This document shows positions 1 to 64,000 of a stretch of DNA of 64,000 nucleotides, piece after piece (position 1 is the stretch's first letter; every line of letters begins with the position of its first letter). The translations under genes were made by a program, and so were the position numbers. This DNA is from Callorhinchus milii (lineage: Eukaryota), in contig NW_024704742.1 in NCBI RefSeq assembly GCF_018977255.1, positions 100,194,001-100,258,000 on the forward strand. The letters run 5' to 3'. The notes below the pieces were generated by a model that worked only from the letters and a program-made list of their open reading frames with translations, made no database searches and was not told the origin of the DNA.

Positions 1-1694
1 CCAAAAGTGAAATGAATTTTAGACTTTTTCTTGATCTTTAACAAAGTGCAAATTGAGAATACACAAGTTCAAAGTGCTGCAGCTAATGAACACTTACCTT
101 CAACATTGTTCGCCCACAAGGAAACAAAAGAGAAGCATAATATGCCTTATGATGCGTTAACAAACCAAGGTTTTGTAAAGATTTCACAGGTATATATTAA
201 CAAGTGAAGTGACTTGTTTTTGTCAGAAAACAAGTGAAAGTGCAAAGAGAGTAACAATATATGTCAATTGTTTCTGTGGAACTACTAATTTGACTCGATT
301 TGAAAATAAATAGAATGCAATCAGTGGAAGATTGTTGTCTCTTAACTACTGGCCTTGTCCATCTCTCAGCAAGTATGATTTAAAAAGGATATTTTTACAA
401 CATACGGAATCCTACCTCAACATTTTCTTAAAAGAGGACTTAAATGCCATGTAATCTTATCAGCTTTCAAAACAGCTTGGGCAGAACCTGTTTGGAATCT
501 GCAATCAGAAGGAAACTCAAACATGAGCTCCTTAATTGACAAAAGGATGCACTCAGTGCATTCATTTAAAACAGCTATAAAATATTCATTACTGACTCAC
601 TGTCCAATGTCTGCTGCGCACTGCTATAAAACGTTTCTGACCATTCCCGAAGTATTCATGGTCATGTAAGTCACTGTGAACTAAAAATAGCCCCAATTCT
701 TTCAAGATTAAATATGCCTTCTTCTATGCCCAAGCTCTTATTTTTAGAAACTTTGTTTTGCAGTCTTGAAAGTAGCATTTTTGTGTAATTTTGCAAAACA
801 AAATCCAACCCTTAAGAGGGAAAACAACTCCTTTGCTAGTTTAAACTTTAACAACGTTAAATTACTGCAGTCACAAGTCCACATTTATGAGCACATAAAT
901 GTACCTAGCTGGAGTTTCCAGCTGGTGAAATAGCTCAAGCAAGCAGGCACGAGTCTTGTTGATGCAAAATCTCTCCCGTTAAGTTGTGCATTTTTCAGTT
1001 AATAAGATGACAAGTCCAAATGCAGAATGTGTAGGCACATATGGTCCAATGCACAGGCCCATGGACCTTATTTGTGGTGGTTGCAAAGCTATATACAGAA
1101 TGCAGGATGTGAACAATTTTTTTAAAAAAGAACAGACCTCACGGTTTTGAGAACACACATTGTCCACTGAAAAACTAATGAAATATGAAGTTACCGGGCA
1201 AACAAATTTAGGTGATATAAATGCTACAATACGATTCCCGCAGCATTTCACCCAAAGGGGGTGTGAAATAGAAGTCCATTTTGCTGGTGGAATGCAACTT
1301 CATTCTCCTCTTCAGTCAACTCACTCATCTAACACTTTAATAATTGATTGGTACACATTACCCTCGTAATGCATTGTTCACAGAGGCTGATGGTCATGGT
1401 CCATGTGCAATTACAGAGGAAAGCAGAGTCCATAAACTTTAAAAGGTTAACAACATCAATTTTCCATTTGATATAACACCTTTTTCAAGTCGTCAAAACC
1501 TCTCAAAACACTTCAAAGGAATTACTGTAAAATGTAACTGCATTTTTAAACAAATGCGGCAGCCACGTTTTGCATCATCTCAACTCTACCTTCTCCACTT
1601 CCTACCACTTCCACCCCCAGCTCGGCTGAGCAGCCAGCAGTGAGTCGTCCAGCCAACATGAAAGGCGCTATATAAATGTAAATTGCATTGTACT

Positions 1695-1980
1695 GTATAG
1701 CAATGTCCCACAATGAGCCATGAAGCAAATGTTATCTGGGGATTGTTGGCCAGAATACCGAGAGAAACTCCTTCCTCTTTTGAATAACACTAGGGGATCG
1801 TTTACATCGACCTGCATAGGCAGACAGGACTTCAGGTGAACATCTCATCCAAAGCACGGCACGTCCAATAATGCAGTACTCCCTCAGAACTGCAATATAG
1901 CGCCAGCCAAGGCTACAAGCTTCGTCTTAATATTGAACTTGAACCCACAACCTTCTGTCACAGTTGAGATTGTTGCCTAA
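1695..1980 (-). mobile_element. Old Deu-domain SINE (SacSINE1/AmnSINE-like)
   Basis: Reverse complement of ggagtttctc..ctggccaa..gtgggacattgct, plus a tRNA-like head (gaacccacaaccttctg on +). Confidence 0.7.
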
Positions 1981-1984
1981 TTCA

Positions 1985-2310
1985 ATTTACATAACACCTT
2001 TCACGTTGGAAGGATATCTTTACATTGCTGCTGGGCACCTGAGCCAGGAGATGGAGAGGAAATATGAGCGAAAGCACTGTCAGAGCTAAGTCTTGAGGCG
2101 GGTTTTGAATGGGAGGGAGAGGATGAGTTGGAGGGATTTCAGAATGAAGTTCCAGAGAAGATGGGTAGAATGGCTCAGGGCATGTTTGCCATTGGTAGGC
2201 ATAGGGCAGGGGGGTACTTGAAGCAGGCCAGTGTTTGGTGAGCGAAGGGTTCTGTTGGGTTGGTAGGATTGTAGAACGTCGCAGAGGTAGGGTGGGTCGG
2301 GGCTGTAGAA
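1985..2310 (-). mobile_element. L2 LINE 3' fragment, old
   Basis: Purine-rich reverse complement of the L2 ORF2 C-terminus and tail. Confidence 0.55.
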
Positions 2311-2569
2311 GAATTATTCTACATTTTTATACTGTGGTTATATAAATCCAAGTTGTTGTTATGAAGCGCTAAGTAATGTTGTATTATAAGTGTTTAACAA
2401 CAGAATGCAGATCGTCAGAAACTGCTGCAGGTTATGTTGCTATTAAGTAAAAGAAAGGAGAGGACAGACCTCTGCACAAGCAGACTCAAATGAGCGTTTA
2501 TTAGTAAGATGTGCAAATCAAGTGCACTACAGGAATTATGGGTGGCCTTAATTATACAATTGGTTGTTT

Positions 2570-3160
2570 ATCATACATGCATTCATCACCTCAAGGCTCA
2601 ACTACGGAAACTCCCCGTCGATCTCCCCAACTCTTCCCTCCGCAAGCTGCAGACCATCCAGAACTCTGCAGCTCGTGTCCTCTCGGAGCATCCCCACCCT
2701 CGCCCGGCTCCACTGGCTCCCCATCCCTCAGAGGATAGAATTCAAAATCCTCGTCCTCACTTTCAAGGCACTCCATGGCCTTGACTCTCCCTACCTCTGT
2801 GACCTGCTGATCCCTATCAACCTGTCCGCTCCCTCCATTCAGCAAGCTCTGGGCTGCTCCATGACTTCCGCCCAACCCACCCTACCATCAGCGGCCGGGC
2901 TTTCACCCTCTCTGCCCCCATCCTTTGGAACTCGATCCCACAATCCCTTCGCCTTGCTCCCTCCCTTGCCTCCTTCAAGGCACGACTCAAAACCCTCCTT
3001 TTCGACCGTGCCTTCAGCCGCCCTCCTACCTCTCTGCCCTCCCTGATCCCAACCTTCCCCCACCCTCACCAGGCTCGGGTCCTGATCCCTGACTGTTCAA
3101 CGCCAAGGGACGTCCCCCCGACATGAAATGTGCTTTACAAATGTAATTTTGTTGTTGTAT
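2570..3160 (+). mobile_element. L2 LINE 3' end
   Basis: Encodes HAFITSRLNY, KLQTIQNSAARVL and LHWLPIPQRIEFKILVLTFKALHGL across frameshifts. Stem-loop tail followed by (TTG)n. Confidence 0.9.
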
Positions 3161-3654
3161 TGCACAATTCAGATCACCTACAATTCCCTCCAAACTCATT
3201 GTTTACACATCTCGCAAATTATTCCCCGAAGTTACTTACAGCTCTCTGCACTCCTTTCGGCTTCCAACCTTCTGGTGAAATTTTCAAAGATTCATGAGAG
3301 TCTATCATTAGGAATGAAATTGTGAGGTGCACTAAACAAACTGGGGGGACGGGAGACGGAGAGGGTTTCTTAAACTGGATGGCTGTGTAAGAATCACATT
3401 GTCTGGCCACCAAGTTGTTTAAGAACATAATTTCTCTGGAAATTCTGACATGACTGCTAGCTGACAGGCAATGCAAACGTTCCTCTCAGATTTTGTAAAT
3501 TAGCCTTATCCCATTGGGAGAAAAAAAAAGGCTTGAATAAAATAGTTTGATGGAGATTAATGGGAGTCTGAATGTCAATGACAGGAACCACAAGGAAGGG
3601 GGAAAAAAAACAATAATCTGTGCATTTCATATATATGCCACATCCTTGCCATGA

Positions 3655-4600
3655 CTCTCTCTGCCTTTCCCCACAACACAACATCGCCCGACTCTGCCAC
3701 TGCCTCACCCCTCAGGGCGCTGAAACCTAAATACATGCATTCGTCGCCTCATGGCTCAACTACGCCAATACCCTGCTTGTCAGCCTTCTCTCCACAAGCT
3801 GTAGATCATCCAGAACTCTGCACCTGGTGTCTTCTCCTGCACCAGGCTCCGTAACCCCATCACCCCTACCCTTGCTTGGCTCCACTGGTTCCCCATCCCT
3901 CAGAGGAAAGTTCAAAATCCTTGGCCTCACCTCTATGGCCTTGTTCCCTCCTACCACTGTGACCTGCTGACCCCATATCAACCTGTCCACTCCCCCCGCT
4001 CAGCAGGCTCCGGCCTGCTCCACAGCGTCCTCCGGCCCACCCCACCATCGGCAGTCGGCCCTTCAGCCTCTGTGCCCCCACACTTTGGAACTCCATCCCA
4101 CAATCTGTTGGCCTCACTCCCTCCCTTGCCTCCTTGTAACTCAGTGGTAGAGCACTCGCTTTGCAAGTGAGAGACCTGAGTTCAATTCCAGGCAGGGCGA
4201 GACCTTGGGCAAGTTTCCTTACTCCACACACCTAATAATAATCCCTCCAAAACCAAAAACAATAATAAATTGGTCATTTTCAATCTACGACTGTTTGTGG
4301 GACACTGCTGTGCGCAATTGGCTGCCGCATTTGCCCACAAATATACAGTCAATTCACTTTACAGCATATTCTGTGAAGCGCTTTGGGACGTCCTCCCAAC
4401 ATGAAAAGTGCTATATCAAATGCAAGGATTATTATTATTAAAGCGAATCTCAAAACTCTCTTCTTCGACTGAGCCTTCGACCACCCTCCTACCCTCCCAT
4501 ATCCCAACCCCCTTCCCTGCTCGGGTTCAAATCCCTAACTGTCCAGTGTCTTGGGACGTCCTCTCGACATGCAAAGCGCAATACAAATGTAATTTTGTAT
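3655..4600 (+). mobile_element. L2 LINE 3' end interrupted by a SINE at 4131-4440
   Basis: L2 sequence resumes in register after the SINE (cctcctt | aagcgaatctcaaaac) and ends in the L2 tail. Confidence 0.85.
4131..4440 (+). mobile_element. Young tRNA-derived SINE, short variant, with partial Deu domain and L2-type tail
   Basis: A box (gtaactcagtggtag), B box (gagttcaattcc), gtgggacactgctgtgcgcaattggctgcc core, (TTA)n tail. Close match to 62704-63029. Confidence 0.9.
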
Positions 4601-4925
4601 AGCGCCTTATCAAAACGATTGAAAGTGCTTCACAGGATTTTAAAGTGTAGTGACCGTGTATTTATAGGCGAACTCGGCAGCCAATCTGTTCAAACCAATG
4701 TCCCACTTGGATATCAGGAGAAAACTTCCTGCTCCTTTCAAATAGTGCCATGGGACTTTTAATTTCCAATTGAACAAACAGACAGGGCCTTGGTTTAATG
4801 TCTCAAAGGATGGCACCTCCAACAATGCAGCGCTCCCCCATCATTGCATTGAAGTGTGAGCCTCGATTCTGAGCTCAAAGTGCTGACGTGGAACTTGAAC
4901 CCTGACAGAGGCGAGAGTGCTCCCA
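4600..4925 (-). mobile_element. Old Deu-domain SINE
   Basis: Contains aaatagtgccatgggac, gacagggccttggtttaatgtctc and a tRNA-like head. A plus-strand Deu 3' fragment follows at ~4930-5110. Confidence 0.7.
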
Positions 4926-5754
4926 TTCGAAAAGAGGATGGGAGCTCGTCTCGGTAACCCTGGCCATCAGTCCCCTAAATTAAAGGGTCATTCACTTCAT
5001 GGCTGTTTGTGAGACACTACTGTGCGTCACTACACTTTACAGTATATGCTGAGAAGCAAATTGAGATTTCCTCCTAACGTAAAAGGCGCGATATCAAATG
5101 TATGGATTACTATAATAAAATATTTCACTTTCCCAGCGTTGGTGAGAAAGAAATAAAAAGGTGACATTTTGATGCATCGGAAAATAATTAAGTCAAAAAC
5201 AGGAGTTAAAATACTCATTGCTATTTCCTGAAAATATGAAGGCAAAACACAACGTATTTAATGTATCTAGTACATGTGCACCAACTAAGAGCTTTTCCTT
5301 TAAAGTTTGATGGGGATTTATGTGCTTTTAGATGAAGAATCTCCGAACTGATGAGTGAAACTATAAGTAAGTATAAGTCAGTAACAAGTACTTTGAGACG
5401 TCCTTCTGATGTGAGAAAGGCGCTGTTGTAAATGTTACAACAACAACTGCATTTATATAACACCCTTCACGTGGGGTCACATCATGTTTCTGAAAGGGAA
5501 ACACAAAAATATTGCTTATGCACCCACACAGACGCTTCCCACGTTCAACATCCAGCCCTCAGCAGCCAAAAGATTGGACCACCCTACTCTAGATCAAGCT
5601 TTGAAAAAAAAACGGAGAATCTACAACAACATACAACAAGGGAAACAGATTCATGTTACAGAAACCCTTCCAAACTCAAATCACAAAATTCTAAGAAATA
5701 CAAAATAATCTTGTTATAACACAGTGATTTAGGTCCATGAACTAAGACCTTGCA

Positions 5755-5935
5755 TTTTAAGGAAGTGCACTAAAAATGGTCACAGCTCAGCGCTTCCAGG
5801 GTCGTCAGGACATGGTTGTGTTGACATTATTTCCTGTAGGCATGAAGCACCGCTGACGGTACTTCCTTCAAAGTGACGTCAGTGGGTGTTTCCTGTTGGT
5901 AGAACACATGCGCAATGTGAAGGAAGTGATGGTAG
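5755..5935. promoter_or_regulatory. Candidate intronic enhancer (ETS/CRE/CEBP cluster)
   Basis: Five GGAA/TTCC ETS cores, palindromic TGACGTCA at 5874-5881 and ATGCGCAAT at 5908-5916 within ~180 bp of non-repeat DNA. Confidence 0.4.
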
Positions 5936-7600
5936 CAGAGAGCGTGCGCCTGCAAAAAGTTAGTCAGTCAATGCTGGAAGCTGGAGGTGCACAGGTCCAC
6001 AGTACAATCCTCTAAGATAACCAGCACTAAACCAGGTGAATTCTAATGGGGTCACCTATATTTTAGAAATAGCGACAAAACATTGTGCTGCACTGTCCAG
6101 TCATTAACAGTCATTAACCCAGAAGCTACAATGTTCTTGTCCTGGCTTTTACATCCCAGCTTAAAAGTCACTCCACTTGCATGGTTGCCATTTTTTTTTA
6201 AGTGGGTTATTTTTAAACTCACTTTATTTCTACTGACGGGCACAGAAATCAAAAACGTATCCGCCACCCACCAGATAGATTAACCAACAGGAAGGTATTG
6301 TGTCCTCAAACACTTTCAACTACTCTGTTTACAAGCTATTTATAGATCAAACTTCTCTTCCAGCAGATGGCTAATACGCTCAGGGATTGAGAGATGCTCC
6401 ATAAAAGCTGGTGAGTATCAGAGGAGAGCGAGAGCACCTTGCTGGGTACCACAATATAAGCTTATGTTTCAGTGTTCTCAGACACGGAAAAAAACGAACG
6501 TTCGAGGAATGGCCACAAGAAAGGGTATTTTCCAATTTTTTGTGTTGAACTAATTTTGGGTATATCATTTTTTAAAAATTGGGAGGGGGCTTGAAGGAGA
6601 AACAGGGTGAATAGTTTCAAGAAAAAAAGAAACAGATTCAAGATAAAATTGTTAAGACAGGTCCTGAAATACTCCTAAACATCATATCTTTTCCTCCTCC
6701 CCTCCACACACACAGACACACACACTTCTGCCCATGCAAAAAAAAAGTTTTATATACAAAAATAAAATACAGACCAAGATTGAAGAATGCTGAAGATCAA
6801 TCATACTCTCTAGATTAAGTTGCATGTCAGGAACTCCCCAATTCCTTAGGTGATTAAGCTCATTATTACTTCAAGTGTTACCTGGATTTGTATTGGGAGA
6901 AACTTCAATAGAGCAGCTGGATTATGCTCATGGGTTGCTCCAAGTACAATATTTACACAAAGATGGGACTCCTGCCTTCCTCACTGCAAAGGAAGTCTGA
7001 CTGCAAGACAGAGGTCAAACACACCATTAAGCTAGTTTATTCTGCAATCTTTCTGCAGTGTATTTTTTTTAAAACTAAAAAAATGTTAAAATGTTGGATA
7101 CAGGATAGTTAGTAAAAACAACGGCAATAAAAATCTCAACCAGGAACATATTGCTGCAATTTCAGTTTGCTGACCTTTAACGCTTCCTGAAATGTTACGA
7201 GTAACTTCCGATTTTCAAACTTTATCTGAACCAATTGACAATCTTCACAAACTATGTAGCAACCAGACTGGAAAAACTTTGGCAATGTTTACAATTCAAT
7301 CTTTATATACAACCATTGAAAAAAAAGTACCTTGATACTGAACTGGGCCTGCCACATTTCACAATACCAGACCAAAGAAAACAATGCATCAACAGTCAAA
7401 CATTTACTCATACCAAACGTTTTGCACATTTTGATTCCAGTTCAAATAAAGATTGTGTGGGAACATTGGAAGACAGGAACAGGGCGAAGCTATTCAACCC
7501 ATCAAATCTGTTCTACTTCTTTATTATATTTTGACAGATCTTTTAATCCTAATGCACTGCCCTCTCCCCATACAGTTTAAAAATTTCTGCTATCGAAGTA

Positions 7601-8418
7601 CAGTAGAACCTCACTAATCCGGTCACTCAAGGGACTGGGCAAAAGTGACCCACTTAGAGGTGACCTGATTACTGAAACAGTTCGGGTGATTCAGGTCACT
7701 GATGTAATGTTAAGGGCATTGGTAATGGGCAGGGTGATGAACATTGAACCACCATACTTTGCAATCTCATTAAAACAAAGGCACCGTCTGTCACATTTAA
7801 AACAAAAGCTGTCAAGTATTCAGCTTTCCTTTTGAGAATGCAACAACTTGTGTTCTGTCAATGCCATAGATCACAGGTAACTGTCTATGACTTTTGCCCT
7901 CGCTGTTTTTGATTAAGTCCACTCTCTCACACAAGGACAATTCCTTCCATGAGGCATGTTTACAACACTTGTCAACAGTCACTAAATCGCTAAATCAAAA
8001 CAAACAATGTAAATACAAACCATGTGCTCTGAATACAGCACTTACCAAGAATTGTCTGCAAGAGCTCAGGTTAGGCCGCAGGCACCAGGCAAAGTCGATT
8101 TTCCGCAACCCCAACACTCCCCGCGCCGCGCATGCACGACCGGCCACAGTAGCAGCGTCAAGGAAATAGCACGAGAAGCCCAAGGCCTAGTGCACAGTGT
8201 ACAGATTAGTAGCGGAGGGGGCTGTTTGTACCGCGTTTGTACCGGAAGAGAGCACTGTTGCGGCCGCAATCAATGACTGTTATCCTGAATAGTGAGGTGC
8301 CCGGTTTACTGAAGCCGACAGACAGCCTATCTTTTCACATTGACAATGAAAAGAGACTGTGAAAATGTGCCTGCAATTGTGGGGCGGCTGAATTACCGAG
8401 GTGACCAGGTTTCTACTG
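7601..8418 (-). mobile_element. Non-autonomous Tigger/pogo (Tc1-mariner superfamily) DNA transposon
   Basis: TA|CAGTAGAACC at the left end and GGTTTCTACTG at the right end form TIRs. Minus strand ~7820-7950 translates KELSLCERVDLIKNSEGKSHRQLPVIYGIDRTQV, a CENP-B-like HTH N-terminus. Confidence 0.7.
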
Positions 8419-9100
8419 AATCCGTTTGTCTTTCTTCAACAAAGTTATTGATAAAGTCTCTACAGATTTCTGCATCAAAGCATCCACATCTTCACAACCC
8501 TGTGTGTGAAGAAATGCTTCCGACGAATTCTAATTGTCTTGGCTCAGATTTTAAGGTTATGCCGCTTGGAATGGGTGCCTCGACCAAAGGGAAGAGTTGT
8601 TCACTACCAAATCTCCTTATGCTTTTATTATGATAAATCTTTGGTTTATCGGACTCTGAGTTTCCAGAATTCAGTCCAAGCCAGACCAGGCCCGAAACAG
8701 AAAAAAATTCTATGGGCCCTGCACATGTAGACTCCTGTTGCTAGCCTGCATCCCTGCCTCTCCATGCTCGCTGGCCTTCAGGGATACCCCCCCCCCTCAA
8801 CTGCAGAAAGCATTGTAGCTGATCCTGATTTCCCCCCTCCCTTAGCCTGGGAAGTCTAGAAGCAATTCAGCTTCCCATGCAACTCTGCCTGACTCCAGCA
8901 AACTCAGAGATTTGAACCACTGAGCTCCCCGTAATTAAGCTTGATCCACACCACCAACGGGGCTGCCAAATTGCAGGTTGTCAATCATGTAGGCAACAGG
9001 CATCAGACTTTTAAACAGATAAACCAAGGCCATCATCAGTACCGACAAAAAAACAGGATCAGTTCACGAACAGAAAAGTATCCATTTTCTCTGACTTTAC

Positions 9101-9170
9101 CTCCAGATCCCAGCTGTTTGTAGAATCGATATTCCAGGTGAAGTTGTGGTGCTCTGGACTTCATAGGTTC
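9101..9170 (-). CDS. CSNK1G3: CK1 gamma exon 4 (70 nt): [23 protein letters not shown]
   Basis: Acceptor tttttcatag| and donor GAG|gtaaag. From memory, EPMK and LGSG match paralog G3, whereas G1 and G2 have EPIK. Confidence 0.95.
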
Positions 9171-10389
9171 CTATGAAAAATAGCAAGGAGGGAGGGTTCA
9201 ATGCAGAGAATTTTGTTCCCATGCTAAGAATCAAGATTTTCACAACTACTACTATGGCATTCCTGAAATGAGCAACATATTTATCCACAATTATTCAAAA
9301 GAACCCTGCTGTTCAATTTAAACCTTACAGCACATTATTAACTGAACCATTATTTTTGGGTTCTCAGTTCTCACTTTGTAGGCAATAAATCCAGAGAGGA
9401 TGCTATAAAACATGAAAAATATTACACAAGTAACCTTGACCACAGTGTAGGTCACTCATTTTATGTATATATTTATTGGGCAGCATAATTTTGGAACAGT
9501 CAGAAGCAACTGTAATGAGGACAGATGTTTCACAGAGTGGATTACATATTATATGTTAATGTGTCTATAAACAGAATTAAAGTCCTCAGTGGGGATTAGC
9601 ATAGAGTCTCTCACACTTTGAATATAACAGTAAGCTGCCACCTGATCCTCCTGCACTCCTCATGTGCTGGTGCTCAATAGCATGCTCGAAACATGACCCA
9701 TCCGGATATGAAATTGCCAAATCATATTTTGGTTCTGAACTATCTAAACTACAGAGTTAAATAAGAATTTGGATCTTCTCCCCACAAGGTCAACTTAGTG
9801 AGTGAGAACCAGACTTATCTGTAAGCTGTGAAACCACCAGAGCAAGGCAATTAACATTCATCTCTGTTCAAAACAGTGCAGAGCTAACATCACAGCCATA
9901 GTTTCCTAGCTCTTACAGCACACTGAGGTTTTGAAAGCCACAGTAAAGGTGACATTCTAATTGAAAACAGCAACGCCAGGAATAAACTGCAAGACAAACA
10001 TGCTGCATCTATTACCAGACTTGAGCATTTCATGCTATTAGTATTTCATACTCCGAGCCACACTTGAGAGTGAGCTCCCTTGAAGCAATAACTTCCCAGC
10101 TCATAACTGAGCACCACTTCAACAAAACTGGGAGCATTTAGTATGCGGCTCCAGGCATCTTCATTTAAAGCATAAGTTTGAATCATGGCCATCAGACTGC
10201 ACATCACTCACTAACCTAACGGCCCCTTAAAGTTCCCGAGCTACAACACTTCAGTAGAATTGGGTGAAGCTGTAATTCAAGGACAGGTTATCCCCTGCAG
10301 TTTGTTCAAGCTGCATCTCTCTGCTAATAATGTTCATATTCATTTGAAATTTTCATCAGCTCCAGATAACGATCAGCAGAGGTCATTTT

Positions 10390-11080
10390 AAGTTTGCTTT
10401 CGCTTCCCGCCTCCCTCAAAGAAACTGACACCTTGCTGGGTATAGTTCCATGGACGGCACAAGTGCACACAGGAGCTCATTATTCATGCCTGAGTCTCAA
10501 TAAGGAATGCTGACAGTCTTTGAGGCTCTCGCTATCCAGAGATCCCTTAAAGCAGGAGTTGCCTGCACGTGTGCAACTGCATCCAGCAGATAACGATCAG
10601 GATCCCTCATTTCCCAACCTCAGATGGTGAAGCTAATTTAATTCCATTAGCTCTTTCCCAGCTGAGAGAACCAAGCATAGACCAAGCAGTCAGCCTGGTT
10701 CGACTGTACCAATTGCATAAATGATGAGTCAGATGTTACAAAAAGCTACCAAATGGAAGGCTGCACCATTCAAATTCAAAACATTGTGGACTCAATCTGT
10801 GGTCCAGTTAACTGGTCTCGCCAAGTCAACAGGAAAGTACTAAAGTGGTCGAAGCGCTCCCTGATCTAAGGATGATTTTTTAAGCAATTTTAATAAAAAA
10901 AGGGAAAGATCAGACAGACACCCAAGGATTCCTGCACTGTCCAACAGTGATCACAGTGACCACTGCTGGAGAGTGCAGCTGTGTGGATATTGAGCGGTCA
11001 AATGATCACCTGGGTAATGAGATAGGGGAACCATACCCAGGACACATCAGCACATTCAGGAAGGGAGGGAAATTATCGGT
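10390..11080. repeat. Two oppositely oriented copies of an ancient unclassified SINE-like repeat (10390-10730 -, 10780-11080 +)
   Basis: Degenerate shared motifs (cagtgaccactgctgga..gtgtggata; ggaaccatacccag..ttcagga) with copies at ~12600-12910, 36060-36460 and 53060-53520. Confidence 0.5.
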
Positions 11081-11618
11081 TAATTTCTCTAGCACCTGGG
11101 TAATCCATATCATTCAGACAGTTTTGTTTGTAGGGAGGGAACTCCCCTCTACCCCAAAACAAAAATCCTCTGGACCGACCCAGTAGTGTAGAGGTAAGAG
11201 GAGGCGATTTATTAGCAAGAATCTACACGATAGTTAGGGATATTTCGCAGCTCGAAACTGAGAGAAAAAAAGTTTGACAATGAAAAATATTTTGTCCACC
11301 CAGGAGAAATACTCTCCATGAAACAAGAATAAGGAGAATAGCACAAACATGGATATTGAAACAGATTCCTTGAACTTAGCCCACTTTTCATCTCGGACAA
11401 CTACCATACAATACACACCTAGACAAACAGAACACCAGGTCATGAGAAATGAAACCACGACAGGTTAATATTTAATTACTGCAGCATACATTACTGCTAA
11501 GGGTTATTGGAAGATATTCTGAGACATTCCAATAGAAATATTGGTATAGTTTAAGCTGACATGGACATTTATAATAGCATTAGTAACACCCAACAGAAAC
11601 AATAATTGATAGACTTAC

Positions 11619-11659
11619 CAGCTTAATTGCCACGTATTCATTTGTGTACAAATTTTTAC
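11619..11659 (-). CDS. CSNK1G3: CK1 gamma exon 3 (41 nt): (G)KNLYTNEYVAIKL, with the catalytic VAIK lysine
   Basis: Acceptor ttttttcaag| and donor CTG|gtaagt. Phase 1 in, phase 0 out, in frame with exon 2. Too short for the ORF track. Confidence 0.95.
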
Positions 11660-11805
11660 CTTGAAAAAAAGAGAGATTGAACAGAATTAGAGATCAGGGA
11701 TTCTCGATTGGTGACAGAACAAACAATTGTGAATACAATTATTTTCCAGGAAAGTTAAAAACTGCATGTTACACAATATCTGTGTAACGTGCAGTTTATA
11801 TGTGC

Positions 11806-12111
11806 AGTCCTGTAGCTCAGTGGTTAGAGCACTCGCCTCTCAAGCGAGAGTCTTGGGTTCGATTCCCGGCAGGGCGAAACTTTGGGCAAGTTTCCTTACT
11901 CCACACGCCTAATAATAATCCCTCAAAAAAAAATAATAAATTGGTTACTTCAATCCACAACTGTCTGTGGGACACTGCTGTGCGCAATCTGGCTGCCGCC
12001 TTTCACCCACAAATATACAGTCAATTCACTTTACAGTATATTCTGTGAAGAGCTTTGAGACGTCTAGAAGACGTGAAAAGCGCTATATCAAATGCAAGGA
12101 TTATTATTATT
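11806..12111 (+). mobile_element. Young tRNA-derived SINE, short variant, full length
   Basis: Head gtcctgtagctcagtggttagagc..ggttcgattccc, Deu 3' core, TAGAA-loop tail and (TTA)n. Lies ~150 bp upstream of the exon 3 acceptor. Confidence 0.9.
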
Positions 12112-12599
12112 AACTTTCCTTCCACTACAACGAAAGGCACAATGATTCTGACACACACTGCCATTTTCATCCTCCTAAACCCCTAAGGATTCCTGTTGCC
12201 ATCAAATAAGTGCACACATTTTATAAAATATTAACTGTCTGATTTAACCCATTTATAAATGACACTATTATTGCAAGCAATTAAAATAGAATGAAAAATG
12301 GAGACCTATAGAAGATTGTCTTGCTGTTTTTCCTCCAGCCTTCCCCTCAATGTTTATTCTGCAATGATTCCATGAGAAACTGCCATTTAAAAAAAAACAA
12401 AATAATCCTTGCATTTGATATCGGATCTTTCACATTAGAAAGGACATGGCAAAGCGCTTCACAGAATTCACTATGAAATTTTGTAGGCAATCACAACAGT
12501 CATTTGCACATAGCAATGTCATGACTGTTCTTCAATTGAAAACAGAGTTGAAAAATAGAGACATACAAGCTTAAAGCAAAATAAGCTTGCTTTGCTGTT

Positions 12600-12910
12600 T
12601 TCACTTGGGTGAAGAGGCCTTCTAATACTTCACCTAAGTGCTCATTCTTTATGCATGAGCTTAGATATCAGTACCAGTACACTATTTGATGGACGAGAAT
12701 AATAATAAAGCCAGATTCTATCTGGAGCCAGCATTAGCACCTCCCAACAGCGGTTGCTGGATAACAATCAGGAGACAAACCTAGCCAAGAAACACAGGGT
12801 CCATTTGTAACACCCCTACTGCTGCCCAAACTCAAACCAACTAACTCAACATTGCCAGTTCTGTGCAGCTTTATTTTACCTCCAGCCAATTGTTTTACCA
12901 ACTGAGCTCT
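12600..12910 (-). repeat. Ancient unclassified SINE-like repeat
   Basis: Degenerate similarity to 10390-10730. Confidence 0.4.
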
Positions 12911-15814
12911 GATCAAATTTATTACAGAGCATAATGTTTTTTGTTCTGCTTCAAACAAACGATGCAGGCTTGGAAGGTACACTGATTTCTCTCAGGATTA
13001 CTTTAGGAGGATGTTTACTGTGGTTGGTTGGCGTTCACAGGACAGAAAGTGGGGCTGAATCCAAAATAGAGCAAATTATATATGATCAAGGAATGGGACT
13101 GTTAGGCTAAATAACATTTATACATGCTCCTTATAGTTAGTTATCACCGTTTCTCATTACAAATTCCTTCAACTTACTGCATATAACCAATTTAGCATTC
13201 TTTTTTTTGGTCAGCCGAGTGTCTGACACATGCTCATGCTCAAAGAGTATCCAAACCAAGCTGAGATTTCCATGCATCCCACCTCCACGTTGAAATCCCA
13301 GAGATAGATTGTTGGAATGCAGATCAACAAAGCTGCCAACGGGGGCCTGGGAGGCACGCACAAGGCAGTTCAGAAACCTACTATAACATTTAACCATTGA
13401 GCTTTTACATAAACATAATCCAAATATCCTAGACACATGCCTCTAACAACACTTCAAAATATCACACCAAGGGTTAGGGTGTACTGAACGGTTGCCAATC
13501 CCAATTCTTGCAAGGCTGTTAGTTTACATAAACAAATTCCTAGGCCTTGCTACATGCCATGGAAATGATCAAGGGCACTCTGTGAAAATCACTTCAGATT
13601 TGCACATCAAACAGCACAAATGTCAATCTTCAAACAGGGCAATAAGGGCTATGTAACGGATGATTCTTTGAAAAAGGTCAGAATCAGTCTTGGATACAAA
13701 TAAAGAGGCTTTCTGCATGTCAGAAAAGAATATTCACAGGATCACAACAGAGGTTAAGATGAAATAGGCCCTTTGGAACATTTGATCTCTTCCTTACAGA
13801 CTCGCAAAATCGCATTTCGCCCACAAAATATACAGTTAATTCACTTTACAGTACATGCTGTACACTGAATATTCTGTATACTGAATATATACAATCATCC
13901 TTTCAAAATACATTATCTCATACTATTCTGCATTAAACTGTATCTGCCATCTTTTTGGTCAATCCACCAGTCTGCCCATGTCCTCCTTCAGTCCTCTTCA
14001 CAATTAGCCACGCTCCCCATCTTCCTGCCATCGACAAATTTTGAATTGGGCTAGCCAAGGTTATTTAAATGGATAAAAGCAATGGTCCCTTCATCAATCC
14101 CTACTGGACACATCTACAGTGGAACCAGCTTCTGATATATGTCTCCTTATAGCACAACTGGGTTGTTCCTGACACTGGATCTGACATTTACTTAGCTAAA
14201 AATCCAATATTGCATGCACTTAGAAGCCATTTGAAAGGCTATGCAGCCTGCTATTTTTCTGCATGAATGTAGCAGGGTTGACCAACAATTGTGCCCCATT
14301 GCAGCTCTGGTCGGGTTTAATGGACGCACTATAATTGGGTTCCAATGTATTTACATCAATATTGCAACACTGCCGCTAGTACCATAGGCCTTAACTTTTT
14401 CTAACCCTCTTCATATACGGCAACAAATCAAACACCTTTTGAAATGAGACCTATATCGTAAATGCAAATATCCTTTTGGTTTATTTAATGCACTGTGGTT
14501 CAGAAGATAAACAGGTATTAAAGTGTTTAAATATATATATTTTGGATCCATTGAAAGTGGATAAAATGCCTGGGTAGCCATGCAGTCAATGTCTCCTATG
14601 TGTCGACAACCCTTTGAGCTTGGATCAGGGTCAAGAATTTTATTGAAGAAGGTGGTTACACAGCTGCTTTCTGCCACATTGAATGCGTGCCTTCAACTTA
14701 AAATTCTGACAGATTCAGATTTTGCATTTTTTCCAATAAGCTAGACAAATCTTTATTCATTTTCCTGGTGATGCAACAAGAAGGGTAACAATGTGACAAA
14801 CATTTTGGTTCTGTAACTGGTTTCCTAATTTCTCAAGTGATTAATAACATCCCAAATTAGTAATATGAAAAAGTGTCAATATTTCTTGACTAAAATACAA
14901 TTGTGTGAATGTTGGCTCATTTGCTACAGGAAACTTATCCACATGCTCCAATCTATGAAACAAGAACGGCATGGCTGGATTTGTTGGAAGCAATAAAGTG
15001 CTTCATATTCCAGGATGAGTAATCAGCTGACTACACTGGACATTGCATCCTGTTCAATTCTGAAGATATCAGGAAGATTAAAGCACACACAGAATGATTC
15101 AGGTTTAAAACACCTTTACTTTTCTCCTGCCTCTTGTATACGTTTGATTCTCACTGAATTATTGTGTTCTCTTTCTGAATAATTTTTCAAAATTCCAAGA
15201 ACATTTAAAAACCAGGCTCTGCAGATTAAGGAGCAGGATGCTTAAAAAAACAATTTATAATTTCAATGGCAATTTCCTACATTAAGAGCTCCAATGCACT
15301 GTTGGTTAAAAAGAACACATTCAAAGAAAGACAAGACATGGTATTCACTCTTTATGCATCTCTCCTGGGCCAGGCGTAGAGCAACAATATCAGATGACAC
15401 CATCTCACCCCTTCACTGGAGAATGTAATATTAGATCATCAATTCTCATGTAAAATGGAATTTTTTTATTTAAAAAGTGGCAGTAATTTCCTACATTAGA
15501 TGAGCAGTGGGTATTCGCTAACTCAATCTAATAAAACATTGCAAGCAGCAATGTAAATCCACCACCATAAATGCGAACGACTATCCACCTTCAAAATTAC
15601 TAGTATCCTCTGGTGGCCATTATTTCAGAAAATGTAACCAAGGTTTACATGTAGAATTTCACACCACTCTGGAATGAATTCAAGAGTGTATCCGAACACT
15701 GGAGCTGGGCAATTGGTATCAATGGTCAACAGCCACCACCAAACCCCCCTATACTACAGTGCATTACACACATTCAGTACGCTCACAGGTAGGGGGGTTA
15801 AAGACGTATATAGA

Positions 15815-16175
15815 GACTTCGAGCTCTGACACTTCAATGCAGTGCTGGGGTTGTCGTCCTTCAGATAGGACGTTAAACTGAGCCCCCAACTCCCTGTCCA
15901 GGTGAATGTTAAAGATACTATGCCACTGTACAAAGAGATAAGGTGTTTCTCCTGGGTGTCCTGGCTAATAATCCTCCAGACAAAAATGTGGTCATTCACC
16001 TCATGGCCTTTTTTGCGACAATGCTGTGGCAAACTGGCTGTCAAGTTTGATGTGATGTGTATTGATATGATATGGTGCCATTTCAAATGCAAGAGATCAC
16101 AGAAATCTCTGTGAAACGCTCTGCAAAGTTTCAGTATGTTAACGTGCCACGATAAATGCAAGGATCATTATTAGT
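15815..16175 (+). mobile_element. Old Deu-domain SINE
   Basis: ccttcagataggacgttaaac..tttctcctgggtgtcctggctaa..ggctgtc, followed by the tail. Confidence 0.7.
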
Positions 16176-17619
16176 CATAGGGCAGTAAGTGGACTAATAA
16201 TAATTATTATTATTAAAGAACATTTAATACAACACTCAGGCATCTTAAAAGAAAACACGCAACAACTCATTCCAGCAAATGGACTCCATTTGACTTCTTT
16301 CATCTCCAGACAAAAGTTTTTCCCTTCCCACAAAACTCAAATTAATAAACTCAGGAATGCTTATCTAAGTTTGAAAGCGACATTGTACATGTTCATAGTT
16401 CCAGAATCTCGGGAGGCACCAAGATCCACAAAGCGTTTGATCTTTATCTGTGCTGATCCTTTAACCCTCAATCCTACTCCTAACTACAGCAAATATTCTT
16501 CCAACTTGTTTAACAGGCATTAGTTGGCACAGTATTATCAGCCTTAGCTAGGAATCCCGTCATACATATTCTGGGTTTGGAATGCTTTGCAATCAGATCA
16601 CTAACTAGAGGGTGGTTAATTTTATGCCTATACTCCCACAAAGATAATACACTCTATAAAGTCTGATGGTTGCCTTTAGTACTGCAAGCAGATTCCTTTT
16701 GGCATTTTCAGATTTGTCCCCACTCTTAGCTGTAATTTGGAGCTGCATACACATTTAATGCAAATGGAATGGAAAGAGGAGGAGGGGGGGGAGGAAGAGA
16801 TGGGAATTCTGGTAAGTTACAATTATCCTAACTGACTGATAATTCCTGAAAACGTCAGTCATGCAAATAGAGGTACAACATTAAAGCTACGTCCCTTTTT
16901 AGTTCTTGCTTAGCTCTCCTAATATTGACAACCTGAAAATTAAAACCTTCACAACTGAGTTGGGGGGAAAGGTGTGGAAGCTTGAATGTGGTAATCAAAG
17001 AGAGACGTTTTTAAAGGTGGTTTTGAGGGCAAGGAAAGAAGGCACAAGGACTGTGCAAAGAATTTCAGATGGCAACAGTATTACGGCTGCAGGTTTGTCC
17101 TCCTGATCTCCATCCGATGACTTGTAAAAGCTTGAGCAGATGTCAGATGAGGAAAGGACTGAGCTCGCCTAAGTGGTACCGTTATTCATCTCCACCCCAC
17201 AGGTCAAATATCATACCAATACTCACTGTCCATGCTGACACAAGAGCACTGGACGACTGAAATTTCCGTGGAACTGCAACAACACAAGAATGTTACCAAG
17301 AGACGAGGGAAAAATGTGTATAAAGCTCCAAAAAGTGATTTTTGGTGTTTCAAGAATGAGGAAGAGATTCTCTCCTAATCTAATTGAACGGATTTTGGTC
17401 ATGCATTTTTCACATGTACATTATAGAGAAACGCAACATACTAAATTCTGCATTTTAATTCTCCACAAAGCATGCTTAGCTGCTAGCAACAATATCCAAA
17501 CACTATAAGCAGTATTTGAAGCAAAAATATACACTAGAAATCCACAGCAGGTCCATCTGCACTGAAAGAGGAAGCTAACCTTAACTGGAGCCCTTCATTT
17601 AAATAATTTTTTCATTTGG

Positions 17620-17985
17620 TTTGTATAGTGATCGTGTATATTTATAGGCAACCAAAGCGGCCAATTTGTGCAGAGCAACGTCCCACAAACAGCCATGAAG
17701 TGAATGATCAATTTTATCCGGGGGATTTTGGCAAGAAGCCTGGGAGAAACTCTCCTCTCTTTTTGAATCCTTAACATCCACCGAAACTTGGTTTAACACA
17801 TCATGCAAAGGACGGTACCTCCAACAACTTAGTACTTCCTCACAGGTGCTTTGAATTGTCAGCCTAGATCATGTGAGTATGAAGTGTCAGTGTGGGATTG
17901 AAACCCACAACCTTGTGATTCAGAGGCAATAACAACAAATTACATTTGTATAAGAGTGCACCTAACTGAGCCAGACTGACACACA
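17620..17985 (-). mobile_element. Old Deu-domain SINE
   Basis: cccacaaacagccatgaagtgaatgatcaa..ggagaaactc..acccacaacctt..actgagcca on the plus strand. Confidence 0.75.
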
Positions 17986-18934
17986 ATTGATTTGTGTGAT
18001 GGATGGTGGAAGCCCCTTACACTAGACAGACAAAGAAAGTCAAGAGAAAAAAATTGTTTAGATGTTTCTCTATAAAATCAACATTCACACAATTGGAATG
18101 CTTTGAGGGGTGAACTTTCAAGCATTGCGCTCCTTTGACATTTGGCAGGCATTATAATTAATAATAATAATAATACTTGCATTTGATAAAGTGCCTTATC
18201 ACATCTTCGAGACGTCTCAAAGTGTTTCACAGAATATACTTTAAAGTGATTTGACTATATTTTGTGGGCGACACATTAAGTAAATTGTACTGGTGATACT
18301 TCCATCAAAATTTATAAAAGCTACCAATGAATACAGAGTATTCCTTTTATTTGACGTCTAGCCTACAACGAGAATAAAACGTGGACCCTTTTGGAATCCA
18401 TTACTTGGTCTATGCCAAGTTCTGGAACTTGCTGCGGAGTTAGCGAGTGCTCACAAAATCACAAGTTTGGTCTGAATGAAGAAGGCCCTTCAGTCCATCT
18501 GATTTTATCCTTCCAGGACACCCACCCTACCATCCCCCATTATTGCACCAAGCTGCTTTTTAAATAAGTCCAGTGTCCTAGCCTCTACCTGGCAACCTTT
18601 TCCGTTGGTGATTAGCCTCTGTAAAAGAAAAACTCTTGGTATCAGTTCTGAAATTGCCCTTTACAACTCTAAACCTACGTTTACTGACTTGATGTTGCCT
18701 AAAGTGTTCAGGAAGTTTACTTTTTCAATCCCATTGAATTTAATACAGTATCACTGGCAAAAACAAGTGGAAGCAAGTTAAAAAAAATATTCCACCAGTG
18801 AAAATAATTTGGAGTACGCCATTTAACACATATTATTTCACATTGTATCCTGTTTTATGCCATACCAGTAGGGAGCACATGTATACCTCAAAACCTTTTA
18901 AAACTACATTGTTTTAAGAGGTGGGCAAAATAAT

Positions 18935-19230
18935 ATTCCTTGAATTTGAAAAAACACCTCATCACGTCAACAAAATGGCTCAAAACACTTCACAGGACTC
19001 ACTGTAAACCATCACTATACAGCAATGTCCCATAAACAGCCATGAAATGAATAACCAATATTTTAATCTGGAAAATTAAACAGGCAGATTGGATCTCAGA
19101 TTAATGACAAAGCAGTGCTCCCACAACAAGGGGTGTCATCCTAGATTAGGAGTTCAAACTCCCAATTTGGAGCTTAAACCCACAACCTTCTGATTCAGAC
19201 GAGATGCCTAACAACTGAGCCAGGCCTACA
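18935..19230 (-). mobile_element. Old Deu-domain SINE, internally deleted
   Basis: cagcaatgtcccataaacagccatgaaatg..aacccacaaccttctgattcag..actgagccagg. Confidence 0.6.
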
Positions 19231-19365
19231 AAGAATGAGATTCTTAGGTCAATGCTGATTCAACAACCTGCTTAAGAAGGAAATATTTACATCTTGGAAT
19301 TGCTAATTTCAGTTGACCAGCCACAACTACGTGCAGGGCAGAGGGAATGTTGGTTGACAAGTTAG

Positions 19366-19708
19366 ATCCTGTAGCTTACAGGTTAGAGCACTCATCTCGC
19401 AAGTGAGCGACCTGGGTTTGATTCCCGGCCAGGGCGAAACATTGGCCAAGATTCTTTACTCCACGTGCCTCTGTTTGCCAAGCAGTAAGTAGGAACCCGG
19501 TTGTTAGTCGATTGGTGAATCACTTTTCTGGGGGCAATAATTCCTTCAAAAAAAATTATTTGGGCACTCAATCCATAACTGCTTGTGGAACATGCTGTGC
19601 GCAATTGGCTGCCGCGTTTCAATTCACTTTACAGTATATTCTGTGAAGCGCTTGGAGACTTCTTGAAGACGTGATAAGACGCTATATCAAATCAAGGATT
19701 ATTATTAT
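19366..19708 (+). mobile_element. Young tRNA-derived SINE, long variant
   Basis: Same head and tail as the short variant, plus an extra segment ctgttt..agcagtaagtaggaacccggttgttagtcgattgg. Confidence 0.85.
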
Positions 19709-22104
19709 GTTTAAGTAAATGTATATGAATCCGCAATCCCAGGGCGAGCTTCTCCACAATTACTGAAGAATGAGAACTTCTGAAATCATAATTGGAGTCA
19801 GCTGCTGCCACAAAACAGCTTCAAAGGCAATTCCTTCCACTCCCCAACTAAAGACATAGGAATGGGCACTGTACATTCATAACATCACAAGATCAGTTTG
19901 GATGAAAAAGGCCTTCACCTCATTTGATCTCATCCTTCCAGAACTTTTTTTAAAATGTGTCCAATGTCCTGGCCTGAACCATCCCTTTCTGAACCTGTTC
20001 CAATAGTGAATTATACCTCCAGGTAAAGTTATAACATTATTTCAGTGCACTGTTTGCTGTGGCGCTGCTCTCAGTGTGCATTGCTACAGGAAGGCACAAA
20101 CAGAACCTCATTTCTTTTATCCCTGCAATAGAGAAAAAAGAAATGAGAAGTGTGTTCCGAGCTCCTCTGATGCATATACTGGCCAACCAAGAGTTACATG
20201 ATCTATGGCACATGAACATCATCTCTCGGCAGTCTGGTTCCTGAGCCATGCGAGTCCACACACTCAAAGGCACAGTTGATGACTGACCAGACATCAGTCT
20301 CATCAGCAGTACTTGGAAGGCCAGACCGGTCAATGAGGGCATGAATTCTTTCTGCCAGGCTCCCAGAAACCCTGCAATCCAAATCTTAATTTATAGGGTG
20401 GCCCTAGCTGGACAAGCAATGGAAAACTATGAGGTGTTAGCTGATTGAACTCCAGCAGTTTCCCATCACATATTCTTGGTATCCCCAAGCCTTGGCTTTC
20501 GCCAACCTGCACCCAAAACTCTCCACAACTCTTTTAGCGGGGACCATCTCTCCAGTGAGAGTGTGTGCATTCCATTCCAGACACAGAGACATTTCCATGT
20601 GTAAGTGTATACACATGTGGAACACAATCTCATTTAAGCACTCTGAGACCCTGTCCTGCGTGGAGGGCGCTATTTAAGTGCAAGTTGTTGTTTGGATATT
20701 CTTAAGCATAGTGCTGGGTTTTACATTGTAAGACATTCAGTTGACAAAGCAAAAATATAGTGGTTAGGTTAGTTGACACACAGAAAAACTAGGGAGAGAT
20801 TGATGAGATAATTTTTGGTACGGTTTAGGGAAGGTAGGGAAGAAGAGAACAGCTTATGAAGAGGGTACATATGCTCTGAACCCTGGAATTGTCTTTTAGC
20901 CTAAACAACAACTTACATTTATTTATACAGGGCTTTCATGCCAGGAGGAAGTCTCAAAGTTCTTCAAACAAACAATTAGATAAAGCACAATGCTGAAAGC
21001 GCAGACATGAATCATAGGATGTAAAGGAAGGGGATTTTCTTGTAGATCTCAATTAAAGGTTTCTGTGCCATTCAAGTGTCCAGCCCAGAGAAATGTCAAG
21101 GCGTTCAACACTTCATGCCCGACTTGTAGTAAGCTGGGGCAGGGTGGTGGTGGGGAGAAAAGAGGAGAATGCTTTTTATACCTCTTCCAAAAGAGCAACT
21201 TTGGCAACACAACACTAAGTTTGTGCATCGAGAACACCCTACGGCATACAGGAGAGTAGTGTGATTGAACGCTGGGAAAGTAGGGAACAAGCTAGTTCCC
21301 TGCCCTCAGTGAGATTTCCGAGCTGTCCCAATTTTGTTGAATACTGTATTCTACATTTCCTTTCCTGTAGTAACTAGTGCCGCATCATCTATCATCATTA
21401 TAACCATAGTTACCTTGCATTGAACCCACACTACTAAATTACAAAACGGCTGGGCCTGATGAATTTGTCACACTTCAATGAATATCGAGTTTTGATAGTA
21501 CTTATTTTTGTTGCTTGAAAGTCCTGCCCTCGTTGATTAAATTGCATTTACGTAAATCATCAGAGCATATGACGGAAATGCCAAGCAGACACAGTGCCTT
21601 TATCCACACACTGATCTTTAAACATTAAAAAAAATTCTGATGGAAATTTGCAACTGCAACTTGCCAAGCAAAGTGCTGCAACAAGGGGAAGACTATTCTT
21701 CAAGCTTGGAATTGAAAAAGATATAGCCTCCATACTGAAGGATAGTTTCCTTTTATAATGTTAGGTTATCCATCATCTCACCTCCTCCTCCCTCTAACAT
21801 CCAATCACCAACAATGTTAAAACATGGCACAATGTCTCTTTCATTCAGTGGAGTGGAAGAACATTAAGAGCTTCCTTTAGTTTTAAAATTCCCAAGGTTT
21901 CTTCTTAATTCAGAGGAGATTACATAATACAGAGTGGTAAATCTGCTATCTTTCAGCGTGAACTGCACCACACTTGATTAATGATCTTTACCTCTTATTC
22001 CCATCCTGGGTGTAGTTAGCTCATGTACTCCTCTTCCTCACCCATCCCATGGAACAGTACAAGCAATGGCTTGGACTCACTTTGAGCTTTCAATGTCATA
22101 TCAA

Positions 22105-23085
22105 CAACAAAAAAATTACATTTGTAAAGCGCCTTTCAAGGCGGGAGGACGTCCCAAGGCGCTGGACAGACAGAGTTATGGACCCTAGGTGAGGGTGGGG
22201 GAGGGGGGGGAAGCAGGGTGATCGAAAGTAGTTGAAGAGGAGGGTCTTGAGATGGGACTTGAAGGTGGCAAGGGAGGGGGCGAGGCAGAGGAAATGCGGG
22301 ATAGAGTTCCAGAAGGTGGGAGCAGAGTGACAGATGCCCTACCCGCCGATAGTAGGCTGAGCGAGGCCGGGGACGTGAAGCAGGCCGGAGCGAGTAGGAT
22401 GGTAGGGGGTTAGGAGGTCGCAGAGGCAGGGGGGCGCAAGACCATGGAGGGCTGTGAAGGTGAGGACCAGGATCTTGAACTGTATCCTCTGTGTGATGGG
22501 AAGCCAGTGGAGTTGGGCAAGGATGGGGTGATAGGGTCACAGAGCCTGGTGCGGGAGACGACATGGGGTGCAGAGTTCTGAATGATCTGCTGCCTATGGA
22601 GGGAGGAGTTGGGGAGGCTGACAAGCAATGAGTTTGCATAGAAAGCCTCAATGTAATGAAAGCATGTTTGAGAGTTTCTGCGGTCTGTGGTGTGAATCAG
22701 TGGCGGAGTCGGGTGATGTTGCGGAGGTGGGGGAAGGCAGAGCAAGTCATGGCACAGATGTGGGGCAGCAAGGATAGTTGAGGGTTAAACAAGATGCCAA
22801 GGTTCCGGACTGGCTTAGTACAGTGGAGTGTGCAACCATGGATGGTGATGCTGTCAGCGCCTGAGGTGAGGAGGCCCTGACGGGAGCCAATCAGGAGAAC
22901 CTCGGTCTTGTTGACGGTCGACTGAAGAAAATTAGCTCTCATCCAGGACTTCATGTCCAATAGACATTCTGTCAGGATAACAGTGGTCCTGGAGTCAAGG
23001 GTGGAGGCAGAGAGCTATAGTTGGGTATCATCCACATAATTGTGGAAGTTGACCCCATGTCTGCAGATGATGTCACCAAGAGGGT
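22105..23085 (-). mobile_element. L2 LINE 3' ~1 kb
   Basis: ORF pieces DMKSWMRANFLQ..KTEVLLIG..VRNLGILF and QIIQNSA. L2 tail at 22105-22170. Confidence 0.9.
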
Positions 23086-23257
23086 GCATGTACAAGTTGA
23101 AGAGGAGAGGACCAAGTACAGAATCTTGTCCTTCCAAACGGAGTTGATAAATAAAAATTCCACATGCCCATGTGCATGTATACTCCTGCCAGCCACTCTT
23201 CTAGAGAAACATCACCAGCCACAAAGCCAGTCAGGGATGCTCTGTGCAGCCCAACGA

Positions 23258-23711
23258 TAATAATAAGCCATGCATTTGATATAGCGCAAACTATTGATAA
23301 TACGCAAAACAATTAAACCCTATTACAAAACCGTACTCTGAGGGAAGGCTGGAGAATGCCAAGGGTTTGTAGACCCAAGCCAGGAGCTACCAACTTGGAG
23401 CTGCCCTCCTTAGGCTGGTCAACAGGATTCTCTCAGAGACATGTATTCTGTGTTCCCGCATGCAATTGTGGTTCTGATATACCACTGATATAGGGCCTTA
23501 TCATGTATTCAAGATGTCTCAAAGTGCTTCACAGAATATACTGTAAAGTGAATTGACCGTATATCTTGTGAGTGAAATGCAGCAGCCAATAGCGCACAGC
23601 AGTGTCCCACAAACAGTTGTGGATTGAAGTGCCCAATTTATTATTAATATTTTTTTGAAGGGATTATTACCCCCAGAAAAACAATTCACCGATCAACTAA
23701 CTACCGGGTTC
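23258..23711 (-). mobile_element. Long-variant SINE, 5'-truncated, with a 187-bp foreign insert in its tail
   Basis: SINE body 23485-23711, insert 23288-23474, terminal tail 23258-23287. Confidence 0.75.
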
Positions 23712-26626
23712 ATAAACTATATATTATAAAATCGGGATAAAGAGAAAAAAAATTTAAGACTTCAGACGCACACTATTCAAAAACAAAGTTCCACCCATAA
23801 CACTTCGATGCGTCCATTAGTACCAGCAATTTCCTCTCTTGTGTCATGATCTATAAACAAAGTATATTTACATTCCCACAAAGCCTGTCCCATATAATTT
23901 GCCTATAAAGATACAATCATACCACTTTACAACATATTCTGTGACGTGCTTTAAGACATCTTGATGAGATAAGGCACTATCAAATGCAAAGTTTACTATT
24001 GTATTATAACTCCATATGAGCACCAAACGTGGACAGCTTGGTTTCTGTCCCCATATCTATACGATTTGTCAATAGTATCATAGTATCAATAGCGACAGCC
24101 CAGGGCCACCTAACTCCTTCCACACCAATCCAACTCCATTGCTTCCCATGAATTTGTCAATTTTAAATCCTCTTGAGAAGTTTCCATCCCCCACCCCCAT
24201 CCCAACCCATTCCATGCCTTCCAACCTTGTGGCATAAGCTGTTGTGTGGCACAGAATAAAAAGTGTTGCTAAATCTAAATGCACAATGTCCATCAAGTTC
24301 CCTTATCCACTCCACATTTTTTCTTGAAAGAATGCTTCAAATTAAACTGCACAAAAACATGTAAACTTTTTTGTTACATTTGTTTTTTTGTTACTTTTGA
24401 CATGTTACATTTTATATTGCATTTGACAAAGTGGTAAAAGACAAGCTTTAAAGCAAAGCAGCCGCTTGAGTGTTTCCAAAAATAAATAAAATAATAATAA
24501 TCATCCGTGCATTTGATATAGTACCTTATCACGCCTTTGAGGCGTCTTTGAGGCATTTCACAAAGTATACTGTAAAGTGAATTGACTATATTTTGTGGGG
24601 CTGTAAATCTACTGGCCAAACAATTATTCTACTGTTTTGTTTACGAGGAACATGATTCTTCTCCAACAGTGAAATGGAAAGGCAAGTTGAAGACATTCAA
24701 TACAGAATTAGAGAGAGAAAAAAATCTGCTATCCACAGTGCTTTCATATCCACAATGGGGCCGATCCCAATTAGGGCAAACGTGGTGCAATCTATTGTGG
24801 AAGAATCTTTGTACTAAACCAGTCTTGGAATTGTTGCAGGTTCTGTATCCAAACTCAGAAGTAAATCATTCAAGAAGTCTTCAACAGATTCTCAATGTTT
24901 CCATTCCGCTTTTCAGATTTTTTTTACTGTACACAAAGAAATGAAAGTCAAAAAAAACTACTGTAAAGTACAGAGCCCTTGAAAAGCATCCTGTAATCAC
25001 AGTGGAATGAACAAAGGGAAGTTAACTGACAGGAAACTCAGAGAGGTTTAACTCGATCGCACCAAAGCTTTGATTGTTTAGAATACGTTTTTGAAAACAA
25101 CGGCTGATCTGCAGAGTGGGAGTTCTCCTCTACCATCAGCAGACAACTTTGGCAGCAGTCAGTCAGTCTACTTTGTATTTTCTGATCAGATCCACAACCA
25201 AATTTGCAGGCAAAAGCACAAGGGGTTGTGAACAATAGGCCTAAACAGAGCCGCTTCCCAAATGTAACATAAAGCTACATGAAAGGGTTTGTTCCACCGC
25301 GTAGCCAACACTTCCCCACATCCCATTGTTCATTTCCTCCTCTGCAACTGCTAATACCAAGAGTCAAACATGTGCCGACCTATTCACTTCCAATTTTCTC
25401 AGGGTTACAGAATTTAAAACACCAATGAGTTTCACTAAACACTAATCCAGGAGGGATCACAATAAATTGAACTGGAAAATCAAAACAAAAAAAGTATTGA
25501 CACTTGCAGATGAATCTAAATTGGTGGCGGGGGAGAAGAAAGAAAAATGATTTGGCTAATCTGCAGGTTGGATGTTTTGCTTGTTTCAAAACAGTTGAAA
25601 CAAGTTTCTCCCTTCTAATGTTGGTGACCAGGACTCAACACTTCCTACTGTACCTCAGACATAGCCTCATCTCAGACCTGCTCTCTGTGGGTTCAGATCT
25701 TCAACATCTTATTGGTGAGCATTGGGGCATTGGGAACACTGCACAGTGCTTTCTTTACACCATCCAATATTTGAAGCACAAACTTTGATGAGAAAGTGCA
25801 GGCGAGGCGACTTGAAGTATACTTTAAAAACAATTAGGTGACCTCAGCTGGGGCAGCAGGTGGGGCGCCAAACTTGCCCCAGCGGATGTTAAGCAACGAC
25901 CGGATCAGCTTCGGGCGGATCACTCCCATGGTCCAATTACCTGACTGTATGTACAGGCAACTCTCAAACATCAACAGCCATTTGGGTAAGATACCATGTC
26001 GTAGCCCAGAAGAAAAAAAGAGTCAAATCTACCATACAAATAGGACAAAATTGGCATCCAACCAAATACTGCATAATTCCTCTTCACATCTGCAAACATA
26101 AGATAAGAGCCAAGTCGTTCACTTCCAACAGGGTTACAGGATTTAAGCCTAGCATGTCATTATGTAATTCAAGTTCCTCGGAGGACACATCTGCTTACCT
26201 AATTCCAGGGAGTATTAGGTGCAGGTTGGCAAAAGCCAAGACTTGGAGTTCTCAGACTGCATGTTGGGCTACTTTTGGGAGTTTAACCAGATAAAAGTGC
26301 ATAACTTGCCATTGATATCGCTGTCTGGCAAGCTTCCCACTGCTTGTCTAGTAATTGGGGCTTTTGTCCACTGCCCACTGACACTGTTCCCACCCCTTTA
26401 AAAATAGTCATCATCACTCCTATCCTTAAAAACCCCTCCCTAGACCCATTCCTGCTCTCAAACTACCCATCAGCTGCCTCAGCCCTTCCGTCTACTACTC
26501 CCTCCCCATCTCACCCTAGCCCTTACCCATCCCTCCCTCCACCCCTTCGAACCTGTCTCCCATTCCTTTCCCATCACCACTATAAACCGCATGAAACCGA
26601 CCACCTGCACCCTCGACCCCATCCTT

Positions 26627-28720
26627 ACAACAACAACAACAACAAGATTCCATTTATAGAGCGCCTTTCACGTCAGGAGGACGTCCCAAGGCACTGCACA
26701 GTTGGGTCATGACCCGAGCAGGGGGGAAATGGTCAGGGTGAGGGGAGGGAAGGGAGGGAGAGAGGAGGGGGGAAATGGTCAGGGTGAGGGGAGGGAAGGG
26801 AGGGAGCGAGGAGGGGAAGAGAGTCGAGAGGGGAGCTGAAGGCTCGGTCAAAGAGAAAGGTTTTGAGACCGGCCTTGAAGGAGGAAAGGGAGGAAGCGGC
26901 GAAGGCACTGGGGGATGGAGTTCCAGAGCCTGGGGCTGAGAGGCTGAAGGCCCGACCACCGATGGTAGGGCGGTTGGGGCGGGGGACGTGGAGCAGACCG
27001 GAGCCAGAGGAACGGAGGGTACGGGCAGGTAGGTAGGGGGATAGTAGGTTGGAGAGGTAGGAGGGAGCAAGGCCGTGAATGGCCTTGTAGGTGAGGATGA
27101 GGATCTTGAAATCAATCCTCTGGGGGATGGGGAGCCAGTGGAGGCGAGCGAGGGTGGGAGTGATGTGGTCCCGAAGCCTGGTGCGGGACAGTACACGAGC
27201 TGCAGAGTTCTGAATGACCTGCAGCTTGTGGAGGGAGGTGGCGGGAAGGCCGGCGAGGAGAGAGTTCCCATAGTCCAGCCTTGAGGTGACAAAGGCGTGA
27301 ACCAGGGTTTCAGCAGCGTGAGGGGTGAGGTAGTGCCGTAATCTGGCGATGTTCCGGAGGTGATGGAAGGCGGTGCCAGTTGTGGTGCGGATGTGAGGGA
27401 GAAAGGACAGCTCAGGGTCGAACAAAACGCCGAGGTTCCTGACTGGCTTTGAGAGGTGGAGAGTGCAGCCTTGGATGCTGATGGTGTCAGCGCCTGAGGT
27501 GCGGAGGCGCTGACGTGAGCCAATCAGGAGGGCCTCGGTTTTTCGCACGTTGAGCTGAAGAAAGTTGTCTCTCGTCCAGGACTCGATGTCGGACAGGCAG
27601 CTGTCAGGACATCGGTGGTCGTGGAGTTGAGAGTAGAGGAGGAAAGGTAGAGTTGGGTGTCATCCGCATACATGTGGAAGTTAACCCATGTCTGCGGATG
27701 ATGTCACCGAGGGGGAGCATATAGAGGGTGAAGAGGAGGGGACCGAGGACAGAGCCCTGAGGGACACCACATGAGACAGTACGGGGGGTGGAGGAGAAGC
27801 CATTCGTCGAGACAAAGTGAAGACGGTGAGAAAGGTACGACCTAAACCATTCAAGGACAGTGCCTTGAAGGTTGAGGTGGGAGGACAAGCGGTGGAGTAG
27901 GATAGCGTGGTCGACCGTATCGAATGCTGCCGATAGGTCGAGGAGGACGAGGAGACAGAGGGAGCCCTGGTCACAGATGGTCAGGATATCATTGGTGACC
28001 TTGACCAGGGCAGTTTCTGTGCTATGGGCAGCACGGAAACCTGACTGAAGGGGTTCGAAAAGAGAATGGGTGGAAAGGAAAGAGCGCAGTTGGGAGGCGA
28101 CAACTCTTTCCAAGACCTTGGAGAGAAAGGGGAGGTTGGAGATGGGCCGGTAGCTTGATAGCTGCGACGCATCAAGGGAGGGTTGGCGGGGGGGACGGAG
28201 GAGTCGGGTTGTGGTGGAAAACAGTAGCCTGGGGTTGTTCTTCGCCTCCAGGATTATCCTGGAGTAGAAGGACGACTTGGCCGAGGCTAGAGTGGAGCGG
28301 TAAATTTTGAGGAGGTCCAGCCAGATTTGTCGGTGGACCATTAGGCCAGATTTGACACAGGTGCGTTCAGCGGCCCGCACCTGGCTTTTCAGTGAGCGGA
28401 GGTGGGTGGTGTACCAGGGGGAGGAGCGGGAGTAGGAGACAGTGCGGGAAGTGATGGGGGCAAGAGTATCGAGTGTGGAGGAGAGGGTATTGTGGAGGAG
28501 GGAGAGAGGAGAAGAGGGTTCGGTGAGGGTTGAAGGCCAGAGGGAGAGGAGTTCAGAGGACTCCAAGGCATCGGTTAGGGATTGTGGGGGAAACTTCATC
28601 CAAGGGCGGTAGAAGATGGTGGTGGGTCTGGTGGAGGTGGGGAGGGGGGTGGAGGTGGTGAAGGAGATGAAGTAGTGGTCAGAGATGGCCTTGTCGGTAA
28701 TAGTGACATCCGAGACACCC
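26627..28720 (-). mobile_element. Young L2 LINE, 5'-truncated ORF2 with reverse transcriptase (frameshifted)
   Basis: Endonuclease-end motif [52 protein letters not shown] (27659-27670), LHWLP. CpG-rich with a (TTG)n tail. Confidence 0.95.
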
Positions 28721-30172
28721 CTCTCCTTACCTCCCAGCTCCACTTCCTTGCACCTCTACTCACAGACCTCATAAATCTCTCCCTGTAAACTGGTACCGTT
28801 CGCACCCCTTTAAAAAACGCCGTCATCACTGTTATGCTTAAAAAATCCTCCCTGGACCCATCTTTACTCTCAAACTACCGCCCCCATTTCCAACCTCGCT
28901 TTCCTCTCCACGGTCCTGGAATGAATCGTTGCTTCCCAGCTTCACTCCTTCCACTCCCGCCACTTCCTTCACGAACCCCTCCAATCAGGTTTCCATACTA
29001 CCCACAGCATAGAAAAACCCCCTGGTCAAAGTGACAAATGACTTTCTGTCCATCTGCGACCAGGGCTCCCTCTGCCTCTTCGTCCTCCTTGACCTCGACA
29101 CCGTTTACCACTCTATCCTCATCCACCGCCTCTCCTCTCACCTCAGCCTTCACAGTCCTGTTCGTGAATGGTTCAGATCGTGCCTCTCACACCACCTCCA
29201 CTTCATCTCCACAAACGGTTTCTCCTCTAGCCCCCGCACCATCTTGTGCGGTGTTCCTCAGGGTTCTGTCCTTGGTCCCTTCCTCTTCAATATCTATATG
29301 CTCCCTCTTGGTGATATCATCTGCAGACATGGGGTCAACTTCCACATGTATGCAGACAACATCCAACTGTACCTCTCTGCCTCCACCCTCGACTCCAGGA
29401 CCACTGCTGTCCTGACAGAATGTCTGTCAGACATGAAGTCCTGGATGAGAGCTAACCTTCTTCAGCTGAACATCGACAAGACTGAGGCCCTCCTGATTTG
29501 CTCCTGTCAGCGCCTCCTCACCTCAGGGGCTGACAGCATCACCATCCATGGATGCACACTCCACCTTGCTAAGCCAGTCCGGAACCGATCTGCCTTCGCC
29601 CACCTCTGCAACATCGCCCGGCTCCGCCATTTTCTCACACCGCAGGCCGCCGAAGCCCTAATACACGCATTCATAACATTGACTATGCAAACTCATTGCT
29701 TGTCAGCCTCCCTAACTCCTCCCTCCATAGGCTGCAGATCATCCAGAACTCTGCAGCCCATGACCTCTCCCGCACCAGGCTTCGTGACCCTATCACCCCA
29801 TCCTTGCCCGACTCACTCAGAGGATACAGTTCAAGATCCCGATCCTCACCTTCTAACCCCCACTCCTTCCACTTAGCGGCCTCAGCCTGCTTCACATCCC
29901 CCACCTCACCCACCCCACCATTCTGCCACTCTGCCCCCACCCTTGGGAACTCCATCCTGCAGTCCCTGCACCTCGCCCCTCCCTTGCCTCCTTCAAGATC
30001 CATCTCAAGACCCTCCTCTTCAACCGTGCTTTTGATCACCCTGCTTCACCCCATGCCCTTCACCCTCCCCAATCCCAACCCCCAACTGGGGTCCAAAACA
30101 CTGACTGTCCAGCACCTTCAGACGTCCTCCCGACGTGAAAGGCGCTATACAAATGTAATTTTGTTGTTGTTT
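28715..30172 (+). mobile_element. L2 LINE, 5'-truncated and decayed, head-to-head with the previous copy
   Basis: [31 protein letters not shown]. Tail gacgtcctcccgacgtgaaaggcgc..ttgttgttg. Confidence 0.92.
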
Positions 30173-30639
30173 TGCTTGAAAGACTATCAGGAGCCAAGTG
30201 GGAAGAATAATAGCCCCAAGTGACTGCTACCTACTTCCTTTCAAGAGGGATAAGCTCCATGAGTTAAATGTCAACTCTTATACGGATCTTGGAGTTGGAA
30301 TACACATTTTGAATAAAATCCCAAATTTGTCCACGTATTCTCATGGCTTCAAGCTTCATCATGAGGCACTAGGTCAGGGTTGTTGAAATCTATGAATGCA
30401 AAGTAAATGAGTTTCCATAGAGTCTTAACACAATATTCTGTGAACTAATATAGAGCTACAACCTGCCCCACAGACCCCTCATGGGAACGGAATCCTTGTT
30501 CCTTTTTGATTAAACCACAAGTCGCCAATGCATCCAAATGCAGTGACTATTCATACACAGCACCACTTTAAGAGCCATTGAAATCAGTGAGATTCCTCGG
30601 CAGTTCTCAATCTCTATCTGCGTGTGGATACACACATAA

Positions 30640-30935
30640 ATGTTGGGCAAGTTTCCTTCCTCCACACTCCTCGGTTTACCTAGCCATAAGTAGGAACCCA
30701 GTTGTTAGTCGATTGGCGGAACACTTTTTCAAGGGTAATAATTCCTTCAAAAAAATAATAATAATAAATTGGTCACTTTAATCCACATCTGTTTGTGGGA
30801 TACTGCTGGGCGCAGTTGGCTGCCTCATTTCGCCCACAAGATGCAGTCAATTCACTTTACAGTATATTCTGTGAAGCGCATTGAGACGTCTTGAAGAAGT
30901 GATAAGGCATTATATCAAATGCAAGGATTATTATT
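30640..30935 (+). mobile_element. Long-variant SINE, 5'-truncated
   Basis: ttgggcaagtttcc..gtaggaacccagttgttagtcgattgg..aaatgcaaggattattatt. Confidence 0.85.
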
Positions 30936-31849
30936 GGAACCACAATTGCATGCTGGAACACAGAATATGTGCCTCTGAGAGAAGTCTGTTGACCAGCCTT
31001 AGGAGGGCAGCTCCAAGTTGGTGGTTCCTGGCATGGATCAACAAACCCTTGGCATTCTCCAGCCCTCCCTCAGAATATGGTTTTATAATACGGTTTCATT
31101 GTTTTGCATATTATCAATAGTTTACACATTGCACCTTCTCAAAAATGCAACATTCAGGGGGCTGCATGGAGCAAAACTGGTGTAACGACATAACATACAC
31201 CTGTATGCCACTCAGAAGGAGAAAAAGAAATAGATGGAGTGACACTCCAAAACACACTACGTACCAGGTTATAAAGGAAACCCTGACAAAAGCACGCAAA
31301 TTCACAAAATGAATCATTCTAAGATCTTGAACATGCTAGGGAACTCAGAATGTTACATGTCCTAGCGAACAAAAAAGAAAGCCTATGCCGACTAAATCAG
31401 TAGAAAAAGGAAGCATACAAAAGCACAATATTGGTAACTGATTAACATCAAGTAACCGAGCAACTATCAAACCACAGAAGAGAACCTTGTAAACTATATC
31501 TGGCTCCAAATATCAGGTTAAACCTTCAACCCATTTAGAATGTACAACAACAAACTGTACTATTCGGATATTTTTAAGTCAGTTTTTAGTTCAAAATGTA
31601 AATTACTCAGGATTTTCTGTAATATTCTAATATCAGTGTGGAACTGAATGTCAAACATGCTCTAACCTATAGACACGGCAATGTTTCTCATCATGTTTAT
31701 CAGCAAATTTGGCCAAACAAATCTTGAAATTCTGCATTTCAAGATTCTTTCAAAACTGTATCATCCATAGTGTTTACAAGAAGCACGCAGCTAATTGTGG
31801 GATGACAAGGGCAAATCAAGTTGCAGAGATCTGGCTGTATCCCATGTAA

Positions 31850-34270
31850 GATTAGAGCTAAATAGACTTTACCAGAGTATAGAATTCATGGAAGGTCTGG
31901 GGAATGTTTAAAAGAAGGGGGAGAGGAGAACTAATCAACGGGAAAGGATACAATACGATGGTGGAGTATTTTGCAAAACACCTGACCTCAAAACTTGGAG
32001 GACTGCATTTAAATGCAAACCAAAGAAGGTTGGAAGAAGAAAACGTAATCACGAGAGCTTAAATTGCACATAGATTGGGAGAAGAATGACACCTGAAGTA
32101 GAGAAGGAAACATATATACTGAACTGAGTTCAGGATATTTCTCTAAAACAGTAGGTCCTCAAATCAGCAGGGGAGCAGCTGATACTTAATTCTGTAATGA
32201 GTAAACCAGAAATAGTTAGCAATCTGGTGGTAAGAGAGCACCTTGGGAATAGAGACCGTAAGATTAAATTCAACATCAGACTTGAAAGGGAAAAAGTAGG
32301 TTCATAATCTAAGCCTTTGAACTTAATAAGGGCAAATTTGAAGAGCCGAGGAAGGAATTGACGTACACTAAAAAATTGTAAGTTGGCCGATAAACTGACA
32401 AATAGTGGAATCTATTCAACAAACAGGTTAGTGGATTATCAAATTACACCCCTGAAATAAATATATAGAAAATGTATTAATCTCTCAATGCTCTCTGGAT
32501 TTGGAAGTACTGCCCATGGATTGGAAGGTAGCAAACGCAACGCCGTTACTTAAGAAGTGAGGAAGGAATAAACCAAGGCCAGTGAGTTAGGGAAAGAGAA
32601 ATGTAGCACTTTGGTAAATATGGGAAACTCGGCATGGTTTTTGAAAAGTAGGTCATGTCCAACCACCAAAGAGATAAAACTTTCATAAGCACTAGGATTG
32701 AGGATCTATGGATGTAAATTACATAGAGTTTTAGAATACATTTGAAATGGATTATTATTGACAAGGTGCCACATTGTCCTACTGACATGAAGTATAAATG
32801 TAAATTTGTATTGTGAACTAAAATTAAAATTCACAGAATCAGAAAGTTTATCGTGCCAAAGGATTCAGCCCATCAAATCTATGTTGTTGCTACTTATCCA
32901 ATGGAGTCTTCAACTCTTATGCCATTCCCCTGCGCTATCCCCATTCTGTTTAATATAACAGGGACGTCTTCCCGACGTGAAAGGTGCTACATAAATACAA
33001 TCTGTTGTTGTTATTACAACTTTTCCTCGAGTTTTGATACATTTCCCTCTTAAATGCTACTGTGGCCTTAGCCTCGATAACCATATTATAACAATGTCTT
33101 CATAAAAACATTTCTTACAATTTTTTTTCCCGTCTGGTAACAACCTTCAATTTATACTCTCTTGTTGCCAATTACAAATCAACGCAAGCAGTCTCTCTCA
33201 CTTTCAATTTTTCAATCAAATCCTAGTGACGTGGATAGGAAATTGTTTGTAAGGTAAGAGATATTTTCTGATTGACTTGACAATGACCAGTGCTCTCCCA
33301 CAGGGAATGCTGAGCTTTTTATTCTGTATATTAATGAACTGTGGATATAGGAGTAGACGACAGACGAGCAGGATTGTGTTTTGGTAAAAGGGGATAGGCA
33401 ATTGGAAGAGGAAAAAGCTACCAGCACAAGTGGTGAAACAACTATGAGAATTTCTTCAGAAATAAACTAGATAAGCTCTCGGAAATTGAAAGGTTATAAA
33501 AAAAGCGATAGATGTGACAAAGGGATCTTTTAGGAACATGGATACACGAACAGTGAACTTCTAACTGAAACCACTACTACGTTACTATATGCCAAGTTAC
33601 TGTAAATGACACTCAGCTGAAATTAGAGAGCAGGAAAATTCAGAGATAAATAGATTAAATGAGTGGTTGGCGACAATGGGAAATGGAATCAAACGTAGCA
33701 AAGTATGTGTGATTTTGAACTTTAAATATAGGAATGGCAGATGGGAATACTTTACGAATGAAGCACTGGGAATGGGGATAAATGAAGCAAGTGTTTTCGG
33801 GGCTGCTGGCGTTCAGTTGTTAAAAGCACTTTACTGAAAGAAATCTAATTGTCGAAAGGAGTTATGGGTTTTGACACGAGGTCTAGATTTTAAAAACAAG
33901 GAAATACTACTGCAGCCATACAGACTACAAATCCAACTTCATTTAAAATGCTCAATTTAGTTGGCGCAGTTTAGGAAGGATATACTGGCATGAGTGACCA
34001 AATTGTTACTTGGGATGAAGGGACTTAACTGCCTGATGAATTTAAAATAATAAAGGGAATTGACATGGTAGACAGAGTGACAATTCCTTTGAGTGGGGAT
34101 ACCCTGAATGACGGAACATAATCGTAAAATTAAAGTCAAGCCAGTTAAATGCAATCAGTGAAACCAGGAAACATTTCTTCACACAAAGCATTGCAAGAAA
34201 TATAAAATGTACTGAAAATATACTGTCCCAGATGCCAGAAATGCAATCAAATGCTAGATTTAAAAGGGAG
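31850..34270 (+). mobile_element. Highly decayed CR1-type LINE fragments with nested pieces
   Basis: Remnants of CR1 ORF2: gagcaccttgggaatagagacc (HLG.SD), gattggaaggtagcaaacgcaacgccgtta (DWKVAN.TP), tttcttcacacaaag (FFTQ). Confidence 0.55.
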
Positions 34271-35110
34271 AATTATCCGATTCCAGTCCCTTTATTTCTC
34301 AACTTAAAAAAAAGCACTCACAAACCACTTCACTGGGAAACTGAAAACTGAATATTCACATATTGTCATGTCTTTCTCACCCCAGAGTAATCTAAGTATT
34401 TCGGCAGCTCTCTTGATGTCACACACCATCACTTTTAAAGTTTTAATCGAAGATGTTAAAGTCACCATCAAAACTGTCTCAAGATTTTAATAATTTCTGC
34501 TAATTTGAAAGAGGGGGAAATAATTGCAAAAAAACAAAGCATTTAAGCAATCAGCCATGAAAAGGTTGCACCAATAGTAAAAGTATTTTTGAAATTAGAA
34601 TTTTTAGTGGCATTCGGTGCCCATTTGAGCCGTCTCAACAAGGTGACAAGGTGCTATATAAAAAGCAAGGATTATTATTAGGAAGAAATAGAATCCTATG
34701 CACAAAATCCCTCTATTACACCAACAATATGCATAGCCGTAATCTCAAAGGATCACCCTCCCCTGACCAAAAACAAGACCTGAGCCTATTTCGCTCATCT
34801 TTTCAGACCTCACCTCTATGCTTAGTCAACACAGGCCTGCTTTATGTTAAAAATTCAGACGCTAGAAAATGGGAAACCCAATTGTTTTGGGCAGCTTTAA
34901 TTGTTTCACAACCAGCTGAGCCTCAATTGCAATTCCAATATGTTAAAGGAATGTGAAAGTCTTCAGAAGATCTGAAAAGCTACAAATATAAGTGATTTTA
35001 CAACTTCAACGAATATAAACGCATTTTCTTTGGAAGCATCTCGGAAAGAGAGCAGCTCGGAAAACGACCATCTCAGAAAACATTGTCACCAAAGTATAAA
35101 TGTGTCTTAC

Positions 35111-35267
35111 CTAATCTAAGTTCTCCAAAATTTCCACACCCTATCTTTTTCCCAACTCTGAAGTTGGGTCCAACCATTAAAACGCCAGAATTGTGGGCAC
35201 TTCGTCCACCGCTCCTTGGCACTCTGGACCTTTCCTCTATTTTGTCTTTATCTTTCGTTTTCTCCAT
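35111..35267 (-). CDS. CSNK1G3: Casein kinase 1 gamma, first coding segment (coding part of exon 2)
   Basis: Translates [52 protein letters not shown](G), the CK1-gamma glycine-rich loop. Strong Kozak context attATGg. Ends at a phase-1 donor TAG|gtaaga. The KDKDK N-terminus resembles paralog G3. Confidence 0.95.
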
Positions 35268-35532
35268 AATGAGTCCCTGCTTGTGGCAATTCTCTGTGTA
35301 TACGCGGTTGTTCAGTTTCAGACCGTATAGTTCCAGAGCGGAAGCATTATCTGGAGCAAATTCAGCACAGCAGCTACAGTTGTTGAGTCACAGGCGTTTA
35401 GCAGAGTTTTCAAAAAACATTTGTTTCATCCCATTCGTAAAAGCTTCTTCGGTAGCGACAACAATAATGAACAAACACCACCATTTGTACAAGCTGGTCG
35501 AACCACGTTACGTGCCTTCAATTGACGAAGTT
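35268..35532 (-). other. CSNK1G3: 5' UTR part of CSNK1G3 exon 2 (whole exon 35111-35532, 422 nt)
   Basis: Strong acceptor ttttttttt-c-ttttttag| just before 35532. Contains several upstream ATGs. Confidence 0.8.
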
Positions 35533-36059
35533 CTAAAAAAGAAAAAAAAAGTCCGTTAAAACAACTCACAGCCGGCATATTGGGCTCTGAACGCGCAAGT
35601 CAAATGTATTTACTGTGGGGGCATGCCGATGTTGTACAAAACCTTTACCAACAGCACGTAGAGTACGATTCACCACTCACAAGAGCTCAGAAAGAGACTT
35701 AATGAATTTGTCACAGGTCAAAGCTAACAAGTCAGTCAACTTGGCCTCATGGAGAGCAAAGCATTCCACATGTTCGTGTTCAGTAAGAATACCTAGTTGT
35801 ACAATACGAGTAACTAGTGATTTCGGCAAAGCATTGAAGAAGGATAAACAAACTATTCTCCACAAAGTGTGAACCAATCACTTATTCATCTTAAAGACAA
35901 ATGGAGGTTCTAAATTGGATAATGATATCCATTGATTAATATAATCATTGCTCTTTCAAATTTGTTGCACTAAGCATCCAGTGTAAAATCCACAAATTAC
36001 AATCTCTCATGAATGTATCCTGAATAAGACTAACAGTCCAGTATGGAAAATATTAATAG

Positions 36060-36460
36060 AGGCTCCTCTGATGGGTCAGTGAGTAAATACAGTGCATTGT
36101 TTGCTATAGTGGAATACAGATCAGGAGGTTCAAACTTTGATCCCTGTCCAGTCAGCCAATCTCAACTGGCCACACCAATGACATGACCATAAACCCTAGT
36201 GCCCCCATTATGGTAGGGGAGGTAGAGGATGCCACAGTTTCTTCTTCCTATTGTTTTTCAGTTATCCCAAGGCAAAGTGCCCCTCCCGCCCCCCCCCCCC
36301 CCCCCCCCCATTATGAACGGGCTGCCAAACATCGAATGATCAAGACTCTCATATAAAGAAATATCACTTTGAGGAAGATATCAAAGCAATAGCAATCCCA
36401 CTGAATCACATCCTCTCTCATCCTGCTCTGAGTCACCAGCCTTCAGGAGAAAAAATTGGA
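36060..36460 (+). repeat. Ancient unclassified SINE-like repeat with a tRNA-like head
   Basis: Head gatgggtcagtgagtaa..ggaggttc, and 3' end gagtcaccagccttcaggag shared with 10780-11080. Confidence 0.45.
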
Positions 36461-39231
36461 AAAATCAGCGCATTTTAATTTTAAACTATAAATTTTGGGT
36501 AACCACGGCAAATACACATCACCCACACATTGACTGCTTTCAATCGAAACCAGAAGACAGAAAATTAAAAAATGGATGCTTGTAATAAGCAAAAACGCCT
36601 CATTAATGCTTTCTGGACAACACAGCACAAACATACAAATTGGAGGGGTGGGCTCCCGTTATAAATAGCAAGTGCCCATCCCTCCGATTTGTGTTTGCAA
36701 CAACTCCCGCCACCTCCTTCACAATTCAGATTAGCAACACCCACGCCTCCCCAATAAATTTTGGATTTAATCTCACACGAACCCCTTGTACATTGCAACA
36801 GCAAAGCATCCCATGTACAGCAGGGCAAGAACCCTTCCCTGAAACACAAGCCTTTCCCTTCCTTCACAATATCAATTGGTGGACCTTTCAGAACTTGGGA
36901 CGACCAAATCAGGCTCCACATATCTTCTTCCATTAAAGTGCCATAAATTCAAGTCTACTAAAGAATAGACTGAACTTGATTTGCCCATCATCCACCGTAG
37001 GCATCATACAAAGGAGAGCCTTTATCTTCTTCTCTGGACTACATTCAAACCTAGGTCTCCAGATGGTAAAGTTTTCTCGCTGCATTACAAATGCACCACC
37101 AAGAAGCAACCACCTCTGAACATGCAAAAAAAAAACTGCAAAACATTTCACAAGATTATAAATCAATTTCCAACAATGCAAAACACTTAGCACATTCTAA
37201 TGGCTCCAAGACCCACACCTCACCCCCAAGAAAAAGTTAAATATCTTATATGGGATCCATCCGGTGAAAAGAGAACACACAGAACATACAGTGCATAACT
37301 AATTATGGGTGGAGGGGAAAAGGATGGCTATGCTGTTGGAACTTTTTGTGCTAAATATGGATATTCATCTCAAGATTAAGTAGGACAATAGCAAGTGCCC
37401 ACTAACAGAATTTTTTTCTAACAGTTTACACTTTTCCCCCCAAATACTAGGCCATTTCAATAGCATGATTTTTGATGAGATTAAAAGGGACATTTAAGAG
37501 CACAATCCACTGAAAAAATAGCTAAAGTTCTTTGTGGAAATGCTATACTCTGCAGTACCACAGGTAGCGAACCACAATGGTCATTTTTAATTGAGATTCC
37601 AGTAACTGGAGCTTCACCGGGAGACTCACTACAGTATTAAACTGGGCCGATTTATATATGACTAATAAAACAATATGCCATGTATTCCTTATTTGTTCCT
37701 GGTGCAACAGTCTGGAAACTTGTGAAAATATTATTGAGGGGAAAAAAGAAACAGCCTCACTCCCTATTATCAAGTATTTCTCCTTTCTATCTTCCCCCCC
37801 AAATTCTATACAATTAAGACCAATATTAATTGTACATATCAATAGAATATTGCATCAATACAAGAGATTGTACTGATTGTATAATCATCAATATTATATT
37901 GAATGTTGATGTCATGGTAAAAAATATCAGCTGGCTTTGGCTTTCTACTCGATCGGTGGCCGTGCTTTCAGCCATTAAAATCTCAACTCTCTGCTTCACT
38001 CCCTTTGCCTTGCCCCCTCCTTGCCAGCCCTGAAGAGCCTCCTCTTGGACAATGATCCAGTGATGCCTCTCCTCTCTGCCGAGCTCAGCTTCAGGCCGCG
38101 CCACTGTTAAGTGCTCCGAGATACTACCCGCATAAAGGGTATAATTATAAACGCAAGTTGTTGGTTTTGTAAACATGCTAACGCTTCCAACTACGGTTCT
38201 ACGCCATCTTCTCTTGATATGTAGCAGAAGAGCTGGAATTCTCTTGACTACCAGTGATTTAAGATATCCCTCATTTCCAAATATAGACTGGAGATTTCGA
38301 TAGGTCTGGTTTCTGTATTGTGCAGAGAACCAGTGAGTATTGACAATCAGCTACTATATTGAACACCTGGAGCAGATGGAAAAATTAAACACAAAAAAGG
38401 CCTCAAAATTGCTAAAACTGAGTCCGGGTCTGTGGAAGTGCTAAGTAGATGATCAATAGGAGAAGACATGCAGCTAACATCTCCAAAGACGCAGGCACAC
38501 ACGCACACACCTGACCCACCTAATCTGTGCATTTGGAGATATACAGGCACTTTGGAGAAATATGCTCAATGCCCTTTCTAGTGTTTTACTGAGCCAATAA
38601 ACATACAGGTTCAATTACAACTGTACACAGATTTACTAATAGTGATAGATACTGATGCTCAAAATTATCTGTGTTCCTGAACTTGGAGAATGATAAAATA
38701 GTGTGTGGACCCGATTCATTGCACATATGTGCGTTGGCCGGAGCACAGGACGTGACACTGGCAGCAGCCCAATGATCCACAAGTCTCCACTCTGACTTCC
38801 AGCGGGCTAAAAATGGCCAGTTTACAGATTATAAGGCTACCACTGACAATACTTGAAAGATGAAAAAGCTGATGAAAAAGCCTGTGGTCATTGTTGTAGC
38901 TCACACACCGGTTGACAAGACCACTTGAGAGAGGAAGCAAAGGACTAGAACACCCAATGAATCCTCCCTCAGTATGAATGAACACCCTCAGGAAAGACGG
39001 GGAAACCCTGGGTAAAGAAAGAACAGGGTCACAAGTCTATAGCCAATTGGTTCATTCAAAAAAGAGTGATCCAGACACTTGACTTGGTAAGTAAAGGGAT
39101 TAAGGGAAATGGAATTAGAGTTGCCATCAACATAATGTTTGAGAAGTCTCAAAAGGCCTAATGGCCTATTCCCATTTCTATGTTCCTTAAAATAAATGTA
39201 TTAGAAAAAGCCTGAACAAAAACCAAGAGTG

Positions 39232-39645
39232 TACAATAACAACAACAACTTGCACTTATATAGCGTCCTCCATACAGGGTAGCGTCTCAGAGCGCTTAGC
39301 AGTGGTGGAGCCTGACTCCGAGCCGGGGGGAGGGAGGTGGCCATAAGCATGGTCAAAGAAGAAAGTTTTCAACAACAACAAGAAGATTACATTTGTATAA
39401 CATCTTTCACATCGGGAGGACGTCCCAAGGCGCTGGAAAATGGACTTGAAAATGGGGAGAGAAGAGCAAGGCAGAGGGATTGAGGGAGAGCGTTCCAGAA
39501 TTTCAGGGCATAGTGGCTGAAAGCGCGACCTTCGATGGTAGGGCAGAGGGTGCGAGGGATGAGCAGGAGGCCGGTGCCAGTCGAGCAGAGGCGCCGCGCC
39601 GTTGGTGGATTGGGGAGTGAGGAGATTGGAGAGGCAGGGAAGTGC
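39232..39645 (-). mobile_element. Second L2 family 3' end, interrupted by a ~70-bp tail of the younger L2 family (39370-39440)
   Basis: Two different stem-loop tails, each with (CAA)n on the plus strand. The host L2 resumes after the insert. Confidence 0.7.
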
Positions 39646-39909
39646 CAGAATGAAAGGATTCATTACGAGTGTAAGCCTCAATGCGAAGTTAAGTTAAAAG
39701 TACCTACACATACATGCACCCAATAGGTCATTAAATATTGATATTTTATCATTGATAAAAGATCACATTGATTTTTTGTTACAATCTTCCGTCCAATCTG
39801 AAAGTTATATATGCCTTTACATGTTGCAATACAACCAGCCCATTTCACCTTTATTTAGCACACAATTGAAAACTGTTGTGTAACAGCCCAGCCCAAAATT
39901 GTCATTAAT

Positions 39910-40260
39910 AATATTAATCATTGCATTTAATATACTGCCTCATGACTTCAAGACATTTCAAAGCGCTTCACAGGATACACTGTAATACACTGTAAAGTGT
40001 ATATTTTGTGGGTGAAATGCGACAGTTTGCCCACAGTAATGTCCCACAAACATTACATGCAGTGAGTAACCAAATTTAGTTGGGGGATTTGTTGGTCAGG
40101 ACACCGGGAGAAACTCCCTCCTTTTTTCAAATAGTGCATGGGATCTTTAACGCCCACCTGAATAGGCTCACGAGACCTCGTTTTGACGTCTTATCCAAAG
40201 GACAGCACCTCCTACAATGCAACACACCCCCAGCACTGTGTTTGAGTATCAGCTATAACT
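39910..40260 (-). mobile_element. Old Deu-domain SINE
   Basis: ggacaccgggagaaactcc..aaatagtgcatgggatctttaacgcccacctg. Confidence 0.8.
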
Positions 40261-41027
40261 TGGCTTTATAAAGCACCCTTCATCTCAGAGCACTTAAGAC
40301 AGCCCCAAAGTGACCCACAAACTTCCTGTCGACTGTTGAATTATCGCAGGTGACCACTGCCACAATTTAGCCCACTGTAAACATCCACAAGGTGAACGTC
40401 CCTTTCATCTGGTTTTGGGGGTGGGGAAGATTGGCAACCAGCGCACCAGGCATGTAACCCGTCTCTTACCAGTAGCGCAGTGGGATCTTTAACCTCTGCA
40501 ACTCTCCTCACCCCAAAAAGGCACAGACAAATGGTGGGGGAGGTGGGGTGTGGAGCGCCTTTTAAGGCCCTAAACACAAGATATTTACCAATAGCCAAGT
40601 TTAGAACAGTTTGCTTAGATAGGACAGCATCTTGGCTCAAACACACGGGGCAATAGGTGGTAAACACAAACAAGTATTCTCCAGAGTTTCTTGCTGCCAC
40701 CATTCCTACAAAGATGGATGGTAAGATCTGGGCCATTCTCATTAACTCAGGAGCTTGTCACTTCCTCAGCTTCACACTGGGGAAACTGTATAAAGTCTGG
40801 AAGAAAAAAAGTGGGGAGGAGAGTAAATAAGTGACATTAACAACTCTCCCACTCACACAGAAATGAGAGATGTTAACTGTAACTCCATGACAAGTCACTA
40901 AAGTAGCAAGATATTTTTGAATTGCCCTCAATTTGATTACTTGCTGAATGAACTAATTGAAGCAAAACCAGATGCTGAGCACTCAAAACAGCATAACTGT
41001 GGAAAATGATAGAACCTTAGTTCTCAA

Positions 41028-41200
41028 ATAATAATCCTTGCATTTGATATAGCTTTTCACGTCTTCTAGACGTCTCAAAGCGCTTCACAGAATATACAGT
41101 AAAGTAAATTGACTGTATATTTGTGGGCGAAACGCAGCAGCCAATTGTGCACAGCAGTGTCCCACAAACAGTCGTGGATTGAAAATGACCAACATTATTG
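41028..41200 (-). mobile_element. Young SINE 3' half
   Basis: ataatccttgcatttgatatagc..gcagccaattgtgcacagcagtgtcccacaaacagtcg. Confidence 0.85.
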
Positions 41201-42180
41201 TTTTGGTATGGACACTATACTGTTACAGCACCCTTGGATCTCATTTGTTTTAAAAAATGCAAAATCACGAAACATAAGTGCACAAATATATGAACCAAAA
41301 TAACACACTGCTCATGGTATTTCCTGTAATCGGCTGGATTGTGCAGTGTACAATGGACAGGCTGAAGATCAATTGTTGAAGATCAATTATTAATGCTATA
41401 AAAATGACAGCAAGGTCATTCAGCCCGCTGAGACAAAAGCTGCCTCTTGTTCATCCACTGGAGAGCTCGACTCTTCCTTGCTCTTTCCCCATTCCGTATT
41501 TGTCCTTCAAATATTTTTCCCTTTCAAATGTCTATCCATGTCCCTTTTAAATGTTGACACAGCCTGTATTCTGACACGCTCTCTGCAAAAATACGTTTCT
41601 TCTAACTGCCTCCCTCTCCCAGTGACAATCCTAATGTTGTCCCGTTGTGTCTCCCCCTCCTTCACCATCGTCGTCCCCCGTTCTCCTCCCCCCCCCCCCC
41701 CCTTCTCTCTTATTGCCTTGGATGATTTCTGAAATAGTCATGCATTAGGCTCCTGAAATCCTACAAATTATCACAAGATCCACATGAGCCTTTTAAATTA
41801 CGTTTGCCCACAAAAATATACAGTCAATTCACTTTACAGTATATTCTGTGAAGTGCTTTGAGATGTCTCAAAGATGCAATATAACGCAATATAATATTAT
41901 TACCCTCTCTCACACCAATGTACTATCCTGGTTGCAAGTAATTAAGCTACAACATGCATTGTAATATAATTGTTATTGTAAATGCATAACATACACTCAA
42001 CTCTACACTGAGCTCAACAACTGTCATGGGATCACATCAGAAAATAAACTTTATCCTAAGAAGAAAGCCACAGTTTTCCAAAAGAGTAAGGCTCCACAGA
42101 ATAAAGGTTCTTGAAAAAAAATGAATGACAAGATATAACAAACGTAAAAACTAAAGCTAACATTTGTTGTATATCTATGT

Positions 42181-42534
42181 AGAGTCCTGTAGCTCAGTAG
42201 TTAGAGCACTCGCCTTGCAAGCGAGACCGGGCTCGATTCCAGACAGGGCGAAATGTTGGTCAAATTTCCTTACTCCACACGTCTGTTTACCTAGCAGTAA
42301 GTAGGAACCCGGTTGTTAGTCAATTGGCAGATTGCTTTTCCGGGGTAATAATTCCTTCAAAAAAAATAAATTGGTCACTTCAATCCATGACTGTTTGTGC
42401 CACACTGCTGCTTCTGCATTTCGCTCACAAGATATACAATCAATTCACTTTACAGTATAGTCTGTGAAGCTCTCTGAGACGTCTCGAAGACGTGATAAGG
42501 CGCTATAATCAAATGCAAGGATTATTATTATTAT
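42181..42534 (+). mobile_element. Young tRNA-derived SINE, long variant, full length
   Basis: Head gagtcctgtagctcagtagttagagc, extra central segment, TCGAA-loop tail, (TTA)n. Confidence 0.9.
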
Positions 42535-43969
42535 CTAAAGCACAAAAGGTTTACAAAATAAAACAGGCCTCCAGAAAAACTACAGCGTATTTTATAAAAA
42601 ATAATCAATACATGGGAGTGATAACATGTCAGTAAATCTTCCTCAGTTTATAACATCATCTGAATCCGTCGATCGGATTTCTGGCTCCTAAACACTTGCA
42701 ACTATCAGTTAGTCTTCATATCATCTGTGATTGAAAAAGAATGTTCCACTGTCGTTCACAAAATGGGTTTGTGTTCCATGTGCCAGACAGACCTAACTTA
42801 CCAGCAACTCACTTGTTGAATAGCATAAATCATATTTCACAGCTGGTGAGGCTTCCTTCCATATGTGTGCAGCTCTATACTTTCACAACTCAAGAGGACT
42901 TGTGTTGGGAAGCCAGTTCTAGAGCAACTTTCAAGCAAAGACAATACATCCATTACATCAAACCAAGCGAATGACAGAAAAGGGCATTTTTAGCCAGTCC
43001 TTGCTAAAGGACTCACGTTACACTATGCAATCCTGTAACGTGCAGCAAAATCTGCACTGCAATATCCTTCCAACCAAATGCACTCAATCGCATCGCTTAT
43101 TAATTTTTTTTTCGGTTGATTTATAAAGATTACAAAAATCACAGGCTCGAGCCACATCGTGTTGCAATCGAGAAAGGGTAGCGTCATGGCACAGTAAAAC
43201 CGAATCATCTGGAGACGAGGTCACTCGTTCTGTGAGCGGAGCGTTAACTATAGTCGTACCTTCGCCGTGGGCAACGTTACAGCAAAAAAAAATCAGCTGA
43301 AAGGAAGGAAGCACTGCACAGTCGGAGCAGATTCACAGCCACTAAGTCAACAGATAGATGGACAGCATAGATGGAGGGAAAGATAGAACAGAGAGAGCGC
43401 GATAGAACAGAGAGAAAGATAGAATAGATAGAGAGACCGATATCTGGGGAAGAACCAGCGCCTTATCTTTGCATTAATACGACATCTCCGGCTTCAGACA
43501 TGACAGAGACCCACACAAAAAAAAATCAGAATAATTACAACACAAACACGTATAAACTGCACATTACCCCTCAACAGCCCCCTTTAATTAACACGGTCAT
43601 GTCAACAGACAAGGAAGCGGATAACCAAATGTAACCCATTTTTGTTTGTTGCTGTTGTTGTTGGGTGGGGGGGGGGGAACCACACATTTATTTTGAAAGA
43701 AAAAAAGGAGGAAAAAAAAGTTCTACGTTGCCAGGGTTTTGAATAAGTTCCCGGCATTTGTTGTTCAGACTTAGAGGCATTGCAACTTGAGAAAATCAGA
43801 ATATTTTCTCCCAAACTGCCACCGAGGCTCGACTGGCTCCCAACTCGGGTGTCAGGACAAAATCAATTCAATAACCTTCTCCTCCTCCTCCTCCTCTCCC
43901 ACGACTAAAGCCTGGGATTCAACTGGGACACAGATATATAATCTGCTCCCAAATTCCTTACACAAACTG

Positions 43970-44346
43970 CAACCTCCCCCCCCACCCCACACACAACCCC
44001 CACACCCCACCCCACACACACCCAACACCCCCCCCAAAACCCACACAGACACCCCCCCCACCCACACACACACCCCCCCCCACCCACACACACCCAACAC
44101 CCCACACACACACCCAACACCCCCCACACACACCCAACACCCCCCCACACACACCCAACACCCCCCACACACACACCACCCACACACAACCCCCACACCA
44201 CAACACCCCCCCACACACACAACCCACAACACCCACACACACAACACCCCCCACACACACCCCACATCACTCCCCACAACACCCCAGACACACCCAACAC
44301 CCCCCCACACACACACACACCCCACAACACCCCCACACACACACAC
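43970..44346. repeat. Degenerate CA/CCCA-rich simple repeat (GT/G-rich on the gene's sense strand)
   Basis: Imperfect iterations of cacacccaacacccccca. Confidence 0.9.
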
Positions 44347-44456
44347 TGTAACCAGAGTGCAACCAGACGGGGAGGGAGAGGGGGAGGGAGAGAGGGAAGA
44401 AAAAAGAGGGAGAGAGAGGGGGGAGAAGGGGTGGTTTTGGGGTTTATTATTCTAAC

Positions 44457-44990
44457 CAGTTTCCCGGACATGTGGCTGTGAAACCCAACGCCCAGCCTGA
44501 GCGTGTGCAGACGAGGAGAAGCTGAATGGCCCACAGACCTGAGTGATCTCACCGACTGCTGCTGCTGCTCGTTGAAGAACATACAAGTGAATGAGTGAGT
44601 GAGGGAGGGAGGGAGGCAGTGAGACAGACTGGCAGGGAGGGAGGGAGGGAGGGAGAGAGACTGGCAGGGAGGGAGGGAGGCAGGCAGACTGGCAGGGAGG
44701 GAGGCAGGCAGGGAGGGAGGGAGGGCGCTGTGGGCGAACGAGCAGCCCTGGCCGTTCACGGAGAGAGAGAGAGGGAGGGAGGTGATGGAGGAGGGAGCTG
44801 GTGTGGGAGGCGGGCGCGGCAGTGCAGGGCAGGGCACTGAGCGCCGCCGCTGAGCGCTGCCCGGCCTGAGCGGTTGCCGAGGGCTCTCGGCCTGTCTGTC
44901 TGTGTCTGTCTGTCTGTCTGTGTGTGTGTGTGTGGAGGGGATTTTTTTGATACAGAACGTTTCCAAAGGCAGCGCCGGAGCGGAAGTGCC
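44457..44990 (-). other. CSNK1G3: Putative non-coding exon 1 of CSNK1G3 (start approximate)
   Basis: Lies next to the CpG-island promoter and ends at donor AAACTG|gttaga. Pyrimidine-rich leader with (CAG)4. TSS not determinable from sequence. Confidence 0.55.
44595..44800. repeat. (GGGA)n purine tract with repeated GACTGGCAGGG units, inside putative exon 1
   Basis: Three copies of agactggcaggg separated by (ggga)n. Confidence 0.8.
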
Positions 44991-45350
44991 CGCCTCCACA
45001 GCCCCGCCCCCCCCCGCCCGCCGCCGCCGCCAATCAGCGCACACACGCCAGGCTTTCGACATTGATCGACAGGCGAACTCACCAATCAGAGTAAGGCGTG
45101 CCGCCCAGGCGCCGGCTCTGATCGATTGAGAGACGGACGGCCCCACCCCCACCACCGATCAAAAGCAGACACGCGCCGGGCACTCCCCCCGCCCCCCCGC
45201 ACGCTCGCCAACCAATCAGAGTTGGAACACGCCAGGCATCCGACGTTGATTGACAGGCATGCTCACCAATCGGCACGGAGCACAGCCAGACTCCACCCCG
45301 CCCCCTGCCCCTGGCTGCCCTGCCCCCATTCACACACCAGCCAGGCTCTC
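44750..45350. promoter_or_regulatory. CpG-island promoter of CSNK1G3
   Basis: High GC and CpG density. ETS site GCGGAAGTG at ~44980, GC boxes at 45001-45020, CCAAT at 45030, 45082, 45212 and 45266, TGAT(C/T)GACAG at 45063 and 45247. No TATA box seen. Confidence 0.85.
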
Positions 45351-45924
45351 AGCATTGGGGACGTCCTGCACCAACAGCAGCGGGGGGGGGGGGAGAAGCA
45401 ATGCAAAACTGTCATAACTCAAACAACAATAACAACAGCAAACTGCCAAGTCTCCAGAAGACAATGTTGGGTTTGCACCCGAGCTGCGGGTTGAATTGGG
45501 TGTAATCTATATCGTATGATATATATTGTGGAATTATACACATATAGTCGCTCACAAAATATACAGTCAATTCCCTTTACAGTATATCCTGTGAAGCGCT
45601 TTGAGGCATCTCAACGACATGATAAGGCCGCCCTATATCAAATGCAAGGATTATTATAATTAATTATCAATATATTATAGGCTGAACTGGAAATATTTAT
45701 AACATATATTGGATGTATAACTGAACATATTGAACTGGATATATATCCAGATAGATATATATAGTGTACATATATGACTAACTGCACCCGTTGCAGCTTC
45801 GCTTGCAACCAGAGGATCCAGTATGGAATGTAGATTGACACACAGACAGACATTTCTTCTTTACCTGTACTCAGCTGGGAGGACTCCTTTTGGGAGGACT
45901 CAGTGGGAGGACCTCTTTAATATA

Positions 45925-46200
45925 TTTTCTCTCACAATCTCTCTGTCTCTCTCAGTTTCTCAGTCTCTCTTAGTCTCTCTCAGTCTCTCTCTGTCTGTCT
46001 CCCACTCTCTCTTAGACTCTCTCTGTCTCTCTCTTTCAGTCTCTCTGTTTGTTTCTCTCGCTCTCAATCTCTCTCTCCCAGTCTCTCTCTTAGTCTCTCT
46101 CTCTCTTACACAGTCTTTCTCTGTCTCTCGCACAAAACACACAGTCACTACACTTTATAATATATTCTCTCACAATCTCTCCCTCTCTCTCTCTCTCTCA
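45925..46200. repeat. Degenerate (CT)n microsatellite
   Basis: Interrupted tctc runs. Confidence 0.85.
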
Positions 46201-48607
46201 GTCTGTCCCATATGGGAGGTCTCTAGATCCCATGACAACCAGAAAAAAGTGCTATACATTTGCAGAATATAGATGTACCTCTCTGAACGATGTGTGCTTT
46301 CCTCTGTTGCTATGTAGTGGCAGAATCCGATGCATTCCTCATATTTTGGGTCTTAATTAAAGTATTTTTTAATATAGCTCATGAACAATAGAAGATCCCC
46401 CCAAAACAATATGCCCATGACACTGCCAGATGCAAGACCTTTCTGGTGAGGTATAAATCATGCCTCTGCCTCAATCGGTTATTTCGCAGATGGACACTGT
46501 CTTTATTAGTATAGATTGAACTGGATACTGTATATATAAATGCACTAGACAGAACTATTCTGTTTGACACAAGATGTCGTTCTATTTGTGCAATGATTTG
46601 GAAGGAAATATATGTTTACATTATAGAAATAATTACAAGGGAACAGGCATGATGGTTTATTTGATTTTATGTAATGCTACAGGGTGATACACAACAAATC
46701 CAATTACACAATGGGAAAAAAATACAAGTCAGCAAGAGACTTCTTGGATAACATAAACAAATAGTAATTGGTAGTTCCTGGAGACGATGGGTTTATTATT
46801 TATACTGGCAATCGCACTGACAAAACAAAGGTAATGTAGCTTTCTTGAAAATTCCCAAGGCCAGATTAAATCATCAATAATAGACACTCCTTGCATTTAA
46901 TATAGCGCCTTTCACATTGGGAGGACATCTTAAAGCACCTCATAGGATTTATTGTGAAGTGTAGTGACTGCATATTTGTAGGTAAATGTGGCAGCCAATT
47001 TACACACAGAAATGTCATGGCCGTGGGATCTTCAACATCTACCTGAGTATGCAAATGGGACCTCAGGTTTACATCCCATCTGAAGAATGGTTAAACATTA
47101 AAGATGAAATTATATTTTCCTGAGACTTCAGGTCCATGCAATGGACTTTAAGTGGGATATCATGGTTTCAAAGTACTTGAATATGGCAGATTTCATTCAT
47201 TGGTGGAAATGAAGAATGGTCATCATTTATTCATCATCAATCTGCCACATCAAGTGCTAAAATAATTGGATTGATATATTAATAGACAGTCCTGTCTGCC
47301 TATTCAGGTGAACATTAAAGATCCCATGGAAAGAAAAGGGAATTTCTCCCAGTGTCATGGCCAATAAATCCCCCAAATAAAATTGGTCACTCACTGTATG
47401 GCTGTTTGAGGGACATTGCTGTGCGCAACATGGCTGCTGCCCACAAAATACGTCCATAAAATACACAATCGATCCACTTTACAGTATATTCTGTGAATCG
47501 CTTTGAAATGTCTTGACAATGTAATAAGGCGCTATATCAAATTCAAGGATAATTTGTATCTGTCCCCTCTATCCTCATCAGGCTCTGTACCTCATTGACC
47601 AAGCTTTCAGTCATCTTTTCCCTGCCCTCCCCCACCCCACCTTTCAATTACTGCTCAAAGCTCAAGTGCCCATCCAGCACTGTAAAGTGCAGATGTGAAA
47701 CTTGTTAAATAATTCTTCCTCTGAAAACTATGCTTTCAGTCATCCCTCTCCTGTTCCCTATTTCCCACCTTCCTCGGGTTTCTAATCTGTTTCTGTGAAA
47801 CATTTCAAGACAATATCCTGCGTGAAAGGCACATTATAAATAACAACTTGCATTTATATAGCATTTAAGTGGGGTAGCGTCTTGGAGTGCTTAAAGCAGT
47901 TACGATTGCAAGGACACTGTTTAGCAATAAATAATCAAGTTGTTTATGTCTCCCACGTGCGCATACGCAAAGACACCAGAGTAGCAGAGGCACTTCAACA
48001 TAATGTGTGCACTTTAGTGTGCAACTCTGTAGTATTTCACTAAATAATTAATTTTCAAATGGTATTAATTATTTATAAATGTGTAACTTAATATTATATT
48101 ACTGTATTTTAAATTTCTGCTTATGCATTTTGTGCCTTCGCCTACCAAAATAATCTATTCAATAACTGAATAAGAATTATAATGTACAGTACTGGAAGTA
48201 CCTCATTTCCATATAAAATAACTGCTTATAGTCCACATTATGCACATAAAAAAGTCGGCCATCATTTTAAAATAAATTAAAGTCAACGACAATTAAGAGG
48301 TTCTGCACACAAAGGTCCTGCAATAAAGAATATTGGCAACAGAGAGAATGTACATCAATAAACCACCAAAGTAGGATCTATAACTTTAAAATTTGCTTTC
48401 CATGTCTGCAATCTAGTATACAAATAAATCAGCACATTCTTCAATATTCATAATTTTATACTGTGTGTCCCACTGCCCCAGAGGATTGACTTCAAGATCC
48501 TTATCCTAACCTTTGAATCTTGCCTGCCCCACTCTCTTTTCTTCCAACTCTGTTCATTCATCACTCTCTCAATATATCTTTGCCTTGCTCCTTCTCAGCT
48601 TGTTTGT

Positions 48608-49016
48608 TACAGCCTGGCTCAGTTAGTAGCACTTTTGCCTCCGAGTCAGAAGCATCTGGGTTCCAGCCCCCGACTTGCAGTTCATATAATCGTGGCTGAT
48701 ACTTCAGTTTTGTGCTGGGGGGTGCTGCATTGTCGGAAGTACCGTCCTTCAGATGAGACAGTGACCTCAAGTCCTATTCAGATACATGTTAAAGATCCCA
48801 TGGTACTATTCAAGAAGAGAAAGGAATCTCTCCTGGTGTCCTGGACAACAACTCCCCAGATAAAATTGATCATTCACTTCCTGACAGTTTATGGGGCATT
48901 GCTATGACCAAATTGCCTGCCACCTTCATGACTACACTTTACAATATATCCTGTGAAGCGCTTTGAGATATCCTCCTGACATGAAAAGGGCTATATCAAA
49001 TACAAAGATTATTATT
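48608..49016 (+). mobile_element. Old Deu-domain SINE, near full length
   Basis: Head cctggctcagttagtagcac..gagtcagaag, Deu domain ccttcagatgagac..aaagatcccatggtactatt..tctcctggtgtcctgg, L2-type tail. Confidence 0.85.
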
Positions 49017-49264
49017 GTATTAAAACCCTTAAAAGTCTATCTCTTTGAATGTGCCATTGGTCAACACCCATAAATTCCCTTTCCTTTTCTCACTGGACAG
49101 CAATCCCTATTGTTTCTATGAAACATTTCAAGATGTTCATCCAACATGAGAGTGTTATATTAGTGAAAACTTGTTGCAACTTAAGTGTTTTGTGTTGTAG
49201 GTTTAAAATATTGCGAGTTTAAATAGTAGTATTTAATGGGAATTCTTAATTAGGAATCTTAGTT

Positions 49265-49812
49265 AGAGACCTGAGTTCAATTCCAGGCAGGGCAAAACCT
49301 TGGGCAAGTTTCTTTACTCCACACGCCTAATAATAATCCCTCCAAAAAAAATAATAAAATTGGTAATTTTCAATCTACGACTGTTTGTGGGACATTGCTG
49401 TGCGCAATTGGCTGCCACGTTCGCCCACAAATATACAGTCAATTCACCTTACAGTGTATTCTGTGAAGCGCTTTGGGACGTCTAGAAGATGTGAAAAACG
49501 CTATATCAAATGCAAGGATTATTGTTATGATTAGTTATACAGATTCTGCTTTGACCCAATTAGCCGGGTTTCCTTACTTCACACACCTCTGTTTACCTAC
49601 CAGTAAGTGTGAACCTAGTTGTTAGTTGATTGGCAGATTGCTTTTCTGGAGGTGATAATCCCTTCAAAAAAAATTTTTTTAAATGAATAATAATTTTTAA
49701 TAATGAATAATAATAATCCACGACTGTTTATGGTACACTGTGAAGTGCTTTGAGAAGTCTTGAAGTTGATAAGGCGCTATATCAAATGCAAGGATTATTA
49801 AACATTATTATT
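49265..49812 (+). mobile_element. Two tandem young SINE copies (short variant 49265-49528; deleted long variant 49565-49812)
   Basis: Both end in gctatatcaaatgcaaggatt. Confidence 0.8.
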
Positions 49813-51609
49813 TCTAGCATGGAATTCCTGCTGGCCAAAAACAATTCCTTAATAAGAAATTCCATTAAGAAATATTATAAAATACTGGGTCACAAATACT
49901 GAGGATGAAGCCAACAATCATTTAAATTTGTTATCCTACTCGAAGGATGTGATATAGATGCAAATTGTTTTTGAAGATGAAACAGTGTACAAATCCAAAC
50001 ATGTTTGTGCACTTGTTTTATTTTGCCGTAATTTCCTGTTCATACTATAAGAATTGAGCCAGTAAGCTATCAACAGTAAAGCAATTGGAAGTAGAAAAGA
50101 TTAATGACAGTGGCGAGGGTTGAGAAGAGTGCTATGCATGAATATTTAAGCATGTACACAGAGCTTCACTAACCAATGTTAGATTATTTAAATATTGTTA
50201 AAGATTTGGGAGTATCACTGGCCTTTTATAATAATAATAAAATTGGTCCTTTAAATGTTCCTGTGGAATCCAATGGGACTTCTACCCCCCTCTCCACAAG
50301 AAAGTTTAAGGGATCATTTGTGGCAGAGCTGAACTGATTTGCTATGCCTTTGCTGCTGCCAAAGACATATTTTCAAGGTGTGCTTGGCAGCCAAGCTCCT
50401 GTGCAATTCACCTTCAGATTCTGCTGCTCAAACCCATATTTATGTAGTGACTTTTAAAGATATTCAGTGATTAAAGCAGAGTATAAAGTTGCCTTTGAAT
50501 TGCATCTCCAGAGACTCAAAATGTGCTGAGCTAGAGACAAATGTGCTAAACGTGAGGGGCGGTCAGACCCCACCCCCTCTCCCCCAGCATCCTTTAGTCT
50601 TATGTACGGCGCTTACTTATGTTTCTTGCTCTGGCTCTCTTCCCGTTGCTCTCTGTGCTGCCTCATGTCGCAAACAATACAAAATTACATTTGTACAGCG
50701 CCTTTCGTGTTGGGAGGATGTCTCAAGGAGCTTGTGCACCTTGTGAGAAGCAGCAGGGAGTGCAAGAGGAAGAGAGCCAGAGCAGACGATATGAAGTAGC
50801 GTGGAGAATGATGGAAAGTCGACACCACTAATCTCCCATCACCTTGGCTCCCACTAACCCAGCAAGCCAAAGCCCTAATGGGTAGGGTGGTCCTAGCTGG
50901 ACAAGCAGCAGGAAGTTTTCCAGACAGTATTTTGAATTGCAAACTTTTTTAGTTGGTTAAACTACAACACACACTCTGGGGTCTTGGAAGTCTGGTGTTG
51001 GCTCTTGCAATCCTGCATCTAATATTCTCTGGAATTAGATGAGTAGGGTATGTGTATTCTATTTCAGGTACAGGAACATTTCCTCGCATAGTTGGCATAC
51101 ATATGTAATCGCAGTCTAGTTGTGCTACCGTTAAGTATGGGGAAAGGTTTCCCCATGTGCCAGCGACCTGGCTAATCCAAAACAATTTGTATATTGCCTC
51201 TGAGAGTATGTTGACAATGTGATCTAACGATAACATCATATTTTTGTGTATGTGCAAATTGTTGTCAAAATTGCTTTGAGATCCTGTTATCTAAATAATG
51301 CTAGCAGAGGCCAGGTGATGCATCAGAATGTCAGATGTGTTTGCTTCAGGCCTTGTCTGCATTATTTGTATAGAAGGGATTGCAGGGATAGCAGGGATTG
51401 CAAAATAAGGGAAAAACAATTATTGGCATTAATTGTGTGCATGAGTGCCTGATGTCACCACTATACTTTTGCAATGATGTAATGATATTTTCCCACACAT
51501 CAAATGCCATTAGGTCTGTTACTGTGGTTTTGCATTTTGAAATTGGATCTCCTGTATGTGAAGTCAACAGGAGATCCAACTCTGAGTACGATCTTCAGAA
51601 ATGTAGGTA

Positions 51610-52150
51610 TTGGTCTTGCTGAGTGACTATCACTCTCACCACTGGGGTCACAAGATTGTGGGTTAAAAACCCACGTAGGAATCTAAATTCACATAGTCTA
51701 GGTTGACATTCCAATATATTGCTGGTGGTGTGCGTCATTGCTGGAGATGCCATCCTTCTGGTGAGATGTTAAACCAAGGTCCTGTCTGCCTGTTAAGGTG
51801 GATGTTAAAGAGAGAATAATAATCCTTGCATCTTATCATGTCAATGAAATGTCTCCAAGCACTTCATGGATATACTGTAAAGTGATACCACTCTGTGTAT
51901 TTGGGGATGAACATTTTACATTAACATAGGATCCCATACTACTATTTGAAGAGGCAAGAGAGTTTCTCCCAGTATCATGGCTAACAATCTCCCAGATAAA
52001 ATTGGTCATTAATTTCATGATTGTTTGTGGGCCATTGTTGGTGTTTGCAAATTGGCTTTCGAGTTCGCCTACAAAATATATAATAAATCTTGTGAAGTGC
52101 TTTGAGATTTCTTTCCGACCATCTATCTATCAATTGTAGAATTATTATAT
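51610..52150 (+). mobile_element. Old Deu-domain SINE with a nested inverted SINE tail (~51815-51910)
   Basis: gagatgttaaaccaaggtcctgtctgcc..[inverted tail]..gatcccatactactatttgaagagg. Confidence 0.7.
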
Positions 52151-52179
52151 TATTATAATGTGAATACCAGGCATCAAGA

Positions 52180-52362
52180 CTTTTCTCTTCAACCGTGCCT
52201 TCAGTTCCCCTCGCGACTCTCTACCTCCTCCTCGCTTCCTCCCTTCCCTCTCCTCACCCTGACCATTTCCCCCCTGCTCGGGTCCCGACCCAACTGTCCA
52301 GCGCCTTGGGACGTCCTCCCGATGTGAAAGGCGCTCTATAAATGCAATCTTGTTGTTGTTGT
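52180..52362 (+). mobile_element. Young L2 3' terminal fragment
   Basis: Close match to the reverse complement of 26627-26870. Confidence 0.9.
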
Positions 52363-53059
52363 ATTTGACATTATGAGTTGCCTCCTGAGGTGGAATTAAA
52401 AGGTTAACATAAAAGTAACGTAAACTGAGTGTAAGATGTTGTTCTGTACCTTATGAGATCTGATAAAATGGAGGTAAAATTGGATTCCAAACTAAGGCTG
52501 TTTTTTTCTAACAAAATTAACAATAGAGATTAAACCAGCACAGGTAAATGCACCTACAATCACAGTGGAGCCCTAACAAAAGCCCCTTTAGTGTGAACAT
52601 TCTCAAAAGTCCAAACCTATTTAGTCATAAAACCTAATATGTTACATTGAAACATTGAAGTGGGAAGTGATATTGAATCATACAGAGAATCTGTTATACC
52701 AGAGAAAATCAATGTGAATATAAAATTCCGATATTTGGTTTCATTACTGAGTAAAGGTTTTCCCGTCTCTCATGTAAAATTGTAATGATGTCGATTTTTT
52801 TGTAAATTCTCACTTCTGCAAGTTCAGACAACTGTGCTTATTATAACATATTTACAAGCAAATTTGTTGAGTCACAAACTGTGACGCTGAATTCATCACA
52901 AATAATAGTGCAGTAGAGTTACTTAATGTCAAGAGTAAATACAATACATTATTGGAAAAATTAGCCGTATACTATTCATTAAAACAATTCTTAGTACAAA
53001 CAAGACATTTTAAACAAGAGTACTGCTTAACCCAACTTCCTTGCACCATCCTTAGTTTC

Positions 53060-53520
53060 TTAATTGTTTATTTCCTCCAATGTCTCTCCTGAATATGTTG
53101 AATCGAGGCTGGGTACAGTTCCATAGATGCCAGCCATGAATGATCAAGCTGGACTTTACACACTTCTTCAAGGATAACCTTGGACAGTAAGTATGGGCAT
53201 TGGGCTCAGCTGTGATCACTAAAGAAAGGGTCAGCCCAGTCCTGTCCTTCAACTTAACCAATCTTATGATCTTGTGACATATCCATGCACATACACATGC
53301 TTTTCCCATCACAGTGGTGGGGGAGGGCGAGGGAACCCAGGCACCCGGGAGGTATCAAAGGCCACAATCAAGAGCAGGAATCCTGGATGACTTTTATATT
53401 TTTTAAATGAGGGGCATTAAGGACATAGGTAGTTCCTCTACTGTTTCCGCCCCCCATTCCCCCAAAATCACACTAACTAACTGAGCACATATTGGGGAGT
53501 AAACCTGCAACTTCCAAGTC
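53060..53520 (-). repeat. Ancient unclassified SINE-like repeat
   Basis: gctgggtacagttccat..atcaagagcaggaatcctgg resembles 10390-10730. Confidence 0.45.
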
Positions 53521-53539
53521 TACCTGCCTCAATTTAACT

Positions 53540-54048
53540 TCAACATCAACAACTTGCATTTATATAACACCTTTCATATTTATAAGACAACCCAAGGCAA
53601 TAGACAGTTGAGGATTTGGACCAAAGTTCGGGGTTGGATTCATGGGGGAGGCAAAGGAGTGAAAGATAATATAAGATATGGTCAAAGAGAAAGGTCTTGA
53701 GATGGACCATGGTGAGAGGTGAGGTGGAGTGCCTCTGGAATAGTTCCAGAGTGTGGGGGCAGAAAAGCTAAAGGCCCAACTACCAATGGTCAGGCAAGCT
53801 GAGCGGGGAATGTGAAGCAGGCAAGTGCCTGCTGAGCAGAGGGAGTGGGTGGGTTGGTGGGTGGAAGTAGGGTGGGGAAAAGCCAAGGAGAGATTTAAAA
53901 GTGATGATCTTGAACTCTGGGGGAATGTGCAGGCAGTGGAGCTCAGCAAGGATGGGGGTGATAGGCTCGTAGAGGACATGAACTGTAGAGCTCTGGATTG
54001 TCTGCAGCTCAATGAGTTGGGAAGTCTGGAAAGCTTTTCTAGGCAGTG
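53540..54048 (-). mobile_element. L2 LINE 3' end, old
   Basis: Translates LLHIPRSACLTIGSWAFSFSAPTLWN. Tail at 53540-53610. Confidence 0.8.
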
Positions 54049-54174
54049 AGATAAGTAATAAAAATGATCATCTGTCTTGATGATCATTTTTATTATGAAA
54101 TAAAAATGATGAAATATCAAGACAGATGATCATTTTTATTACTTATCCGTACTTTTGCTTTATTTCCAATTAGA

Positions 54175-55041
54175 ATAGGATAGCAGCAGACAGCAGGAGG
54201 ATATAGACAGGCTGGTGAAATGGGCAGACACATGGCAGATGGAATTTAATGCAGAGAAGGGTGAAGTGATGCATTTTGGAAGGAGGAAAGAGGAGAGACA
54301 ATATAAGATAAATTATACAATTTTAAAGGGAGTACAGGAACAGAGACACCTGAGGGTTCACAAACATAAATCTTTGAAGGTGGCAGGACAAGTTGACAAA
54401 GCTATTAAAAGGGATCCTTGGCTTTATAAATAGAGGCATTTATAAAAACAAGGAAGTTATGTTGAACCTTTACAAATTGCTGGTTAAGTCTCAGCTGGAG
54501 TATTTGTCCAATTCTAGGCCCACACTTCATGAAGGATGTCAGGGCCTTGGCGTGGGTGCAAAAGGGATTTACCAGAATGAAACCAGGGATGAGGAACCTC
54601 AGTTATGTAGAGAGACTAGAGAGACTGGGATTATTCACCTTAGGACAGAGAAAATTGAAGGGAGATTTAACAGAAGTGTTCAAAATATGCAGGGTTTTGA
54701 TAGAGTAGATAGGGAGAAACGGTTTCCTCTGGCAGGTGGCTTGGTAACCAGAGGACATAGATTTAAGATAATTGGCAATGGAACCAGAGGGGAGACCAGG
54801 AGATTTGTTTTTTACCCAGAGAGTTGTTATGGTCTGGAATGCACTACCTGAAAAGGTGGTGGAAGCAGATTCGATAATAATTTTCCAAAAGGTAATTGGA
54901 TAGGTAGTTGAAAAGGAAAAATTTCCAGGGTTATGGGGTACAATCGGGGGAGTGGGACTAATTGGTAGCTGTTTCAAAGAACTGGCACAGGCACAATGGG
55001 CCGAATGGCCTCCTTCTGTGCTGTAAGATTCTATGATTCTA
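54175..55041 (+). mobile_element. CR1 LINE 3' portion
   Basis: KWADTWQMEFNAEK.EVMHFG, ILGFINRGI, LYK.LVKSQLEY, TRGHRFKI. Tail gggccgaatggcctccttctgtgctgtaagattctatgattct. Confidence 0.92.
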
Positions 55042-55184
55042 AGAGACTATTCCATTAACTTGGATATCTTTTTCTTGAAAATATGTTAAGTTTGAGTTTC
55101 TCCCATTCCCCCAACTTCAGTCCCTATAATTTCCTTCCTTTCTATTTCTGAGCCTGTTCTCACATGATAATAATATTAATAATA

Positions 55185-55620
55185 ATAATAGATTTTACTA
55201 TTGCACCTGATCATGTCAGGAGGATATCTCAAAGAACTTCACAGACTTTTACTGTAAAGGGGCCGAGCGTTTGTAGGAGTTACAGCAGCCAATTTGCATA
55301 TAGCAATGTCCCACAAACACCCAAGAAATGAACAACCAATTTTGTTTTGGGGGATTATTGGCCAGGACATGGGAGAAACTCCCTTCTCTTTTCAAATAAT
55401 GCTGTAGTCTACCTGAATAAGTAGAATAAGTCTACCTGAACAGATAGTCGGAAACTCAGTTTAATGTCTCAACTGAAGGATGACATCTCCAACATTGCAG
55501 TACACCCCTGGGACTACACTGGAGTGAAAAGGTGAGTTCAAATTCCCAACATGGGGCGTGAACCCACAACCTTCTGACTCAGAGGTGGGAGTGCTACCAA
55601 CTGAGCAAGGCTGACATCTA
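55185..55620 (-). mobile_element. Old Deu-domain SINE, near full length
   Basis: gcagccaatttgcatatagcaatgtcccacaaac..ggccaggacatgggagaaactcc..aacccacaaccttctgactcag..actgagcaagg. Confidence 0.85.
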
Positions 55621-56720
55621 ACACCTACACATTTTCAAGAAAAAAGGTGAGTGGAAATCCCTTGATAGTAAGATCAGTGAGACCCTAATTCATTTTTCAC
55701 ATCCCGAGCTCAGGGATACTGAGGCTAATTGTTCTCCAACATTGTGATTTGGACTTCACAGGTCGGACCAAAGTAAATCTCCAAATATTGTGGAAACAAC
55801 TGCACTGAAATGTTCCAACCCAGCAACAACAGTGAACCTGAAATTCCTCAACCTGAGGCTGAACTGACCCTTTCCTTGTCAGTTTGAGGACTGTGTGTTC
55901 AATGACTGATCAAGCAGTCCCTGTGCTCTGGATGTTACACCGAAACACATAGCAACAAGATCTTATCCAGATCTGATTAGGTCTGCTCAGGAACCTGCAT
56001 TCTCTGAAGTATCACTTCGCTCACCTTTTCACCGCAGTGCGTAACTCCACATGTAATATAATTCTGTGCAGTAATATAGAGTAACCCACAGAGTTAAGTC
56101 CCTAATATTTTACCCTGTACTACCTGCTCGCTTGCACAAGAGTGATAGACAAAAGAAGTCTTTTCCTTGTCACATCCTGCTAGGTAAGCGTTCCGATACA
56201 CTGCTCTGTGACACTTGATTGTTATCATTATAAGAACAACTAGTTCAGTACTGTACAAGGTCAACTCCAGTAAAACCACACATTCAACTGTGAGCGGATA
56301 CAGTATCTGATCACAATCTCATCCACAATATAACACGTACGAATTAATGAATTTCGGAAATGATGAAAACACAGAGACAGATAATAATAATAATAATAGA
56401 CATTTTATACACAATTACCTTATTGGTGCTGTTGCATTACAGCCAGCTCTGGGTGGAACTTCACACCACTACAGTACAGTATAACACAGTAACACAATCA
56501 ATAGTCAATTTACCACACCATTTAAACTTTTCAGAATAAAATAAAATAGATATACAACCCATTTATTAATTGTTTCTCTTACACACGATTGGATTTTTTG
56601 GTTGCAAGCCCCTGGTACAACATTATAGTGCGACTTTCTCCTCTGTCCTTGTTTTTGTTCATGGGCAAAATGCCCACCCTGCTAAGTTCATGGAACTTTC
56701 AGTTTTAGCTGTACACTTAC

Positions 56721-56960
56721 CTGTTTTCAAATAACACATTCAGGACCTTTTGTTGTTTGTTGCTTTGTTACTTCAGGAGCACAATGCTTGAGCAGTGGCA
56801 GCAGATTGTGTAGCTCTTCCTGGTTTTCGTCTTGAGGAGACTGAAGGCCAATAACAATGAAACCTTCCCTAATAGTCAGGAAGTGGCTTGACGTCAGCTC
56901 ATTAGCCTCTGACCACTTTCTTCTGTTTCAGTCTGATCCAGGAAGTGCTGTGGTTCAGAC
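56721..56960 (-). promoter_or_regulatory. Candidate distal promoter or enhancer with a possible alternative first exon
   Basis: CAGGAAGTG at 56877 and 56939, TGACGTCA at 56889, TGTGGTT at 56949, CCAAT at ~56848. Perfect minus-strand donor CAG|GTAAGT at 56721. Confidence 0.4.
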
Positions 56961-57884
56961 TCTGGAAGAGTTGCTATAGTGGTTGTCACAGTATGACTAG
57001 AGTACACAACACCACAGGCTGTTATCTAGTCGTGCGACGGTAAATTGTACCATTATTCAGTTTCAGAAAGTGTCATCAATCATAATGTGTTCCAGGCAAA
57101 ATGTATCTGTACAGTCACATAAAAGCTTTGTGGAGGGAGACCCAAGAGAATCGTGTTTGCTGTATAGTTAGAAACAGAAGAAAATATTGGGAAATAACAG
57201 AATGTATTGATCAAAACCCTTTTTTTTAAAATTCTGTGATTAAACCGTCTTTTGATTACAATGAAGAATACATAACATTACTATCCTGGCTGATAATCCC
57301 CCCAGATAAAATTGATCATTCACTTTATGGCTGTTTGTGAGACAATGCCACATGCAAATTGGTTTCTGCATTTCATTTCAAAATACGGAGTCATTACACT
57401 TCACAGTAAAATCTTGTGAAGCACTGTGAGACATCCTCCCGACGTGCACAAAACAAAACAAGTATTTTTACTATTATTATTACTATTATTATTACTCTAT
57501 TCCCTTGATGTGAAGTTATATGGATGTTTCTTTAATTTGTAAAGTGTTAAAGTTCTCATCAAATTGATTCCATGTACACAAGGTGAACAGTTGTTGTGAA
57601 ATGTTATTGCTTAAACAAACAAATCAAGTTTAACAGTGAGAACAGGGAGGTTAAGATGTTTGGAATGTATCCTGTTTAACCTTAAATATAGGTAGGGCTC
57701 TGATCCAAGATATGTCTTGGGTGTCTGAACTTTTAACAAGAATGATTCATGCCAACCTTGACATTGATAGAGTGAATTGTGGCAAAATGGAGCATATTTA
57801 GCCCTGTTAGCTGATGATCACCCTATACTAATTTAAAAAAAAACGTTTTAGTTTGTCCAATTATCCTTCTAAATAATCTCCCCA

Positions 57885-58056
57885 TTGGCACATGTCTCAC
57901 TGCTCCTTGTCTTGCTGATGCGTTTATCACATCCAGGCTAGACTACACTAACTCTCTGCTCACCGGACTTCCCAACTCTGCCCTCCACAAACTGCAGACT
58001 ATTCAGACCTCTGCAGCTGTGTCCTCTTCTGCACTGTGAGCCTATCACCCCCATTC
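57885..58056 (+). mobile_element. L2 internal fragment
   Basis: Translates AFITSRLDYTNSLLTGLPNSALHKLQTIQTSAA. Confidence 0.75.
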
Positions 58057-60234
58057 TCAGGAGGAACACTTTATTTTTAAAAAAACAGAACTTAACAGGT
58101 GCACAGTGCACTGGACCAAAACATGGCTCTTTGCAGCACTGAGTTCCTGAACTGTTTGGGGAGGTGGAGACTCAGCCACCTCACCTCGAGCAAAGGGAAA
58201 CAGAGGAAGCATCAACTTGACCAACTTCCATGCACCTCCTAGTGGCTGGCTTGAAAACAGTAGGGAAGCATGAGGAAATCTCCCACTTTGGTTCTCAGAC
58301 ATGTTTAGACATGAAATGGAGAGATAACTTCAGGGAAGGGAAAGAGAGAAGTATGCACACAAACAAAACAGAGACTTAATAGTTTTTGTTTGACAAAATC
58401 ATTTACTTAGACTTTAAAAGAACTTCCTTTGGACCAGTGTAAAAAAATAGCAATTGCTGAAGGGAGAATGTTCCAGCTTAACCTTTTGCAACCAAACAAA
58501 CTTGCAACCTACTGAGGTGTTTATTCATGAGCAATATACTGTGAAAAAATATCTGAGGCCACAGGCTAAGAATGTCAAAACAAAGTAATTGCAATTATAC
58601 AATAGTAATGTGTAAAAGCGCATCAGACAAGTTAAATATTAGAATCAGAAACAGTCCCGCTGCTGAAATAACTATTTCTCCGAATCAATTTCTTTTGACA
58701 GCATATCAAATTTCACAGGGGCTTTCATATTTAGAAAAGTCAGACAGTTCTAGAGGTCAAATGTGTTACATCTACGTTCAACAGCTTCAATATCTGACAA
58801 ATTATTGACGTTGAACTGTTTCCATGAGTGAAACCAAAAACGCTATTATGCATTTATGGTCGATTTGTGTCCAGCATCACTTTTGTTACATATTTCATAG
58901 AATTTACAGCACTGAAGCACGCCATTCGACCAAGCTAATCCGTGCTGCTGTTTATATTCCACAGATTAAAATTGTTGCTTTTCTAAAAAAAATTGCAATC
59001 TCCTCAAACAAAATAATTGCACTTTTTAACCCATTGTGTAAAGTATCTCAGTCAAATTGATATAATAATAATCCATGCATTAAATATAGTGACGTATAAT
59101 GTTGTTGAAACACTTCAATGCACTTTACAATGCACTTTGGAATTGAACAGTGTTTTACTGTAAAGTTATTTAGCACATCAATGAGTTGGATGTATTCCTT
59201 CCCCCTGACACACCCACCCCTCTTAACCTCTTTCCCCAGCCACCCCCTCTACCTGACAACCTCTACTCCCTGAAAACCCCTTCCCCCAGATACCTCCCAA
59301 TATCCCCTGACACCTGGGGGTGAGATATCAAAGTACTTCACAATATTTTACCATAAAGTGCAGTGTATTTTGTCAGCAAACCATCAGCCACTTGTGCACA
59401 GCAATGTCCCACACGCAACTATGAAGTGAATGGCCGATTTTATCTCAGAAAGACTGGGAGAAACTCCCTTCTCTTTTGAAACAGTGTCGTAGGAAGGACC
59501 GTTAAGGTCTGATCAGAAGGATGTCATCTCAGCTATGCAGGGCACCCCCATCACTGAATTGCGACAAATGTGCTCCTTACTACTACTAATACTACAACAA
59601 CTACAGCTTTCATTTTTATAGCACCCCTCCCTGAGGCCGGCTCATGCCTAAATAAACAAATAAAATAGGAAAGAAAATTATGCTCAATGCACAATCAAGC
59701 AAATAAATCTAACTTTGAATACAATTCTTGTGTTGGTAGTTCAAAAACAAAAATCTCCGAGGAATAATTTTGCCTACTTTTGCTATAGTGTTTTTTTAAT
59801 ATTTGATGGGCATTTATAACCATTAGCACTCAACGGGAATACCACAGAAGTAAACATTCAGCATTTAAAACAATAAATAATGGTTGGAACGGACTAAATT
59901 ATTTCCATTAATGATTTTGTATTGGTTTGTTGAGTGTAAAAGACACATGTAATTAAGACCCAGTTGAAGTAGAATGTAATACCTCACCTCTGTAAAATAA
60001 ATGCTTAGTCATAAAGCAGACTTATATTGCTACATATGAAACTGTTGTGATTTATAAAACTGTTGGAATTACTAATTGTTGTCTGTGATGGAATAATGGG
60101 AACTTTTTAATATTTGTAAATAGTACAGATTTTTTACAATTACTAATAATTCAGCCATATGTGGGATGTGTAAATTATCTACCACTGTAACAACCATGAC
60201 ACAAATGGAAATGTTGCCATGTCCCATGATTGGA

Positions 60235-60905
60235 AATAAATCATCCTTGCATTTGATATAGCACCTTTCACGTTGGGATGATGTCTTAAAACACTTCACA
60301 GAATTTACTGTAAAGCGTAGTAATTGTATTTTGCAGGCAAATGCAGCAACCATTACTTGCACAGAAATGTTCCATAAACAACCATGAAGTGAAATAATCA
60401 ATTCTATCTGGGGCAGGGATTTTCAAACTGGGGCTGCACACCCCCACCCCACCTCCAGAATTCTTTTGGTTTGACCTGCATTTTTTCCAAGTCAGGTAGG
60501 AAAGAGAAACCAAGTGTAAGGAGAGGCCAAGTTTTGGAGAAGGGAGATAAAAAAGGAAAAAACACATTGGTTCGTCCTCTTCCCTCCGGTTCAAATATCA
60601 GTCACTTACTAGCCCGGGGACAAGAAACTAAGGGAGTATCTCCCGAGGAGCATGTGAATATGGCATTTTCTAAAAGCAGATTAATGTCCCAAGAGGAGTC
60701 AGCAAAAGAAGTTTTGGAACCACTGATTTTGGAGATTGTCAGCCAGGTAAACTAAGAGAAATTTTCTTTTCAAATATTGCCATGGGATATTTAATATTTC
60801 TCTGAACAGGCAAACCTTAGTTTCATCCAAAAGATGGTGGCACTTGAACTCACAACCTTCTGACACAGAGGCAAGAGTTCTACCAATTGAGCCAGGCTGA
60901 CATCA
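60235..60905 (-). mobile_element. Old Deu-domain SINE split by a DNA-transposon insert
   Basis: Tail and core at 60235-60413; remainder with tRNA-like head at 60726-60905. Confidence 0.7.
60414..60725. mobile_element. hAT-Charlie-type MITE (~312 bp)
   Basis: Ends CAGGGATTTTCAAACT and AGTTTTGGAACCACTG are imperfect Charlie-like TIRs. The 8-bp flanks atctgggg and attttgga match at 5 of 8 positions. Confidence 0.6.
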
Positions 60906-61167
60906 AATTACTAGCGCAAGAAAAGCTACTTGCCTGCAGAAACGAAATGTGACCTGAAGGATAACCGTGATGCATATATTAAAGAATATTCGTTCAAAAT
61001 GCAAATGCAGAACACATTGCTGCCTCAACCCTTATTTTAATCTTACTTTGAAATCTAAAATATTTTGGGGTAGAATTTAACTACCCAAGATATAAAAATA
61101 ACTTTTTAATTGACCAATATAGTAATAATAATTATAATCTTTGCATTTGGTATAGTTCTTTATCATA

Positions 61168-61440
61168 TCGAGAGACCTGGGTTTGATTCCTGGCAGGGCA
61201 AAGCCTTGGGCAAGTTTCCTTACTCCACACACCTGATGATAATCCCTCAAGAAAAAAAACACAATAATAAATTGATCACTTCAATCCACGACTGTTTGTG
61301 GGACACTGCTGTATGCAATTGGCTGCCGTGTTTGGCCCACAAATATACAGTCAATTATGTTTACAGTATATTCTGTGAAGCGCTTTGAGACATCTAGAAG
61401 ACGTTAAAAGTGCTAAATCAAATGTAAGGATTATTATTAT
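61168..61440 (+). mobile_element. Young SINE, short variant, 5'-truncated
   Basis: gagacctgggtttgattcctggcagggc..gtgggacactgctgt..aggattattattat. Confidence 0.85.
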
Positions 61441-62352
61441 ATCATTGAAATGTCTCAAAGCACTTCATGGGATATTACTGTAAATTGTATTGACTATATT
61501 TTGCAGGTGAACAAGTAATAAAAAGGGTAAACAACATCATTTATATTCTGCAGTCAATATATTTATAATGTACTTAACTTCACTATAAATTAGCTTTGCA
61601 AAAATAGTCTCAATATTGGGATCAAGCCATCATTACAGATCAGCCTTAGAAAAGAAAAACAATCTATATTGTTCTATATTGGCACTTGAGACTGACCCAA
61701 CAGTGTCTGATGTTTAAGAGCTTCTGTGGTATCACTTTTGTGTGAAGAATGTAGGATCTTAATATTTATTGGAATGAAAAATGTAACTTGTGATGGACAA
61801 CTAGTAAGGTTAACTGTCTCACTCTCTGCTGATTGATAAATGAACTTGTGTTGGCTCAGTAAGCTTATAATGGGGTAATACTAATGTAAGAACATAATAG
61901 CAAGACAGTCAATTTATCCACCAAAGTTAGTAAAATTGAAGAATTACCCCATCTCAAGACCCTAAGGCAGAAAAGCCTCCAATGGCTACCAATTGGTAGC
62001 ATTTTCAGCAAAATACATATAAAAGAAATGAGAAGAGAGAATCTGCAGTACTTTGCCTTTTGAGAACATAAAAACATAAGAAATACTAGACGAAAAAAGA
62101 GCAAGGTCCATCTAGTTCGCCGTCCATCTTTCTGGCGGTCGCATGCACTATGTCCCAAACTACCTATGTGCTATATCCCATAATGTTATTTCCTAAAAGA
62201 AACTATGTAATCTGTGTTTGAAAGAATCAACACTTCGAGAGAAGTGAGAATGTCAACTGGGTGGTTCATTGGGTTACATTATTCTTTTACTTCTACTTCC
62301 TGAGTTTGCATCAAAGGTAAATTGGACTAACCTTTTATTCGGGACCTTATCG

Positions 62353-63860
62353 AAAGGTTAGTCCAAAAGATAAAAGGTTAGTCCAAAAGATAAAGGCCCA
62401 TGGAATTAGGGGGAGCATATTAACGTGGATTGGGGAATGGTTAATAGGTAGGAAACAAAGAGTAGGGATAAACGGGTCCTTTTCAGATTGGTGGGATGTG
62501 ACTAGTGGAGTGCCACAAGGATCAGTCCTTGGGCCTCAGCTATTTACCATCTACATCAATGAACTAGATGAGGACATCAAAGTTAATATATCTAAATTCG
62601 CGGATGACACAAAACTAGGAGGAAGTGTCAACACAGAGAACGACATTAAAAAAATGGAGCGAGACATAGATAGGTTAGGTGATTGGGCAGGTAGGTGGCA
62701 GATAATAATAATAATAATAATAATCCTTGCATTTGATATAGCGCTTTTCACGTCGGGAGGACGTCCCAAAGCACTTCACAGAACACACTGTAAAGTGAAT
62801 TGACTGTATATTTGTGGGCGAACGCGGCAGCCAATTGCGCACAGCAGTGTCCCACAAACAGTCGTAGATTGAAAATGACCAATTTATTACTGTTTTTGGT
62901 TTTGGAGGGATTATTATTAGGCGTGTGGAGTAAGGAAACTTGCCCAAGGTTTCGCCCTGCCTGGAATTGAACTCAGGTCTCTCACTTGCAAAGCGAGTGC
63001 TCTAACCACTGAGCCACAGGACTCCACGTGATGAAGTATAATGTAGGGAAGTGCAAAGTCATCCACGTAGGTAGCAAAAACAGTAGAGCGGGTTATTTTT
63101 TAGAAGGGGAGAGATTGGTATGTGTTAGTGTCCAGAGGGACTTGGGTGTCCTTGTACACCAATCACAGAAAGTTAGTCTGCAGGGGCAGCAGCAATTAGG
63201 AAGGCGAACGGTATGTTAGCATTCATTATGAAAGGATTAGAGTATAAGAGTAGGGAAGTCTTGCTGCAACTGTATAGGGCCCTGGTGAGACCACACCTGG
63301 AATACTCTGTGCAGTTTTGGTCTCCTGATTTAAGGAAGGATGTACTTACCTTGGAGGGGGTGCAGCGTAGATTTACTAGGCTAGTACCAGGGATGAAGGG
63401 GATGAGTTACGAGGATAGACTGACCAATTTGGGCCTATATTCTCTAGAATATAAAAGAATTAGAGGGGATCTTATAGAAACCTATAAGATCATCAAAGGG
63501 CATGATAGAGTAGATAGTGGGAGATTGTTTCCCCTGGTTGGAGAAACTAAAACCAGGGGTCACAACCTTAAAATCAGAGGCCAGCCCTTTCGCACTGAGT
63601 TGAGGAAGAACTTCTTCACTCAAAGGGTGGTGAATGTATGGAACTCACTACCCCCAAAGGGCTGTTGACGCTCAGTCCTTGAACATATTCAAGACTGAGA
63701 TAGATATATTTCTTATTGTAAAAGGGATTACGGGATATGGGGATAAGGCAGGGTTATGTTATTAGCTGGAGTTAGATTAGAAGATCAGCCATGATTGAAT
63801 GGCGGGGCAGGCTCGAAGGGCCGAATGGCCTACTCCTGCTCCTACATGTTATGTTATGTT
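62353..63860 (+). mobile_element. CR1 LINE with RT C-terminal half, interrupted by a SINE
   Basis: [63 protein letters not shown]. Tail gggccgaatggcctactcctgctcctac(atgtt)n. Confidence 0.95.
62704..63029 (-). mobile_element. Young tRNA-derived SINE, short variant, full length, inserted in CR1
   Basis: Intact A and B boxes, retained CpGs, long (TTA)n tail. Flanked by GAT on both sides. Confidence 0.93.
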
Positions 63861-64000
63861 AAATTGATGACATGCAAGTCTCCACTCTGATAACCGTTCA
63901 TGAACTGAGTTTGAATGCAACATATTTCCTTGTGGGCATGATTCTATATGACAAAAATTGTCTATAATTTGACAAAAATTAGTAATCTCATTCAGAGAAG

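Follow-up and report, generated by a model that had tools for sequence, protein, structure and literature searches.

Exon layout of the mammalian circular RNA circCSNK1G3 is retained in the CSNK1G3 gene of a cartilaginous fish

Introduction

Exons 2-4 of human CSNK1G3 form a circular RNA, circCSNK1G3 (hsa_circ_0001522; PMC8918408, PMC8773908), and this mammalian unit is the one named in the first-pass annotation of the DNA discussed here. The human circle is reported to be abundant in prostate tissue, where the linear form is described as not more abundant (PMC7672590); the mouse circle, circCsnk1g3, is reported to be RNase R-resistant (PMC9700836), and the circle has also been reported in sheep. 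A miR-181 seed match is the mechanism that has been proposed in mammals (bioRxiv 2022.04.11.487822), and for mouse there is the claim of a protein product, 'Csnk1g3-85aa' (PMC11805973). We found no report of a non-mammalian circCSNK1G3 in the literature searched. The supplements of the bamboo shark paper (PMC7759564) and of PMC8516420 gave no match, and the circRNA tables of these two studies, apparently outside the searched text, may bear on the question.

Circles built on inverted repeats, such as Alu pairs and Drosophila laccase2, are one described system with which the locus can be compared. Another are the AUG circRNAs of Stagsted et al. 2019, which are reported to be abundant and more conserved than other circles, to lie between long introns, to do without inverted repeats close by and to remain untranslated; the cut-offs given there, which are human values, are 6,500 nt for a long intron and 2,300 nt for repeat-dependent circles (PMC6487579).

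Gene identity and exon unit

The window analysed, a stretch of 64 kb, holds the 5' part of a kinase gene on its minus strand, arranged as follows.

44539..44831, minus strand: exon 1, non-coding, placed by the loose end of a contig from run X2 and the GT donor at 44538
35533..44538, minus strand: intron 1, 9006 nt, from the X2 splice and the coordinates
35111..35532, minus strand: exon 2, 422 nt, with 265 nt of 5'UTR, the start codon at 35267 and the hypothetical back-splice acceptor 35532
11660..35110, minus strand: intron 2, 23451 nt, which holds the gene's strongest inverted pairs
11619..11659, minus strand: exon 3, 41 nt, placed from sequence and frame only
9101..9170, minus strand: exon 4, 70 nt, with the hypothetical back-splice donor 9101
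1..9100, minus strand: visible part of intron 4, at least 9100 nt, the remainder (which may be most of it) lying beyond the window

All 23 residues of the exon 4 peptide agree with human CK1 gamma-3, while gamma-1 agrees at 21 of 22 and gamma-2 is also lower, and the gene is therefore identified as the 5' part of a CSNK1G3 of vertebrate type. The best matches of the exon 2 peptide are likewise to gamma-3, in constructs that extend further at that end. Exon 1 sits in a GC/CpG-rich stretch, with its 3' end fixed and its 5' end at 44831 at least; exon 5 was looked for across the 64-kb window and was not found.

Exons 2, 3 and 4 are all flanked by AG and GT, and their lengths of 422, 41 and 70 nt add up to 533 nt, so that the unit between long introns described in the first-pass annotation agrees with our coordinates, exon ends and sum. 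Its likeness to the human and mouse circles lies in the orthologous gene, the three-exon unit, the start codon in exon 2 and the same donor, the last 10 nt of exon 4 being those of the donor side of the human circle (junction shRNA in PMC8773908, junction amplicon in PMC7672590). The exon unit and both back-splice sites of a circCSNK1G3 orthologue are thus present, the donor by its 10-nt identity and the acceptor 35532 by its linear use. Judged from these comparisons, the cartilaginous fish gene keeps the exon layout that yields a well-known circular RNA in mammals. The junction has been observed in mammals, whereas here it is read from the exon layout, and kinase genes ordinarily keep their exon structure conserved. 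The miR-181 seed match occurs in a human probe target, whereas a search of the 533 nt of exons 2-4 found neither TGAATGT nor GAATGT, confirming what had been noted at first; the closest sequence is a one-mismatch site at 35364.

The unit also has the AUG circRNA layout, with the ATG at 35267 inside it and flanking introns of 9006 nt and at least 9100 nt, both longer than 6,500 nt. It resembles that class in its start-codon exon, its long flanking introns and its inverted repeats that are distal only, whereas the class itself was defined by junction reads in human and mouse and the fish unit is placed beside it by layout. The explanation we prefer, and to which we lend about half of our belief, is that exons 2-4 have this layout and would give a non-coding circle that is largely independent of repeats. 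The long neighbouring introns would be removed slowly, and the exon 4 donor would meanwhile attack the exon 2 acceptor to give a 533-nt circle. Such a circle would be non-coding, the 124-aa frame across its junction being a by-product of the start codon inside, and inverted SINE/LINE pairs would be a background repeat load that at most modulates back-splicing. On this view one tissue or another probably makes the 533-nt circle to some extent, as mammals do its orthologue, with the chances about even.

Some further features of the gene may be mentioned. Exons 3 and 4 together measure 111 nt, so that skipping both preserves the reading frame, and an exon 3-4 circle would carry a stop-free frame. 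Upstream of the start codon an in-frame stretch on the minus strand (35268-35387) runs for 40 codons with neither a stop nor an AUG. Exon 1 contains a short CAG run (44553-44570), where the X2 contig differs at the far end, perhaps by one extra repeat unit, and the promoter region is flanked by long low-complexity tracts, CA-rich and TC-rich, at 43981-44346 and 45928-46129.

An 18-nt element in the 5'UTR

The acceptor-side sequence has diverged from that of the human circle, while an 18-nt element of the 5'UTR (35425..35442, minus strand) is identical, as compared by eye, in the human amplicon of PMC7672590, an identity that chance would be expected to give about 4e-7 times. A count by hand places it 99 nt into exon 2 in the fish and 86 nt into it in human, so that its frame differs from that of the human junction ORF. 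Two upstream AUGs are carried by the element, one of them as start-Gly-stop, and the hypothetical junction ORF also ends inside it (stop codon 35426-35428). One longer upstream frame passes through it.

35410..35484, minus strand: upstream ORF of 24 codons, read from the sequence

With such an arrangement, the translation of CK1 gamma-3 may be under a conserved control of the uORF type; a literature search for CSNK1G3 together with a uORF found no paper.

Splice junctions in sequencing contigs

The sequencing data were assembled contigs. Four of 14 runs were compared with positions 34300-36250; ten of the 14 are RNA by guess and none is recorded as RNA. In the putative RNA run X2 a contig of 719 letters, with a depth of 132, spans exon 2 and then runs on into exon 1, its loose end of 291 letters matching 44541 onward at 29 of the 30 letters displayed. 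In this one run the acceptor 35532 is thus spliced to the donor 44539, from which it follows that exon 1 ends at 44539, that intron 1 measures 9006 nt and that 35532 is a working acceptor. The exon 2 acceptor proposed in the first-pass annotation is therefore the one joined to exon 1, and the proposal passes this one of its own refuting checks.

No exon 4-exon 2 back-splice was found in the contigs of the two runs that cover exon 2 (X1 and X2), contig data being insensitive to such junctions. The back-splice would span 26.4 kb, more than the 20 kb that the comparison with 34300-36250 could bridge, and its only possible signs there were a loose end or a break in a contig. None of the 16 loose ends listed matches exon 4; another 2 loose ends and 574 pieces lie beyond these, and the depth bins at the exon ends are the sum of the listed contigs alone. 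X2 is continuous from exon 1 to exon 2 and X1 from intron 1 through exon 2, and neither X3 nor X4 has a contig on exon 2. The exon 2-3 junction is missing from all four runs and the exon 1-2 junction from X1, and because the same contigs lack junctions that must exist, the absent back-splice carries little weight. The X1 contig, which covers 35107-35906 and leads from intron 1 into exon 2 without the exon 1 junction, could mean that the junction was dropped and that pre-mRNA or DNA supplies the cover; the other reading is that the transcript has an alternative 5' end near 35.9 kb.

The sole splice seen into 35532 is the one from exon 1, which speaks for the alternative that survives best, namely that there is no detectable exon 2-4 circle, the gene being spliced linearly and any back-splicing giving another circle, e.g. 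one of exon 2 alone. Sharing of circles between orthologues is moreover limited, since PMC8516420 reports that circles are shared at only 4.8% of orthologous loci across five mammals and that the shared ones are tied to young species-specific repeats. On the other side stand the mammalian record, with a circle abundant in human and reported in mouse and sheep, the retention of the layout here, and the thousands of circRNAs that sharks are reported to make (4,558 candidates in bamboo shark liver; PMC7759564). We regard this alternative as somewhat unlikely, and certain repeat pairings described below also bear on it.

Repeats flanking and inside the unit

The repeats that had been named on both sides of the unit exist in the orientations claimed for them, as sequence matches and Rfam tRNA-like SINE heads attest. 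Those that matter here, together with an internal copy, are the following.

41027..41204, minus strand: 5'-truncated tRNA-derived SINE at a distance of 5495 nt from the acceptor, the only arm of intron 1 that is substantial
4131..4440, plus strand: intron 4 SINE, full-length and with a tRNA head, at a distance of 4665 nt from the donor and pairing with the 41.0-41.2 kb copy
42188..42533, plus strand: opposite-strand SINE in intron 1, a same-intron competitor (81% over 183 nt)
39905..40260, minus strand: older SINE-like element (putative 'Deu-SINE'), from sequence matches
39232..39645, minus strand: decayed LINE 3' fragment (the L2 of the first-pass annotation), with short matches only to the intron 4 copies
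2570..3160, plus strand: LINE 3' fragment in intron 4, whose best inverted partner lies in intron 2 (26783-27289, 330 bits)
11806..12108, plus strand: full-length tRNA-headed SINE, upstream of the exon 3 acceptor by about 147 nt and the best partner (90%) of the 41.0-41.2 kb copy

Introns were compared by blastn one with another, intron 1 being set against the visible intron 4. These two share 9 inverted matches, with 636 bits in total, and 8 direct ones with 613 bits. The best inverted pair, 41027-41204 with 4256-4436, extends over 182 nt at 88% identity and scores 225 bits, where the best direct match reaches 144, a difference that counts against our preferred explanation. The L2 pair consists of matches of 61 and 80 nt at 75-80% (57 and 55 bits), and the 'Deu' pair of 103 nt at 72% (43 bits), this element having stronger matches in intron 4 in the same orientation (85 and 69 bits). 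The SINE family has 47 matches in the window, on both strands and in introns 1, 2 and 4, which makes an inverted pair near-certain; Rfam gave only five tRNA-like matches, read as SINE heads and including the copies at 4130, 11806 and 42183. Among 20 other pairs of 9-kb tiles the inverted match was equal or better in 5 and the summed score equal or higher in 11, and among 1128 sliding 9-kb pairs, which overlap and are not independent, 50% reach the observed inverted sum, 23% the best score and 98.7% have some inverted match.

The duplex of the 182-nt pair has an energy of -273 kcal/mol, compared with -58 +/- 5 in shuffles. The competing pair within intron 1 (41.1 kb with 42.3 kb), suggested in the first-pass annotation as a possible suppressor, does exist, and yet at -212 kcal/mol it is less stable than the pair across the unit. 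The intron 1 arm pairs as well with the intron 2 copy (-273.6 kcal/mol, 233 bits) as with the intron 4 copy (-273.1 kcal/mol, 225 bits), and it has nearer partners at 1.2 and 10 kb. Pairing with the SINE upstream of exon 3 would favour a circle of exon 2 only and so lends weight to the alternative without an exon 2-4 circle. Inverted pairs of intron 2 within itself reach 618 bits, and pairing across the unit does not rise above background or above such competitors (233, 330 and 618 bits). The SINE at 11806-12108 is also inverted to a copy at 23.5 kb, and no other repeat comes as close to an exon of the unit. Within intron 2, positions 22100-31100 hold dense opposite-strand LINE/SINE fragments with inverted matches up to 1.1 kb, a likely site of double-stranded RNA or editing in the pre-mRNA.

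The arms of the main pair lie 36.6 kb apart and, summed, 10,160 nt from the junction sites, and the nearest weak pair is at about 8.3 kb, so both exceed the human cut-off of about 2,300 nt for this summed distance. The 3.7-3.9 kb adjoining the two splice sites showed no reverse-complement match that exceeds background, and QKI-type motifs numbered 0 and 1 in the proximal kilobases, without enrichment. The inverted repeats are real, but their pairing is no more than chance gives. The view that they single out exons 2-4 could not be sustained, given that direct matches are as many, 5 of 20 tile pairs do equally well or better and partners in intron 2 are equal or stronger. As with Alu pairs and laccase2, inverted related SINEs span the exons; unlike there, the fish pair is distal, not enriched over direct matches and out-competed by the intron 2 copies.

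That pairing of the SINEs at 41027-41204 and 4131-4440 drives the circle, as a non-mammalian stand-in for inverted Alu pairs, was the mechanism first proposed, and we consider it distinctly unlikely. The inverted match is genuine and stronger than the same-intron competitor, and the link between shared circles and young species-specific repeats (PMC8516420) favours a role for a young SINE pair; the same report keeps alive both this mechanism and the alternative of no exon 2-4 circle. Against such a drive, each arm is about 5 kb off its splice site, an inverted pair is to be expected by chance, the sequence close to the splice sites offers no match, and the equal or stronger pairs would favour exon 2-only or exon 3-4 circles.

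The frame across the junction

Recomputed across the join of 9101 and 35532, the open reading frame is as first described, with 89 aa from the native start and a tail of 35 codons (124 aa). A frame of this kind is to be expected of every circle that includes the start codon and has coding sequence at its end, and circles of exon 2 or of exons 2-3 would give 87 and 70 aa, respectively. A tail of 35 codons or longer was obtained in 13.9% of 5000 dinucleotide shuffles (P=0.14). In the human amplicon (PMC7672590), translated by hand, the frame stops after 12 codons as against 35 here, with 3 of the 12 residues identical to the fish tail. A search for the tail among proteins of 73-2000 aa, which is a weak search, returned 4 candidates, none with E<=1. 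The tail is of chance-level length and is not conserved in human, the sole other species compared. The meaning attached to the frame in the first-pass annotation is not borne out, as it follows from the start codon in the circle, its tail length is unexceptional and the human frame differs.

The mouse Csnk1g3-85aa resembles the fish frame in that it, too, is an ORF that uses the native start within a Csnk1g3 circle. It measures 85 aa against 124 aa, and the accessible part of PMC11805973 makes the claim without junction peptide evidence; at 85 aa it is shorter than the 89-aa linear part here and therefore differs from the fish product. That translation of the circle yields a truncated kinase of 124 aa with a function of its own, an N-lobe with a new tail that is e.g. 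dominant-negative, is highly improbable: the frame is open from its native start and the mouse product has been claimed, but the tail is of chance length and differs from human in sequence, length and stop, the mouse ORF cannot be the same product, and class-wide tests are reported to have found no translation (PMC6487579).

Implications

The circle in this gene is predicted from homology, and the case gains nothing from the repeats or from the open reading frame. It is disputed whether function keeps circRNAs conserved or whether they arise repeatedly as by-products of splicing (PMC8516420, PMC6487579). In a far-reaching version, which we think unlikely, the same junction would be used abundantly in cartilaginous fish and mammals, the circle would be as old as the jawed vertebrates in spite of a complete turnover of the flanking repeats, and the 18-nt element would be functional on the circle or on the mRNA. 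Jawed vertebrates are about 450 million years old. If true, a junction shared with a cartilaginous fish, set among other repeats and lacking the miR-181 seed, would offer a useful test of this dispute over a deep evolutionary distance.
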